A stretch of 64,000 bases of DNA from a virus. A program made the translations under genes and the position numbers. The stretch is taken from positions 32,001-96,000 of IMG/VR virus record IMGVR_UViG_3300019850_000208; one strand, written 5' to 3'. Below the pieces are notes generated by a model, which ran no database searches, was not told the origin of the DNA, and saw only the letters and a program-made list of their open reading frames with translations. Of the stretch, positions 1 through 64,000 are shown one piece after another (within the stretch, counting starts at the first letter, position 1; each line of letters starts with the position of its first letter).

Positions 1-275
1 TAGGATGAGTTAATTATATGTTTGCCGGCTATGTGATTAATTGTCCTTGCGGCAATTTGCAATGATTCCAGAATGAATTTTTTGTTATAAAAGTACCATC
101 TTTCTAGATATGTGCGAAAATCCTCATAAGAATCTTTTAATATATCATTAAAATTTTCCCTAGATTTATACATATGTAGGCGCAAGAACACTTTTTCCAC
201 CTGTTCATTAAAAGTAATGTAATCGCCTTTCTCATGGGCTTTAATCATCAATTTTACATGCTCATATTGAAGCAT
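1..275 (-). CDS. Hypothetical protein running to the left window edge (MLQYEHVKLMIKAHEKGDY...), not in ORF track
   Basis: Manual translation: ATG at 275, 91 open codons to position 3. Confidence 0.55.
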   Translation of the reverse strand, partial: MLQYEHVKLMIKAHEKGDYITFNEQVEKVFLRLHMYKSRENFNDILKDSYEDFRTYLERWYFYNKKFILESLQIAARTINHIAGKHIINSS

Positions 276-321
276 TATCGGTCACCAGTATATATATGCT
301 TTGTGAAATATATAATTTTGC

Positions 322-510
322 TTAATCAGCTCCATTAATCGGATTTTTAATTCTCATTCTTTTATACAACTCTGCTTTCTCAGCTAAATATCTGAAACAT
401 AACCTATCTATTTTTGAAATGTCACCATTTATCAATAAACCTCGTATATAATTCTCATCAAGATCATCGATAAGTTCTCTGAATTTATGGACAAAGTTTT
501 CTTCAGTCAT
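322..510 (-). CDS. Small hypothetical protein (62 aa)
   Basis: ORF with AAGGT RBS-like site, co-oriented with the operon. Confidence 0.55.
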   Translation of the reverse strand: MTEENFVHKFRELIDDLDENYIRGLLINGDISKIDRLCFRYLAEKAELYKRMRIKNPINGAD

Positions 511-571
511 TACAACTTACCTTTAAATCCAAAATTCTTAAATGACTTAGTTTATTGCTTTGTTATATTTA

Positions 572-784
572 TTAAGCCTCATACCAAATTGTTACCCAAC
601 CACGATTATAAGAAGTTGAATCCAAATTCGTTGTATCAAAAGTTCCTGAAGATCTACGTCTACAATAAATTTTTGTAGGCGTAATTATGTAGCTGAAATA
701 GCTCTGCCTATGGATATTTTCATGGTTTCGGCTCTGTAATCGTGTCATTGATTCATTATCAACGCGAAAGTTTTCACTACCCAT
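572..784 (-). pseudogene. Orphan tail-fibre C-terminal tip fragment
   Basis: Ends ...RRRSSGTFDTTNLDSTSYNRGWVTIWYEA, a typical fibre C-terminus; no RBS, upstream frames broken by stops. Confidence 0.45.
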
Positions 785-975
785 GCAAACCCACTTTCAG
801 GGACAATATATGCTGGTAAATCTGTGTATAATCTTTTAAATGTATAACAGGCGTTTTATATTGCATTGTTCAAAACCTCAATAACCCATAGTATACAAAT
901 ACGCAACATGGCCGCTTGCTAATAATCCTATTATAAAGTGCAAATAAATTATTATCATTTTATTCTTCTATATGA

Positions 976-2337
976 TTATGATGTAGCTACTGCTGTCACT
1001 ATAACAGCAAAATTGTGTGATGAAGTATGATCATTAAACACTTGTACTGTAACAGAATTAGTACCTAATGTTATACTGTTAATATGAGGTGTATCGGCGG
1101 AACTTCCACCTCCTCCACCTCCGCCAATGCTGCATTGGAAATACCCAAAACCTGCATCTGTACAACATGCATAAGCAACTAATACGCCCGTCGGGTTAAA
1201 TGAAAATCCTGACACAACAACATCATAATATGAATCAGCTGCGATTGAAGCTGTATTTTGTTTTGTTTCTACTTGCATGGCTATCACCTCATTTCCATTT
1301 TTATCTAAAATCTTATCATTGAAAGTTTTATCACCATAAACGGTCTGTGTTGTTTTGTTTAATTTAACATAGCTCGTACCATCAGGCAAATCATCTAAAG
1401 TTTTACCACTGAAATATTTATTAGTTGAGCCTTCAGACAAGTCATCAGTCGTTTTTCCATTGAAATATTTATTAGTTGAGCCTTCAGACAAGTCATCAGT
1501 TGTTTTTCCATTGAAATATTTATTAGTTGAACCTTCAGACAAGTCATCAGTTGTTTTCCCACTGAAATATTTATTAGTTGATCCTTCAGGTATATCATCC
1601 GAATCTACTCCAGATAATGATCCGCCAATGTCGACATTGCCTATAAAATCTACACTTTGATCAGAATGCAACTTCATCACTTCTAATTTTGTATTTCCAT
1701 CGTAATAATCAAAAATAAAATCTCTGTAGGATCCAGTCCCTCTTTTCTGCATCCGTATTCCATATTGAGATTCAGTCGGATACCCATTGTTGTATAGGTC
1801 TATAAATTCTTGATTTGGCTCATTGCCTCTCACTAGTGATAATGTCGCTTCATAGGGATTGAACCAGGTTTCACTTGGAGCCCATATTTGCAATATGGTA
1901 TAATCGGCCGCATATCGTCTCATTATAAAGAATCCAGTTCCACCTTTATATAATGCTAGCTCTGAATCTCCGGAAATTGAATCATCAAACTGTATGCCGC
2001 CGGTTACTCTTATATCCGAATCCACCGCAAGCTTAAAATTGGTAACCCACTGATCATTAGTCTCATCCCACTTCAAAAAAGCATCGGTTGAGGATCCTCT
2101 TTCGGCGGTAATAAAAGCATCTGATGCCGGTGCACCTGTAGTGCTGCTGTTAAAAATAATTTGATTGCCATCTACCTCCAGTGTCGGCACTGTTAATGTA
2201 CCGCTCATTATATCACCGGTTTTTTGAACAAGATCATCCGATGAGGTGCCTGTGGTTACAGCGGTTTCAACTTTGGTCTCAAAAGAAACTGTATTTATCT
2301 GTTCTGCATTAAGTAATGTTCTTGCCATTTTACACAT
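976..2337 (-). CDS. Tail fibre protein with 17-aa tandem repeats (probable start MARTLLNAEQI at 2328)
   Basis: VQKTGDIMSGTL fibre motif; ERG..WDE module; TTDDLSEGSTNKYF repeats; N-terminal SFETKVETAVT shared with 16716 and 20548 genes; GGAG RBS. Confidence 0.8.
   Translation of the reverse strand: MCKMARTLLNAEQINTVSFETKVETAVTTGTSSDDLVQKTGDIMSGTLTVPTLEVDGNQIIFNSSTTGAPASDAFITAERGSSTDAFLKWDETNDQWVTNFKLAVDSDIRVTGGIQFDDSISGDSELALYKGGTGFFIMRRYAADYTILQIWAPSETWFNPYEATLSLVRGNEPNQEFIDLYNNGYPTESQYGIRMQKRGTGSYRDFIFDYYDGNTKLEVMKLHSDQSVDFIGNVDIGGSLSGVDSDDIPEGSTNKYFSGKTTDDLSEGSTNKYFNGKTTDDLSEGSTNKYFNGKTTDDLSEGSTNKYFSGKTLDDLPDGTSYVKLNKTTQTVYGDKTFNDKILDKNGNEVIAMQVETKQNTASIAADSYYDVVVSGFSFNPTGVLVAYACCTDAGFGYFQCSIGGGGGGGSSADTPHINSITLGTNSVTVQVFNDHTSSHNFAVIVTAVATS
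1406..1600. repeat. 51-bp in-frame tandem repeat, about 4 copies
   Basis: tgaaatatttattagttga at 1410, 1461, 1512 and 1563. Confidence 0.95.
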
Positions 2338-2363
2338 CTCCTGAATAGTTTCATTAAATTCTT

Positions 2364-2406
2364 AGCAAGGAAGCACACAGGTTTTTAGCTTGTGAAAAGA
2401 ATTGCT
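2364..2406 (+). mobile_element. Degenerate IS200/IS605-type end hairpin (remnant, no transposase)
   Basis: AGCAAggaagCACAcaggtttttagctTGTGaaaagaaTTGCT resembles AAGCCCACGACTTTAGTCGTGGG-type ends. Confidence 0.35.
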
Positions 2407-2491
2407 ATATTTCCATGAGCAATCACAAAAGCGTAATTTTTATAATTTCTGTATTTAGCTGCCTGGCTTATATATTATCTTTCAAGAAAAG

Positions 2492-2513
2492 AGATATAAA
2501 ACATATATAGAAG
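2492..2513 (+). promoter_or_regulatory. Candidate phage promoter AGATA-N7-TATATAGAAG
   Basis: Same motif and spacing at 27935-27956, upstream of the only other credible plus-strand gene. Confidence 0.5.
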
Positions 2514-2514
2514 T

Positions 2515-4527
2515 ATGGTAAATTTAATTTTTGTAATAATTAAAAATGAAAATATAAAGGTGTCTTCCGCGGAAGAGATATGCTATTCTCGTAATAAAAA
2601 GGAATACAAGACTTTGCTAATAAACGACAACTATAAATTGACCTCTCGCGACAAAGTGGTATATATTTGTAATAAATGCAATAAAGAAACCACTGAAAAA
2701 TTTAGCAAAAAACATCTTGAAAAGAATTTAATTTGTGCTTCGTGTGCCAGACAAGCAACTAATTTGAATAAGTATGGCGGCAAGTATCCTATTGCCACTA
2801 AAGCAATCAGATACAAAATCGCAAAAACCAATCTGAAAAAGTACGGCGTTGAAAATCCATTTCAAGCAAAAGAAGTTAAAGACAAAATCAAAAAAACTAA
2901 TTTGAAAAAGTATGGAGTTCCATACTCCACTCAGAATCCAGAAGTGCAGCGCAAATCAACGCAAACTAATCTTAAGAAGTATGGAACAAAATACAGCTGT
3001 CAAGCTGAAAAGATCAAAAGAAAAATTAGAGCAACCAATTTAAAAAAATACGGCGCAGAATCTGTTTTATCTGTTGCCAAAATTAGACATAAAATAGAAG
3101 CCACCAATCTGAAAAAATACGGTGCGAAATACGCTCTTCAAGCCGAGAAAGTAAAACAAAAAGCAAAAGAAACTATTAAACAAAAATATGGCGTTGAATA
3201 TATATCTCAGGCCCCTGCAATTCAAGAAAAAATTAAACAAACTAACTTAAAGAAATACGGTGTAGAAAATCCGGCTGCTTCTCAGAAAATTCAAGAGAAA
3301 ATTAAACAAACTAACTTAAAGAAATATGGTGTAGATAATCCTTCAAAATCAGAAGCAGTAAAAGCAAAAAGATCGCTCACAATGCTACGTCGTTTTGGTA
3401 ATACCAATCCGTTCAAGGTCCAAAGTATTATAGACAAAATAACAACTACCAAAAAAAACAAATTTTTGGATGAAATATTCAGTGGTAACAGAGTTGTAGA
3501 AGCGACGCCTTTATTTACGCCCAAGGAATATACAGGCGTAACAACAATGCTTTCTTGGCGTTGTGATAAATGCAACACAGTTTTCAACGACAATTTGGAT
3601 TATGGAAGTGCTCCAAGATGCCCCGTTTGTTACCCTATTTTAAGTAACACCTCTTCCATTGAAAAAGAAGTTAGAGATTACCTTTCATCACTGAATATCA
3701 TTCATATTACGAACGATAGAAATTTAATTCACCCAAAAGAATTAGATATTTTCGTTCCTCAATATAGAATTGCTATTGAGATAGACGGCCTATATTGGCA
3801 TTCCGATCAATTTAAGCCCAAAAATTATCACTTGCAGAAAACACAATTGTGTGAAGCAAAAGGCATTCAGCTTATTCATATATTTGAAGATGAATGGATT
3901 TATAAGCAAAGTATTGTTAAATCGCGTCTCAAATATTTGTTTGGATTGTGTGATCAAACAATTGGCGCCAGATTGACTAATATCCAAAGTATAGAAACTG
4001 CTACCAAAAACATATTTTTAGATACTTATCATATGCAAGGAGCTGATAGATCCAGTATTAAAATAGGCGCTTTTTATAAAGACCGTTTAATGGGGATTAT
4101 GACATTTGTTAAGCCGCGACTATCATTGGGCCAGAAAAAAAGTTTTGCCAATAGGTATGAGCTTTCCAGATATGCTAGTATTGCCAATATATCGCTGCCC
4201 GGTCTGGCATCTAAAATGCTTAAATATTTCATAGTTAACTATAAGCCTCTTGAAATATACACTTATGCCGATCGGCGATGGAGTCAGGGAAAAATATACA
4301 AGCAATTGGGGTTCCAGTTTGTGGGTTTCACGCAGCCTAATTATTGGTACAGTCTTGGTCAAGAAAGAAAACACAGATTTAAGTATAGAAAAAGCGCGTT
4401 GAAAAATTTCAAGAATTATCACCCAAGCAAGACCGAATTTCAAATTATGGATGAGGCCGGCTATTATAGAATATATGATTGTGGCAACTCAAAGTTTGAT
4501 ATGCAATTAAAAAAGCCTCGAGTTTGA
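2515..4527 (+). CDS. Hef-like homing endonuclease: Zn ribbons, ten 23-aa TNLKKYG repeats, PD-(D/E)XK nuclease (Vsr/DUF559-like), C-terminal GNAT/Mom-like domain
   Basis: CxxC pairs; ELDIFVP...IAIEIDGLYWHS...LIHIFEDEW; YELSRY...ASKML...TYADRRWSQGKIYKQLGF...RIYDCG; antisense to the structural operon. Confidence 0.8.
   Translation: MVNLIFVIIKNENIKVSSAEEICYSRNKKEYKTLLINDNYKLTSRDKVVYICNKCNKETTEKFSKKHLEKNLICASCARQATNLNKYGGKYPIATKAIRYKIAKTNLKKYGVENPFQAKEVKDKIKKTNLKKYGVPYSTQNPEVQRKSTQTNLKKYGTKYSCQAEKIKRKIRATNLKKYGAESVLSVAKIRHKIEATNLKKYGAKYALQAEKVKQKAKETIKQKYGVEYISQAPAIQEKIKQTNLKKYGVENPAASQKIQEKIKQTNLKKYGVDNPSKSEAVKAKRSLTMLRRFGNTNPFKVQSIIDKITTTKKNKFLDEIFSGNRVVEATPLFTPKEYTGVTTMLSWRCDKCNTVFNDNLDYGSAPRCPVCYPILSNTSSIEKEVRDYLSSLNIIHITNDRNLIHPKELDIFVPQYRIAIEIDGLYWHSDQFKPKNYHLQKTQLCEAKGIQLIHIFEDEWIYKQSIVKSRLKYLFGLCDQTIGARLTNIQSIETATKNIFLDTYHMQGADRSSIKIGAFYKDRLMGIMTFVKPRLSLGQKKSFANRYELSRYASIANISLPGLASKMLKYFIVNYKPLEIYTYADRRWSQGKIYKQLGFQFVGFTQPNYWYSLGQERKHRFKYRKSALKNFKNYHPSKTEFQIMDEAGYYRIYDCGNSKFDMQLKKPRV
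2758..3447 (+). repeat. Ten 69-bp (23-aa) repeats inside the endonuclease
   Basis: TNLxKYG-like motif with an exact 69-bp period from 2758 to 3379. Confidence 0.9.
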
Positions 4528-4541
4528 CCCCGAGGCTTTTT
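4510..4541. terminator. Bidirectional rho-independent terminator
   Basis: AAAAAGCCTCG-10 nt loop-CGAGGCTTTTT between convergent genes. Confidence 0.85.
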
Positions 4542-4545
4542 ATTA

Positions 4546-7500
4546 TTATGCAGAAGTTTTAACAAGTTCTACAATGACATCATCAGATGTGTCCAAATCT
4601 ACGGCAGAACTTCCTGTTCCATCAAACTCAATCCTTTTTTCAGTAGATACATAACCATAACTCCACTCAGTATCAAGTAATCTTAGGCCATTGAGATATA
4701 CGGCAACATATAGTTCAGATGTTCTAAGCTCAGTTGCTGTTTTGGAACTAGTTGGAAGCTGATTTGTTAATGAAGCATCCGTTAATGTAATATAATCACC
4801 CGAGGCTTCTGAAGCATCAGGAGTTTGTTCTTCGTATCCTATTTCAACCGCTGTCTGAAATGCTTCATTAATCGCGCCTATTATAGAAGTAGCTGTAAAT
4901 CCTGCAGTAAGTCCAGTTGTACCAGATTCAGAAATTGGAATTGCTGAGCTTAAGTATTGATCATCAAAAGTTATATCTCCACTTGAAGTGGTAAATGCAA
5001 TATCTCCTGCCGCATCTACATCAATACCACCTGAGGAGTTAATATCAATTGCATCAATACTAGATTGGCCACTTGCAAGTGTAAGTTTTCCTGCTGTGCC
5101 ACCTGCAGTTTGAATAGTTAAGTTACTATCACTTGTTTGCCATGTAGCGTCGCCGCCTATTGAATTAATGTTAACAGCGCCGTAGGGTGCCATATGGATA
5201 TAAGCTCCGCTATCTTCATCTATAGTTAAACCATTTGTAACATTCATGTCTATTGCATTACCGGAGCCGGAGACTTCAACCGATAGAATATCATTTCCAG
5301 CGGCATCTGCAAATGCATGTTGATAACCGGAAGTAATCTGCCACTCAACGGAGCCATTGTCCATTGTAACAATTCTATTGCCTGTTTCAGCATCATATAT
5401 TTCATCTAATGTTTCGGTGACGGCAGCCTGCCCATAAGCTTGATTTATAGCTCCTATAACTGATGTAGAAATTCCATCATCGAAGCTTGAATTTGACACG
5501 TCGCTAAACGCGATAGCAGATGTTCTACTATCATCAAATTTAAGTTCGCCCGAACCAGCTATTGTATCAGATTCTATGGTTTTTGTATTTGAATTTAAAT
5601 TATTAGCTTTATCGAATGAGCACTCTATTAAAGTTGTTGAGCCGCCATTAGAATTATCTAATGCGTAACTGCCGCTTGTGCTTAGTGATCTAAAACCTAT
5701 CAATGTGGTATTATCAGCGCCCGTGTCAATTTGCACGGCATTATCAGCCGAAGCGGTCGCATAACAACCATTAAGTGTTACTTGAGTTCCTGTAATTTTA
5801 TATGCATAGCCAGGATAGCTACCGCTTCTATTAACTGTACTCTCAGAACCACATCCATCAAGTGTTATGTTATTTGAGGTAACTATGTCATAGGAAATAC
5901 CACAAGCCTCAGATGCGCATCCGGATAAAGATGAATAAGTCATATTGGTTAGCGCAAAACCTGCTTGAGTGTTGGTGATACCATAACAATCTCTAAAGTT
6001 ACAAGAGGTGCCGCCCCAAACATTAAAACCATGACCTGCGCATTTCAAAGTTTTTACATTTATAAACGTGGATAAAATTGGTGTATTAATTGAAATACCG
6101 TCGCCAGCACACTCTTCAAGTAATATATTTTCCATATATATATGAGGAATGTTTGTGTTGCCAGCTCGTGTGAGGAAAATACCACCGCCACCCACCTGAC
6201 CTTGACCCGGACCTATAATTCTCAAATCAATGAACTTTATATTGCCTAGGTCTGTACCTTCAAAATGTCTATAAGTGGTGTTATCGCTTTTTATTCTGGT
6301 TGCTCTACCCTTAAATCCCTGAATTGTAATATTGCTGTAAAGTATAACAGCTGAACCGGCAGATGCTATTTCGGGTGTAAGATCAAAATTATCAACATCT
6401 ACATATAAAGTTCCACCACTATAATTACTATTTAGATAATCTAGTGCGCTCTGAAAAGTTGTAAATTGCGATAGAAAAGCCGTACCACTCATGTCCTTGA
6501 AAGCGGCTTCGCCTGTAACTGTAAGATTGCCTGTTACATCTACAGTATCGCCGGCACCGAGAGCTTTTATGCTTAGAATGTCTGAACCAAGAGAATCTGC
6601 AACATTGAATTCATAATTATCAGTCATCTGCCATTCAACGGAGCCATTGTCCATTGTAACAATTCTGTTGCCTGTTTCGGAATCATAGGCTTCATCTAAA
6701 GTGCTGGAAGCGGCGAGCACATCACTTTTAACTTCATTAAGCGCGGCTACAACAGAAGTGGCGGTAAATCCTGCAGTAAGTCCGGTTGTACCAGATTCAG
6801 AAATTGGAATTGCTGAACTTAGATATTGATCATCAAAGGTTACATCACCATTAGCGCTTGTTAAAGCAATATTATTATCTGCATCTATATCAACACCACC
6901 TGCGGCCGCGTTAATATCAACTGCATTGAGATTTGTGGCACCACCACTGATAGTAAGAATGCCAGGAGTACCACCACTTGTCTGAAATGTTGCTGGTTGA
7001 TCATCAGAGTTGATTTCAATAGCACCGCCGCTTGCTATATGAACATAGGCACCACTATCATCATCTAATGTGATACCATTACCAGCATCAATATCGATGC
7101 CACCACTGGTGGTTTCAATTCTAACAGCAGCCGCATTGGTTGAGTTACCGGCGACAAGTCTAACTGCGTTAGCTGTGTCGCCACCAATGTTACCAGACAT
7201 GTCGGCATAATCGCCTTGCATGCTCAATGAGGCTGAGCTAGCATTAATTGTCATAGATTGGCCAGAAGCTGAATAGAACTGGACAAGACCACTAGATTGA
7301 ATCCTTAGAAATGCTCCAGAATCATCATCTACCGTAAATCCATTTGTTGTATCAATATCGACAGATGCTGAATTTATGTCGAATAGATCGCCATTTGCCA
7401 CTATTTGATCACCTGCAACCAATGGTCTGATGCTGAATAAATCATTGCCGAGGGAATCTGCGAAATTGTGTTCATAGTTGTCTGTTATCTGCCATTCAAC

Positions 7501-10500
7501 GGAGCCTGTATCCATTGTAACAATTCTGTTGCCTGTTTCGGAATCATACGCACTATCTAAAGTTGTCGATGCTTCACTGGCTTTAAGTATGTCATATGTG
7601 CCTGTGAGATCCTGGAATCTCCACCGATCAGCGGACTCATCCCAGAATAGGGATACATTAGATTGAGAACCACGCTCAATTTCAATGCCTGAGTCTTCAG
7701 TAGGGGAACCACCTGTGTAATTGCTATTTAATACTATTAAGTTATCGGCGAGTTCTATAGTTTCTGTATTTACTATTGTTTGAGTTCCAGTAACTGTGAG
7801 GTCACCATCTATTAGGACTTGACCGGTTCCACTTGTATCTAATGTAATGTCATTATCTGATGCAGCTGTTAATGTTATACCGCCAGAACTAGATTGAACA
7901 ACAACTTCTTTGGCGACATCAATAGTTGCGCCACCTTGTTGAGCTCTGACCCAAATAGCATCATTGTTTGTGTTAGTTGTGTTATTTAGATATATTTGAC
8001 CCGATGTTGCAGAAATGGTTGCGGTACCAGAACCAGATGTTCCAAGAGTTAAAGCACTATTAGAAGCTGTGGTAAGACTTACTGCCCCAGTATTAGTTAT
8101 GGTGAAATTAGCACCGCTATTTTCATCAATTGTGATACCATTATTAGCATTGATATCTACTCGATCTGCATCTACTGTAAATATGCCGTATGTCGCCGCG
8201 GTCGCAAGTACTCTAACTCCACCAGAGGCAGATTGCAGCACTACAGAGTCAATTTGAGTGGCATTCGTGCTTTGTAGCCAAACTTTTTTAGTATCAGCTG
8301 TACTGGATAACTTGACACTGCCGCTAAAGCCCGTTATATCTATATTTTGGCCAATTCCACTTGTCATAGTAATATAGCCACTAGCATCAAAAAGCAACTT
8401 AGAACCACTATCATCATTAAATGTTATACCATCCGCGCTGTCTATATCGATACCACCAGTACTTGCTTCGATCTTGACCGCATCCGCAGCTGCCGATGTG
8501 GTATTTTTAATATAAGATCTGCCATTTACCGAAGAGATGGTTGCATCACCAGTGCCTTGAGTGGTCAACGTTACATTTTGATCTGTAGCACCCTGCAAAT
8601 CAATTTGGCCCGCTGCATTCATTGCCATAGATGCACCTGAATTCTCGGCAATATTAATACCAGAATCTACATCTATATCAATACCACCAGCCGTATCAAG
8701 TTTCCAGGAGTCGGTAGCTGTATTGCCAGTAAGTACGATGTCAACAGCATACGCATCCATATGGATTTCATCGCCAGTTACGAGAGCTTTAACCGAAAAG
8801 ACATCTGCTCCAAGTGAATCGGCTACATTAAATTCATAGTTATCAGTTAGTTGCCATTCGACTGAGCCACTGTCTACAGTGATTATTTTATTGCCTGTTT
8901 CACCATCATATGCTTCATCTAATGTTGAAGCAGCGCCGGCTGTCTTGAGCTCATTAATAGCACCAACAATAGAAGTAGAGGTAAAACCTAGAGCTAATCC
9001 AGTTGTACCAGATTCAGAAATTGGAATTGCTGAGCTCAAATATTGATCATCGAAAGTTATATCACCGTTAGCTGAAGTAATAGAAGTATCTGTATCAGAA
9101 TCTATATCAATACCACCACCTGTATTCGTGGCAGCTATAACAATAGCTGTTGCTGAGGTATTATTTGTGCTTAATTCGACTTTACCACCAGATACACTAA
9201 ATATTTTGGCGGTTCCAGTTGTGGTTTCAAGATTAACATTACCAGCGCCAGGAACCTGAACTTGAAAGTCTTGGCCAGAAGCAGGTTCAAAGAAGATTTT
9301 GCCAGATGTCTGTAGTTGAAAATTACCGCCGCTATTATCGTTTAATGTAAATCCAGCATCAACATCTAAGTCTATACCACCAAGAGTGTCTATTTTTACT
9401 GAGCTTGCGCTTAGATCATCAGTATAAAGATCGAAGATACCGACATCAATATCCATTGTATCATCAGCATTAACATCTATACCACCATTGACGGCATCTA
9501 ATAGTATAGCATCTGCATCAGGGCTTCTAGAATCAATATCAATATTGCCGCCAGCTGCAGTAGATAATCGCTGAATATCAACATTTAGCTGAGATTGCAG
9601 TAGTACATTAGAAGGTGAAACTGCATTGATGTTGCCACCAGAATGCATTTGGAAATATGAGCCGCTATCATCATCAATTCTGAAACCTGCGGTGGTGTTT
9701 ATATCAACTTCATTGTTAGAAACGTTGATATTAAGAACATCGACATTCATTTGGATTTCATCGCCGGAGGCCAGGGCCTTGACGCTTAATATATCATTGC
9801 CGAGGGAATCTGCAAAATTGTGTTCATAATTATCAGTCATCTGCCATTCAACGGAGCCATTGTCCATTGTGATTATCCTATTGCCTGTTTCGGAATCATA
9901 GGCTTCATCTAAAGTGCTGGAAGCGGCGAGTACATCGCTTTTAACTTCATTAAGCGCGGCTACAACAGAAGTGGCGGTAAATCCTAGAGCTAATCCAGTT
10001 GTACCAGATTCAGAAATTGGAATTGCTGAACTTAAATATTGATCATCAAAAGTGATATCTCCACCTGAAGTGGTGAATGCTATATTATTGGCCGCATCTA
10101 CATCAATTCCACCTGAGGAATTTATATCCATAGCATAATTGTCTGACGCAGCGGTTGCTCTTAATATTAGGTGACCTGGAGTTGTACCAGCTGTCTGAAT
10201 AGTTAGAGTGTTATTAGTAGAGCTTAAATCTATAGCACCTGTATTGCCTATATGTAGATAAGAACCACCATTTTCATCGAGTGTAATTCCTTGGCTAGCA
10301 TCAATATCGATACCACCAGTCGATGCATTTATTTTAATAGCATCCGTTGCAGTCGAATTATTGTTAATAATCCATACCCCACCATTGATAGCTTTAAGTT
10401 GAATTGTTCCGGAACCTGTTGATTCCAATGTGACTGTGTGGTCGTTTCCTCCAATTACCGCGACAGCGCCAGTGTTAGCGATAGCTATTTGTGCCCCACT

Positions 10501-13251
10501 ATCATCATTTACTGTGAATCCATTAGTGGTATCAATATCCACCGTACTGCCTGATGCCGATACTTCAACCGAGAGAATATCATTACCGACAGAATCAGCA
10601 AAAGCGTGTTGATAACCAGAAGTGATTTGCCATTCAACGGAGCCTGTATCCATTGTGATGATTCTATTGCCTGTTTCGGAATCATACGCACTATCTAAAG
10701 TTGTCGATGCTTCACTTGCTTTAAGTATGTCATATGTGCCTGTGAGGTCCTGGAATCTCCACCGATCAGTAGATTCATCCCAGAATAGGGATACATTAGA
10801 TTGAGAACCACGCTCAACTTCAATGCCCGAGTCTTCAGAAGGAGAACCGCCTGTGTAATTGCTGTTTAATACTATTATATTATCGGCAAGTTCTATAGTT
10901 TCTGTGTTTACTATTGTTTGAGTACCTGTTACTCTGAAGTCGCCATCTATTACAACTTCACCTGTGCCGCTGGTATCTAAGGTTATATCTTCGTCAGCCT
11001 GAGCGGTTAGAGTAATAGCACCTCCAGAACCAGCAGCCGTAATACCTATAGGACCGGCAGTTGTATCTATTCCAATGCCAGTAGTAGCATCAAGTTTTAT
11101 ACCGCCTTGTTGCGCATCAAGTGTTACTGCATTTGCAGTTGCATTACCTGTGCTTTGCAAATAAGCCGTACCGGTTGCAGATAATACCTTTACATTGCCA
11201 GTTCCCTGAGCAGAAAGTGTTACACTTTGATCTGTAGCACCTTGCAAATCCATCTGGCCTGATGTATTCATTGCTATAGATGCGCCAGAATTCTCAGCGA
11301 TATTTATGCCCGCATCTACATCTATATCAACACCGCCAAGTGTATCAATCTTAAATGAACTTGCACCTGTGTCTTGTGGCGAAAATGTAACAGTTCCACC
11401 CTGCACATTGAAATCATATGAATTACTATAATCTATATCAATACCGCCATTAACTGCGTTTAATCGTATGGCGTCTGATGCTGCAAGATCTGCTTGTATT
11501 ATAACATCATTATTTGAGTCTAGAAGAATTGTACTTGTTCCGAGAGTTTGTACATGGAAATCTTGGTTAGAGGTTGGCTCAAAGAAAATCGTTCCAGAAG
11601 ATTGCATCTGAAAACTGGCACCGGAATCATCATCTAAAGTGAAGCCACCATCAGTATCTATATCAATACCACCAAGGGTGTCTAACTTGAAAGAATCAGC
11701 TGCAACATTGCTAATTGTCCAAGTTGATTTATCGGCAACCACATTTACTTCATCGCCCGTTGCGACTGCTTTTACTTCCAGTATTGGGTTACCTGTTCCA
11801 GGTCCTGACACCATCCAGGTTCTGTTATCGCTTAAATCCCAATCAACATCCGTAGTATCAACTGTAATGGTTGAACCATTATTATATGCGGCATCTAATG
11901 AGCCACTGCCTAATGAACCGTTAATTGTATCAATGTCGCCCTGCAGTTCTTCAAAAGCCGCCTGGACATCAGTAGAAGATAAATTGCCGATTGCCTCAAC
12001 ACCGATTAGAGTAGCACCACTGCTACTGGTTGTGGTATCACTCAAATCGCTGACCATGCCCTCTACGGCACTTTGGACTGTGTTGCTCGTATTCCAGCCG
12101 GATGTGGCTAATGGTGTAAATCCTATTAAATCAGCACCAGAACTGGAGTCTGTAACTGAGCCAATTTGTGTTTTTGTATAGTATCTATCATCATGATTAT
12201 GAGTACCGGTTACACCAACAACATCAGTGAAACCATAACCTGTTGCGCTTGCTAGTAGTGGTTTAGAATATTCATTGAATACCTCTATAAATAAGAAGTC
12301 TATTGCTGTTGCTTGTGTAAAAGTATATGCATCACCGTCTTGTTGATGATAGTAAAGTTTATATTCTCTCTTCTGCGCGTTAACACCATTAAGAGCTTCA
12401 GTTGCTGCCGATGTGAGTTCCATAGATGTGTCTGTTCGACCAGTTGTATCAGCAATATAACCAACAGTATTTCCTGTTGCAGGATTAACAAGAGCATCGC
12501 CAGCTTCGAAATCAGTGTTTAAAATTGTGCCGGTACTGGATACGCTCGTACCACCCTGCGATACCGTTACAGTGCCTTTTGTCTTTGTTCTTGCAAAGTT
12601 TTTATCTGTTCCGCTATATGCTGCATTAGCGGTTAAAGTCAGGGAAGTATCATTAGTAATTGTTTGGACAGTACCTATAACTTCTTCAGTATCAACCCTA
12701 ACCAAAACACTGCCAGCCTCCAGTTGGGTTGTAAATAGAGTTCCACCGGTTCCCGATGAGCCGGTTACTGTCGCGCTTCCGGTATTAAACGTTATTGTGC
12801 CAGTAAGAGAAAAGAAATTTTCATGAGAGAAGTAAGCTGTTACTTGGCCATTCTCACCATCATCTATTGGGTCATATGATGAATGCAATCTCATAAGACA
12901 GGTGTAATTTTGGCTTCCAAGGCCCCATTCAGCACTACTGTCGCCACTTGTCAATATACCTTCAGATGAACCATCTCTCGTATGAGCTAATGTTGTAGCA
13001 GCAGATTCAACCTCGGTAGTGACATTATCGCTATTAACGCCGCTAGTAGTCGTGAAATTTTCTATTTTGTCGAAATAGCCATCGAGTTTTGATTCTAAAA
13101 CAGTTTGTTTCGCACCACTGGTCAAGTCGCCGCCTATGAGAGAATTAGTAAGGGCTAACTTGGAGTATGTTATACCAGCAGATGGCGACACCTTTGAGTT
13201 ATTAACTAAGCCATCGCGGACCTGCTCACGCTTTACTTGTGTTGCTGCCAT
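4546..13251 (-). CDS. Giant repetitive tail fibre/appendage protein (2901 aa) with an inserted pectin-lyase-like beta-helix near the C-terminus
   Basis: Repeats GGIDID, ITFDDQYLSSAIPISESGTTGL, TLDEAYDSETGNR; HNHDDRYY motif; parallel beta-helix pattern at ~5580-6450; C-terminal VYLNG domain. Confidence 0.8.
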   Translation of the reverse strand: MAATQVKREQVRDGLVNNSKVSPSAGITYSKLALTNSLIGGDLTSGAKQTVLESKLDGYFDKIENFTTTSGVNSDNVTTEVESAATTLAHTRDGSSEGILTSGDSSAEWGLGSQNYTCLMRLHSSYDPIDDGENGQVTAYFSHENFFSLTGTITFNTGSATVTGSSGTGGTLFTTQLEAGSVLVRVDTEEVIGTVQTITNDTSLTLTANAAYSGTDKNFARTKTKGTVTVSQGGTSVSSTGTILNTDFEAGDALVNPATGNTVGYIADTTGRTDTSMELTSAATEALNGVNAQKREYKLYYHQQDGDAYTFTQATAIDFLFIEVFNEYSKPLLASATGYGFTDVVGVTGTHNHDDRYYTKTQIGSVTDSSSGADLIGFTPLATSGWNTSNTVQSAVEGMVSDLSDTTTSSSGATLIGVEAIGNLSSTDVQAAFEELQGDIDTINGSLGSGSLDAAYNNGSTITVDTTDVDWDLSDNRTWMVSGPGTGNPILEVKAVATGDEVNVVADKSTWTISNVAADSFKLDTLGGIDIDTDGGFTLDDDSGASFQMQSSGTIFFEPTSNQDFHVQTLGTSTILLDSNNDVIIQADLAASDAIRLNAVNGGIDIDYSNSYDFNVQGGTVTFSPQDTGASSFKIDTLGGVDIDVDAGINIAENSGASIAMNTSGQMDLQGATDQSVTLSAQGTGNVKVLSATGTAYLQSTGNATANAVTLDAQQGGIKLDATTGIGIDTTAGPIGITAAGSGGAITLTAQADEDITLDTSGTGEVVIDGDFRVTGTQTIVNTETIELADNIIVLNSNYTGGSPSEDSGIEVERGSQSNVSLFWDESTDRWRFQDLTGTYDILKASEASTTLDSAYDSETGNRIITMDTGSVEWQITSGYQHAFADSVGNDILSVEVSASGSTVDIDTTNGFTVNDDSGAQIAIANTGAVAVIGGNDHTVTLESTGSGTIQLKAINGGVWIINNNSTATDAIKINASTGGIDIDASQGITLDENGGSYLHIGNTGAIDLSSTNNTLTIQTAGTTPGHLILRATAASDNYAMDINSSGGIDVDAANNIAFTTSGGDITFDDQYLSSAIPISESGTTGLALGFTATSVVAALNEVKSDVLAASSTLDEAYDSETGNRIITMDNGSVEWQMTDNYEHNFADSLGNDILSVKALASGDEIQMNVDVLNINVSNNEVDINTTAGFRIDDDSGSYFQMHSGGNINAVSPSNVLLQSQLNVDIQRLSTAAGGNIDIDSRSPDADAILLDAVNGGIDVNADDTMDIDVGIFDLYTDDLSASSVKIDTLGGIDLDVDAGFTLNDNSGGNFQLQTSGKIFFEPASGQDFQVQVPGAGNVNLETTTGTAKIFSVSGGKVELSTNNTSATAIVIAATNTGGGIDIDSDTDTSITSANGDITFDDQYLSSAIPISESGTTGLALGFTSTSIVGAINELKTAGAASTLDEAYDGETGNKIITVDSGSVEWQLTDNYEFNVADSLGADVFSVKALVTGDEIHMDAYAVDIVLTGNTATDSWKLDTAGGIDIDVDSGINIAENSGASMAMNAAGQIDLQGATDQNVTLTTQGTGDATISSVNGRSYIKNTTSAAADAVKIEASTGGIDIDSADGITFNDDSGSKLLFDASGYITMTSGIGQNIDITGFSGSVKLSSTADTKKVWLQSTNATQIDSVVLQSASGGVRVLATAATYGIFTVDADRVDINANNGITIDENSGANFTITNTGAVSLTTASNSALTLGTSGSGTATISATSGQIYLNNTTNTNNDAIWVRAQQGGATIDVAKEVVVQSSSGGITLTAASDNDITLDTSGTGQVLIDGDLTVTGTQTIVNTETIELADNLIVLNSNYTGGSPTEDSGIEIERGSQSNVSLFWDESADRWRFQDLTGTYDILKASEASTTLDSAYDSETGNRIVTMDTGSVEWQITDNYEHNFADSLGNDLFSIRPLVAGDQIVANGDLFDINSASVDIDTTNGFTVDDDSGAFLRIQSSGLVQFYSASGQSMTINASSASLSMQGDYADMSGNIGGDTANAVRLVAGNSTNAAAVRIETTSGGIDIDAGNGITLDDDSGAYVHIASGGAIEINSDDQPATFQTSGGTPGILTISGGATNLNAVDINAAAGGVDIDADNNIALTSANGDVTFDDQYLSSAIPISESGTTGLTAGFTATSVVAALNEVKSDVLAASSTLDEAYDSETGNRIVTMDNGSVEWQMTDNYEFNVADSLGSDILSIKALGAGDTVDVTGNLTVTGEAAFKDMSGTAFLSQFTTFQSALDYLNSNYSGGTLYVDVDNFDLTPEIASAGSAVILYSNITIQGFKGRATRIKSDNTTYRHFEGTDLGNIKFIDLRIIGPGQGQVGGGGIFLTRAGNTNIPHIYMENILLEECAGDGISINTPILSTFINVKTLKCAGHGFNVWGGTSCNFRDCYGITNTQAGFALTNMTYSSLSGCASEACGISYDIVTSNNITLDGCGSESTVNRSGSYPGYAYKITGTQVTLNGCYATASADNAVQIDTGADNTTLIGFRSLSTSGSYALDNSNGGSTTLIECSFDKANNLNSNTKTIESDTIAGSGELKFDDSRTSAIAFSDVSNSSFDDGISTSVIGAINQAYGQAAVTETLDEIYDAETGNRIVTMDNGSVEWQITSGYQHAFADAAGNDILSVEVSGSGNAIDMNVTNGLTIDEDSGAYIHMAPYGAVNINSIGGDATWQTSDSNLTIQTAGGTAGKLTLASGQSSIDAIDINSSGGIDVDAAGDIAFTTSSGDITFDDQYLSSAIPISESGTTGLTAGFTATSIIGAINEAFQTAVEIGYEEQTPDASEASGDYITLTDASLTNQLPTSSKTATELRTSELYVAVYLNGLRLLDTEWSYGYVSTEKRIEFDGTGSSAVDLDTSDDVIVELVKTSA
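6610..10930. repeat. Long near-identical internal DNA repeats: ~6610-6837 vs ~9823-10050 and ~7490-7790 vs ~10629-10930
   Basis: Direct alignment by eye; offsets about 3.1-3.2 kb. Confidence 0.9.
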
Positions 13252-13333
13252 TGTTTTTCCTCCATGTCATTAAGAAAAAAAGTGGGATTAAATACTTTTA
13301 CATTATCTTTGCTTTCTTGATGTGTTAAGTTAC

Positions 13334-15208
13334 TTACAACTTAATTATTTTTATTTTTATTTTTTCATTTTCCTGCAAATCGTATCCCCCGAATCCTGTA
13401 CCGGAGAATTTTATTAACTTTTTTGTATTACCGGAATCATAAAAATAGCGCCATTCATCATCATATTTTTCAACGCCATCTATTACTATATCAACCAATA
13501 TATTGCTGCCTCGCAAAGTTGCCGGACTTATTAAAGTGTCAGCCTGTTCGGTCGGTAATATACTAGAATTGCTTTCTATTTCGTCATTTGTAGCCTCCGT
13601 GATATCTACTACATTTTCTTCATAAGAATGTTCTGGTTGATAGCTTCCAGTAGTAGGGTTGCCTATTACTGTGATATAATCGCCCAATTCACCAGCTTGG
13701 ACAAGAGTAATGGAAGTTGAAGAGGTTTCAGCATAATCTTCGGTTACTCTTTGCAGAAGACCATTATAGAACACCAATATTTCATCATTTCCAACTTCAT
13801 ATGAATTAGTTAGATTAATAACTGTTTGGCCATTTGTTAAATTAAAATTTTCCTGCCATTTAACATCTGTTACTGGCTGCCACTCGCTTACGCTTTCTTT
13901 CCATCTATAAAGAACATTTTCGCTTAACACCAATCTAATGTCGCCATTAGTATTAGATGATAATGGTAAATCTATGAAGTTGGGAACTGGTAATTCCCAT
14001 CTTTCAACACCGGCAGAAATTAGTAACCAAACAGATCCGGTTGATTTCCATCTAAATACGTCGCTGGTATTTAATACCAGCCTGACATCGCCATCGGAAT
14101 TGCCGGATGCAGGTAATGCGCTTTCGGTGGCAACTGGTGCTTTCCAATAAGCTTCTGTTAAATCCGGCAAGTCAGTGAGGTTATTATAACTAATTTTTGG
14201 GCCCTGACCATTTGTACCATCGTGAATATGCCCTAAATCTTTATCAAAGAAGACATTCACTTCTGCGCTTGTGTAATAGCGAACATCTAAAGTACCATTT
14301 AGTAATTCCGATTCGGTATAGTATCTATCATCGAGAACATTATTACCAACACTGGCAGATGGATCAAGTTGCGTCTTTGTATAATATCTATCATCATGAA
14401 AGTGTGTGCCAGGAGATACCATCACCCAGCTAGATGTCGAAGAATTCCATCTGTAAATTCTATTACCATATGTAGTATCGGCAATGTTCTTTACATATCT
14501 AACATCACCATCAAGATTTCCGCTGGCCGGCAAGTCCCCATATGTCGGAACAGGAGAGTGCCAGTATCCTATTCCGCCTCCCCCACCAGAAATAGCTTCC
14601 CACTGAGATAAACCAGAATTCCACCTATAAAGTGTATTATTATCTAATACTAGTCTGATATCGCCATTATTATTGCCGGTAGATGGCAGATCACCTATGG
14701 AATTAACTGGATCAAGCCAATTACTTGAATTCACCTCTGATAATTTGGAGCCAATATATTTATATCCAGTTACTTTAAATGGGATTGTGTATGAGTGTGA
14801 ATTCTGAATGAAAAGATAGCCTGGATTGTATTGCCAGAACCAATCCATAGAATCTGAACTGGAAATTTCTACATCATTATTATCATACAGCCTAACGGTA
14901 TATCCCTGTCCAAACTTTGGGGGGACCCATCCAGTTAGATTATCCGAGCTATAATAAGCATACCAGCCCTTGTGATTTGAAACTGCGAAATCTTCTGTTA
15001 ATGTTAGTAGGGTGTATTTTTGAACTATGCCATTAGTTTCGGCCACGCTTGGATTAGAATTAATTTCATCAACCCAAACATCATTGGCATAAACAGTGAA
15101 AGCTGATGAGCGTATTTCTTCGTATACTTGTTTTGAAATAGATGTCAATGTTTTATCATTCAAAAATTTGAATGAAAAATCTATTTTTGTATTATCAGAT
15201 AAAGCCAA
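13334..15208 (-). CDS. Virion structural protein (TTG start) with four W-x-x-PV..LP..GN..GD repeats, one VFYNG domain and a C-terminal domain shared with the 2901-aa fibre
   Basis: Motifs visible in the translation. Confidence 0.75.
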   Translation of the reverse strand: MALSDNTKIDFSFKFLNDKTLTSISKQVYEEIRSSAFTVYANDVWVDEINSNPSVAETNGIVQKYTLLTLTEDFAVSNHKGWYAYYSSDNLTGWVPPKFGQGYTVRLYDNNDVEISSSDSMDWFWQYNPGYLFIQNSHSYTIPFKVTGYKYIGSKLSEVNSSNWLDPVNSIGDLPSTGNNNGDIRLVLDNNTLYRWNSGLSQWEAISGGGGGIGYWHSPVPTYGDLPASGNLDGDVRYVKNIADTTYGNRIYRWNSSTSSWVMVSPGTHFHDDRYYTKTQLDPSASVGNNVLDDRYYTESELLNGTLDVRYYTSAEVNVFFDKDLGHIHDGTNGQGPKISYNNLTDLPDLTEAYWKAPVATESALPASGNSDGDVRLVLNTSDVFRWKSTGSVWLLISAGVERWELPVPNFIDLPLSSNTNGDIRLVLSENVLYRWKESVSEWQPVTDVKWQENFNLTNGQTVINLTNSYEVGNDEILVFYNGLLQRVTEDYAETSSTSITLVQAGELGDYITVIGNPTTGSYQPEHSYEENVVDITEATNDEIESNSSILPTEQADTLISPATLRGSNILVDIVIDGVEKYDDEWRYFYDSGNTKKLIKFSGTGFGGYDLQENEKIKIKIIKL

Positions 15209-15226
15209 GTATAACGCCTCACTATT

Positions 15227-16258
15227 TTACCAATTAGCTACCGATAACGAGTTTAATTCACTCAGAGTAATATTGTTGGTATATGTTATTTTCATTATTA
15301 TCATATATCCAGAATTATTAGTTGAAAATCCACCGAATGTAAAATAAAAATCATTCCCAGAACTTTGCGATGCTACATGACATCCATCGCCATCCGAACC
15401 AGTAAAAGTGGCAGAGTTGTATGCCAAATCCCCTCTTAGCCATCCTGTTTGTGTTGGAAGTTTAAACTCAACTTTAATATTTGAATATGGCCAGGATGAA
15501 ACGTTCCACGGATCAAATGTAATTATTATATTTGTATGCGGGTTGCCTGCATCTCGTAAAGCTCTTAGATAATATTGTTCTCCGGTAAATCCACTTGAAT
15601 AGTCCGCAGATTGGGCCGGATTATAGCCACTTGTATAATTTGTATCAGGATAGATTAAAACATTTGGCCACACCTGCAATTTCCCATTTGTTAATGTGCT
15701 GTTCGAATTCCATTGACCTGTAATAGCTCCCGGAACACTGTCATAACTTGCGCTTGGCAGCCTATAATATTCATCTCTAAAATATTCATTAGTGTCATCC
15801 GCCTCATTGCCATAGGTGAGAACCATATTATTATCAGAAGAACTATAGGACGTTGTGCCGCTTCCAATAGGATCAGTTCCATATGCACTTAATCTCGCAT
15901 TAGGAGACCATACACCGCTGGTAACCACTGTAATAGTATCTGAATAAGAAAAAGGATCGGTCTGATCTGGAGGAGTTGGTACACCAGAAGCTTCATTATC
16001 GGAATGACTTAATGTTTTATTGACGGCTGCAAATTGACTTGCATTTATATGAATTAAATTGTTTATAAAAGTATTTCTGTATACATTATTTGCGGCAAGA
16101 CTTATGTTAAATACATCATTAATAGAATAGAATCTTATGCCACTTAAATATTTTGAGCTATTAAGCATATTTTCGGAAATAGCTAAGCCAGTGACACCAG
16201 GCCGAGTAGGACTATCATCATAGAATATGTCTAGTTTATTGGTGCTTGACGTAGCCAA
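15227..16258 (-). CDS. Putative virion structural protein (TTG start)
   Basis: Long S/T/N/G-rich ORF in the structural operon; EYFRDEYYRL and KLPTQTGW motifs recalled from large-phage virion proteins. Confidence 0.65.
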   Translation of the reverse strand: MATSSTNKLDIFYDDSPTRPGVTGLAISENMLNSSKYLSGIRFYSINDVFNISLAANNVYRNTFINNLIHINASQFAAVNKTLSHSDNEASGVPTPPDQTDPFSYSDTITVVTSGVWSPNARLSAYGTDPIGSGTTSYSSSDNNMVLTYGNEADDTNEYFRDEYYRLPSASYDSVPGAITGQWNSNSTLTNGKLQVWPNVLIYPDTNYTSGYNPAQSADYSSGFTGEQYYLRALRDAGNPHTNIIITFDPWNVSSWPYSNIKVEFKLPTQTGWLRGDLAYNSATFTGSDGDGCHVASQSSGNDFYFTFGGFSTNNSGYMIIMKITYTNNITLSELNSLSVANW

Positions 16259-16444
16259 TTATTCATCCCTTTTATATTCATTATTGTGATCTAAGATAAA
16301 TTCTTCATTACTACAAAAATCTACTGGTATCATTTTCGAGCCACAGTTAGGACAGTAAATTTCTTGTTTGCCGAACTCCTCTGGGGATACATACACTTGC
16401 ATTCTGTGTTCGCACACCAGACATTCAAATTCACAAGATGGCAT
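16259..16444 (-). CDS. FmdB-family zinc-ribbon protein (PF09723-like)
   Basis: MPSCEFECLVCEH...CPNCGS. Confidence 0.7.
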   Translation of the reverse strand: MPSCEFECLVCEHRMQVYVSPEEFGKQEIYCPNCGSKMIPVDFCSNEEFILDHNNEYKRDE

Positions 16445-16511
16445 TTAATAGTTTCCTTAACTTATTTTATTAATAAAATCAAACTGTTGTTCTTGTTTAG
16501 CTTTTTATTTT

Positions 16512-16706
16512 TTATACACTTTGTAAATTCGCCTGTTCTGCTATTCTTCTTTGTAATATTTCTTCGTGTTCATTACCTATTTCTGTTTGTGTAGGTTTTT
16601 TATCATACAAAACAACTTCAGTTTCAATGTTTCCTAAATCGTCTACAATCTCAAAAGTATACTCATAAGTAGGTAATACTCTATCAATTACTGAACCTTT
16701 TGTCAT
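16512..16706 (-). CDS. Small hypothetical protein, possibly C-terminally truncated
   Basis: GGAG RBS; an out-of-frame AKQEQQFDFINKIS* follows the stop. Confidence 0.55.
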   Translation of the reverse strand: MTKGSVIDRVLPTYEYTFEIVDDLGNIETEVVLYDKKPTQTEIGNEHEEILQRRIAEQANLQSV

Positions 16707-16715
16707 AGTTATCTC

Positions 16716-17246
16716 CTATGCCATTTTCTTAATAAATATTAAACTATAATATGCTGGTTTGTTTTCGTGTGCTGAACCACCACCTGAATAGTTAGTTGGA
16801 CATTGATTAGTGCCGCTTCGTATATCATTTGTAATTCCACCACCTGTATAACCTTTATAAGCAACGGTCCCTCCAGTTTCTCCACCCGTTTTTATTTCAT
16901 GACTATGTATTGGCATTTCACTAATTGTCAATGTGTGGGTATCTTCACCACCTGTATTTCCACTTGCATTTTCAGACCGAATAAACCTATTGAGAAGGTT
17001 TGGAGCGCCATTGCCATTACAAACTTTCCATCCAGCAAGCGTTGCTGTATCGCCTGTTCTATCACCAATGTCTTCAGTTCTTGTAGCCACATCGGCTATA
17101 CCAGTTCCATCATACATTAAAATCACGCCCACCGGCAAAGCGGCCTGTACATCATTTGCTGCAGCGCCAGATGTTACGGCAGTTTCCACTTTAGTTTCAA
17201 AACTGCTTGTCTCTATATCAGTGCCTTTTATTTTTGTTACTGGCAT
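16716..17246 (-). CDS. Short tail-fibre tip protein (tail-collar-like, HxH metal motif)
   Basis: LPVGVILMYDG..GWKVCNG..PNLLNRFIR..GGEDTHTLT..EMPIHSH..AHENKPAYYSLIFI. Confidence 0.8.
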   Translation of the reverse strand: MPVTKIKGTDIETSSFETKVETAVTSGAAANDVQAALPVGVILMYDGTGIADVATRTEDIGDRTGDTATLAGWKVCNGNGAPNLLNRFIRSENASGNTGGEDTHTLTISEMPIHSHEIKTGGETGGTVAYKGYTGGGITNDIRSGTNQCPTNYSGGGSAHENKPAYYSLIFIKKMA

Positions 17247-17255
17247 TTATTCCTC

Positions 17256-17744
17256 CTATGAATAATTCCACACTACCGCTTCCACACCGGTTCTATCTGA
17301 AGCGGAATTTATCTCCGTTTCTAATTGATTTGAATAATCACGAATGTTCTGACGTTCCAACAACAATGCTTGGTATTCATTATCAGAAAGACTTGTGCTG
17401 GAGCCGGTGCTATCATCTGCTAATTGATCTCTGTGTCTTAACACTTTCCAATCAGTTGCTTTGAGTTCATAATATGCAGACTGTTTAATGTATGCAATTC
17501 TATCGTCTTTAAGTTCCGCTAAAGGATAATAATCTTCTATATTTATTTCAACAATTTCTCCATCTATGTATTTATATAGAAAATGATTATAAAAATCGGT
17601 TAGAATAAGATTATAATGCCGTTCAATTGTGCCTTCTGGGGTGATGCATATATCATTCTGTTGAGGTGTTTCGAAAGCATCTGAAAATGCATGGATTATG
17701 ATATTGTTGTCATCTAATCTTACATAATGTTTATAGTTATTCAT
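17256..17744 (-). CDS. Tail fibre assembly chaperone-like protein
   Basis: LKATDWKVLRHRDQ...EYQALLLERQNIRD...VEAVVW. Confidence 0.7.
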   Translation of the reverse strand: MNNYKHYVRLDDNNIIIHAFSDAFETPQQNDICITPEGTIERHYNLILTDFYNHFLYKYIDGEIVEINIEDYYPLAELKDDRIAYIKQSAYYELKATDWKVLRHRDQLADDSTGSSTSLSDNEYQALLLERQNIRDYSNQLETEINSASDRTGVEAVVWNYS

Positions 17745-18010
17745 TTTTTCCTCATTTCTTCTAATCTTTTGTTACGCTCTTTTGCTAATTCCAAAGGAAT
17801 ATCCTTAACAAGATTTTTCTTTTCTCCAAATGATATTTTTTGTGGATTCTTATCTGTTCTATCAAGTATTATTCTATCTCGTACCCGTCTCACTTTTTCT
17901 CTTGCAGCATTTTCTAACCAATCAATAAATGAATAGCAATCTGTTTCTATTACCCGTTGGTCTTCATCATCTATTTGAATTGTTTTTATTTCGTCTGATA
18001 TTGTTATCAT
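17741..18010 (-). CDS. Small hypothetical protein, tail-fibre-associated
   Basis: GGAG RBS; ATGA overlap with the downstream gene. Confidence 0.65.
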   Translation of the reverse strand: MITISDEIKTIQIDDEDQRVIETDCYSFIDWLENAAREKVRRVRDRIILDRTDKNPQKISFGEKKNLVKDIPLELAKERNKRLEEMRKK

Positions 18011-18019
18011 TATAATCTC

Positions 18020-19162
18020 CTATGCAAACTTATGTATGTTGAAATAATCATAAACAACATGTGCATATGTATTGACTGCTCCACCCTGATTATGATAAGC
18101 CCTTATATCTACATAATCATTTTTTGCTAAATAAATATCAGTGGCTAATTTAGTATCTACATAAAATGTACCTGCTGCATAAACCATATTTCTGTAACCA
18201 AAAACTACCTCAACTTCATTCCTAAAAAGGGCTATACGCCAATATTCACCGGCATCCCATGCTACACTGTTAGAAAGTAAACCAGCATCTGCATGGTAAT
18301 ATCCGCCTTCTTTTGCCGTAAATCTGTAATTTGTAATATTATCATATTCATTATTAAGATCGTATTCTTTATCATCATATTTTACAATTGTCCATGTATC
18401 ATTAGGAATCGACTGTACATCATCTTTTGTAATTCTACATGCACTCTGCTTTGGGAAATCTATAATACCATTATCGTGTATTCTTTGTGCTTCGACACCG
18501 GCTACTTTTGCAACAATTTCATCTTTGTCTGAAGTTTCTTCAACTTCGATATAAGTATCACCATCTGCATCACCTAATTTTTTACCAACTCCTAATATAG
18601 TATCTGATAATGTCGTAGTTCCACTAACCTCTAAAGTACTCAAAAACCACGCATCCCCAATTTGAGTAGGAGTAGATTTAATTTTACAAATTGATATAAT
18701 AAGTTCATTAGCATACTCACTACTAAGACCACTATCATATAAACTACTATTATCATCATTTATAAGTGGTGCTACAGCAAAATCACTATCTGGGTCATTA
18801 AGAGTTTGACCATTTGCTTCTACCCAGCCTGAAGGTAATTCTGGTTCATCATAAACAGCATAACTTTCATTTCCATCTGGAAAAGCATTATAATCCAAAG
18901 TTAAATCATTTGCAGAAACATTTAGTACTACTGCAAATATTTTATCAGTAGAATTATAAACAATATCACCAACTGATATAGTAGAAAAAGCTTCCGAGGA
19001 ATCCTTTAAATGATTTTCAGTATATGAATCTGCTGTACTAGATATTAGAGCAGTCTGAGTAATTGCATATCTGCTTTTCATCCAATACATAATTGTTCCA
19101 ATAGGTGAATCATCAAAATAAAGTCTACCACCTATAGGCTGTGATAAATGTTTTGTACTCAA
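18020..19162 (-). CDS. Tail fibre protein with an interrupted collar-like N-terminus and a C1q/TNF-like tip (TTG start)
   Basis: PIGTIMYW...LPSGWVEANGQ; DADGDTYIEVE; QSIPNDTWTIVKYD..EYD...YRFTAKEGGYY (C1q pattern, PF00386-like). Confidence 0.7.
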   Translation of the reverse strand: MSTKHLSQPIGGRLYFDDSPIGTIMYWMKSRYAITQTALISSTADSYTENHLKDSSEAFSTISVGDIVYNSTDKIFAVVLNVSANDLTLDYNAFPDGNESYAVYDEPELPSGWVEANGQTLNDPDSDFAVAPLINDDNSSLYDSGLSSEYANELIISICKIKSTPTQIGDAWFLSTLEVSGTTTLSDTILGVGKKLGDADGDTYIEVEETSDKDEIVAKVAGVEAQRIHDNGIIDFPKQSACRITKDDVQSIPNDTWTIVKYDDKEYDLNNEYDNITNYRFTAKEGGYYHADAGLLSNSVAWDAGEYWRIALFRNEVEVVFGYRNMVYAAGTFYVDTKLATDIYLAKNDYVDIRAYHNQGGAVNTYAHVVYDYFNIHKFA

Positions 19163-19177
19163 TTTAAATTCTCCTTA

Positions 19178-20260
19178 TTATAATTCTGCATCAAACGCTA
19201 TATAAGATGTAATATTATTGTCAGAAGTTAGTTGATAAAGTTGACCTGCAGTCAACGATGAAGAAGCTGTCACACTAAGATCAATACAATGAGAACTACT
19301 TTGATCAACTGACATATTAGTAACTGATGTATTAGCTGTTCCATCGAAAACTATTAAATTACCTGAATAACTAAGAGACGGAGCTGTACGCATTATCACA
19401 GGAAACTGTACATAAATATAAGCACCTCCATTACCATTCCCAACTCCTTGTCCATACCTTATATAAGCTGATTCAGCATTTTTTCTATGATAATATCTCA
19501 TACTCCTTACTAACTCACTTTCATAATCATTAGGTATAAATGGAGTAGCGATTTTTCCAAGTTCAAATTTAACTCCAGCTAGGAAAATATTATTATCTGT
19601 ACTATCACATGCATTGACTTGATTAAAAGTCGCTATATAATTTCCTGTTTGCCATGCATCAGGAGTAGTTTGATACGTTGAACCACTTGCAAATGTCCAG
19701 TTTATATATAAACCAGCTCCATTAGCATAGTCCCATGTACCATCTGAATAATCAAATGGAATTACTATAATTTTATATTCCCAAGTATCAGTAACATTAA
19801 CAGTATATTCAGCAACATAGCTTCTATCAGAAATAGAATTTCGAAAACCAACACAATAAGTTCCTATTTTAGTTGCTTTAACCCAAAAAGATAGAACGCC
19901 ATAATTTCCTACATACTTCTTAAAATTATAACCTTCTATTGCTTGGTATAATTGACAATAATTACCTGCATCAATATCTGAATCAGCAGTAGTACAATCT
20001 ATTTTAAGAGAATAACTAATATCACTATTTGGTATATCTGTGTCACGAGTAATGTCATGAACCATAGTACCATTTTTAGTATAGCGAAACCTATCAGCAT
20101 TATATGTAGCATGAGGTATTGAAGCAAAACTAGTTCCTCTTTGCCAAAATCTTAGACCCCCATTAATAATATCATTGTGACCTACTAAGTTTTTACTACG
20201 TAAATAATCTTTCACATAAAGTGAATGGTCAAATATTTTAATTCCTTTAAATAATTTCAT
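19178..20260 (-). CDS. Carbohydrate-binding (jelly-roll) tail fibre protein
   Basis: IINGGLRFWQRGTSF...LSFWVK...GVKFELGKIATPF...ELVRSMRYY...FPVIMRTAP. Confidence 0.75.
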   Translation of the reverse strand: MKLFKGIKIFDHSLYVKDYLRSKNLVGHNDIINGGLRFWQRGTSFASIPHATYNADRFRYTKNGTMVHDITRDTDIPNSDISYSLKIDCTTADSDIDAGNYCQLYQAIEGYNFKKYVGNYGVLSFWVKATKIGTYCVGFRNSISDRSYVAEYTVNVTDTWEYKIIVIPFDYSDGTWDYANGAGLYINWTFASGSTYQTTPDAWQTGNYIATFNQVNACDSTDNNIFLAGVKFELGKIATPFIPNDYESELVRSMRYYHRKNAESAYIRYGQGVGNGNGGAYIYVQFPVIMRTAPSLSYSGNLIVFDGTANTSVTNMSVDQSSSHCIDLSVTASSSLTAGQLYQLTSDNNITSYIAFDAEL

Positions 20261-20279
20261 TTAATTTTCAATCCTTAAT

Positions 20280-20537
20280 TTATGTTATATTACCAGTTTT
20301 GAAATTAATGTTATGCGGTTGTACATAATCAAAATTGTATTTCTTTCCCATTTTCTCCCACCATATTTCGCTCAATCTGTTCATCTTTACATATTTATTT
20401 AATATTTCATATAGCAATTCTTTATTCTTAATTGGTACTGTTTTCATGAGCAATTTATCAAGTAACTCCTCAATTCCCATCTTTTTATCAATGATATTTT
20501 GAATTGTTTTTCTTTCTCTCTCGGTAACTGTTATCAT
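20280..20537 (-). CDS. Small hypothetical protein
   Basis: AGGAG RBS, directly follows the tip gene. Confidence 0.6.
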   Translation of the reverse strand: MITVTERERKTIQNIIDKKMGIEELLDKLLMKTVPIKNKELLYEILNKYVKMNRLSEIWWEKMGKKYNFDYVQPHNINFKTGNIT

Positions 20538-20547
20538 TTTAGACTCC

Positions 20548-21126
20548 TTAACTCATTTTTATTATCGGTATTAAACTATAAAATGCTGGTTTATTCGCTC
20601 CTGTTCCTGAACTTCCAGCATTATCTATTGTTACTGTGTGATTATGAGCTTGATTATTATTTCCTACCCTACTATTTATTGCTTCACATGTAGCTGCAGA
20701 TGCAGCAGCATAACCAAGTAATGAACCGTTGCCAGTCTCAAGGTTAACATTATGGTCATGATTTGCACTTTGATTTCCAACAGAATTTGTGTGAGTATGG
20801 CTTACCACTATTGCATCATCACTGCCACCAGTATTACCAGAGGCAGATTCCATCCTTAGAAATCTATTAAGCATATTTGGTGTACCTGCGTTGCCATTGC
20901 AAGCCTTCCAGCCCGGCAAAGATATCGTATCTCCGGTCCTGTCTCCAATGTCTTCAGTTCTTGAGGCGGCATCTGCAATGCCAGAGCCATTATACATTAG
21001 AATTACACCCACCGGCAAAGCGGGTTGTACATCATTCGCTGCAGCGCCAGATGTTACGGCAGTATCCACTTTAGTTTCAAAACTGCTTGTCTCTATATCG
21101 TGGCCTTTGACTTGTGTTGCTGACAT
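20548..21126 (-). CDS. Short tail-fibre tip protein, paralogue of 16716..17246 with a different distal tip
   Basis: Very similar first ~95 aa; SHTH/NHDH/AHNH motifs. Confidence 0.8.
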   Translation of the reverse strand: MSATQVKGHDIETSSFETKVDTAVTSGAAANDVQPALPVGVILMYNGSGIADAASRTEDIGDRTGDTISLPGWKACNGNAGTPNMLNRFLRMESASGNTGGSDDAIVVSHTHTNSVGNQSANHDHNVNLETGNGSLLGYAAASAATCEAINSRVGNNNQAHNHTVTIDNAGSSGTGANKPAFYSLIPIIKMS

Positions 21127-21244
21127 ATAATAATCACCCCTTGTTTAAAAACATCTTTGAATATTGTCATCTTTCTTCTGCTGTTTTATATCCCCTTTTA
21201 TTTCAGCATTCATTATAGCTTCTATAAGTTCTATTATTTTATTC

Positions 21245-22942
21245 TTAATACTTTATAATAAAATTAACCCCTACATTATTAGGCCTTGTTTCATTTGACG
21301 TTCTCGGAGTTCCATTTGCTCCGTCGGTTATAATGTTCCTTGCTTCTATATGCTCAAATGTACCCGAAACCTCAGTATAACTATATGCATCTCCGTCCGT
21401 TGTACCAGGATCACCTATTATAAAGGTAGCTCTATCGCTTTTCAATTCATGCCAATGCCCCTGAAAACTATCATCTTCTGCGGTTCCTAATACTGTTGTA
21501 TGATTTTGTGTAAATTTCGTAGAAGTTCCAACGCCTCTTGGGAATGCCCCTCTCATATCGGGTACATTAAAAGTTGTTGAGCCGTCTCCTGTCCCATAAG
21601 TTGTTCCTATGACAGCAAACAAAGCAGCATAAGTTGTCCTGCTAACTGCTGCACCATTACAAAGAAGCCATCCTGTTGGAGCTGTTGCTGCCCCATACAT
21701 TGTGATTGCACCTATTATAATAAGGTCATATACAGCATCTGCACTGGGAGCATGAGTAGTATCACCATCAGTTATATTCTGTGTAATAAAACTACTATAA
21801 TCATTTTTAGTAGCTTCGCCAACATTGATATCAATTTCGGTGGTGGATTTGGCTACCCCAAGCCATACTCTATATTCATCAGAGGATATTAAATCCGTAT
21901 CCTGAATTATAGCTCCACTGTCGCCAAGAAATACTGGATCTCCAGCCGTCAATCCAGTAAAGCCATCCAAAAGGCCAGATCCCTGAACCGTAACATTATG
22001 TGATGAACTCGCCGCGGCAGTTGAAATTCCTATAACTTCTATTTTAGAACTATAGCGCTTATCGGCGGCTACAGCCTGATCTATGGTGCTGTTTTTGGCG
22101 CAAACTTTATAGGCGCCGATGCTTTCTCCAGCGGTATATGTTTTACTAGAAGTTCCTGATGAACCAGATGCTGTATAATCCCTGGCTTTGCGTATAACTA
22201 CAATGTCACCATTGACCAGGCCATTATTAAAAGCTATTTGGCCATCTGCAGTTTCCTGATAGTCATTACCTGATCCTTCCAGCATCAAAAGACCATTTTT
22301 GAATACATCCACTTCTTGATTGCCATGAGTAAATGAAAATGTAGTGTTGAACACAGTTTGACTGGCTGTTGCCGTAAAACTCTCTACCTCACCATAAAAA
22401 TTATTATTTGGATTGCCTATTATGAATGATACATCATCGCCTGCGACGACTGTGTATTCGAATGTTACTGTGTGCTCATCAGTTTCAGTATAATCATAGC
22501 CTGCGCCATTTTTCATCAAAAGACCATTTTTATACACGCGTAGGTTATCCGTGCCGGGCACATAATCATGACTCAAAGTAAAGGTGGTTTGTCCAGGTCC
22601 TGAGGAAACAACATAATCTTCGCGAATTGTGTTTACAACATTTCCAGAAAATGATACAGCATTCCATTCAGATGCTGAAGAATCCCACTGGTAAAACTCT
22701 TCTCGATTATTGACAAATCTTATATCATTATCAGAATTCCCGGTTGCAGGCAAATCACTATAAGCATCAACACTGCCCTTAAGACTGCCCAATGAATCGC
22801 TAATCCAACCGGTAACGCTATTGATTTTAGATTGAGCTATATCTGCGCCGGAATTTACATCAGCATTCTTTATAGTTCCGTCTTTTATGTCTACAGATTC
22901 AACTGAATCATCTCTAATTTGAGAACCTTTGATTCCAGGCAT
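21245..22942 (-). CDS. Modular tail fibre: N-terminal peptide, W-PV repeat, two VxKNG domains, cement-like domain, tail-collar domain (PF07484)
   Basis: GAITMYGAATAPTGWLLCNGAAVSRTTYAALFAVIGTTYG.GDGSTTFNVPDMRG; ETRPNNVGVNFIIKY. Confidence 0.85.
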   Translation of the reverse strand: MPGIKGSQIRDDSVESVDIKDGTIKNADVNSGADIAQSKINSVTGWISDSLGSLKGSVDAYSDLPATGNSDNDIRFVNNREEFYQWDSSASEWNAVSFSGNVVNTIREDYVVSSGPGQTTFTLSHDYVPGTDNLRVYKNGLLMKNGAGYDYTETDEHTVTFEYTVVAGDDVSFIIGNPNNNFYGEVESFTATASQTVFNTTFSFTHGNQEVDVFKNGLLMLEGSGNDYQETADGQIAFNNGLVNGDIVVIRKARDYTASGSSGTSSKTYTAGESIGAYKVCAKNSTIDQAVAADKRYSSKIEVIGISTAAASSSHNVTVQGSGLLDGFTGLTAGDPVFLGDSGAIIQDTDLISSDEYRVWLGVAKSTTEIDINVGEATKNDYSSFITQNITDGDTTHAPSADAVYDLIIIGAITMYGAATAPTGWLLCNGAAVSRTTYAALFAVIGTTYGTGDGSTTFNVPDMRGAFPRGVGTSTKFTQNHTTVLGTAEDDSFQGHWHELKSDRATFIIGDPGTTDGDAYSYTEVSGTFEHIEARNIITDGANGTPRTSNETRPNNVGVNFIIKY

Positions 22943-22943
22943 A

Positions 22944-23210
22944 TTATTTTCCTATTATTGCTTTAATAACTGGTTCAAGATGCATTTCATATTCAAAACA
23001 CAGCTTTACGAAAAGCCGTCTGTTTTTATCTGGTGTATGCAATATCTTAAAAGACCTCAGGTTTCTTGTGATTGGGTTATCTGTTTTGATTATACCAGAT
23101 ACCATAGCTAGGTCATTTTTAAAAAATACATAACCTATAATATTTACCACATCATTAGAGTGTAACTTTTGCAAATGTTCTACTTTCATTTCAATGTTTT
23201 TAGTATTCAC
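22944..23210 (-). CDS. Small hypothetical protein
   Basis: Fills the gap between structural genes; GAGG RBS, GTG start. Confidence 0.6.
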   Translation of the reverse strand: MNTKNIEMKVEHLQKLHSNDVVNIIGYVFFKNDLAMVSGIIKTDNPITRNLRSFKILHTPDKNRRLFVKLCFEYEMHLEPVIKAIIGK

Positions 23211-23220
23211 TCTTTGTTCC

Positions 23221-24255
23221 TCAGTATTGATGTCTAACTTCTATATTGGGATTGTCACCAGGTACAATCCAGCCACTATTAAACACTATATGAAATGTAC
23301 CATATTGATTGAATGGCACATTATTATACATGCCTATAAATGTGGCTATTATATATCCATTACCACTGGTCCATGGAACGCCAGACTGATTCCCGGCTCT
23401 TTCGCCTTCATTAAAATTGCTAATAAGATCCAAAGTATCTATTAAAATATTATTCTTATATAAGTATAATGCCCCTTTATCTGCTGGCCCAAAATCTATA
23501 TTCCCAGAATTGACTGGTAATGAGTTTATAATGCCATTATGAGCGTCTCCTGGACTATAATCTACGAAATATGTTCCAGAACCACTATAGTCGGACAAGA
23601 ATCCGTTATAGACAGGCGATATTGGAATATCTCCAGATAGTGGATCATGTCCTGGTGGCAGCAATTTAGCGGCTAAGCTGGCGTGTATATCAATCCAGTC
23701 ACTTTGACTTTGATCCCATCTAAAGACGTCATTTGTATCTTTTGTCAGTCTAACGTGTCCATCTATATTGCCAGTTAATGGCAAATCTCCTTCAGAGCTT
23801 ACAGGCGCCAACCACCATGAACCACCGCCCCCGCCGCCAGATATTGTTTGCCATACCGAATATTCACCATTCCAACGGTATATGGTATTAAGTTCTAATA
23901 CAAGTCTTGCTTCTCCATTCAGATTGCCAGTTAATGGCAGATCGCCATATGCCTCTACCGGCTCCCCCCAGTAATTTCCTATAACTGGAAGCCAATCGCC
24001 AATAAATACTGGGTTGCCAAATTGATCGAATCCAGCTTCCTCAACCCAAATCCATACTTTTTTATTGTCTAATGTCAGTCGTGCATCGCCATGCTTATTT
24101 CCTGATAAAGGCAGCTCGTCAAATGCGGATACTGGTTGTAGCCAATATGTTTGATCTTTGCGGTAGTAGCGATCATCGTGCACTTTCGGCGGATGAACAT
24201 TGCTAACGGCTGTAAATCGTCCATATTCGTCGACTATTACATAACGTACTGACAT
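23221..24255 (-). CDS. Structural protein with three W-x-x-PV..LP..GN..G repeats
   Basis: Repeats homologous to those in 13334..15208; HDDRYY motif. Confidence 0.75.
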   Translation of the reverse strand: MSVRYVIVDEYGRFTAVSNVHPPKVHDDRYYRKDQTYWLQPVSAFDELPLSGNKHGDARLTLDNKKVWIWVEEAGFDQFGNPVFIGDWLPVIGNYWGEPVEAYGDLPLTGNLNGEARLVLELNTIYRWNGEYSVWQTISGGGGGGSWWLAPVSSEGDLPLTGNIDGHVRLTKDTNDVFRWDQSQSDWIDIHASLAAKLLPPGHDPLSGDIPISPVYNGFLSDYSGSGTYFVDYSPGDAHNGIINSLPVNSGNIDFGPADKGALYLYKNNILIDTLDLISNFNEGERAGNQSGVPWTSGNGYIIATFIGMYNNVPFNQYGTFHIVFNSGWIVPGDNPNIEVRHQY

Positions 24256-24265
24256 TTATTCCTTC

Positions 24266-24541
24266 TTAATGTATTATATCAAAAGCATGTTTAATAACAA
24301 ATTTTTTGTTTTTACCAGTTTTGAGATGGTTTGCGTGAATCTCAAACTCCTGATCCTGGCCTGCGACAGTCGGGCGGTTAATGTCGCTAATTGTTTTAAC
24401 AATCCATGAATTCCACCATTTATTGGCGGAAGATGATGACAATAGCTTTAGTAGTTTAACAACAGAAATATTATACCTATCATAGCCCCACTGAACAGCA
24501 GCTACTCTCACATCACCTACTCGTGGTTTGTTAAGTTTCAT
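24266..24541 (-). CDS. Small hypothetical protein (KOW/SH3-like start RVGD; C-terminal KKFVIKHAF)
   Basis: GGAG RBS, ATGA overlap. Confidence 0.65.
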   Translation of the reverse strand: MKLNKPRVGDVRVAAVQWGYDRYNISVVKLLKLLSSSSANKWWNSWIVKTISDINRPTVAGQDQEFEIHANHLKTGKNKKFVIKHAFDIIH

Positions 24542-24888
24542 AGCTGCATATCTCCGAATAATTTCATTATAAATTGCTGCTTCTTTATAAGTTCAAGTGC
24601 CAATTCTACCCATAAGCCTGCCAACTTGCTGCTGCCGCCTATATGCCAATCTCTTATGTTCTCTGTTTCCAAACCCTCATCTCCAAGGTAGTTTTTGCCG
24701 GTTTTATAATTATAGATAGTGGCCACCATATCGCCGGGAAATTTTAGATCCCATTCGGCATCTGTCTTAAAACCGTCGCTGAAGTGTGGCTCTCCAAATG
24801 TGCCTACCAGCTTTTTATAACTTATGTCTATTTCATCTTTAAGACCTGTCCTAGCAATATTAGTAGTTTTGCCCCAAAATTTTTTCAT
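24538..24888 (-). CDS. Conserved phage hypothetical protein (SY..LV..FGEP..EW..ATIY..WHIGG type)
   Basis: Recognisable motif set; ATGA overlaps on both sides. Confidence 0.7.
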   Translation of the reverse strand: MKKFWGKTTNIARTGLKDEIDISYKKLVGTFGEPHFSDGFKTDAEWDLKFPGDMVATIYNYKTGKNYLGDEGLETENIRDWHIGGSSKLAGLWVELALELIKKQQFIMKLFGDMQL

Positions 24889-25451
24889 TCTGGATGTCTT
24901 CCTCTTTTTAGTTTCGTGCGCCGCATGCCAAGATATGCGCCAATAAATCTTAATACTTTTGATCTTCCAATATCGGCCGGACTCTCTTGGCCTTCAGTTT
25001 TATTTGGTATTAAATCGATTCCAACCTTTTTATATGCTCTACTCACTAGCTCACTGCAGATTTTAGCCTCTTTTTCAACAAAAGGATTTCTCCATTTATC
25101 CGGCAATAACGCCATAAGTGGAAACAAAAATAACATTATATAATTATAAGATTCTCCTACATGATTCATAACTTCCGAGCATATTTTTTCGGCCTTATCA
25201 TCGGATAAATTTGGATATCTAAGAATATCAATTCTATAAAACCTTTGAGCTGTTTGTTTTAATGTTCTCACTCTAACACCCTTGCCGAATTTATTAGTAG
25301 CATCCACAATGCCTCCGCCGCCGATATAGACTGCGGCATGAGAATAAATGCTTTTTGTGAATTTTTCAATCAGTTTTCCCAAAATCGTATTATTGCACGT
25401 GACTAAGATATCCGCGCGTTTAAGATCTCTAACTAAATCGTATCTGTTCAT
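24885..25451 (-). CDS. Permuted papain-like amidase, YaeF/YiiX peptidase C92 family (PF05708-like)
   Basis: DIL...YSHAAVYIG...ICSELVSRAY...SPADI (His before Cys). Confidence 0.85.
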   Translation of the reverse strand: MNRYDLVRDLKRADILVTCNNTILGKLIEKFTKSIYSHAAVYIGGGGIVDATNKFGKGVRVRTLKQTAQRFYRIDILRYPNLSDDKAEKICSEVMNHVGESYNYIMLFLFPLMALLPDKWRNPFVEKEAKICSELVSRAYKKVGIDLIPNKTEGQESPADIGRSKVLRFIGAYLGMRRTKLKRGRHPE

Positions 25452-25485
25452 GATTTTGTTCTCCCCCTTTATTGATACTATTACA

Positions 25486-27816
25486 TCAGTCTGTAGAGTG
25501 TCCTCCTTCGCACCATCTCGTATAGTAAGGAGTTAAATTGATTACTGAGATGTTGCCTCCATTTGAGTCCAGAGAGCCATCTCTTTCAATTCCTATCCAA
25601 AGCATGTCGCCAGTGCCGCCACTTCTTCTGGAAATCATGTCGCGTATATTAATTTGGATATTTACTGTAACTTGGGTCTCTGATAATGGGACATCGACTA
25701 TTTTTGTGATAGAAACTTCTGATGGAGCCGTTGCCGGGGCGGCAGAAGTGCTAGTATACACACCATCTCCGTCAGCTGTTTTTGCTATCTTGGCCACCCA
25801 TCTTACAGTTCCGCCCGCAGACGATGATATAAATCGTAAGCTTAAATTAATAGGACAGCTTGTATCTAAATCAAATGGCAGATTGGTTACAAATCCGACT
25901 TTGTCTAGTGCACCTTTAGAGAATGAATTTTCAATTCGTCCTACGCTCAAGTCATCAGACACATAAAGTTCTTGATTATCTGGACTGTTTTGACCAGCCG
26001 CCTCTGTGAGACCCCAATCCCAGGCTAATCTACCTACAGGCCTGGCATTTCCAAAATACTCTATCCAACCATCCCCATTTACTTTTGCTCTATTTGTATG
26101 TATTTTAATATATTGAATTGTGGCGCCGGTAGTAATAGCAGATACAACTCTGAATCTTAACCAGTATGTGCTGTTTCCAGTGCCAAGAGGGTTGTTTTTT
26201 TGCCAATTGTGATTTGATTCATAATTACTGAATCTTATATTCGATAGACCAGTAGTTTCAAAACTATGACCATCGGAAGGAAAATATGCCGGCTCTGCCT
26301 GAGTGACCATTTCATTGATGTTTGCCCAACTGCTTCCATTCCAGTATTCCCATATAGCGTATCCACCTCCATTGACTAAAGCGCTGGACACATCAGTATA
26401 AATTCCAAAAAATTTGGAGTAATCGGATGTTGTTGAATTGATTAAATCCCATGTAATATAGATTGCGTCATCAACATCGGTTCCCATTGTAAATGTTGAA
26501 CCGCTCGGGCTGGCAGCTATAATAGTCATATCAGTGAATGCGGCATTGTCGTAATTATATATCCTCATGCCTCTGACTGTCGGGAATCCTTCCCCTAGAC
26601 ATGTATCATATCCCTTTTCAGCTATCCCTACATTTAATGTCTTCGCAAAGTGATGTCCTGGATTGTCCTCTTGAAGACTAACAAAATCGACAGTTATGTT
26701 GCTCCAGTCGACTACACTAATTTTTCTCACATCAAGAGTGCTGCTTGTTAATGCGACAATTCCAGTACTGTCTTCTTGAAAGATATCATAAGTTGAAATA
26801 TTACCAGAAAATACATTGTCACCTTTAATTTCTCCATTTGTTCTCGCTCTAATTGTGTAAGTGGCAGTTTTCACACCAATATCGGCGCATGAAATGCTAC
26901 CTCCATTTTCAGCAAATAATCCGTTAGTTGTATTACTCATTATAATGGATTGACCAGATTGAATTACCACATTGGCTCCATCTGCGTGAAAAACAGATGT
27001 AATATTAGAAGTCATTGATGCTACAACATGCACAGTGGCCATAGCACCAGCTGTAACATATACCAAATTGGAAATTACATTTGCACCGGTGGTTGAACCC
27101 TCCAGTTCTGAACAGTTTACAGCCGCATATGCGTTGCTGACTATTATACCATTCTGGCAATTCTTAATTTTAATATCAACTATGTTAGCATATCCAGGAG
27201 TATTCATCAGAAACCCGGCCGCACCTGTTGCTCCTTCTAATGTAAAGTATCTCAAAGAAGAAGCATTAATTCCATTAATAAGATCTTGATTCGTATTAAG
27301 AGCTTTTATTGTATTGGCTATTGTTCCTCCAGAGCCTCTTAAACTAACATATGATTTTAAATTTACAGGATTGTCCTCTGTATATATTCCAGGGGATACT
27401 ATGATAGTATATGGATTTATAGAACTCGCATCGGTAATGGTTGATAAAGCATGTTTAATTGTGGCGTAAGGCCTGCTTACTGTGCCATTGCCGGTAATAT
27501 CGCTGCCCTCTATGGTAACATATACTATTTTTGGGAGGCTCGCTGCTAATGTTATATTGACCCATGTGGCGCCATCCCACACATACATATTACTCTCATT
27601 AGTATTCCAAAATATTTGGCCTTCTTGTGGCCCGGTTGGAGGCAATAAGTCTTTGGGCAGAATTATTTGACTGTTTGAGAAATCCATAGTGCCTGAAAAA
27701 TCAAATTCTGCATTTTCTAAATATTCAAGGGATATACCGTCGGTAGGATTTTCTGGTGGGGGCATATTGATGATACGACTTGCCCCCTGCAAATCTATAT
27801 TTCCTCGCCATTTCAT
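25486..27816 (-). CDS. Tailspike-like protein with a beta-helix (pectate-lyase-like) domain
   Basis: RIINMPPP.NPTD anchor; EGQIFWNT..MYVWDG..W; YV..GSD..GNGT...PYATIKHAL. Confidence 0.75.
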   Translation of the reverse strand: MKWRGNIDLQGASRIINMPPPENPTDGISLEYLENAEFDFSGTMDFSNSQIILPKDLLPPTGPQEGQIFWNTNESNMYVWDGATWVNITLAASLPKIVYVTIEGSDITGNGTVSRPYATIKHALSTITDASSINPYTIIVSPGIYTEDNPVNLKSYVSLRGSGGTIANTIKALNTNQDLINGINASSLRYFTLEGATGAAGFLMNTPGYANIVDIKIKNCQNGIIVSNAYAAVNCSELEGSTTGANVISNLVYVTAGAMATVHVVASMTSNITSVFHADGANVVIQSGQSIIMSNTTNGLFAENGGSISCADIGVKTATYTIRARTNGEIKGDNVFSGNISTYDIFQEDSTGIVALTSSTLDVRKISVVDWSNITVDFVSLQEDNPGHHFAKTLNVGIAEKGYDTCLGEGFPTVRGMRIYNYDNAAFTDMTIIAASPSGSTFTMGTDVDDAIYITWDLINSTTSDYSKFFGIYTDVSSALVNGGGYAIWEYWNGSSWANINEMVTQAEPAYFPSDGHSFETTGLSNIRFSNYESNHNWQKNNPLGTGNSTYWLRFRVVSAITTGATIQYIKIHTNRAKVNGDGWIEYFGNARPVGRLAWDWGLTEAAGQNSPDNQELYVSDDLSVGRIENSFSKGALDKVGFVTNLPFDLDTSCPINLSLRFISSSAGGTVRWVAKIAKTADGDGVYTSTSAAPATAPSEVSITKIVDVPLSETQVTVNIQINIRDMISRRSGGTGDMLWIGIERDGSLDSNGGNISVINLTPYYTRWCEGGHSTD

Positions 27817-27828
27817 AGGGCTTTCTCC

Positions 27829-27888
27829 TGATCGTTAGTAGGAAGGCATTATTCGATCATATATTACGGCCGAAAGCCGCATTGCCTT
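27829..27888 (-). promoter_or_regulatory. Candidate structured 5' leader (H-type pseudoknot next to the SD) of the tailspike gene
   Basis: AAGGCA/UGCCUU stem, internal UGCGGC-UUUCG-GCCGUA hairpin, UGAUCG/CGAUCA pairing ending at GGAG. Confidence 0.4.
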
Positions 27889-27934
27889 GAAAATATCTTG
27901 TCGTTAAATATTAAAAAGATATTGTTTTTTGCCA

Positions 27935-27956
27935 AGATAAAGTTAGTATATAGAAG
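27935..27956 (+). promoter_or_regulatory. Candidate phage promoter AGATA-N7-TATATAGAAG
   Basis: Identical motif and spacing to 2492-2513. Confidence 0.5.
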
Positions 27957-27966
27957 GAGCGAATGA

Positions 27967-28470
27967 GTGTCGACTTCAGGAGCTTTTGGATTTCGAGAGA
28001 ATGGAAAAGAATATTTCAACTATGTGAATTTTGATGCTAATCCAGGCGCATTCATTCCAAACATTAAGTTTTTGGTTTATGCTTTTGGATGGCCAAAGTT
28101 CAAACAAGAGATGCAAAAGGTTAAGTGCTATAGGTCGATTTGTTTTGTCGGTGCCATTATTGACTATATAGGTCAAGGTTCCGATCGAAAATTAAAACTG
28201 CATCTGCCTGAATTTTGGCGTCAATTAAGGCTTATAAAGCAGCGCAAACTCGGAGAATATTCGCCGCAATCAGACTATTGTAAATCATTGCCTGGGTCCT
28301 TGAAGAAAATGAAGCGTGAAATGGATTTGCAATATATCTATGCAATAAACAAGAATTCAATACGTTATAATGACGTTGTTTATGCTAGACAGGACAAGAC
28401 AGTCCCACTTGCTCCCGATGAAGAAATGAAAAAAACATGGATATTGGGAAGATTACTGGAGTTGGGTTAA
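27967..28470 (+). CDS. Hypothetical phage protein (MxT..GF...YNH.DSYP-like family, divergent)
   Basis: GGAG RBS, GTG start; MSTSGAFGF..YFNYVNFDANP, YIYAIN. Confidence 0.65.
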   Translation: MSTSGAFGFRENGKEYFNYVNFDANPGAFIPNIKFLVYAFGWPKFKQEMQKVKCYRSICFVGAIIDYIGQGSDRKLKLHLPEFWRQLRLIKQRKLGEYSPQSDYCKSLPGSLKKMKREMDLQYIYAINKNSIRYNDVVYARQDKTVPLAPDEEMKKTWILGRLLELG

Positions 28471-28498
28471 ATATCCGGCCAGCATTTGGTTACGAAAG

Positions 28499-28675
28499 TT
28501 ATTTTTTCTTGAATATTTTTTTTACAAAAGCAAATGCCTTTTTTATTCCTGCGATAATCTTATTGCCGAGTGTTACAAATTGCTGTGGATTAAGTTTTCC
28601 TGTTGCGAACAATACAGAAATAACACCGACAACAATGGCAATACCTATAATTTTCCAAATTAACCATGCAATCAT
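28499..28675 (-). CDS. 58-aa membrane protein, holin-like candidate (not in ORF track)
   Basis: AGGAG RBS; MIAWLIWKIIGIAIVVGVISVLFATG (one TM) followed by basic amphipathic ...KKAFAFVKKIFKKK. Confidence 0.7.
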   Translation of the reverse strand: MIAWLIWKIIGIAIVVGVISVLFATGKLNPQQFVTLGNKIIAGIKKAFAFVKKIFKKK

Positions 28676-28688
28676 AGTTTCTCTCCTT

Positions 28689-29003
28689 TTAAGCTACTAC
28701 AACAATTTTTCCATCAAACATTGAGCCACCAACTTGTCTAGCCCACACTCTTGCTGTTGCTCTGTCTAAATTACCGGAGTCAAAGAACACTCTTATTCTT
28801 TCAGGAAATATTTCATCAAAATCATTTGCGGCGTTTTCTTCATATAATCCAACCAAGGCATTAGTTGTGTGTAATACCAAGCTAACCTCATACACGAAAT
28901 CAATGTAGTAGAGACTGCCATTATCATGGATCCAATCGGAAGCTGTGAATGATAGTGTAGCTTTATTACCGCCTGTTAGTCTTTTTGTAAATGCTATATT
29001 CAT
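28689..29003 (-). CDS. Small putative structural protein
   Basis: FTASDW...FDGKIVV beta-rich pattern; ATGA overlap. Confidence 0.65.
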   Translation of the reverse strand: MNIAFTKRLTGGNKATLSFTASDWIHDNGSLYYIDFVYEVSLVLHTTNALVGLYEENAANDFDEIFPERIRVFFDSGNLDRATARVWARQVGGSMFDGKIVVVA

Positions 29004-29401
29004 GGCGTCGCATACTCATTTTTCGAAGTTAGTGTTATTTTAACTGTAATATCTTCTGAACTCATATTTTTAATATATATTTTCCTAAATTTGAAATTAC
29101 TTAGCGCTAAATTAATTTCATTAGGAAATAATGGTATCTTATCATATTTATTCGGATTATGGAACTGTACATAAATTGGTTCCAGCCGATCAACAGATGA
29201 ATCTGTTCTTATATTGACATTTTCCCACATTATATTAGTATCAGCATACAAATTAGTAAATACATCATATAAAGATTGCGGGTGCACCGTGAATTCGTAG
29301 CTGTGATATACATTCCCAAATTCCACGCCCCTGACAACTGCGAATGGAACCTCTTTTTTGATAAATAAAACACCAGCATTATCATCAACCCATAAAATCA
29401 T
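29000..29401 (-). CDS. Hypothetical protein, paralogue of 35070..35396
   Basis: YVQFH..DKIP..L.NFKFR.I.I.N shared. Confidence 0.75.
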   Translation of the reverse strand: MILWVDDNAGVLFIKKEVPFAVVRGVEFGNVYHSYEFTVHPQSLYDVFTNLYADTNIMWENVNIRTDSSVDRLEPIYVQFHNPNKYDKIPLFPNEINLALSNFKFRKIYIKNMSSEDITVKITLTSKNEYATP

Positions 29402-30180
29402 TATACAATCCTTCTGCCTCCGTTAGCAAGATCATATTGTCTCCATAGTGTTGTTTTATCCTCTTTATATATATTAATTATATTTCCATCTTTTGTTACA
29501 TCATTTGCCAATAGTCTTTCTATTATCTGTACCCACTCCCCCATTGTACCTATCTGTAGGTGTCCAGACTTAAGAGCATTCCAAACAGAGTTTGCTACCT
29601 CATCATAATCAATAGCAGAATCTACTATTTGCTGGAATAAAGCGCCAAAGGAGCCGGAGTTATCATGTTCATCAACTTGTTCGTCATAGACCTGATCGGC
29701 AATTTCCTCTTTGCTGGCGGTTTTATTCTGTAAATAGCCCATAGTGCCAGGCGCATTATGGGTTGGCCCGGCCGCATCCCATACCTGTGTGCCCACAGAC
29801 GTAATGGCAATAGCGATGGCATCAATAGATCTTTGGATAATAACATTAACTGTATAATCTCCCAATGTCGGAACAGCTAAAGGCTCTGGCGGGTCTTCAT
29901 TAGAATATAAATTTCCTTGCAGCAGAAGCTCATGATCGGCTTCATAGGGACGAATTCTCCATCCACTTTTAAGAAAGTATTTAGAGCCGGAATATTTTCC
30001 TTCACCAATAGCATCGCCGCCAGTAGTTCGCCACGGAAATTCATATTTACGTAATTCCGAATCTGCCAGCCAGTCTTCTTTCATATCAGAGTAAAGATCT
30101 ACTTTGACATCTAAAGACGTGATCCCACTCTTTACTATAATAAGTTTATTCACCGGATCTATTGTTATTTTCGCTGCCAT
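29401..30180 (-). CDS. Virion structural protein (DVKVDLYS..KE.W domain plus ..VW/..VY helical repeats)
   Basis: RTTGGDAIG..YFL..GWRIRP; EEIADQVY/EVANSVW repeats. Confidence 0.7.
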   Translation of the reverse strand: MAAKITIDPVNKLIIVKSGITSLDVKVDLYSDMKEDWLADSELRKYEFPWRTTGGDAIGEGKYSGSKYFLKSGWRIRPYEADHELLLQGNLYSNEDPPEPLAVPTLGDYTVNVIIQRSIDAIAIAITSVGTQVWDAAGPTHNAPGTMGYLQNKTASKEEIADQVYDEQVDEHDNSGSFGALFQQIVDSAIDYDEVANSVWNALKSGHLQIGTMGEWVQIIERLLANDVTKDGNIINIYKEDKTTLWRQYDLANGGRRIV

Positions 30181-30463
30181 TATTCTTCAGCTCCGTTGCT
30201 GGTAATGGTGATACATTTCTTTTCAGTTTTGCTTCCCATTGTTCCCATACACTAAAGTATCGTTCAACCACTACTAATGGTTGAGTAAGAGATACATCCC
30301 ATGATTTCGCGAATTCGCGCCAACCTCGGAACTCCTCCTGGTGTTCCATACACCTCTTGAGACCTCTGGGAGCACCTTTAGAACTAGTGCCATCATTAAT
30401 CTCGGTCTGAAATCTAAAACACCAATAGCGTACATCTCTCCTGGAAAGATCTGATAACACCAT
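30146..30463 (-). CDS. Small conserved hypothetical protein of the same module
   Basis: AGGAG RBS; Trp-rich FRGWREFAKSWDV. Confidence 0.65.
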   Translation of the reverse strand: MVLSDLSRRDVRYWCFRFQTEINDGTSSKGAPRGLKRCMEHQEEFRGWREFAKSWDVSLTQPLVVVERYFSVWEQWEAKLKRNVSPLPATELKNNGSENNNRSGE

Positions 30464-30478
30464 ATTATTATCTCCTTA

Positions 30479-32032
30479 TTATGCTGGGTTAGCATAGTTA
30501 CGTTCATCAGGCGCATTAACCGGGAATGTTAACCCAGTTGCTCTTGTGATCGTAAATTCTGCCTCAACCCACTCAGAACTACCTAAACCCATTGCGATGA
30601 CTACAACATCGGCATCGGTACCAGACGATCTGCCACCCTGCACATTTGTATCATAATCAAAGCTGAATGTAATGTTTTGCTGTGATACCTGGCCAGTAAT
30701 GTCAAGACTATCACCATCATCTACAATAATGGCATTAGTTGTATCATACTGATTACCATTAGCATTTTTAAAGAACATTGTGTAAACTGTATTAGCATTA
30801 GTTTCATTAACAAGATTAGATGAGAATACTAGAGTGCCAGCAGAAACAAATGGAAATGTTCTTTTTGTGCTTGTTGCAGGTACAGATTCAGTATCTAAGC
30901 CACCACCATCAGCTGTGATGTCAAAAAACTCAATTCTGTTCTGGTCGTTGACGTTAAAATCATCAACATAGACGCCAGGTTGAGTTTGTAGTGTGTCACC
31001 TAAGAAGCCTAATAATAATACAGCAACATTGCCATTGACAGTACCAAAGTTATCGCCATTGTCATTAGAGTTTATATTTGAATTTTTTCTGAGCTGCCTC
31101 TCAGCCCATTCGTAAATCTGTTCAGCTGTGGGGTTGGTGCCTGTACCGGTATTCGCATCAATTATTCTATTGAATGCATACCAATTAGTACCAATCTGTC
31201 GCTCGCCAGGATATCTCTCCCAATTAGCTGTTGGAGTTGTTGGCTCTTCACTGTTAGAATCTGTAAGAGATCTCCACCATCTACCGCCGTTTGTGACTAC
31301 ATCATCTGTGTCATAGGAACCAGCCGCCCAGCTTGTAAAACCGGAGCCATTAAGGAAATCAAGCGACATAGTCGTATAAGGTGTTGTAGTATCAATATCG
31401 TTGTCGGTATGAGTTACCTTAATGTCTGTAGCATTGGCAAGAGGCAATCTATACACAGCATAATCAAGAGCTGATAAATCCTGATCAACAAGAAGATTAG
31501 TTTCTGAATATAACTTAGCCTCTTCGCGAAGATATACTTTTAGGAAACCAGTGTAATCATTTGTGCCATCATAGATTCGAATTGCCTCATTGAGCTCGCC
31601 TGTTTTATCAAAATTAACAACGGATTGATCGAAACCAGTGATTTGCTGATAGTATGCTTGATCACTATTCGGATCATTCATATCACCCAATGATATAATG
31701 CCAGCATATTCGTCATCATTCAAGATCTCATGCCAGCCACCATCACGGATTAAATTTCTAGTTTGCTGATCGGCCCAGTCCCAGTTATTGATAACATCCA
31801 TTTTTGCCTCAGTAATTGCCTTGAGCGGAAACTTAAATTTGTTATAACTCGGATTAGATTGCCAGACTTCTTTCAAGAATGAATATATCGCTTGAAGGGT
31901 AACGCCTGAGGTTTTACCCGGGCTATTATCATCTAAGTTACCTGCTCCAAGTAGCTGAATTGTTTTTGCATTAGCATCAACAACAATCTCTGTAGCTAAA
32001 TTCAGCTGATCAGGATCAACAATTTTAGCCAT
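30479..32032 (-). CDS. Virion structural protein
   Basis: GVTLQAIYSFLKEVW domain related to the 29401 N-terminus; ends ERNYANPA. Confidence 0.7.
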   Translation of the reverse strand: MAKIVDPDQLNLATEIVVDANAKTIQLLGAGNLDDNSPGKTSGVTLQAIYSFLKEVWQSNPSYNKFKFPLKAITEAKMDVINNWDWADQQTRNLIRDGGWHEILNDDEYAGIISLGDMNDPNSDQAYYQQITGFDQSVVNFDKTGELNEAIRIYDGTNDYTGFLKVYLREEAKLYSETNLLVDQDLSALDYAVYRLPLANATDIKVTHTDNDIDTTTPYTTMSLDFLNGSGFTSWAAGSYDTDDVVTNGGRWWRSLTDSNSEEPTTPTANWERYPGERQIGTNWYAFNRIIDANTGTGTNPTAEQIYEWAERQLRKNSNINSNDNGDNFGTVNGNVAVLLLGFLGDTLQTQPGVYVDDFNVNDQNRIEFFDITADGGGLDTESVPATSTKRTFPFVSAGTLVFSSNLVNETNANTVYTMFFKNANGNQYDTTNAIIVDDGDSLDITGQVSQQNITFSFDYDTNVQGGRSSGTDADVVVIAMGLGSSEWVEAEFTITRATGLTFPVNAPDERNYANPA

Positions 32033-32056
32033 ATTTTACCCTCCTGTTTTATTACC

Positions 32057-34210
32057 TTACGGATTACTATAATTTGGGTCGGTTACTTGACTAACCCTTA
32101 AATTTGCATTACTGTTTGCTAAAGTGATATTTTCAAAAGTGCCGGATTCCGGCGTATAATTAACATTCCATATTAATATATCTACAATAATATCTTGGCC
32201 CTTGTAGGGGTAAGTATACTGAGTTTCTCCACCAGCGTCTACACTTTCTATATGGTAAAGGACTTCCTGGTCCGAAACTCTAACGTAAGTTAATTCGGAG
32301 CCTGCGGCTATATTTGTTAATGTATGTGTATAGCTCTCTTCAAATATGGTTGCTCCAGGGATTGCACCAGCTTCTTCTCCAGTATAGGCATTAGAACCAT
32401 CTAATAGTGTGATTACAATTACGCCGCCAACTCGCACATAGAAGGCGGCATCTTTTCCATTATTGGCCGCCCAAGTTTCGGTATAAGTTGAAAAGTTACC
32501 AGTGTGTGTAGGTGTACTTGCATCTACACCAACATTTATATAATTTGCACCATCTCCACCATTATATTCAAGAGTAATAACATATTCAGTATCTGCTGTT
32601 AAGTCATAGCTATCTGAGAATTCAAAGGTTGTTAGTGTCAATGCTCCTGTCAATGTAGATACATCAAAATTTTGAGTTGCGGCCAGAGCATTTCCAGTTG
32701 GCACACTACTTGTGCCATATGTTCCACTATGAGCATATAATTTTGCAATAGCATTGCCAGTCGGATTTCCGGTCTTTGAAAGATAAAAGAGCGCATTTGC
32801 AATTTTAGCAGGAGAACCTGTTCCAAGTGAGCTAAATGATTGCCCTACTGCAGTAGTGGTTCCATCTCCAAGATTTTGAGTTGCATCCTGATTCGCTTCT
32901 GAATATGAATCAGCAACTGTCGCAATGCTTGTATTATCTATATCAAAATCATTACCAGTAAATTGTAAATTATAATAATTAAATTCTCCGGTTGTATCAT
33001 GCTGGATAGCATGAGGATCATTTGTAACATCTGTATTAGCGATGAAACTACAATTTTTAATATCTATATTAGGATTCCATAATAAGGCTGAGCCATCGCT
33101 ATTATTATCGGTAGTGCTAGAAAAAGTACAATTACGAATTAATACTGCGCCTACTGGGTCAAATTGCCCGCATTGATCAACAATAGCTCCTATGAATTCG
33201 TGATTTGAATCATTGCCCCAACTAATTCCGCCCATCAGTCTCAAGGTAGTGCCATAGAGTTGAACTAAATTGTTGGCGTGACTGCCATCATATAAATCAA
33301 CAGTTGTGACATGCAGATCAGAACCAATAAATGTACTTCCATTTCGGCCACTTGCCGCATCTCCGGAGCCGACCTTAACGCCATCTTGGAATGTTGTTGC
33401 ATTCGTAGCATTACCTACTATATCTAATCTCTGAAAACTATTAGATATAGAAAGAGACCATGATGTTCCATTCCAATATTCTTGGCTTATCCATTTGATA
33501 GTGCGTGAGCTATCAGTGAATGTTGTCCCATTAGTTCCAATATTATCACCAACTTCTAATCTACCATAACAGTAAAAAATGCCTTGAACATCTTGAAGTA
33601 TGCCATATTTGTTGGCCTTGGTGTTCATGTCAGCATCTGCAACATCTTGCCAACCATCTGTATCAGTGCCATAAATTCTTAGGCCCCAGCCAACATCTAT
33701 TCTATCAATAATTAGGTTCTCGGCTTTTGCGGCGCCTGTAGTATTTATGTAAATTCCGAATAATTGAACAGAAGCTGTGTTAAATGTTCCAGTTGTCGCC
33801 GTTGGTGTAGAGGTTGGATCTATAACCAATCTTATCCAACCACCATTGTATCTATCTAATGTATCATTCCCTAATATATACCATTCAGCATAATTATTTG
33901 TATCTGTTCCTAACCAAATTCTTAATCCACCGTTTGCGACAGTGTCTATAGCTCCAAGAGTAGTACAGTTCATCCAGATAAAAATATGCTGACCTGCATA
34001 AGTTGTAGTGAAGTCTAACCCAGTTCCATTATCATAGTAAAGGGCACCATCTTTGTTGGAGGCTTTCATTGATACAGCATAATCGCCTTGAAGAACAATA
34101 TCTGTTTCTTGAACAGGTGCACCAAGACCACCATCTCCCATACTGGACCAGCCAGTTGTGTTTTCGGCAGTTGTTATATTTGTTCCATTGAAGACTACTG
34201 TAGCTGCCAT
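32057..34210 (-). CDS. Virion structural protein with a short beta-helix and an inserted jelly-roll
   Basis: GGWIRLVIDP; ends QVTDPNYSNP like its neighbour. Confidence 0.7.
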   Translation of the reverse strand: MAATVVFNGTNITTAENTTGWSSMGDGGLGAPVQETDIVLQGDYAVSMKASNKDGALYYDNGTGLDFTTTYAGQHIFIWMNCTTLGAIDTVANGGLRIWLGTDTNNYAEWYILGNDTLDRYNGGWIRLVIDPTSTPTATTGTFNTASVQLFGIYINTTGAAKAENLIIDRIDVGWGLRIYGTDTDGWQDVADADMNTKANKYGILQDVQGIFYCYGRLEVGDNIGTNGTTFTDSSRTIKWISQEYWNGTSWSLSISNSFQRLDIVGNATNATTFQDGVKVGSGDAASGRNGSTFIGSDLHVTTVDLYDGSHANNLVQLYGTTLRLMGGISWGNDSNHEFIGAIVDQCGQFDPVGAVLIRNCTFSSTTDNNSDGSALLWNPNIDIKNCSFIANTDVTNDPHAIQHDTTGEFNYYNLQFTGNDFDIDNTSIATVADSYSEANQDATQNLGDGTTTAVGQSFSSLGTGSPAKIANALFYLSKTGNPTGNAIAKLYAHSGTYGTSSVPTGNALAATQNFDVSTLTGALTLTTFEFSDSYDLTADTEYVITLEYNGGDGANYINVGVDASTPTHTGNFSTYTETWAANNGKDAAFYVRVGGVIVITLLDGSNAYTGEEAGAIPGATIFEESYTHTLTNIAAGSELTYVRVSDQEVLYHIESVDAGGETQYTYPYKGQDIIVDILIWNVNYTPESGTFENITLANSNANLRVSQVTDPNYSNP

Positions 34211-35058
34211 TAACTCTCCTCAATCCAACCATTATCTACTGTGTTTCTTGCAACTAAAATGGCCCCATCTAAGGAGATATTAGCCCATAGTTCCCAAGCC
34301 CCCGTGTCCTGATTGAATATAAATGCATGTTTAGATATATCATAACCCTTAATGGCAAACTGGGTATAAGCATACATGATGTCTCCGGGAGACAAGCCAA
34401 TTTTATTCCAACTTCCCAAACGATAAGCTAAAGCACCAGCTAAACAGTACCTGGATGTTATATTTGTCTTATATGCTCTGGGCTTTTCGGCGGCATCGGT
34501 AGTAATTTTATATATTTCATGTAGTGTCACATTATCTGTTGCTTCCGTATTAGATGTGCCTATACTGTCTCCGCTGCTATATCCATTTTGAATAGAACCT
34601 AAATCATCAGTATCTGGGCCCTTAGTTGCTATAAATCCAGCAAGAGCTAAATTATTAAGGCCTGGCAAACTTCCCTCTCCGGTATCAGGATTTGATGTGC
34701 TTCCTAAATCAACGAATTTTTTAGATCCAAAAACATCAACATTGCTATATTCAAGAACTATGGCCACTTTATAAGCAGGATATGTTGGTCCTGGCCATGA
34801 TATTGTGATATCACGAGTTTGACCTCCCGCAATAATTATTGGCCTCGAATTGAGTTGTAAGCATATACCGCCACCTAAAATTCTATGCGTAAGTGGAATA
34901 CCAGAACTGCCCCATGCTATAGTTGGATTCCCATTACCATCTTCGTAGGCATTTGCTATTATGATCATAGAATTCGCGCCTATAGTGACATCAGAAATCG
35001 TAAGATTTGTTGAGCCACTTTGATCTGAAGTATCGCCACGAAATATATGGGTTATCAT
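34210..35058 (-). CDS. Hypothetical beta-rich structural protein
   Basis: Long ORF, TAATG overlap with the downstream gene. Confidence 0.65.
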   Translation of the reverse strand: MITHIFRGDTSDQSGSTNLTISDVTIGANSMIIIANAYEDGNGNPTIAWGSSGIPLTHRILGGGICLQLNSRPIIIAGGQTRDITISWPGPTYPAYKVAIVLEYSNVDVFGSKKFVDLGSTSNPDTGEGSLPGLNNLALAGFIATKGPDTDDLGSIQNGYSSGDSIGTSNTEATDNVTLHEIYKITTDAAEKPRAYKTNITSRYCLAGALAYRLGSWNKIGLSPGDIMYAYTQFAIKGYDISKHAFIFNQDTGAWELWANISLDGAILVARNTVDNGWIEES

Positions 35059-35069
35059 TTTATGCCTTC

Positions 35070-35396
35070 TTATGCTACTACGTTATCAGATAGTAGTAAT
35101 AAACGTATTCTTATAGTAAAATCGTTTTCGTTTCCAATAAAAATATTCCTAAATTTAAAATTACCTAATGTCAAGCTCTCCTCGTTATTATAAATAGGTA
35201 TTTTATCAAAATCGGTTCTGTGAAATTGTACATAGCAAGGGGCGCTTACATAAATGCTTGCGTCAGTATAAGCAGCCTGGCTTTTTCTATAATGTTTTCT
35301 TCTAACATCATAAACATTGTTAGCTGGCACATCAAACACCAGGCAACGATACAGGTGACTGCCTCTTGGAATAGTTGATCTCTGGGTGGTTGCCAT
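35070..35396 (-). CDS. Hypothetical protein, paralogue of 29000..29401
   Basis: Shared C-terminal motif. Confidence 0.75.
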   Translation of the reverse strand: MATTQRSTIPRGSHLYRCLVFDVPANNVYDVRRKHYRKSQAAYTDASIYVSAPCYVQFHRTDFDKIPIYNNEESLTLGNFKFRNIFIGNENDFTIRIRLLLLSDNVVA

Positions 35397-35404
35397 AGCT
35401 CTTC

Positions 35405-36694
35405 TTACCTAATTAGCATCCAAATTTTTGAATTTTCACCATTTTGAAGTACCTTCCCTATTATTGCACCTCTATGAAATATTCTTTCTAATATATTCGC
35501 CTTGATGGCACTTCCATCCTTATATGATACCAGTTCATCTCCAACTTTTACTTTACCGTTAACTTTGACCTTGATCTTGCCTGATAAACCAACTGGTATT
35601 TTATTGTCTGACTTATTATCGCCTCCAAGAGCAAAACCGTAATTATCAGAATAAACTCCAATGACTCTAATGTCAGCTCTTTTATTGGAAATGATAATAC
35701 TATCACCAACATCAATCATTACGTTTCCTGGCTTTGCAACCGGGCCTTTATAAGGCATGAATTCAGCAAGGTCTCCATAAACTGCGTTGTAAAATCTGGT
35801 GGCATAGAAATATCCATTATATCCCAACACAGTTTCTCCAGTTGGATCGCTTTTATTGTGTTCTAACCAGCCGCCGGAAGTTGTAATTCTAACTTTACCA
35901 CCAATCTCAACATTCTGCGCACTTTGGCTTCCAGCCGCGGCGCCCGATTCGCCTGTCCCAATACCAATTCTTGTGCTGCCGTCAATTCTTGCGCCTTCTA
36001 TGTAAAGCTCTCCATCTAAATTATTATAAAGGTGTATAGAATCTATTTCTAATTGTGAAAAGCTTCCAGAGTTATCAGAATTTACCGTAGACAGTGATTG
36101 AATTAAGCCATCATTGGGACCTGTAATTGTTCCATCCGCATTTATTGTACTTGTTGTTGAAATGGCTCCATTAGAGTTAAGAGTAATTGTACTATTGCCA
36201 ATATAAACTATGCTGCCATATTTATTGAGATATAATGGCGCACCGGCACCATTATTTCTTGCCATAATTTCATCACTATCCAATGTTATATTATATCCAC
36301 CAACAGCTCCTATAGTAAGTGCCCCATCATGAGAGAAATCACTGTCGGTAGCATCATAAATATATAATTTACCGGTTTCTTTCAGTTCCATTAAACCGGA
36401 GCCACCAGGAAAAGTATCAGTATCTTTTCTCCATTGGAAACTTTCATTCGTGGTGCTATTATCATTATCAATAACAAAAATCATACTGTCTTCGGCGGAG
36501 ATGAAGGAATCACTATAGAAAAATAAGTCGGAGCCAAGTGAGCCATTATTGTGACCTCTTAATTCAATTGCTGTGCCCACCTTGAAATTGCCTGACACAA
36601 CATAATTTCCTGTTATTGTGCCTCCACCAGTAGATGATAAAAAAGATTGATTTAAATTCTTATAATTGGCTTCTGATCCTTTGCTAATTCCCAT
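35405..36694 (-). CDS. Tail fibre with a C-terminal intramolecular chaperone/autocleavage domain (Peptidase_G2-like, PF11962)
   Basis: FYNAVYGDLAEF...VIGVYSD..GF..G...PVGLSGKIKVKV..GDELVS...GAIIGKVL. Confidence 0.8.
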   Translation of the reverse strand: MGISKGSEANYKNLNQSFLSSTGGGTITGNYVVSGNFKVGTAIELRGHNNGSLGSDLFFYSDSFISAEDSMIFVIDNDNSTTNESFQWRKDTDTFPGGSGLMELKETGKLYIYDATDSDFSHDGALTIGAVGGYNITLDSDEIMARNNGAGAPLYLNKYGSIVYIGNSTITLNSNGAISTTSTINADGTITGPNDGLIQSLSTVNSDNSGSFSQLEIDSIHLYNNLDGELYIEGARIDGSTRIGIGTGESGAAAGSQSAQNVEIGGKVRITTSGGWLEHNKSDPTGETVLGYNGYFYATRFYNAVYGDLAEFMPYKGPVAKPGNVMIDVGDSIIISNKRADIRVIGVYSDNYGFALGGDNKSDNKIPVGLSGKIKVKVNGKVKVGDELVSYKDGSAIKANILERIFHRGAIIGKVLQNGENSKIWMLIR

Positions 36695-36723
36695 AATTAC
36701 AATTCTCCTATCTATTATTTTTC

Positions 36724-39700
36724 TTAAACTATAATAGACTTAAAACCCTTCGGATAAAATGGCGCATCTGATTTATACCATGTCATAATTTCTCTCGGAT
36801 CACGATTAATGCTATCTAATCTTAATTCATCCATTTTGCCAAAAAGATTTTTATTTATAATGAAACCTTCTGGACTATTTGCTACTGATCTATAAGTTTT
36901 TGTATATGTTCCATCAGAGCCGCCATTTATATATATTTTGAAGTTATTACTCTGATTCCAACTTCCAGATTGATTTACCGGGTTCCATTGCCATTGATAG
37001 TAATAGTTCACATTTATCTTTCTTAATTTTCCGCTATTACTTACAAAGTCCCAATCCCAAACATAGAATTCATCTGGATCAGGATCTGTTACTTTGTAAA
37101 CCCATCCATTTTGATCAGAAGTATGACCTGCCACAGCTATTCCTAATGCGGCAAGCGTAGGATAAGTGGTAGCCTGATATTTTTTAGGCTCTTGTGTTAC
37201 AACAGATACATAGCCATCTTCCCAAACCGTCAAAGCAGACAAATCGGTATACTTATCATAAATCCCATCCGGGGCTTTCTTTGCCCAATGACCACCATCC
37301 CATATCCAATAATCCCCGGTATCCTTGACTTTATATACATAACCATCTTCATTCGCACTTAATGCTGGCAGATCTCCCTGTGTTGGCACTTCAATCTGAA
37401 ACCACTGCACACCCAGGAGTGACCATGTCATAGATATAGAAGTCCACGCATCTGTTTGCATGGCGGGCAGAGTAATAATTGTATAGTCATTCGCTTGACC
37501 TATTATTGCGCGAAATTTGTTCTCTTCATTCATATCTCTTTCAATTTTGCATAGAGTCCAGTACCATTGAGAAGCTGTGTTATAGGTAAATGATAAAACT
37601 GTTGGTCCCTGTATATGAATCCATGAACTACCGTCATACTTCCAATATTCATATGTGTCAACTGTTCTATAAACATTGCCTGTGATTGCTGAGATCCCCG
37701 ACAAAGCCGTGTAATTCGTCACTTCACCTTGATAATCAATAATATCAATTAAATCTATAGCATACGGTTTTATATAGAATGTTAATGTCCCCTCACGCTC
37801 ATCTGTATGAATATTATAGTTCAAGTTTGTTGTTTGTAGTTTGCCAGATACATAGGTGTCTTTTGATGGTGGCCCTTCTTCCAGTTTAACATTTTTAATC
37901 CATACTGTGCCTGTTGTATCCTCTACGTAATTTGTTGTGTATTGTGTATCCAAAATAGAATTGGAATCAACATCATAACCATAATGAGTTTCTTGTAAAT
38001 AAAAGCTGGTATTAGCTACAGTAGGGATAGCGATCATAACTGTTAATTTATCACCTGAAGAAAATGGCGCCTTAATATCAATTGTTTGATTGTCTGAATT
38101 TTCAACATAATCATATGTAGTTCCCTTTCTCTGCAACATACCATTTATGAAGACAATCAGCGAATTATCGCCTTCTGTATATGGTTGAGATGTTTTATAG
38201 AGCGTAATGCTTTCATCCATTATGTAATCTTCTCTTACATACTGTTTCGTTCCTGGTCCCGTGCCTGATATATATATAATTCTTAAAGTTGTAATTAACT
38301 CGCCATGATATGCCGGCAGTATCAGCTGAAACGAATCGCTGAAGTGATTTGTTACATAATCATCTTCCTCTGTCATTAATAGGCCATTGCGATAAATATA
38401 TAGATCATCTTCTGGGTCATATCCGCCTGGCACATTAAATGTAACCTGGCCCGCTGTTGCTGGTAGATAATCATATCTTTCATAGTAGAAACCATTACCA
38501 GCAGAAAATATATTTGTGACATAATCTAATACATTTGAGGCATAATCTTCTGACATCGCCATGCCATTAATTAATACCATTCTAAACACATTTTCATCTT
38601 CTTGAACAGCAAATGAGAACAATGTTTCTGGTGATGCCAATTCCCATGTGTCAGTACTATATTCGTAGTTTGGTCCCAACACCATAATTGTAATATTATC
38701 GCCAGCCGATGGCGCATAAATCAAGCTTACGGTATTATCATTAAGTTCATGGTAATCGTCATCGGCCGAGAGCATTTCACCATTTTGGAATACAAGTAGA
38801 TGCTGCTTATCATTAACATAAGTAATGCCTGTGGGCAGATCAAAATCTGTCTGCCCTGTTCCGGCTTCATATTCATATCTATTAATGACGGCGTTTTTCC
38901 AGAAGATTACTTTTATTATATCATCTGCCAATAGATTATATGTAAAATTTATTCTCCAAACTGAGGTCTCCAGCGTAGTATTATAATCTACAGTTTCTTT
39001 CAGTAATTGGCCATTACGGAAAACGTGTAATCTATTTGTCGGATCTGATACATAATTGCCTGTTTTAATTGTGTTAACAGGAGTTACTATTTTGTACATT
39101 TCTTCAGCAGCTGCTGAAATAGCAGCGCCGGTGGATATATCGACAAAATGCCGAATTTGGACTTTATTGCCAGATAGTACTGGATCATTAAAAGTGATTC
39201 TATAGGCTGTTGTATCATAACTGGATGTTGATTTGGATAATATATTAATTATATCATTCGCACCCGGCTGAAATTCAAATTCAATCTTATTGTCGTTCAA
39301 TTCTGTAAAATCATCGCCGCGTTTCAAAAGGATACCATTATAATATACAAATAGAGTTTCAGCTTCTAATAAATCAGGTTCTGTTATAACCAATCTATCC
39401 ATGCTGTTCGTGGCTGTGGTTTTAGATATACCGTTAACTACTATTTTTCTCCAAACATTGTTCAGATAGGTTATTTCATCAGCTTCCCATCCAACAGTTT
39501 CTGTAAGAGGATTAATAACATTAATTCTGCGAAATCCAATCGGAGCGGTTGATCTGGCGTAAAACGAAAGCGTATAGTTTTTATCTGGAGACAAGCCATT
39601 TGGCATATCTATTTGGATGATATTTTTAATATTCTGAATGTTATCAAAATACACCTTGAAAGAACCGTCATCATCCTGTTCTACGATTACACTGCCATTT

Positions 39701-40533
39701 CCACTTGTGCCAACTGACCAAGCTTCTGTCCCATATTTAAGATCTCCATTCCATACCATATTGGTCATAATATCGGCCAATTCTACTGCGCCGCCAAAAT
39801 TACCATCATTTTGGTCTATTAAATAGGTTTTTGGGGTTAACTCATTATCGATTAAATTCACATCTCTAAAGAACATTTGCAATTGTCTAATTCCAAATTG
39901 CATGTCAGAAGTCAAATTATCGAATTGAATAAATATCCTGGCATATTTTGTATCAGTTGGCCACTTTTCTATGTCACCTTGATAACTAGATTCTCCTGTT
40001 TTGTAGCGATATCCAGAAACATCAATCAATGCCTTGTTATTATATAATTGCCAGCTTAATATGTCAGGCCCTCCATAAGGAATTGCTTCATTGTTGATGC
40101 ACCACTTATCATAATCTACGCCTGATGGTCGGCCCTGTGGAATTTTGGTATTCAGATCAGTATAATTGACTGTTCCGACTGTAACCCTGTTACTGACAGT
40201 GTTATCGTTTATATTAAGAAGATTAATTATGAGAGAAAATTTACTACTTGGATTTATTTCTATAAAATCTTTGCTTAATAAAGTAAATGTGCCAATAATT
40301 CCAGTTATTAATATACTTCCATCATTCTGAATTTCTATATTATTTGTTGTCCCGCCAGTTAGTTCCCATTTATCGGGATCTAATATCGTATTAAGATCTA
40401 AATATCTATCCAGAGCATCATTAACATTAATGTCATAATGCATCAAGGCTTTATTTTCCAAGCCTATTGACATAACATGTCGCTGTCGATCTAATATTGA
40501 TTTAGAATGAGCTAAACTAACCTGACGCGCCAT
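36724..40533 (-). CDS. Large structural protein: CBM4/9-like plus LamG-like domains, with six VFxNG domains and four W-PV-type repeats inserted
   Basis: YTLSFYARS...VWIKNVKLEEG; FGKMDELRL; six NG motifs. Confidence 0.8.
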   Translation of the reverse strand: MARQVSLAHSKSILDRQRHVMSIGLENKALMHYDINVNDALDRYLDLNTILDPDKWELTGGTTNNIEIQNDGSILITGIIGTFTLLSKDFIEINPSSKFSLIINLLNINDNTVSNRVTVGTVNYTDLNTKIPQGRPSGVDYDKWCINNEAIPYGGPDILSWQLYNNKALIDVSGYRYKTGESSYQGDIEKWPTDTKYARIFIQFDNLTSDMQFGIRQLQMFFRDVNLIDNELTPKTYLIDQNDGNFGGAVELADIMTNMVWNGDLKYGTEAWSVGTSGNGSVIVEQDDDGSFKVYFDNIQNIKNIIQIDMPNGLSPDKNYTLSFYARSTAPIGFRRINVINPLTETVGWEADEITYLNNVWRKIVVNGISKTTATNSMDRLVITEPDLLEAETLFVYYNGILLKRGDDFTELNDNKIEFEFQPGANDIINILSKSTSSYDTTAYRITFNDPVLSGNKVQIRHFVDISTGAAISAAAEEMYKIVTPVNTIKTGNYVSDPTNRLHVFRNGQLLKETVDYNTTLETSVWRINFTYNLLADDIIKVIFWKNAVINRYEYEAGTGQTDFDLPTGITYVNDKQHLLVFQNGEMLSADDDYHELNDNTVSLIYAPSAGDNITIMVLGPNYEYSTDTWELASPETLFSFAVQEDENVFRMVLINGMAMSEDYASNVLDYVTNIFSAGNGFYYERYDYLPATAGQVTFNVPGGYDPEDDLYIYRNGLLMTEEDDYVTNHFSDSFQLILPAYHGELITTLRIIYISGTGPGTKQYVREDYIMDESITLYKTSQPYTEGDNSLIVFINGMLQRKGTTYDYVENSDNQTIDIKAPFSSGDKLTVMIAIPTVANTSFYLQETHYGYDVDSNSILDTQYTTNYVEDTTGTVWIKNVKLEEGPPSKDTYVSGKLQTTNLNYNIHTDEREGTLTFYIKPYAIDLIDIIDYQGEVTNYTALSGISAITGNVYRTVDTYEYWKYDGSSWIHIQGPTVLSFTYNTASQWYWTLCKIERDMNEENKFRAIIGQANDYTIITLPAMQTDAWTSISMTWSLLGVQWFQIEVPTQGDLPALSANEDGYVYKVKDTGDYWIWDGGHWAKKAPDGIYDKYTDLSALTVWEDGYVSVVTQEPKKYQATTYPTLAALGIAVAGHTSDQNGWVYKVTDPDPDEFYVWDWDFVSNSGKLRKINVNYYYQWQWNPVNQSGSWNQSNNFKIYINGGSDGTYTKTYRSVANSPEGFIINKNLFGKMDELRLDSINRDPREIMTWYKSDAPFYPKGFKSIIV

Positions 40534-40561
40534 CTTATTATTAATCTCCCATAGAATTTAT

Positions 40562-40855
40562 TTAAGCCGTGATCCTAATTATCCTTTTTTTTAGCTTGTT
40601 TAAGCCTGCCTTACTTACAACGGGAAGCAAGCTGAATAGATATCTGTCTTCATCATCCCATATTTTTATTGGGATTTGACGGTCGCTAAACGCCACCCTG
40701 TGTGTGTCACCATAATAGACTATAGTCAATGAACCAACCACCGCATCGTCTTTTTTTGTAATGAATATGTAGGACTCTAAGTCCAAACTTGCCCTGTTAT
40801 TTCGGAAAACCATCCCAACTTTGAGATCTTTGAATTTCATTAAACGATAACTCAT
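40562..40855 (-). CDS. Small hypothetical protein (KVG start, C-terminal KKRIIRI)
   Basis: TAATG overlap; fills the gap between paralogues. Confidence 0.6.
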   Translation of the reverse strand: MSYRLMKFKDLKVGMVFRNNRASLDLESYIFITKKDDAVVGSLTIVYYGDTHRVAFSDRQIPIKIWDDEDRYLFSLLPVVSKAGLNKLKKRIIRITA

Positions 40856-43572
40856 TAAATAATAACCTTCTTATAGCGCCAGTCGTAAATAATATCTGTT
40901 TCATACCAACTTTGGACTACCTGAGAATTGACATTTATGGCTGTTATTACTCCCGCTTCAGTTGTGGAATAATCAATATTCAATGATTGTAAAATGCCGC
41001 TGCTATTAATCATATTGTAAACATAATATGCATATTCATTGGTGAAATTGAATTTAAATTGCGTTGACACTATATCGTAAATATCATGTTCGATGCGTGC
41101 TGGACCATCAAGCTTGAATACTGTTACAAAATCACCATTTTCTCTTGGTGTATTAAATGTGATTGTGGAGCCACTAGCTTCATAATAATCTCTTGAAGCA
41201 TCACCGGTATACCTATTGCCCTCAATTTGCATCACGCCATTTGTAAAAACCATCAAATGCTCATGATCATTTGTATAGGCACCGATGTTAAATGTGCTTT
41301 GGCTCCCTGCACTTATATAATCATTTCTGTGAAATGTTAATGTATCTTCATTTATTACGACTATTTTTATTATGTCATTAATATGAACATCTGATACAAA
41401 ATGTACCGTTGTCTGTTCACCAGCGGATGAAACTGTGTAATCATTTGTCGGCCCTCTTTGCTGCAATATGCCATTTGCAAATACTAGAAGGTGATCATCT
41501 AAATTGACCGGAGGACTCATATCAATGGTAAAGTCTTTCATTAGTTTATTGGCCTGGAATATAAATTCAAACGCGCCAAGAACACTGCCATCCGGATCTA
41601 TGTGTAAAATGTCCAGGTAATCTCCCGCCTCCCTGGCCTGGATAAATCTTACAAATGATTGTAAAATATTTACACGCCCTGGCTCAATTCGCGTATTTTT
41701 TAGATAGGCATTTAACAGATCTTGAGTGGATGAGGTATAATCATAGGTGTTAATATTTAAAATGCCATTTGAAAATACTATCAAAGAATCTGATTGCAGA
41801 TGAACAGGATTCAGCTGAAAAGCCGCCTGCCCTTGAGTGGCCGTGAAGTCTTGGACTTCAAATTGATCACTTCCAGCAAATTTAAAAGCCGAGATTGTAT
41901 CTTCCGCTTCGCGAGGAGAATTAAAGGTAAAAGTCGTAGTATTAGTCTCTATATAATCCGAGCTAGCTCCTCTGGTCATGCATATGCCATTGCAGAACAC
42001 AAGCAGATGAGAACCATCTGCCGTATATACGGGCAGCGTAAAAACCGTCTGACTCGGAGTAGAGGTCCAATCATAACGAACTACATTAGCCCCCACAGAA
42101 TCTTGGATTATATATATTTGAACTACATCTCCCTGCCCCCTGGCACTATTGAATGAGACCGTAAATGGCGCCGGCGGTCCGGTTGCATTAACTATGGTAT
42201 AATCAGACGATTCTTTCTGTAAAACACCATTTGAGAATACCCAAACTTGATTATTGCTGTCGCTTGGTTCACCTATAGGAATATCAAAATTGTTTGTTGG
42301 CGCTCCAACCTGGAAGTTGAAATCTATTATATGCTGTGTTGATGGATTGTCATAAAATAATCCGGAGCCCGGATTGAAAGTTACAACTTTCACTTTATCA
42401 TTCAAATCCCTGGGCTCAAATAAGAAGATCGTAGTTATTTGATTAGATGATATCAGATTAGGATCTTTGCCAACATATAATTGTTTTGATTCGATATTAT
42501 TAACACTATCATCCAAATAGTATATAAGTTCAGATGTTGTCGTGCTACTGTCTCTCAATATATAATCCAAGTAAATAGATATCTTTCTTCCGGAGAATAT
42601 GCCTGTTACCATATGCCATTCATTTTCCGGCAGCAAATCAAGATCAAAACTGGCCCGGGCGAATGAACCATCAAATAGATGTACAGCAAATTCAATAACA
42701 CCTGCGGGACTTTTCCATAGCTTATATCCAGAAGTGGCGCAGCCAATAATGGTTTGTGCCAAACCAATATGATAATGTGTAAATTTCACCCATGTAGAAA
42801 TAGCTATTTGATCTTCTGGGAAGAATGCAGGATAGGTTTCAAAGTCCGAAAGTTTGAGATAGCCGTCTCCCCTGTTTCCGGATTGGTCATACCAGGCGCT
42901 AGCATGATTTCCGCTTTCCAGTTGTATGCCTGTTATGTCGATATAACCATCAAAATTTATGCTGAACTGAATAAATTGTGTTGTAGCCCCGCCTCCGGTT
43001 GTGAAACTAACTTCGCCCCGCGTCCAGCTATCCGTTAAATTAAACTCTTCATTATCTAAATATTTTCCATCGACAGTATCTTCAACTGTGACTTTCAATT
43101 TTCCAGTTTCGGTATTTGTCGCGGTTCGGTAATAAAAAGACAAAGTATATTCAGATAGTGGAGGCATGAAAGCGTAAGTGTCAGTTTTAAGAATAACGGC
43201 ATCAGTTATATCTTGATCACTCTGTAATCTCACCATATAGAAGGCTTGATTTGTTGGGCTATCTGCAACTAATGTTGTCGCAAAATCATTGGAAGTATTT
43301 GTGATGATATTCCAGCCACTCAAATCGGTAAATCTCGTATTGACACCATTAGATTCTAAAGAGTTCCGCGTATCCTCCTCGACAGCCAGGACATAACCAC
43401 CAGTTTTGTTCTCTAAGCCAACTAAACTATAAACACCATTCAGTGCTGGGTATTTTCCATCAGCGGATATTACATCGTGCCACGGATAAAAAATGGTAGT
43501 TGGATATACAGAAAGCACTTCTGAGCTTAAATTCAGATAGCTATCTTTATGTGCTGTAATTTCTCTTGGCAT
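40855..43572 (-). CDS. Structural protein: CBM-like plus LamG (PF13385-like) with two inserted VFxNG triplets
   Basis: YTLSFYYR..GIQLESG; IAISTWVK..EWHMVTG..ISIYLD. Confidence 0.8.
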   Translation of the reverse strand: MPREITAHKDSYLNLSSEVLSVYPTTIFYPWHDVISADGKYPALNGVYSLVGLENKTGGYVLAVEEDTRNSLESNGVNTRFTDLSGWNIITNTSNDFATTLVADSPTNQAFYMVRLQSDQDITDAVILKTDTYAFMPPLSEYTLSFYYRTATNTETGKLKVTVEDTVDGKYLDNEEFNLTDSWTRGEVSFTTGGGATTQFIQFSINFDGYIDITGIQLESGNHASAWYDQSGNRGDGYLKLSDFETYPAFFPEDQIAISTWVKFTHYHIGLAQTIIGCATSGYKLWKSPAGVIEFAVHLFDGSFARASFDLDLLPENEWHMVTGIFSGRKISIYLDYILRDSSTTTSELIYYLDDSVNNIESKQLYVGKDPNLISSNQITTIFLFEPRDLNDKVKVVTFNPGSGLFYDNPSTQHIIDFNFQVGAPTNNFDIPIGEPSDSNNQVWVFSNGVLQKESSDYTIVNATGPPAPFTVSFNSARGQGDVVQIYIIQDSVGANVVRYDWTSTPSQTVFTLPVYTADGSHLLVFCNGICMTRGASSDYIETNTTTFTFNSPREAEDTISAFKFAGSDQFEVQDFTATQGQAAFQLNPVHLQSDSLIVFSNGILNINTYDYTSSTQDLLNAYLKNTRIEPGRVNILQSFVRFIQAREAGDYLDILHIDPDGSVLGAFEFIFQANKLMKDFTIDMSPPVNLDDHLLVFANGILQQRGPTNDYTVSSAGEQTTVHFVSDVHINDIIKIVVINEDTLTFHRNDYISAGSQSTFNIGAYTNDHEHLMVFTNGVMQIEGNRYTGDASRDYYEASGSTITFNTPRENGDFVTVFKLDGPARIEHDIYDIVSTQFKFNFTNEYAYYVYNMINSSGILQSLNIDYSTTEAGVITAINVNSQVVQSWYETDIIYDWRYKKVII

Positions 43573-43574
43573 GC

Positions 43575-44822
43575 TTATACCTGTCCAACATAGTAATATG
43601 GATTATACAATGGCATTTCATTTATATATAAGTGCTCTATCAGCGCATCATCAAAAACTCTTGAACTGATTATAATATCATTGATATATCCATTAATGAA
43701 GTCTTCTTCGAACCATGTTCCGATATAGAATTGAGAAGATGCTCTGAATTGCAGCTTACGACTTTCAGTTATATCATCATCCTGAATTCCATTTATATAC
43801 AATTTGTAATTAATACCGTCATACGTCATCATTACATGAAACCATGCTCCTGTGCCGACATTATATGATGAGTTTATATTAAAAAGCTGATTTGTATGAT
43901 CTGCGCCCTGCACTATAATTTTGTTATTGTTTATGTTATCCGTAAATGCCACAAGTCTATAAAGTGCATTGTAATCATTACAGATGCTGAACAATGCATT
44001 TCTGGGCCCATCGAAATTTTTAATATAGAACCACCCACCTATTGTAAAACTATCCGGCGAAAAATAGGAATTGCTATAAGATAATATACCTTCATTTCTT
44101 GTTCCACTTGTCCAGGAAGTTGCAAATTCATGCAATTCTATTTGTGGATGAAATATAAGCAATTTAGTCGCATCTGCTGATGTTTCAATATGGAATTGTC
44201 TTATCTGCCCGCCAGAAGCCAGATCTGATGGTTTAATGGTATAAGGAGCTGATTCTACAAAGAACCAATTGCCGCCTGGAATGGTAATATAGTTATCATA
44301 ATTATGTCCTGTTTCCGTTGAGTATATTGAAAATCTAATAGCAGTCGCATCAGTACTAACCCAACATGATTGAACTATAGTATCGCCTGCTATAACACCA
44401 GAAATAAAATTTTGGCTATAACTTTTGGCAACCTGCGCCCCAAATCCATCATTGCGCAATGTTTTTTCTGTAGTTCCAGCGAAATTGGCAGGTTTATAAA
44501 TATCGTTCTCATCTATTGTGCCGCCCCCTGGTACCGTAGACCAGTTTGTGCCAAAATTAACAGTATCCAAAAATGCGCTATCGGTAATTTTATTGCTTGT
44601 TTCGGCTTCAATTGCCATTGAACTCTGCCCAAAGCGCCCAATACCAAAATACGGAGTAGTCACATTATTGCTGGGATACATCTCATGCCCTTTGCCATCA
44701 ACGGCGATGGCAGTTCCATCGCTGCTGAATAATAAATCATTCGGTTCGATAACAGTAGGATAGCCTTTTAAGATACCTAAAGTGTCTCTGTGTGCCAGTG
44801 TAACTCTAAATTTTTCTATCAT
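43575..44822 (-). CDS. CBM-like plus LamG structural protein (insert-free paralogue)
   Basis: FTIGGWFY..WFHVMMTYDG..KLYING..FYIG..GYINDIIIS. Confidence 0.85.
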   Translation of the reverse strand: MIEKFRVTLAHRDTLGILKGYPTVIEPNDLLFSSDGTAIAVDGKGHEMYPSNNVTTPYFGIGRFGQSSMAIEAETSNKITDSAFLDTVNFGTNWSTVPGGGTIDENDIYKPANFAGTTEKTLRNDGFGAQVAKSYSQNFISGVIAGDTIVQSCWVSTDATAIRFSIYSTETGHNYDNYITIPGGNWFFVESAPYTIKPSDLASGGQIRQFHIETSADATKLLIFHPQIELHEFATSWTSGTRNEGILSYSNSYFSPDSFTIGGWFYIKNFDGPRNALFSICNDYNALYRLVAFTDNINNNKIIVQGADHTNQLFNINSSYNVGTGAWFHVMMTYDGINYKLYINGIQDDDITESRKLQFRASSQFYIGTWFEEDFINGYINDIIISSRVFDDALIEHLYINEMPLYNPYYYVGQV

Positions 44823-44825
44823 ATC

Positions 44826-47800
44826 TTAACTCATCGTGATGCCGGATGTTATTGGAATTTGTTCGCTTATCGTGACAAATACAATAATTTTGCCATCATT
44901 AGGATCAATCCAATTGCTAGGATTAATATCATTTGTTGTTATCATGGTGTTTTCATCATCAAGTTTTACAACTAATGTGTTTGCATTGCTCAATACCGGA
45001 TCCCAATACACATGCCTTAATGGGCTTGAGGTTCCGATGCTCACAACCATACGCTCTTGTGGTATATTGAGATTATGATTAATACTTGCCTGTGTATGGC
45101 CCGGCGCGCCTGATACACGTCCATTAAATACTAATTTATAACTCTGCATATATCTGATGCCATTGGAGCTATTGTTATTATGTAGAGCAAATTCGGATAT
45201 AATAATCGGTGATGGTTCAACTGCGCCTGTGCCTGATTGATCCTTTGTTATTTTTACGCAATCTTGCGCTCCTTGATTGTCATTCAGATCTACTAAGGCT
45301 GATTCTATTACGTTTGCAACGAGAGGCGAGGCTGAGTTCGGCTCACTTTCATTTGTCAAATGAGCTTTTCGGAAATAGAGCTCCGCATTTTGATCGATTC
45401 TAAGTGTCTGCCATGTATCATTGTTCACAGAGAAATACACACTGTTAGCGTCCATTCCTGGCTCAATATGACCGCTCTTACTTAATTGAAGGTTATATTT
45501 CTGAACGCCTCCAATTTTGCCACTGAATACGGTTATTTCACTATTATCAACAATACTTTCTATGTAATTTGGTCTTACCGCATTCATTCTTAATGAACCT
45601 AGTGAACCTCCACTGTTATAAACTTGCAATTCTACATTGCTGTTTGGATCATTCTCAGTTCTCAATACCATACTATCAACAAGAGTGTCATTATTGATAT
45701 ATATACCATCCTGAGCGAAAACTTTGATTGCGCTTTTACCATTCTCAAATGTTATTGAAGCCTCTTTCGCTGGATTGGCGATAGGTGCGGCAATAATAAC
45801 TTTTCGTAATCTTAAATCCTGTGTTTCATGAGGAATTTCATAATTTGTCAAATCTATAGTGGTCTTCGCAAAGCTTTCATTTTGATGTTGAATGCTGGCA
45901 GAGGAAGCTCCCGATGTTATTACTTCTATATAGACTGTAATTTGATCAACTTCATTATTTTCATATATTATTCTAAATAATTGGTCGGTGTAAGAAGTGG
46001 TAATTTGAAATTCATTACTGTGATGCTCCACTTCAGTTAGGTCATGCAGTTGAGCTACAGTATATATCCTTGCATATAACGGAGTGGTTGAGCTTTTGAG
46101 TTGCAGTTGCAGTGTCCAGGTTCCTTCTGAATGCTGATACATAGGTGTCGGATTATTGTCCGATTTGGTTATTATAGTGTAAATTGAATTATCAATACCT
46201 GTGCCAGTGCCGGAATTAACACTCCAGGAGGCACCTGCAAGTACATTGTCACCATATAGTATATCAAATTTGCTAAGTTCAATTAAATCCCATTCATCAT
46301 TCACCTCATTCCATATAAATGATGAATCGTATGTCTCTTCATCCGGTTGTCTATAGGATTTAAGACCAGACTGAGCTGGACTTGATATATTTGGTATTCC
46401 TATCCAATTTCCGTCTTCATCAAATTCCTGTATTCTATTGACTTCAACTATATTGTCTTCAATGATCATCTTGCTAACATTGTTGATAACCTCGGTACCC
46501 ATTACATACAGATCCCCTTCAACAAACATATCATTAAGCCTCATGTCGGCATACGCTCCTGTGGTGCCATTTATAAGCTCTGTTTCATTACCGAGAGTTA
46601 TTATATTATCGAATACCGGAATATTATTCGCATCCAAAAATGGGAGTCTTTTGTTAATCCAAAGTTTGGCTTTGTCGTAGTTAATAGATGTATTTTCAAC
46701 TCTAAATTCTGATAAAAATCCCTCCGCTATAATTTCACGCCATGTAACGGTTTCGGTGGCCGGATTGTATGATTGTTTAAGCCAACCACCACCAATTTGA
46801 ATTTTTTCAGTTAAATTTTCAACAAAATTAGGATCGATAATTATTAATTTACTGATAGGATCTTGATCATCAAGAAAGAGCGTCATCAAGAACTGCCAGT
46901 TGTTAAATCCATCAGAGAATCTGGCTTCATCAGGATACATTTCATCCAATCGCTGCCATGTAATCAAAAATGTGTGAAATAACTGCAGATCTTCATTGTT
47001 ATCGTATTTTAATCTTGTTTTATTGTCTGTGCTGTTTGTATCAAGAGCATAGCTTCTATACTTGAAGTTTATATCGCCCTGTTGAATATTCATTTGGCGC
47101 GCATAAAATACAACTTTGAATGAGTTGTAGTAATTGCCACCTTCTGCTGGCCATCTAGGATAAGGATTTGTATCTGTGCCTAAATTATAAAAGTCATCTT
47201 TTGCTAAAGCTTCCTGCGTGTTGTAGTTTTTTGCATCATAAATAACCTGGAAGTAGTTTTCAGTGTCAGTTATGCTTCTGCTATCGAAGACAACAATACT
47301 CGAATTATCAACTTCATTTAAATTGTAACGCCATAGTGGTTTGAATTTAAAATACATAGAACCAGCCAGGCCATTTAATGGAACTGGATATGTAATTCTC
47401 TCGCCAATTCTCGCTGCACTCTGATAGAACTTAGTTGTATCTATTCCAGTTCTATAAAATCGTGAACCTGATAGATAGAGATTTAACTTGGCTTTATAAT
47501 TGCCAGCAAAGAAGTGCGTACCGCCTACATATCTAGGGTCTCCTCCGCCAAACTCATCTGACTCGTCCCAGCCAGATATGATTATCTCTATTCTTTTCGG
47601 TATTATAGCAGCTTCAGTGGTAACACTGATAAGATTCAATTTATCCTCTATTAGATCATCCGAGCTGCCTGTGTATGCTCTTGTTGTGCTGTAGTACTGC
47701 TCGCCTGTTGCCCCTTCCTCATCATAATATACTCTTAATTCAATATAACTTGATGAGCTGGCATTGTAAGCATTTTCCAAGAAATACCAGATATCAAATC

Positions 47801-50800
47801 TATAAATGTCTTTTGGCAATGTGGGATTACTGGAACTATCCAGGAAGCTTTGACTTATTGTCATATTTCTATTGATTTGCAAGGCATTCTTATTATCAAA
47901 CGCCACACCAGTACTTTTCGCACTTATTACATAAAGACCCCTTGGAATCCCAGGATTATCCGGTAGGCCATCTGCTCTCCACTTTCTGACGCCGTATTCA
48001 TCTACCAATGATAAGCCAAAGTAATCGGGTGTATATTCCCACCAGACCTTGAACTCAGATTCGCTGTCATAAAATTCCTGCTCATCAAACTCCCCTGGAA
48101 AATCTGCGAACTCGATCAAGTTCTCACTTGTTATTTCCTCGATAGTTGAATTTTGGACAGCACTTGTTGGATCGCCAGGAACTTTAGGCTCTGGAATAAA
48201 TTTGCCATTGGAAGACACAAAGCTTCTTGAAAATGGAAAATATGCTGCTGTGTCGGATTTAATACCAATGAAATAATCCCATAATTGCAGCTTAGTAATA
48301 TAATATCGTTTATCATAAATATCATTTAGGAAGTAATCTTGTTGACTCACATTCATTGTATACATTTTGATAGCTGCTGTTGTAGGTACATAGCCTTCCC
48401 ACACATGCTGTCTGGTTATGGTGCCACCGCTTCCTGATATAGCATCTTCGAGAGCTGTTTCATCAAATATAGATGGATTTGGTTCTTGAGGCGCGCCTTC
48501 TTCTGGCTCACCCATTGTAATAGATGTTACAAAGCCTTCTTCATCCCAATTCTCATTCAGCTGAATTATATCAACTCTTGGAATGCTAAATTTATAGCTT
48601 GAATAAATTGGATGTATTCTCTGATTCCTACTATAGGCTATTATATGAAACTTTTCAGTCCATACATGCGCAGAAATAAAATCGGTTACATAATCATATG
48701 GCTTCAAATTATATTTAATGCCGGTTATAGGGGTATTAAAATTGACATTGGTATCATCTATGCCTTTGAATATTTTAGTATAAATAAAATCGCAGAACAG
48801 CTCATAGTTAGCCTCCAACACACTTCCTGGAAGGTTAATTGTAGCAGTTCTATCTTCTATATTGAGGTCTTTATATCCTTCTTCAGACCCTGCTACTTCT
48901 TCATAGATTTTGAAGTATTTATACTCAATATATACTTGTTGATCTGGTTCAATTCTTCCATAACCGGTCATTTCGTATAGTGGATTTGGCTTCCTTTTTA
49001 TTTTACCATAGTTAGGGCTGTTAGGATCGTATTCTATTTCATAGTCTCTGCCCTCTATATAGTCTACTCTACTGTTAGGCGCATTCCTAACAAATACTGA
49101 GCCCTTTATAAGTCTTATTTTGTCTTTATTGACATCTTGTAATAATGCGTTTGAGATGAACGTATGCCATTGAGGTGAAGCCGGATCGGTAAGTTGGATA
49201 ATATTGTCTGATGCTGGAATTTTTATAATAGCTCTAAATGTCAATGGAACATTACTATCATCATAAAGAGATACATAATCGCTGGAGCTAGCTTCAACTT
49301 CTGAATGAACCTTAAATAATCTGGATTTACTGCCTGCCCACACCGTACCATGCGAATCTTGGAAGAAAGTAAAAAAATCGGTGCCATATGCTGTGTTATA
49401 AAGCATTAATTGGTCAATATAATATAATCCCTCATTGCTGGATAGATAATCTATTACATCCTCATCAATAGTGTTGGTTGAGTTTCCATCAACAGTATCT
49501 ATGCCGGAGTTAATACCACCATCAGGCCTTGATGGATATTCTTCATCAGCAGGAGCTCCTGGAGGGTATGTATATCCAGGCTCATCTTTCTGACCGCCAT
49601 ATTCGCCCTTTATGTCTCTTTCGCCGCCCAATATTATATGATCATTAAATGAAATCATATCGTTTATGGAGCATGCATGTTTAGATGGTGTAAAATCCGT
49701 TTCATCAATGCCGCCGGAATTAAATTCTTTTGCTACCGCACCTTCTTCAAATCTCGCGGCATCTATTCCTATATCAACTGCTGTTGTCGCTTCAACATAT
49801 ACCCTTGCCTGAACAATAGCAGTGCTAGAGAATGTTGCAGATACGCTATATCTGTTCCAGACATTCTGTGATGTAATAGATATTGTTGAGCTTTGGCTAT
49901 CTAGCACATTTATTCCGGTACCATCGAGGCCTTCTATGCCAAATGTCACACTGGCAGAGCTGGCGTTTAAATTATCCATATAGATGGAAAAAGTGAAAGT
50001 TTTGGATTCAATTGCTGTTATGCCCAATCCACCAGCTGGTGCATAATTCTGAAAGACTCTTAGGCTATTGGCCGCCGGATTGTGAATCTGGCCCTTGTAA
50101 AGATTAAATTTGCCATTTTCTGTCTTGGTAAATGTTCCACTGCCTAATTGAGTTGACCAATTGGTGGGTGGAACTCCAAGTTCGAAATCAGCATTTTTTA
50201 GAAGATTACCTATTTTCCATGTTGTACTCTCATAAAGATTAATTCTTTGATATGCAAAACTTTCGTGATCGCCCTCATTATTTCCATCAATTAATCTCCA
50301 CAGTTCATTATCGTCAACCGTATGATGGCCAAAATCATCATCCCAATCAGATGCAGATATCTCATTATCTAATTCAACGAGCATATAGATATTTGAATCC
50401 TGTTGAGATTTGTGTTTAATGAATTTTTTTATGGTGCAATAATTATTAGAGAAATCTGGCGCAAACTGTACATCGCCACTTCCATCAAGAACGAAGTTTG
50501 TATAATTATCATCATGATGGAATTCTCTTCCTGAATTGAAATCTCTATCGCCATAATAATAAATACCTTTATTCTGAGTGCCAATAATAAGAGTTTGGAC
50601 AAATCCAGCTCCATATTTGGAAACTTCGGTAAAAGCCGTAACTTTTGTAAATGAAATAGGTGGCGACTCTGTTCCAAGATCTTCGATTGTTACATTTGAA
50701 GGAATTCCACCAATGTGCTTTAAAAGTCTAAAGCCCTGATCCGTGCCAATCGCGAGCTGATTTGTAGCCTGCCATACATACAATGCATTTATGAATTGCA

Positions 50801-52574
50801 GATCTGCTGGATTCCCTATCACAGTGACCTGCTCTATTATGTTGTTTCCTCCTGTAACTCCTTGTTGAAATCTGTATAAATAGCCGTTGGATGTGCCTAT
50901 ATATAGCCATCCATCATATGTAACAATAGAAGATATGAAATTTGTGGCATCAAAATCATTTGAATCATTACCATCAACTCTATTGTCATTAACGCTTACG
51001 TTCTGCCCAAATGTAAATTCACCTTCATCAATTGAAGTTGAAATATTATCCAGTGATGGCCCTTCGTGTGGATATGGCAAGTTTGGATTTTGAACCAGTC
51101 TGTATAACTTGTGATGATACGCAAAATATATGGCATTATCGAATTCGGCTATAGTTGTCACATTTTTGATAGCATAAGGATCTGGTTCATAACCTGATAT
51201 CCAGGTTCCATAAAAATCATCCCATCGGCCTTCGCCCTGTATTATATGTTGCGTAAATTCATAACTGAGTTCTAGCTGCGTAGATTGATTTTGAATTGGA
51301 ATAAGAACATTGGCTACACCGCCAACTGCACCACTTGTATCAATTGTTGCTTCTTTTGCTTCGAACTCTCTTTGCATTACTACGTTATTTACAGGTAGAA
51401 TACCTCTTCCATCGCAATCAAAGTTTCGGCCAGATTGTCGTATGATGATATTAGGATCGGCAGATTGTTGATAAGCATATCCTGATGTTTGAACTTTATA
51501 TCGCGGATCATACTCTCTGAATGATATATTTTCACGATCAATATTGTATATTTGAGCAGGATGAGGTACTATAATCTCACCAATGTCGAATGCCATCTGA
51601 TATAAATTATCTAATTTTGGTGAATTATCCCAAGCTATGTTAGCAACCATAAGTGGAATAAACTGACCATGATATACTATTGTGCTAGATCCTATGGTGA
51701 CATAAAAATCATACTCATCATGTGGATCGACTCCAGTTACGTCTTCTTCAGTTACTACCAGGGTGACTTCCCATGTGTTTGGGTTAGCATCTGGATAGCG
51801 AAGTTTTATTTCATCCTCCATCTCCTTAATCAATGTATCCACATTGGAGGATGTATCATAATGTTTTACTGAGCCAACCATATGATATGAAGTTTCATCA
51901 TAAACGGCTTTATCGTCGGCAATGGTGGAATAGTTACCATTAATAAAAGCAACACCACTCGATATGTGCAACGGAGTTATGCCTTCCAGGTGAACTCTGT
52001 TTTGCAGAACTTCTTTTACAAGTTCTCGGTCTCCAGAATCTGTTATAACTGTGCTGGTATCTACTTCTGCGAATGTTGGATCGGTCAGATTTCCATCTAC
52101 ATATTCTTTCCAATACCATCGTGCAGTATCTGTTGTGCTTTCAGAACCAATTGTTGTGTTGAAATCTTCAGAGAGGCTATCTTCTATATCAGTCCAGAAA
52201 TAACGATAGCCCTTCGGCAACTGCATGTTGATGACCTTGAAACGTTCCTCTGCAAATCTAATTATATCATAAATCTCGCTCAAAGTCATTTTATTATCAA
52301 CAATACTCGCAAGAAATTGATTTCCAAGTTCTTGAAATATACCATTACCTATTTGTAAAGAATTAAGTTCAATATTAGAGTTGAGCTTTTCGTCATTATC
52401 TGTAAGATCTATGAGTGGCCTGTTGTCAGTTCTCCAATCTACAAAATCAGTAGGAACATAACCCTGAACACCTGGCTTGCCTTCATTATCCAGGCCCTGT
52501 GTATAAGTTACATTGTCTATGGTTATTGGTCCTTTTCCAAGCTCACCAATGCTCCACCGTTTAATTATTGCCAT
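44826..52574 (-). CDS. Very large baseplate/fibre hub protein (2582 aa): beta-propeller-like, CBM4/9-like and LamG-like domains
   Basis: LYIGTSNG/LAIGTDQG blades; NLLKNADFE..IDAARFEEG; NRPLIDL..ND anchor. Confidence 0.75.
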   Translation of the reverse strand: MAIIKRWSIGELGKGPITIDNVTYTQGLDNEGKPGVQGYVPTDFVDWRTDNRPLIDLTDNDEKLNSNIELNSLQIGNGIFQELGNQFLASIVDNKMTLSEIYDIIRFAEERFKVINMQLPKGYRYFWTDIEDSLSEDFNTTIGSESTTDTARWYWKEYVDGNLTDPTFAEVDTSTVITDSGDRELVKEVLQNRVHLEGITPLHISSGVAFINGNYSTIADDKAVYDETSYHMVGSVKHYDTSSNVDTLIKEMEDEIKLRYPDANPNTWEVTLVVTEEDVTGVDPHDEYDFYVTIGSSTIVYHGQFIPLMVANIAWDNSPKLDNLYQMAFDIGEIIVPHPAQIYNIDRENISFREYDPRYKVQTSGYAYQQSADPNIIIRQSGRNFDCDGRGILPVNNVVMQREFEAKEATIDTSGAVGGVANVLIPIQNQSTQLELSYEFTQHIIQGEGRWDDFYGTWISGYEPDPYAIKNVTTIAEFDNAIYFAYHHKLYRLVQNPNLPYPHEGPSLDNISTSIDEGEFTFGQNVSVNDNRVDGNDSNDFDATNFISSIVTYDGWLYIGTSNGYLYRFQQGVTGGNNIIEQVTVIGNPADLQFINALYVWQATNQLAIGTDQGFRLLKHIGGIPSNVTIEDLGTESPPISFTKVTAFTEVSKYGAGFVQTLIIGTQNKGIYYYGDRDFNSGREFHHDDNYTNFVLDGSGDVQFAPDFSNNYCTIKKFIKHKSQQDSNIYMLVELDNEISASDWDDDFGHHTVDDNELWRLIDGNNEGDHESFAYQRINLYESTTWKIGNLLKNADFELGVPPTNWSTQLGSGTFTKTENGKFNLYKGQIHNPAANSLRVFQNYAPAGGLGITAIESKTFTFSIYMDNLNASSASVTFGIEGLDGTGINVLDSQSSTISITSQNVWNRYSVSATFSSTAIVQARVYVEATTAVDIGIDAARFEEGAVAKEFNSGGIDETDFTPSKHACSINDMISFNDHIILGGERDIKGEYGGQKDEPGYTYPPGAPADEEYPSRPDGGINSGIDTVDGNSTNTIDEDVIDYLSSNEGLYYIDQLMLYNTAYGTDFFTFFQDSHGTVWAGSKSRLFKVHSEVEASSSDYVSLYDDSNVPLTFRAIIKIPASDNIIQLTDPASPQWHTFISNALLQDVNKDKIRLIKGSVFVRNAPNSRVDYIEGRDYEIEYDPNSPNYGKIKRKPNPLYEMTGYGRIEPDQQVYIEYKYFKIYEEVAGSEEGYKDLNIEDRTATINLPGSVLEANYELFCDFIYTKIFKGIDDTNVNFNTPITGIKYNLKPYDYVTDFISAHVWTEKFHIIAYSRNQRIHPIYSSYKFSIPRVDIIQLNENWDEEGFVTSITMGEPEEGAPQEPNPSIFDETALEDAISGSGGTITRQHVWEGYVPTTAAIKMYTMNVSQQDYFLNDIYDKRYYITKLQLWDYFIGIKSDTAAYFPFSRSFVSSNGKFIPEPKVPGDPTSAVQNSTIEEITSENLIEFADFPGEFDEQEFYDSESEFKVWWEYTPDYFGLSLVDEYGVRKWRADGLPDNPGIPRGLYVISAKSTGVAFDNKNALQINRNMTISQSFLDSSSNPTLPKDIYRFDIWYFLENAYNASSSSYIELRVYYDEEGATGEQYYSTTRAYTGSSDDLIEDKLNLISVTTEAAIIPKRIEIIISGWDESDEFGGGDPRYVGGTHFFAGNYKAKLNLYLSGSRFYRTGIDTTKFYQSAARIGERITYPVPLNGLAGSMYFKFKPLWRYNLNEVDNSSIVVFDSRSITDTENYFQVIYDAKNYNTQEALAKDDFYNLGTDTNPYPRWPAEGGNYYNSFKVVFYARQMNIQQGDINFKYRSYALDTNSTDNKTRLKYDNNEDLQLFHTFLITWQRLDEMYPDEARFSDGFNNWQFLMTLFLDDQDPISKLIIIDPNFVENLTEKIQIGGGWLKQSYNPATETVTWREIIAEGFLSEFRVENTSINYDKAKLWINKRLPFLDANNIPVFDNIITLGNETELINGTTGAYADMRLNDMFVEGDLYVMGTEVINNVSKMIIEDNIVEVNRIQEFDEDGNWIGIPNISSPAQSGLKSYRQPDEETYDSSFIWNEVNDEWDLIELSKFDILYGDNVLAGASWSVNSGTGTGIDNSIYTIITKSDNNPTPMYQHSEGTWTLQLQLKSSTTPLYARIYTVAQLHDLTEVEHHSNEFQITTSYTDQLFRIIYENNEVDQITVYIEVITSGASSASIQHQNESFAKTTIDLTNYEIPHETQDLRLRKVIIAAPIANPAKEASITFENGKSAIKVFAQDGIYINNDTLVDSMVLRTENDPNSNVELQVYNSGGSLGSLRMNAVRPNYIESIVDNSEITVFSGKIGGVQKYNLQLSKSGHIEPGMDANSVYFSVNNDTWQTLRIDQNAELYFRKAHLTNESEPNSASPLVANVIESALVDLNDNQGAQDCVKITKDQSGTGAVEPSPIIISEFALHNNNSSNGIRYMQSYKLVFNGRVSGAPGHTQASINHNLNIPQERMVVSIGTSSPLRHVYWDPVLSNANTLVVKLDDENTMITTNDINPSNWIDPNDGKIIVFVTISEQIPITSGITMS

Positions 52575-52589
52575 CGAGGTAACTCCATG

Positions 52590-52916
52590 TTATAATTTAA
52601 GGACTTGTACAGTTTGTCCTTGATCATTTTTAATTATAATTTTATTATTTGTTATGTCAATGTCCCAGCCAGCCTGATTGATGTTGAATGTTTTAAGTGT
52701 ATTTATATCCAGCTTACTAATAAATTGTTTTATTAACATCAAATGTTTCTTTAAATTAGGATATTTCGCTGCTTCATTGTCTATTTGATTGATACTAGTA
52801 TTAATATTTAACACCTGCTGATTTGGGGATAAATATTTAATCTTAAGCTTATCCTTACTATAAACTTCTGCCGATATTCTTTCTAATATTTTATTAAGTT
52901 TCATTATAATCCCCAT
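52590..52916 (-). CDS. Hypothetical protein (probable start MKLNKILE at 52904)
   Basis: GGGG RBS-like site precedes the second ATG. Confidence 0.6.
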   Translation of the reverse strand: MGIIMKLNKILERISAEVYSKDKLKIKYLSPNQQVLNINTSINQIDNEAAKYPNLKKHLMLIKQFISKLDINTLKTFNINQAGWDIDITNNKIIIKNDQGQTVQVLKL

Positions 52917-53014
52917 TTAAAATTGTTATAATAAACCTTTTGTGATTTATCCTTATTTACCGTTTTCTCAGTCATGCCTTGCTGATTATCTTTTCTACTT
53001 CTTGTTTTTTAGTT

Positions 53015-53329
53015 TCACTCTATCGCCGACTTTTTATATCTTCTTATAAACTTTGATAAAAATGGAAATTGCTCTTTTAGCGCTTGATATCTTTTTAGTT
53101 TCTTTTTTCTCTGAAAAAGCTTTACCTCTTTTTTAAGAAATCTATCAACTCTCGATTTAAGATGGTCTTTATCTCCATTATAATAATTTAGATTATAGCC
53201 TAGCAAACTATTACCTTTATAATTATTATCTAGAACTATCAGATCTGGAGTTGGATCATGTATAACGTATTCGGAACGGCTGCCGGAATAACCAAATTCT
53301 TTTCGTTTTAATTTTTCATAAAGTCGCAT
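53015..53329 (-). CDS. Putative T4 gp2-like DNA end-protector (short form)
   Basis: HDPTPDLIVLD...LLGYNLNYY...IRRYK resembles gp2 YD.FPL...GLNLHY...RY. Confidence 0.45.
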   Translation of the reverse strand: MRLYEKLKRKEFGYSGSRSEYVIHDPTPDLIVLDNNYKGNSLLGYNLNYYNGDKDHLKSRVDRFLKKEVKLFQRKKKLKRYQALKEQFPFLSKFIRRYKKSAIE

Positions 53330-53360
53330 AATATCTGCCTTATTTTTATAAAAATGTCAA

Positions 53361-54308
53361 CTAAAATAGAATTGACCAGACAAATGTAAAACTCACGCTT
53401 GGCTCTTTTTTTATTCCATTAAAATACCTTTTTGCCAACAACATCCCTCTTTCCATATCTGCATTTTCACCAGGAGTATTGGGAGATAGAACCAAACCGG
53501 CGCTTGAGTAAAGACCAACTTCATTAATCTTAACTCCATCATAGGGATAATTACTACCACTTCCGGTAGCGCCATATGCTAAATCTGGAAGCGTAACGGA
53601 ATATATTGTTCTATTGCTAGCCAATGAACCCTGGGTCGCGCCAACTGTGATATGAAAATCATGTTCTCTATTGATCATAACAAATGGAGCAGGATTATCA
53701 TTTGCGTCTGTTGGATTTTCTAATACAGTTCTATCGGTATCTATTGCAGAACCTGGAATGCCGCCCTTACCAAATAAATATTTGGCAATCATAAAAGGAT
53801 ATACATTGCCCCCATCCAACATTGTATGATTTGAATCCGGATTTGAGCCACCCGTCCATGAATTTTTATCGTTGTATACCAATCTATCGTATACCCCATA
53901 TGGTTTGTCCTGGCCATTAGCAGTACTATCTATATACCCCGATCGATATTTCCATGGGCACCCGAATGTCTGGGTGGTACTACCCGCTGGTGGATTATCA
54001 ATTCCAGAAGTGGAATCAACATAGTAGTCCTGCAGGGCTGTAAAGGGCACTGTCTCCTGCATTTGCCCACTATCATCTAAATATCCTGTATGCTCTCCAA
54101 AGCTTGAGAATGGATAGCCGGCAATTAAATACGCCAATGACGGTTTCAGCCAACTCATAATTTGATTAGGCCCATGATCTTCATATATCACTTTACCCCT
54201 TTCTTGAACATAAATATCTAATTTACCTATGGGTGTCGGTATCCGATCTGGGTCCAGACCGATTCTCTCGTATATCAGTTTGTCGGCCGGATGTTTGAAT
54301 TTTCTCAT
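53361..54308 (-). CDS. Baseplate/tail-fibre attachment protein
   Basis: GKLDIY..NQIM; INEVGLYS...LLAKRYF..IKK....FTFVWSILF typical of myophage fibre-attachment proteins. Confidence 0.7.
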   Translation of the reverse strand: MRKFKHPADKLIYERIGLDPDRIPTPIGKLDIYVQERGKVIYEDHGPNQIMSWLKPSLAYLIAGYPFSSFGEHTGYLDDSGQMQETVPFTALQDYYVDSTSGIDNPPAGSTTQTFGCPWKYRSGYIDSTANGQDKPYGVYDRLVYNDKNSWTGGSNPDSNHTMLDGGNVYPFMIAKYLFGKGGIPGSAIDTDRTVLENPTDANDNPAPFVMINREHDFHITVGATQGSLASNRTIYSVTLPDLAYGATGSGSNYPYDGVKINEVGLYSSAGLVLSPNTPGENADMERGMLLAKRYFNGIKKEPSVSFTFVWSILF

Positions 54309-54390
54309 GATATTTCTCCGATTTACTTGCTTTTTTTATTTTTATAGTCAATGAATCAGTTGGCAAATTTACTTTATCTTTCATTGCCAT
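54223..54390 (-). CDS. Small ORF with strong RBS (MAMKDKVNLPTDSLTIKIKK...); true length uncertain because of an A7 tract
   Basis: AGGGAG-6 nt-ATG at 54390; 55 aa as read, overlapping the next gene out of frame. Confidence 0.4.
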   Translation of the reverse strand: MAMKDKVNLPTDSLTIKIKKASKSEKYHEKIQTSGRQTDIRENRSGPRSDTDTHR

Positions 54391-54559
54391 TATTTACTCC
54401 CTATGCTATAATATCATTTCGTTTTAAATATTACGAAAAGTTATTTGTTTGTATATATCTTTCAAGCTTCCTTTCCATTCGGAGGATTCGGCCGATACTA
54501 ATCTCATAACCGACTTGAATTAATATAAATTTCAGATTTATATTCAGGTATAGATACCG

Positions 54560-56206
54560 TTATATCTGGCCCCAAGTTGTACCGCTCCATTCATAAAAAC
54601 TATTCTCAGCTACTGCCCAATACACATATCCATTATCTTCCGGGTTCAATGTTGGCAAGCTTGCCGCATCTGGAACTATAGGATGTGTTGGATATGGATT
54701 CGTTTTCAGCCACTCCAAGAACTCGTCTCCTGTCAGTGAGAAATCCCAATTTGTATGTTTAACATTGGCTATTACGCTTTCGAGAGCTGTCTCAAAGGTT
54801 AATACGTGCTGCAATCCTATAATGTGTGATATATTATTTTTGCCCCTTGCATGGACTCCATTATGTCTGATATAATCACCAATTCTATCCTCTTCATCAC
54901 TTAAGGGCGCGCCCTCTGTAGTTACATTTAGTATTCTTAATAATTGTTCATCAATAGCCTCTATGGTTTGAATATCGTATTCTGTATCTGTGGTGTTATA
55001 GTCTGATTTTAGTTGTTCCCATTCACTCCCGGAGCTATTAACACCAATTAAATCATAAATGTTCTTAATTAATTCTATTGTAAACTCTTCATAAACCGGT
55101 ATAGGCCCGTCCGTATATGGCGTTAGGTTAATATTTATTGAAGATTGTATATAACTTGGCGATAAAAATTTAATATATTTATTAATTATTTTATCAACTA
55201 TATCAGGATCACTCGGCAGCAGCTCTGTATCACCCTGATAGAATTGAGTTAATTCCTGCTGAACAAAGTTAGTCTTAAAATAGGTATATGGATCAGGAAA
55301 TCCAGCCACTCTGCCAAGTAACAAATCAAGATCAATCCCCCGGCCCGCCGGATCAGCCAACCAGTCAAACATCTCCAGATTTTTTGTTTCGGTAAATAGG
55401 GCAGGATTTATAGGTGCTGAAATTACTTCTCCTGTGTTGGGGTCTGTCTCGAATCTTTTTCTTGGATCAACAGATGTTAGATAGTTTGCGGCCGTGATTG
55501 GAGACTCTCCTGGCTCATCGCGATCCCTATCAAAGTATTTTTCAATTATCTCATAATCAAAACCAAGGAATTTGAAGAAGAATTTAAAGCTGTAATTAGT
55601 TCCTTTTATTTTATATATTTCAAGAGCGTTCTTGACTATCTCTCTGAAAGAAACATCGCCTAATTGAAAATCTTCTTTTTCATAGCCAAGCAGTTGAGCC
55701 AGATAAGCCAGATATTCGTCTGGTATTTCATTAATATCTCCCAGCTGCGTAATCTTTGTTATCTGTTCTTCAATTTTATCAAATTCAAGGCCTATTGCCT
55801 CAAATAATAGCCTAAGTTGATCGTGTTCTGATATCTGAGCATTGTCATATCTTGGGAGAAAGTCCAGTATGTGGTCATTCCAGTATGGCTCAATGGAACC
55901 GAACTTGTATACATAAACCATATAGATATATAAATAGCGCGCCGGAATTCCCTTTTGAGGGGATACAAATACGCTTCCATCCGGATTATACAATCCATAA
56001 CCAGCTTTGTCTGATATCCTCTGCATCAGCTGTTCATCTAAATAGAGGTCTTGTATTGTGGTATTGGTAATATAGCCTTCAGCATTCTCCACATCCAGGA
56101 GCGTAGCTATATCGTAGACAACTTCTTTTGTGATATTCTCAAAATCTTCTAATAGATCATTGAGTGTAGTGTTGTTCTGCAGTGCCGCTGCTCTTTCGGC
56201 AGTCAT
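54560..56206 (-). CDS. Baseplate wedge protein, P2 gpI/T4 gp7-like (PF09684-like)
   Basis: DINEIPDEYLAYLAQLLGY...YKIKGTNYSFKFFFKFLGF. Confidence 0.8.
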   Translation of the reverse strand: MTAERAAALQNNTTLNDLLEDFENITKEVVYDIATLLDVENAEGYITNTTIQDLYLDEQLMQRISDKAGYGLYNPDGSVFVSPQKGIPARYLYIYMVYVYKFGSIEPYWNDHILDFLPRYDNAQISEHDQLRLLFEAIGLEFDKIEEQITKITQLGDINEIPDEYLAYLAQLLGYEKEDFQLGDVSFREIVKNALEIYKIKGTNYSFKFFFKFLGFDYEIIEKYFDRDRDEPGESPITAANYLTSVDPRKRFETDPNTGEVISAPINPALFTETKNLEMFDWLADPAGRGIDLDLLLGRVAGFPDPYTYFKTNFVQQELTQFYQGDTELLPSDPDIVDKIINKYIKFLSPSYIQSSININLTPYTDGPIPVYEEFTIELIKNIYDLIGVNSSGSEWEQLKSDYNTTDTEYDIQTIEAIDEQLLRILNVTTEGAPLSDEEDRIGDYIRHNGVHARGKNNISHIIGLQHVLTFETALESVIANVKHTNWDFSLTGDEFLEWLKTNPYPTHPIVPDAASLPTLNPEDNGYVYWAVAENSFYEWSGTTWGQI

Positions 56207-58452
56207 TATTCAACCACCTCGGTGTAATCTAAAATCATTCCATGTAATTGAAATTCCACTGATTGAGTCGCTCCTATGAATTCATTTTTCGATAGAACTA
56301 TGATTTCATTATATTTTGCTTCTATTGGTTCACGGCCGTAATCTTTGGCCGAATCTGGTGGGTTGTTAGGATCATTTTTGTATGTGGAATAATCAACACC
56401 AAAATAAGTTATTGAGACATATCTAACTCCAGCAACCGATTGAATAAGTGCTATTATTTCCGGCAACTGTACATTTTGGCTATAATCCTGGTTTAGAAGG
56501 CTATATCTCAAGAATAATAATGATTCAACCTGTTCTTTTACCAAATTCTGATTATAATTTTTTTCAACATATACAATACCTTTGATATCAAAAGCCGTAT
56601 AAAGCGTATCTATATATACATTGTCTATACTTACCATTTTTTTATTTTTTAAATAATTTTCGAGTGTAGTTACATCCGAAACAGCATCTACCTGTTGATC
56701 CCAATACCACCACATTATAGAAAGTGGTGTGTTAACTGGGATGCCGAATCCTCCCATATAATTATATCTGGTAATTAAGCCTTTATCATAATCAAACACA
56801 TAATCAACATTTTGTAAATAAGTCGTCAAACCTCCTGTTATAATATTTATGGCAGGATATCTCGGATAAACAGGAACATATTCGCTTGGCAACTGCAAGA
56901 CATAAGAACTAATTCCGAAATTTTGGTTGGTTGCGGCAAAAAGTGGAGGATTTTTAAGGTGTAGTATATCATTTGTGCCAGTTTCAATAGTATCCACTAC
57001 GCCAACAAATATTTCAGAACCAGTTCCAGTTCCAGGAATTGCTATAGCATCATCCGGTTCAAGCTCAGGAGGAAATAATGTTCCATTGCCCGTTACTTTC
57101 GTTGAATCTAAACCAGCTGGATCAAATGAAATAGTGCCTGTTAATAATGATGGAGATGAAAAACTCAAAGTGGCATTTTTTATTTCATATGGCTTCGTCA
57201 GCTGGAGTTCTGTATTATATTCAGTTCTTGGATCCAGAACTGACCAGTTTTTGTATGAAGGAACTGCGTAAATCCAAGTTTCAAAAGTCGGAATTGTATA
57301 TCCATATTCATCTGAAACTGCAGCTGGTTCATTAACTTTGCCATATGCAGCTGTAGTCAATATATTTGGATGCAGTAGTAGAATACGTTTATAATCTAAT
57401 GGTGTAACAGTTTTATCAGCTGTTGTGATATAAAGCGGAGCTCTCTTTTTTGCTTCATTGACTGATTCGGAACTAGCTCCACCTGAGCCGGCTTCATTGT
57501 TTGTAAAAGTTGCCAACACAGAATTACCGCCAACCACAAATGATTTCGTTTCTCTTATAGAATTTAAAACAATATTGCCTTTTGAGCCTCCGCCTATTCT
57601 ATAATATATTCTGATAGAATCTCCAGCTGTAAATATGTTAGCTATAGCGGAGCTCGCGAATCTCGCCGTTACTTTATTATCAGCATCTACATCAATCATA
57701 AAAGGTGGAACCAATAATGGAGATCCATCGGATTTTTGTTGCGCGTCTTCGGCAACAAAGCTATTCACTAGAGGCAGTCTTTCGATCGGCTCATCATTAG
57801 CGTTCAATGTCCATATTTGGATACTGTTCTCAATTACGGGAAAATCATTCAAAACTATAGTTTCATTATCTATTCCCTGCATTGTCTCATTTTGAATTCT
57901 GCTGCTTCCTTCGAAAAATGTTAGACCTTCATTCCCAGTAAATGATATGATTTGACTTGTAATAGTACCAGTATTTACGGTGACTATTGCGTCATCACCA
58001 AAGTATATAAATTCTCCGTCTGCATCCTTGGGTATTAACTCGAAAGTAATTGGATCTCCATTTCTATCTGTTGCCGTTACCGACATGAGAGATGGCAAAT
58101 CAAATGGTTCAACCCAATTAGATAAAGTCATATCAACTTTTGCCGATGCGGCCTGTGGTAATGTGATCCGGTAGTTAATTAGCTTTAGTAGATTTATAGC
58201 TGACTGTTTCTGAGTTGCTGTGCCAATGAAATTCTCATTCGCTTTCCAGTCAACCCTAAAAGCCAGAATATCGACAATATAGGATATCAACTCAATTATC
58301 ATTTTCCCTGCATTGGATTCTAAGAAATCTTCCCAGGATTCATTATAGGCCGGATTTTCGATAATTATCCGCCTAATGTCCGAGATTATTGTTTCAAAAT
58401 CCAATGCCGTATATGAGAATCGCGGTAGAGCTATTAAATCATCAGTGGCCAT
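56206..58452 (-). CDS. Baseplate wedge subunit, T4 gp6/baseplate J family (PF04865-like)
   Basis: YTALDFETI..W.DF.ESNAG..IELISY; YRIGGG..GN; GGA..ES....KKRAP...VT..DY. Confidence 0.9.
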   Translation of the reverse strand: MATDDLIALPRFSYTALDFETIISDIRRIIIENPAYNESWEDFLESNAGKMIIELISYIVDILAFRVDWKANENFIGTATQKQSAINLLKLINYRITLPQAASAKVDMTLSNWVEPFDLPSLMSVTATDRNGDPITFELIPKDADGEFIYFGDDAIVTVNTGTITSQIISFTGNEGLTFFEGSSRIQNETMQGIDNETIVLNDFPVIENSIQIWTLNANDEPIERLPLVNSFVAEDAQQKSDGSPLLVPPFMIDVDADNKVTARFASSAIANIFTAGDSIRIYYRIGGGSKGNIVLNSIRETKSFVVGGNSVLATFTNNEAGSGGASSESVNEAKKRAPLYITTADKTVTPLDYKRILLLHPNILTTAAYGKVNEPAAVSDEYGYTIPTFETWIYAVPSYKNWSVLDPRTEYNTELQLTKPYEIKNATLSFSSPSLLTGTISFDPAGLDSTKVTGNGTLFPPELEPDDAIAIPGTGTGSEIFVGVVDTIETGTNDILHLKNPPLFAATNQNFGISSYVLQLPSEYVPVYPRYPAINIITGGLTTYLQNVDYVFDYDKGLITRYNYMGGFGIPVNTPLSIMWWYWDQQVDAVSDVTTLENYLKNKKMVSIDNVYIDTLYTAFDIKGIVYVEKNYNQNLVKEQVESLLFLRYSLLNQDYSQNVQLPEIIALIQSVAGVRYVSITYFGVDYSTYKNDPNNPPDSAKDYGREPIEAKYNEIIVLSKNEFIGATQSVEFQLHGMILDYTEVVE

Positions 58453-58811
58453 TATTGCCCTTCCTCTAAATTGATTTCAAATTCTATTAAATCTTCGTTC
58501 AGTGGATTGCCTACTTCATTAAACAATATTTTCATAAATATTATATTTCCATCCGCATTGACGACTACATCGCGAACATTAACCCTTGGTTCATATAAAT
58601 TTATGGCGCTCTCTATCATTCTTTTAAGATCCTGCAAGTAAATATCGTTAGTGGTTTCAAAAAGCAGCTTACGTAGCCCACTTCCAAAGTTTGGCCTGCC
58701 AACTCGTTCTCCCGGTGTCGTCATTAATATACGTGAAATTGATTCTGATATTAAATTCTTATCAGACTTAATCTTTAAAAATGTGTTATTATAGAATCCT
58801 GGACCTACCAT
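58452..58811 (-). CDS. Baseplate wedge subunit gp25/GPW (PF04965)
   Basis: ILMTTPGERV.RPNFGSGL..LLFE...INLYEPRV. Confidence 0.93.
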   Translation of the reverse strand: MVGPGFYNNTFLKIKSDKNLISESISRILMTTPGERVGRPNFGSGLRKLLFETTNDIYLQDLKRMIESAINLYEPRVNVRDVVVNADGNIIFMKILFNEVGNPLNEDLIEFEINLEEGQ

Positions 58812-58820
58812 TTATTCCTC

Positions 58821-59102
58821 TCAGCTATATCTTTCAAAATATTGTCTTATAACTATTCCTTTGTTGCCTCTTATAAATCTCGCAATTATTTTCGGATCCG
58901 CCGGCTTTACATATTCCAATTCATGCGGACGAACAGGCATTTTTGATATATACATCGTCATTAAATTTCCATTTGGCTTTGTTACTACATATATTGTACC
59001 ATAGTCAAAACGTTTCGGCGTTTTTATTGGAAAAAAGAAAATTCGATTGTCCTCGAGAGTAGATTCCTCTTCATACCATTTATAAAGTCCTGGACTCATC
59101 AT
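58821..59102 (-). CDS. Small hypothetical protein inserted before gp25
   Basis: AGGA RBS; its start duplicates the gp25 start; C-terminal KGIVIRQYF. Confidence 0.65.
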   Translation of the reverse strand: MMSPGLYKWYEEESTLEDNRIFFFPIKTPKRFDYGTIYVVTKPNGNLMTMYISKMPVRPHELEYVKPADPKIIARFIRGNKGIVIRQYFERYS

Positions 59103-59118
59103 TTATTCCTATAATAGT

Positions 59119-61053
59119 TTATCCCCTCAATGCTCCGGAATTCAAAAAACCGTCTAGTATTACTAAGTTGCCGCTGACTACGGCGCGCCACACTTTGCTA
59201 TCATAAAAATTCAAACTCAAGAAGCTTTCCGTGGCATCCTCAGGATTAGTAGATTCTTTACTGCTATTATATGGTGGAGGGAATCCCTTACCATCATTAT
59301 GAACCTTTATTTTATAGTAATAATAATGTTCAGTCTCTAATCCAGTATATGTATCGTCATATCTAGTTACAGGTAATCCATCTGAATCTATAGCATCGAT
59401 CGTATCAATAATTACAAATAAATTGTCTGGAGGACCATCTGGTGTATTATATAATCTCGCGGCATCTCCGGTACCAGCATCAAATCTGTATATATCGTAT
59501 CCCGTTGCCTGCATGACCATTTTCCAGGTAATTCTAATCCTATCTGTAAATTCCATTCTACTACAATCAACATCTATCGTTCTTGGCTCCCTTTCGGTGT
59601 CGGGTATTCTAAGAGAACCCAATTGATCATTGAGCAAATTAGATTTTTTTGTCAAAATATCAATGCCCTGATCATTTGAAAATCTATCTACCAATGTTCC
59701 ACCTGACTTATTTATCCGCGCATCTACCCATAAATATCGGATTGCGCGTAGTGCCGAAAATGAGCCATCCGCGGTCACAGGGCTAAGTTGCCCTAATATA
59801 TTATTTTCTATCTCTGTCATTCTATTATTTATCTTTGTATTGAAATCATTAGTTAAAGCATTTACCGCCCCTATTTCGCTATCGCTATAACCAGGACCAT
59901 GTAGCGTGGGGCTTGCCGGCAAGTGCGCGCTCAATTGGCTCACCCATGAGCCGCTTCCACCTCCAGTCGTTACTTCTGTATAAAAGGTATTTGTTTCTGT
60001 CCACCCAAATGCGATGTCTCCAGAATTATCCCATGTTCCAGTACCACCTAATAATTCCCAATTAGTTGTTGTGCTACCAACTATTGATGTTGTGGCTTTA
60101 TAATAATCAATTATATCAATTAAAATTGGTGGTATTCCATTTATAGCGTTTATGAGACTTGTTAATGCATTGTAATAGATTGTCAAAGCAGCCGGAAAAT
60201 CTGACCATCCAAGGCCATCCTTATTAGACCACCAGTCATTGTCCGTTGCTCTTTGATTATTGTTCCAAATATAATAATTTCTTACTATCGCTGGATGAGG
60301 ACCACCACTCCAATCTGGAATTGAATTTCCACCTTCTTCATGATCAGTAATAAATGTATAATAGCCTTGCCACTGATATGATTGTGTTGTTGCATTATAT
60401 ACCTTATATATCATTACCGGGGATAGCCATCCTAACCAATTAACATCATTTGCCTCTATATAATACTTACCATTCTGTAGCGGAGTACTCTGGCCGGGAA
60501 TAATTACTCTTATTCCTATATAGTTAGGAGGCAGATTTGAATCTGATTGCAATGTAACCGTAGTTCCTGCGGCAGCTGACCACCGACTTTCAGAATAAGC
60601 AGCTTCAGAAAATATATAACCATTTAATAACTGGTCTGAAACACTTGCTAAATTATTTACTAATCCAACTATACCACTAGTTCCGCTTCCTGATGTTCCA
60701 TTTGTATAAACTTGCGGTGCCAACTTGTATGTATTCATTTCCAAATACTGTTGGCTCAAAGTCGGAAAAGTATCAAAATCAGATGCCTTTACAGAAAGGC
60801 GCCATGGAGATGTACTTGATAAATTATTCCATGCTCCCATAAATTTATTAACTGTTTTGCCATTCAGAGCCGTTCTCTCACCATAATATTTTATAATTGC
60901 ATTTTCAACAGCTGTAAATAACTGGCCATTAGCTTGATCATTTGATCGTATGGAGATTCTTTCCATGTTCCACATATACCAAACGCTGAATTTATTCGCG
61001 CGGGCATCAGCTTTGATGGATTCCTTTTTCTGTTCGAAGGTTGTTAAACCCAC
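59119..61053 (-). CDS. Hypothetical baseplate-region protein with a C-terminal FN3-like domain (GTG start)
   Basis: IRITWK..ATGYDIYR...YDD..L....YYYKIK. Confidence 0.7.
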   Translation of the reverse strand: MGLTTFEQKKESIKADARANKFSVWYMWNMERISIRSNDQANGQLFTAVENAIIKYYGERTALNGKTVNKFMGAWNNLSSTSPWRLSVKASDFDTFPTLSQQYLEMNTYKLAPQVYTNGTSGSGTSGIVGLVNNLASVSDQLLNGYIFSEAAYSESRWSAAAGTTVTLQSDSNLPPNYIGIRVIIPGQSTPLQNGKYYIEANDVNWLGWLSPVMIYKVYNATTQSYQWQGYYTFITDHEEGGNSIPDWSGGPHPAIVRNYYIWNNNQRATDNDWWSNKDGLGWSDFPAALTIYYNALTSLINAINGIPPILIDIIDYYKATTSIVGSTTTNWELLGGTGTWDNSGDIAFGWTETNTFYTEVTTGGGSGSWVSQLSAHLPASPTLHGPGYSDSEIGAVNALTNDFNTKINNRMTEIENNILGQLSPVTADGSFSALRAIRYLWVDARINKSGGTLVDRFSNDQGIDILTKKSNLLNDQLGSLRIPDTEREPRTIDVDCSRMEFTDRIRITWKMVMQATGYDIYRFDAGTGDAARLYNTPDGPPDNLFVIIDTIDAIDSDGLPVTRYDDTYTGLETEHYYYYKIKVHNDGKGFPPPYNSSKESTNPEDATESFLSLNFYDSKVWRAVVSGNLVILDGFLNSGALRG

Positions 61054-61217
61054 ATCTTAACCCCTTTTTTCAAATTGTCTTTAGCCCATAGTGGTTGAAG
61101 ATTAGTATAGTGAAAGCATCTCTTTTGTTGTTCGGGATCAGTCAAATCAAAGCGGCAGCAGGGTATAATGTGATCCATATGTATTTCGCCACATTTGGAA
61201 CATCTTTTTGTTTTCAT
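61044..61217 (-). pseudogene. 57-aa internally deleted HNH (endonuclease VII-like) homing endonuclease, not in ORF track
   Basis: MKTKRCSKCGEI joined to HMDHIIPCCRFDLTDPEQQKRCFHYTNLQPLWAKDNLKKG; AAGGAG RBS. Confidence 0.8.
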
Positions 61218-61232
61218 CTATTTTTAACTCCT

Positions 61233-62756
61233 TTATGCTTTTACAAAAACCTGTCCAGCACTAGGTGTGCTGCAAGGCCCACCTGATACGCCAGGAGGCG
61301 ATATAATAAGGGCAGTTTGATTTAGAATTGAAGCTACAGCCGCTCCAAGATCAACCATTGAACCAATTGTCACTTTTGCATTCCCTATAATTTTCACTTT
61401 CGCATTAGCATTTATTTCAGCATTTGCATTAGCATTCACTTTGAAATTCATACTATCAGATTTTGTGTCATTAGCATCCAATTTAAGTGTTCCAAGACTG
61501 TCTGTTATTGTTATTAATTGCGGTTCTATTGAGATCGAACCCTTATCATTCGCGGTATCAAATTTAAGTATTCCAGAATCAACGCTTATTGTCTCCAGTG
61601 GGTTATTGCTCGTATCAACTCTTTTAATGCTTATTTCACCTAGCGTGTTAACGAGTAATCCTGGTGTTTCGTTGTTAAATCTCAAGACTTCAAAACTATC
61701 ACCATATTCATAACTTCCAGTTGGATCACTGACTTGAGGATTATCAGTAGCGTTGGCACCATGCACCCACATACCATTTTTTTGCATTTTGATAAAATTT
61801 CCCCAATCATCCTCCATATCAAAAGCTGTATTATCACTGCCCAGACCTGACGCTATGATGTGGATGCCATCTTTCTCAAGATTTATGGAGTTATTCCATA
61901 CATCATCCATATGAATTCCATCATCATCCATCCATACAGAACTATAAGATGCAAACTCAGTATCTTTCTGATCTTCATTTCTCTTTGTTACTTTTGTTTT
62001 ATAAAATAATCGTATTTCATCATCTTGAATTCTAAAAAAATTGGAATAGTTGTTGTTTAGCGGGTCGTTTCTATCCGAATCATCTGATATCTCGCCTTCT
62101 AGTATAACATCATCATCTATAGAATAAGGTTCATAATTATATGTATATCCGATCTCATAGCCATCATTAGATGTCCGGCCTTGATTATATTTCAATATTG
62201 TAAATTCCTTTTCGGATAGTTTTAATAGATTTTCAGATTTAATCCATGAATCAGAATCATCACCATCCGCATAAAAATTCATATTATATTGATCATCGCT
62301 TCGAGTTGGGTATTGTGTTTTCCAGACAATTGTTGTCGGATCATTGTCCATCTCTACTGGTAATGCTGGAATAGTAAAACTCGTTTCTCCATCTTTTTGA
62401 ATATCTAATTTCTGTAAATTGGAAGTGCCAAGCCAAATTGGAGTGGAACCATCGCCATCTAAATATGCAATGAACCCTATAGAACCTATCGGCGGAATAA
62501 TACATATTCCAGAATTTTGAGGGCCACCATTCAGAGTAAGAACAAAAGACCATGTGTAGTTTTCATCACTTTCAGATGGTGTATCGAATTTTAGAACTCT
62601 AACCCTCACCCTACCTCTATTTTGAGGGTCATTTGTGTTGATTACTTTGGCCCTATAAATGGCATTATATTGTCCTGATCTTAGATTATCCATCTCCGCG
62701 GGGAGATATCTTTTTACCGTTAAATCACTATTTGAAGCTCTTGTTCTTGTTTCCAT
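61233..62756 (-). CDS. Baseplate hub/spike protein, T4 gp5/VgrG-like OB fold (PF04717-like)
   Basis: YRAKVINTNDPQNRGRVRVRV...PPIGS...DGD...PIWLG; C-terminal beta-helix repeats. Confidence 0.85.
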   Translation of the reverse strand: METRTRASNSDLTVKRYLPAEMDNLRSGQYNAIYRAKVINTNDPQNRGRVRVRVLKFDTPSESDENYTWSFVLTLNGGPQNSGICIIPPIGSIGFIAYLDGDGSTPIWLGTSNLQKLDIQKDGETSFTIPALPVEMDNDPTTIVWKTQYPTRSDDQYNMNFYADGDDSDSWIKSENLLKLSEKEFTILKYNQGRTSNDGYEIGYTYNYEPYSIDDDVILEGEISDDSDRNDPLNNNYSNFFRIQDDEIRLFYKTKVTKRNEDQKDTEFASYSSVWMDDDGIHMDDVWNNSINLEKDGIHIIASGLGSDNTAFDMEDDWGNFIKMQKNGMWVHGANATDNPQVSDPTGSYEYGDSFEVLRFNNETPGLLVNTLGEISIKRVDTSNNPLETISVDSGILKFDTANDKGSISIEPQLITITDSLGTLKLDANDTKSDSMNFKVNANANAEINANAKVKIIGNAKVTIGSMVDLGAAVASILNQTALIISPPGVSGGPCSTPSAGQVFVKA

Positions 62757-62759
62757 GAT

Positions 62760-63107
62760 TTAAGCTCCAGAAATACTAAGCACTCTAAATGAATCTGGAA
62801 TTCTTATGGTTGTTCCAGCTTTAAGATCTTTAATTGGGTGTTGAATGTTATTGGTTTTGGCGATTACCCACCACAATTTTGTTGTTCCATAAAATTTAAG
62901 AGATATTAAATCGGGTCTGTATTGCGTCGCATTATCGATAACGTAAAATGTATCCAATTCTCCTCTGGGAAATGAAGGCAAATTTTGATAGCCAAGACCA
63001 ATTCTATATGTAGATATATTCTCATCGTATATAATATCATAGTATTGATATCGATTGTCTTCAGTAAATAAATTATTTTTCTTTTTAGAAGAAGTAGTAT
63101 AAGCCAT
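62760..63107 (-). CDS. LysM-like baseplate wedge protein (T4 gp53/P2 gpX-like)
   Basis: RPDLISLKFYG...LWWVIA..NNI..P..L.AGT.IRIP. Confidence 0.85.
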   Translation of the reverse strand: MAYTTSSKKKNNLFTEDNRYQYYDIIYDENISTYRIGLGYQNLPSFPRGELDTFYVIDNATQYRPDLISLKFYGTTKLWWVIAKTNNIQHPIKDLKAGTTIRIPDSFRVLSISGA

Positions 63108-63118
63108 AAATTTTCTCC

Positions 63119-63955
63119 TTAGAATGGCCTTATTTTATCTATGATAGATTGTTTGAGTGTAGCCGATTGTCCTGGCTGCGGTTGCAAAGGTATATATCCT
63201 GATAGATCTCTAAATCCTTCGTATGTAAAAATGTCTTCATCAACTTCTATCATATTAAGTGAAATAGTGAGTTTTTGATTTCTCTTCGTTTCTGGATTAA
63301 TTTGACCTTCATGTGCTAGGCTGACTTGAGTCACAATGAATAATGGATCTATATCATCTTTTTGAACAATCTGGCCATTTTTATCTTTCCAGCTAACGCG
63401 CTTTTTAAAGTAATGCCCATAATGTAGTCTTACTACCGGAGGAGCTGTGTTATCTGAACGATGATATTGTGGAACTACCAGGCCTCTTAATGTATTGGCA
63501 ATCCAATAAACAGTATCTTCATCCCAGCCAACTAAATCTTCCATCCCCTGATACTCTTTTGCTTTTAACTGCCCCAATGTGCTAACTGCAGCACTCGGGA
63601 CATTCATAGCTCCCTTTCTAATTGTTGATTTCGCCAGATCACTTATTGTTGTTGCTATTATCTCCGTAGGGTTATTTGTTGTAACTGGCGGTTCAAGAAC
63701 AGCATAAGTTAAATTGATCTGCAAACTTCTGTTTTGAGAACCTGTATATGTATAGAGACTATTAGATCTGCCAAGGATCTGTAATGCTGACCAATTGGCC
63801 GATTTAGAATCGCCACTAATTTCTGGCTTGAACTGAAATGGAATCCTGGATGGAATGCTCAAGGTTTCTTGACCATATCTAGTAGCGCGTGCGCCAGGTT
63901 TTGGAGGTCTATAAATACTGTTCTTACCTGAACCATAGCCTCCCTCCTCAGCCAT
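63119..63955 (-). CDS. Tail-tube-like baseplate protein (tube initiator/CIS tube type)
   Basis: PFQFKPEIS.SKSANW....ILGRS....Y.GS..RSL...PPVVRL.YG. Confidence 0.7.
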   Translation of the reverse strand: MAEEGGYGSGKNSIYRPPKPGARATRYGQETLSIPSRIPFQFKPEISGDSKSANWSALQILGRSNSLYTYTGSQNRSLQINLTYAVLEPPVTTNNPTEIIATTISDLAKSTIRKGAMNVPSAAVSTLGQLKAKEYQGMEDLVGWDEDTVYWIANTLRGLVVPQYHRSDNTAPPVVRLHYGHYFKKRVSWKDKNGQIVQKDDIDPLFIVTQVSLAHEGQINPETKRNQKLTISLNMIEVDEDIFTYEGFRDLSGYIPLQPQPGQSATLKQSIIDKIRPF

Positions 63956-64000
63956 ATTTAATGGCTCTCCTGAATTATTAACATTTCCTTTGGAAAATAC

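Follow-up and report, generated by a model that had tools for sequence, protein, structure and literature searches.

In an uncultured large phage, a number of distinct tail-fibre proteins share an N-terminal peptide of ~35 residues, hereafter called the plug. The window, i.e. the whole stretch of DNA analysed, comprises 64,000 nt (positions 32,001 to 96,000 of IMGVR_UViG_3300019850_000208) and is part of a 108-kb source contig (G000). Plug-bearing genes are found there alongside genes for proteins with domains carrying the VxxNG motif (NG domains), as follows (window coordinates unless a contig position is given):

1..13 (+), last codons of p421, whose whole gene (G000:C1:30748-32013, +) lies almost wholly upstream of the window
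2230..2328 (-), plug peptide, aa 1-33 of p453 (453 aa; gene 976-2328)
4561..4791 (-), divergent NG-like domain at the extreme C-terminus of p2901 (2901 aa), aa 2821-2897
13117..13251 (-), N-terminus of p2901, a generic fibre repeat of ~22 aa common to p565
13643..13864 (-), NG domain of p624, aa 450-519
17148..17246 (-), plug peptide, aa 1-33 of p176 (176 aa; gene 16716-17246)
21028..21126 (-), plug peptide, aa 1-33 of p192 (192 aa; gene 20548-21126)
21245..22942 (-), p565 (565 aa): generic-repeat N-terminus, one PV-DLP domain, two NG domains, stalk and Pfam Collar head, PF07484, E 3.8e-26
22169..22627 (-), tandem NG domains of p565, aa 106-258 (106-179 and 184-255 by HMM), with an XD2/XD3-like beta-sandwich fold as modelled
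36724..40533 (-), p1269, with NG domains at aa 368-438, 476-546, 550-622, 683-757 and 764-838 and further partial ones
40855..43572 (-), p905, with NG domains at aa 418-490, 497-569, 570-642, 672-741 and 747-821 and a partial sixth
G000:C1:14471-15751 (+), p426, the fifth plug protein, outside the window

Among all ORFs of the 108-kb contig, p192, p176 and p453 align over residues 1-34 to 1-34 (phmmer E about 5e-7), the significant common stretch being residues 1-33; in the family as a whole the module measures about 27-35 residues, with the consensus M-P-x-T-x-[ILV]-[KN]-x-x-[QD]-[ILV]-[ED]-T-[TS]-x-F-E-x-K-V-E-T-A-V-x-[TS]-G. A sequence-only reading of this DNA had assigned the peptide to five otherwise different fibres. 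The N-termini that it quoted, those of p453, p2901, p176, p192 and p565, are all where it had placed them, each start codon being preceded by a Shine-Dalgarno-like motif (that of p453 is the start reading MARTLL at 2328, and not an upstream ATG), and the continuation SFETKV(E/D)TAVT(S/T)G is indeed present in p192, p176 and p453. The family itself holds for these three, but not for p2901, which resembles p192 only in MxATQVK (phmmer E 6.5), nor for p565, whose matches to p176 and p192 are not significant (E 3.7-5.4). Both of these start with the generic fibre repeat, and neither N-terminus was retrieved by the plug profile from 1.84e9 proteins; we thus place them outside the family. "Otherwise different" was also an overstatement, as p176 and p192, with 53% full-length identity, are paralogues. 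Two members just outside the window, p421 (421 aa; plug variant MGTRINLDYQV..QFDDK) and p426 (426 aa), had been missed, and the paralogous plug carriers of this phage are five: p453, p176, p192, p421 and p426. A 35-position plug profile identified 22 protein clusters at E<=1e-3 among the same 1.84e9 proteins. The match begins at residue 1 in all 22, in proteins 39-730 aa long, and none was found in the cultured phages searched.

The bodies that follow the plug are of several kinds (collar heads, p426-type bodies and others), and in some clusters the C-terminal sequence resembles, as judged by eye, an endosialidase-type chaperone. Behind the plug, p453 has a GDIMSGTL motif, a shaft domain that also occurs within p2901, tandem repeats of 17 aa and a distinct domain at the C-terminus. 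In p176 and p192 a tail-collar-like head comes straight after the plug, in p176 with an HxH motif, and in p421 the same head stands behind a shaft. These two small proteins match PHROG tail-collar/tail-fibre families (phrog_8469, E 1e-18; phrog_1800, E 5e-8) and, weakly and below the cut-off, Gp10_C of Pfam; their heads have no sequence match in the PDB, and the p192 monomer model (pLDDT 50) is too poor for a fold search. The plug is under purifying selection: over codons 15-25, p176 and p453 differ at 7 synonymous and 0 non-synonymous positions, which argues that it is selected as protein and not as DNA homology. In a podovirus contig, the p192-type head sits without a plug on a T7-gp17-like N-terminal anchor, so that the plug occupies the position of an attachment module. 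The shared peptide is most likely a tag that fastens host-recognition proteins to the tail.

As to what it might fasten onto, the NG domains are the leading candidates. The VxxNG counts read earlier from the motif were borne out by HMM (two in p565, one in p624, one at the C-terminal end of p2901), and p905 and p1269 have five each; the C-terminus of p624 is a second, divergent NG-like domain, homologous to that of p2901. An AF2 model of p565 aa 96-268 (pLDDT 86) gave Foldseek matches to 9f4b, 7rej and 5iv5. Its first NG domain superposes on XD2 of CBA120 TSP4 (7rfv 187-250: Z 9.4, rmsd 1.5, 64 aligned) and on T4 gp10 (5iv5_AC 157-249: Z 7.0, rmsd 2.4, 75 aligned), and the pair superposes on XD2+XD3 of TSP4 (7rej 185-335: Z 8.8, 134 aligned). 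The best structural matches of the second are the N-terminal tail-binding domains of podovirus fibres, namely LME-1 (Z 10.7, rmsd 4.5, 85 aligned) and T7 gp17 (7boz, 8dsp: Z 8.9-9.4, rmsd 2.0-2.4, 67 aligned). By sequence, the NG profile picks out a Klebsiella K1 depolymerase (9k4a, E 4e-6), where it aligns with the tandem domains at the N-terminus. NG-like domains gave weak Pfam matches to PF03906, none reaching the gathering score in p565, p624 or p2901, and this relation is one of fold only. As modelled, then, the fold of the NG domain is that of XD2/XD3 (T4gp10-like), a known fibre-joining module; the pair in p565 is a candidate trimeric socket, or else the fibre's own anchor, and the arrays of p905 and p1269 are, from their sequence, candidate single-chain sockets. 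The gene order is suggestive of pairing: p192 is the first gene downstream of p565, and p453 is the next same-strand gene after p2901 with its C-terminal NG domain.

We propose, with a probability of about 0.45, that the plug is a docking peptide for interchangeable receptor-binding proteins (RBPs) and that it lands most probably on platforms of three-fold or pseudo-three-fold symmetry made up of NG domains. The RBPs, presumably trimeric, would be fastened by it onto the virion, and the platforms would be provided by the single-chain arrays of p905 and p1269 and by the one or two NG copies of the fibres p565, p624 and p2901. We infer here that the fibres are trimers, that the plug binds a partner and that this partner is an NG platform. 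Three fibres tagged alike would either be competitors for the same sites or require several equivalent ones. A bolder version, in which a single address peptide of ~35 residues plugs at least five RBPs both into single-chain three-XD sockets of p905 and p1269 and into trimeric fibre sockets, is in our opinion quite unlikely. If true, it would give this uncultured jumbo phage lineage an expandable, possibly stochastic or competitive multi-adhesin tail, and no self-contained adhesin cartridge smaller than its 176-192-aa peptide-plus-head proteins would be on record.

The distribution of the two elements in other genomes was also considered. In 79 other viral loci with tandem NG (NG-NG) fibres, located on contigs mostly shorter than 60 kb, no plug was found; this absence fits lineage-specific co-evolution and gives no support to the pairing. 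A related but distant 189-kb contig (G003) has one plug protein and no NG domain at E<=0.1; it also lacks the baseplate/fibre module, and the missing NG is thus weak evidence. Two further contigs (G001 and G002) end inside the p1269 homologue, before the fibre genes.

It is somewhat unlikely that the NG domains of p565, p624 and p2901 are attachment modules of these fibres themselves and not sockets for the plug, any sockets then being confined to the arrays of p905 and p1269. CBA120 TSP2 binds TSP4 by its own XD2, and the same fold is the T7-type tail anchor, so that an anchoring role may be envisaged; the fit of the second NG domain of p565 to podovirus tail-binding domains points the same way. 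Most of the 79 NG-NG loci encode fibres of ~515 aa with the tandem near the N-terminus, and the p565 orthologue on L094 and L095, related contigs that cover part of the fibre module, keeps its NG-NG while the adjacent plug-bearing cassette is absent. Against this, the NG-like domains of p2901 and p624 are at or near the C-terminus, i.e. the distal end, where a joint makes more sense than an anchor, and in KP32-type RBP1 and TSP4 the same tandem, following an N-terminal segment, is the branching site.

We regard as rather unlikely a second alternative, in which the plug is a docking or anchor module whose partner is not NG, but another baseplate, neck or fibre site such as the PV-DLP domain, or in which the members differ in their site. 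PV-DLP, a domain of ~48 aa, occurs in three copies in a single chain of p344, a possible pseudo-three-fold platform, in four copies in p624, in one in p565, and also on a gp15-like tail-terminator protein (one copy in p285). Here p426 is about 3 kb from p285 and far from the fibre cluster. The plug protein of G003, of the p426 type, likewise adjoins the sheath gene and is about 5 kb from a gp15-like protein with two PV-DLP domains, with no NG in its 189 kb, although this last point counts for little without the baseplate region. PV-DLP has neither a Pfam or PDB match nor a known fold or function, and docking has an established precedent for NG but none for PV-DLP.

Finally, it is quite unlikely that the plug is an intrinsic fibre element (a nucleus for folding, or a short neck or coiled coil for trimerisation), duplicated and kept by gene conversion, with attachment lying elsewhere: the low-confidence p192 model has a tentative amphipathic helix at aa 13-25 with F16, V20, A23 and V24 on one face, most family members run into a conserved GDTMTGxL shaft start, and the plug DNA of the recent paralogues p176 and p192 reaches 97% identity over codons 12-33, compared with 70-85% in the flanks, which suggests gene conversion, but p176 and p192, being peptide and head only, have no other segment left for attachment, the plug is never internal as a trimerisation unit could be, the same type of head is carried on a genuine anchor domain in another phage, and between p453 and p176 synonymous sites are saturated while no amino acid differs, which speaks against recent origin as the sole cause.

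Returning to docking on NG platforms, the reading we prefer, the nearest known systems are the anchor-branch RBP systems, in which T4gp10-like domains and N-terminal conserved peptides have been described and validated (PMC6872550, PMC13352976). They include KP32 gp37/gp38, KP34, K1-5/SP6, G7C gp66/gp63.1 and the jumbo phages PhiK64-1/RaK2 and phiKp24 (PMC6872550, PMC13352976, PMC9700779). That a conserved peptide docks on a branching domain of the T4gp10-like type is already established (Latka 2019 and 2026; CBA120; G7C): KP32 RBP2 is no longer incorporated once its conserved peptide of 29 aa has been deleted, and this peptide can be transferred (PMC13352976). In jumbo phages several peptides and domains of this kind are in repeated use (PMC6872550; PMC9700779), as appears to be so in this large phage. 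Like the secondary RBPs of these systems, p453, p176, p192, p421 and p426 combine a short N-terminal peptide with unrelated distal parts, tandem XD2/XD3-fold domains are found in a neighbouring fibre or baseplate protein, and the order of a branching-domain gene followed by a peptide gene (p565 then p192; p2901 then p453) is that of Klebsiella RBP1 and RBP2. Unlike in these systems, the plug is unrelated in sequence to their peptides, five paralogues of a single genome carry the same peptide family, p176 and p192 are peptide and head alone without a shaft or enzymatic domain, the heads are of the collar type and not depolymerases, and many of the candidate sockets are in single chains (p905 and p1269) and not trimers, their pairing with the plug being a prediction.

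The other relatives are more distant. In T4, trimers of gp12 and gp11 attach to the trimeric XD2/XD3 of gp10 (PMC8825819), and the NG fold is shared with XD2/XD3 of both gp10 and the CBA120 TSP4/TSP2 complex (5iv5, 7rej, 7rfv). The heads of p176, p192 and p421 look like the collar-type head found on short tail fibres, the protein class held by gp10, but p176 has no sequence-level match to gp12, and the XD1 and C-terminal domains of gp10 were not found here. In CBA120 the partners bind via head domains or, as for TSP2 on TSP4, via their own XD2, and not via a short peptide; an XD domain can thus itself be the attaching element, and a peptide ligand does not follow from the fold. The N-terminal domain of T7 gp17 (PF03906; 7boz, 8dsp) has the same beta-sandwich fold as the second NG domain of p565, but it anchors the fibre at the adaptor-nozzle interface and offers no socket for another fibre, and the NG domains of p565, p624 and p2901 are internal or C-terminal, not N-terminal.

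The plug profile provides a simple annotation marker for secondary RBPs in metagenomic phage contigs, and peptide/platform pairs serve as handles when the host range of laboratory phages is engineered in modules. Should the pairing hold, it would add a new, sequence-unrelated peptide/platform pair, explain how one virion bears many adhesins, very small ones included, and carry the anchor-branch principle beyond Klebsiella, E. coli and T4-type phages into an uncultured low-GC lineage of large myoviruses. The idea of a plug and socket put forward from the sequence thus stands in so far as the NG fold is that of a docking platform and the peptide behaves like the conserved peptide of a secondary RBP, but the architecture is not novel. 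Since the pairing of a peptide with a T4gp10-like branching domain is already established, the result is incremental rather than surprising: a known architecture rediscovered in a new lineage. The principle is known from Klebsiella and E. coli phages, and what we describe here is a new example of it, not a new kind of system.

The window belongs to a 108,574-bp IMG/VR virus contig (G000), estimated to be about half complete, and nearly all of its large genes are carried on the minus strand. In transcription order, a myovirus baseplate module (a gp5/V-type hub, a gp6/J-type wedge and a P2 I-type protein) comes first, and then a long series of large structural proteins, named here by their length in amino acids: p2582, p415, p905 and p1269 and, further on, p344, p565, p192, p360, p380, p176, p343, p624, p2901 and p453. 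A megablast search of 50,697 deposited phage genomes gave no nucleotide match to the fibre region.

The N-terminal peptide common to several of these fibres (the plug) is a real feature, somewhat different from its first description. The sequence-only reading had assigned it to p2901, p192, p176, p565 and p453, and the five N-termini (starting at 13251, 21126, 17246, 22942 and 2328) are all present, each with a Shine-Dalgarno-like motif ahead of the start codon; it is this motif that favours the MARTLL start at 2328 for the 453-aa gene. When the first 34 residues were searched against all ORFs of the contig, p192, p176 and p453 retrieved one another from residue 1 to residue 1 (E about 5e-7), whereas the match of p2901 to p192 is confined to MxATQVK (E 6.5) and those of p565 to p176 and p192 have E values of 3.7-5.4. 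Membership thus stands for p453, p176 and p192, but not for p2901 or p565, and two real members lie outside the window:

G000 30748-32013 (ending at window base 13), plus strand: p421, with a variant of the plug peptide, outside the window
G000 14471-15751, plus strand: p426, with a variant of the plug peptide, outside the window

Because p176 is a paralogue of p192, and the same head stands behind a shaft in p421, the "five otherwise different fibres" amount rather to five fibres with bodies of three kinds.

p565 and p2901 resemble each other at their N-termini, which also align with those of their orthologues in a related metagenome contig. Used as a profile, this region retrieved 159 proteins, bacterial surface proteins included; among the 116 examined, the match was internal in all and multi-copy in 115. 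The region is a generic repeat of fibrous type, about 22 residues long, rather than a specific tag, which rules out both proteins as plug members. p2901 (4546-13251) is itself made of long internal repeats, with exact 30-50-bp matches at about 4900, 6700, 9000 and 9900, and its 2092-aa orthologue in the related contig L094 (6738-13016) has three internal NG (VxxNG) domains and two PV-DLP domains (a repeat described below) that p2901 lacks, so that the shaft has been remodelled between relatives. The interior of p453 (1406-1581) holds 4-5 tandem 51-bp repeats encoding SEGSTNKYF(N/S)GKTTDDL. Between these two genes stands the following:

2515-4527, plus strand: gene for a 670-aa protein, running opposite to its two neighbours

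This protein combines about ten NLKKYG-type repeats (DUF7487) with a Vsr/REase-like endonuclease region. A copy with 51% identity adjoins the sheath gene of G003, a more distant contig of 189 kb, and L094 has one after its giant fibre gene, with the relative orientation reversed. A mobile endonuclease gene is the probable reading.

A 35-position plug profile, made from five N-termini and scored against 1.84 billion representative proteins (E<=1e-3), retrieved 22 proteins of 39 to 730 aa, all matching from residue 1. Their consensus, M-P-x-T-x-[ILV]-[KN]-x-x-[QD]-[ILV]-[ED]-T-[TS]-x-F-E-x-K-V-E-T-A-V-x-[TS]-G, is usually followed by xSDDVVxKxGDTMTGxLxVP, and the TQVKG..ETSSFETKV and TRINLDYQV..QFDDK subtypes are connected by intermediates. 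The bodies behind it include collar-type heads, p426-type bodies, bodies ending in a sequence that, judged by eye alone, is like an endosialidase-type chaperone, and others. The plug was found in no cultured phage searched. Codons 15-25 of p176 and p453 differ by 7 synonymous and 0 non-synonymous changes, indicating purifying selection on the amino-acid sequence. Between p176 and p192 the plug-coding DNA is 97% identical, against 70-85% in the flanks, a sign of gene conversion or of a recent duplication.

In a podovirus-like contig (L096), a head very like that of p192 sits on a fibre without the plug, whose N-terminus reads by eye as a T7-gp17-type anchor; the plug thus takes the position of an attachment module, and its function is most likely docking. 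The AF2 monomer model of p192, with a tentative amphipathic helix at residues 13-25, was too poor (pLDDT 50) for a fold search. A resemblance of the plug to the T4 gp12 N-terminus was considered and dropped, as a PDB sequence search gave it no support. In an unrelated viral contig (L097:6861-8576), two adjoining collar-head genes share the N-terminus MSVPTSISQL.TT.SLNSPAG.EPIGN, the same principle with another peptide.

The block p192-p85-p360-p380-p89-p162-p176 (16716-21126) is missing from L094 (2454-4946) and a second related contig, L095 (1549-4042), where the p565 orthologue is directly followed by that of p343. It is edged by its two mini-fibre genes, with near-identical plug-coding DNA (exact 26- and 35-bp runs), and looks like a receptor-binding cassette that was gained or lost. 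A perfect 34-bp inverted repeat links p421, just upstream of the window (G000:C1:31601-31634), to p176 (16960-16993), which is opposite in orientation; it falls at the junction of the conserved first and variable second halves of the collar head. A 20-bp inverted repeat joins p421 and p192 (20801-20820). These repeats may mark a site of recombination or inversion, or be a trace of gene conversion.

The supposed landing site of the plug, or socket, is built of NG domains. An HMM recognises 14 clear copies: p905 and p1269 have five apiece, besides partial ones, p565 has two, p624 has a single one, and p2901 carries a divergent one at its very end; the counts for the last three agree with the earlier ones. 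A model of both p565 copies, built on an alignment of 38 natural sequences (pLDDT 86), superposes NG1 on XD2, a fibre-joining domain, of CBA120 TSP4 (7rfv 187-250; Z 9.4, rmsd 1.5 A, 64 residues) and on T4 gp10 157-249 (Z 7.0, rmsd 2.4, 75 residues). NG2 fits best on podovirus fibre N-terminal domains, namely those of LME-1 (Z 10.7, rmsd 4.5, 85 residues) and T7 gp17 (Z 8.9-9.4, rmsd 2.0-2.4, 67 residues). The tandem as a whole matches TSP4 185-335 (XD2+XD3; Z 8.8, 134 residues) and a gp10-like chain of Klebsiella phage KP1, and the NG sequence profile matches a Klebsiella K1 depolymerase in both of its N-terminal domains (9k4a, E 4e-6). The tandem is widespread: it occurs at 79 IMG/VR loci, most of which encode fibres about 515 aa long that carry it close to the N-terminus, and the contigs are mostly below 60 kb.

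Of the candidate partners of the plug, the NG platform is the best, at roughly even odds. The closest relatives by the baseplate wedge protein (68% identity), the independent contigs G001 and G002, both end inside the p1269 homologue, which suggests that variability or repeats in the fibre cluster downstream prevent its assembly; L094 and L095 are syntenic (p344-p565-p343-p624-p2901) without the p192...p176 cassette. No further plug-bearing locus came from an IMG/VR scan with the plug alignment or from two scans of GTDB genomes, and a scan with the type-A module gave one irrelevant locus. A scan with the type-B alignment yielded one useful contig, G003, with one p426-type plug protein beside gp15-like and sheath genes. 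No NG domain was found there (two profiles, E<=0.1), but the contig is also devoid of recognisable baseplate and large fibre genes, which makes this absence weak evidence. The PV-DLP repeat, of about 48 aa (W..PV....DLP.TGN..GD.R.V......Y.W......W..I), is distributed as follows:

23668-24147: p344, three copies in a single chain
13850-14719: p624, four copies
22634-22783: p565, one copy
G000:C1:10473-10622: p285, the gp15-like protein

No Pfam entry or PDB sequence matches it, and it occurs on the gp15-like tail-terminator protein both here and in G003. Since a plug protein lies near the gp15-like gene in both genomes, and the gp15-like protein bears PV-DLP domains, this neighbourhood raises the PV-DLP domain as a possible rival to the NG platform as partner. 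By analogy, the NG domains of p565, p624 and p2901 may also be anchors rather than sockets, since domains of the XD fold can themselves provide the attachment in CBA120 and T7.

Docking of plug-bearing fibres on an NG platform would have well-described counterparts. In T4, the gp12 and gp11 trimers are attached through the trimeric XD2 and XD3 of gp10, and in CBA120, TSP2 and TSP1 through those of TSP4 (PMC8825819); in the jumbo phage PhiK64-1, Latka et al. described one anchor, four conserved peptides and five T4gp10-like domains (PMC6872550), and phiKp24 was modelled in the same way (PMC9700779). The gene order, p565 then p192 and p2901 then p453, fits such an anchor-branch architecture. The proposed plug and socket is thus the known architecture of the gp10, TSP4 and jumbo-phage type, of which the plug feature described here is a new example, unrelated in sequence.
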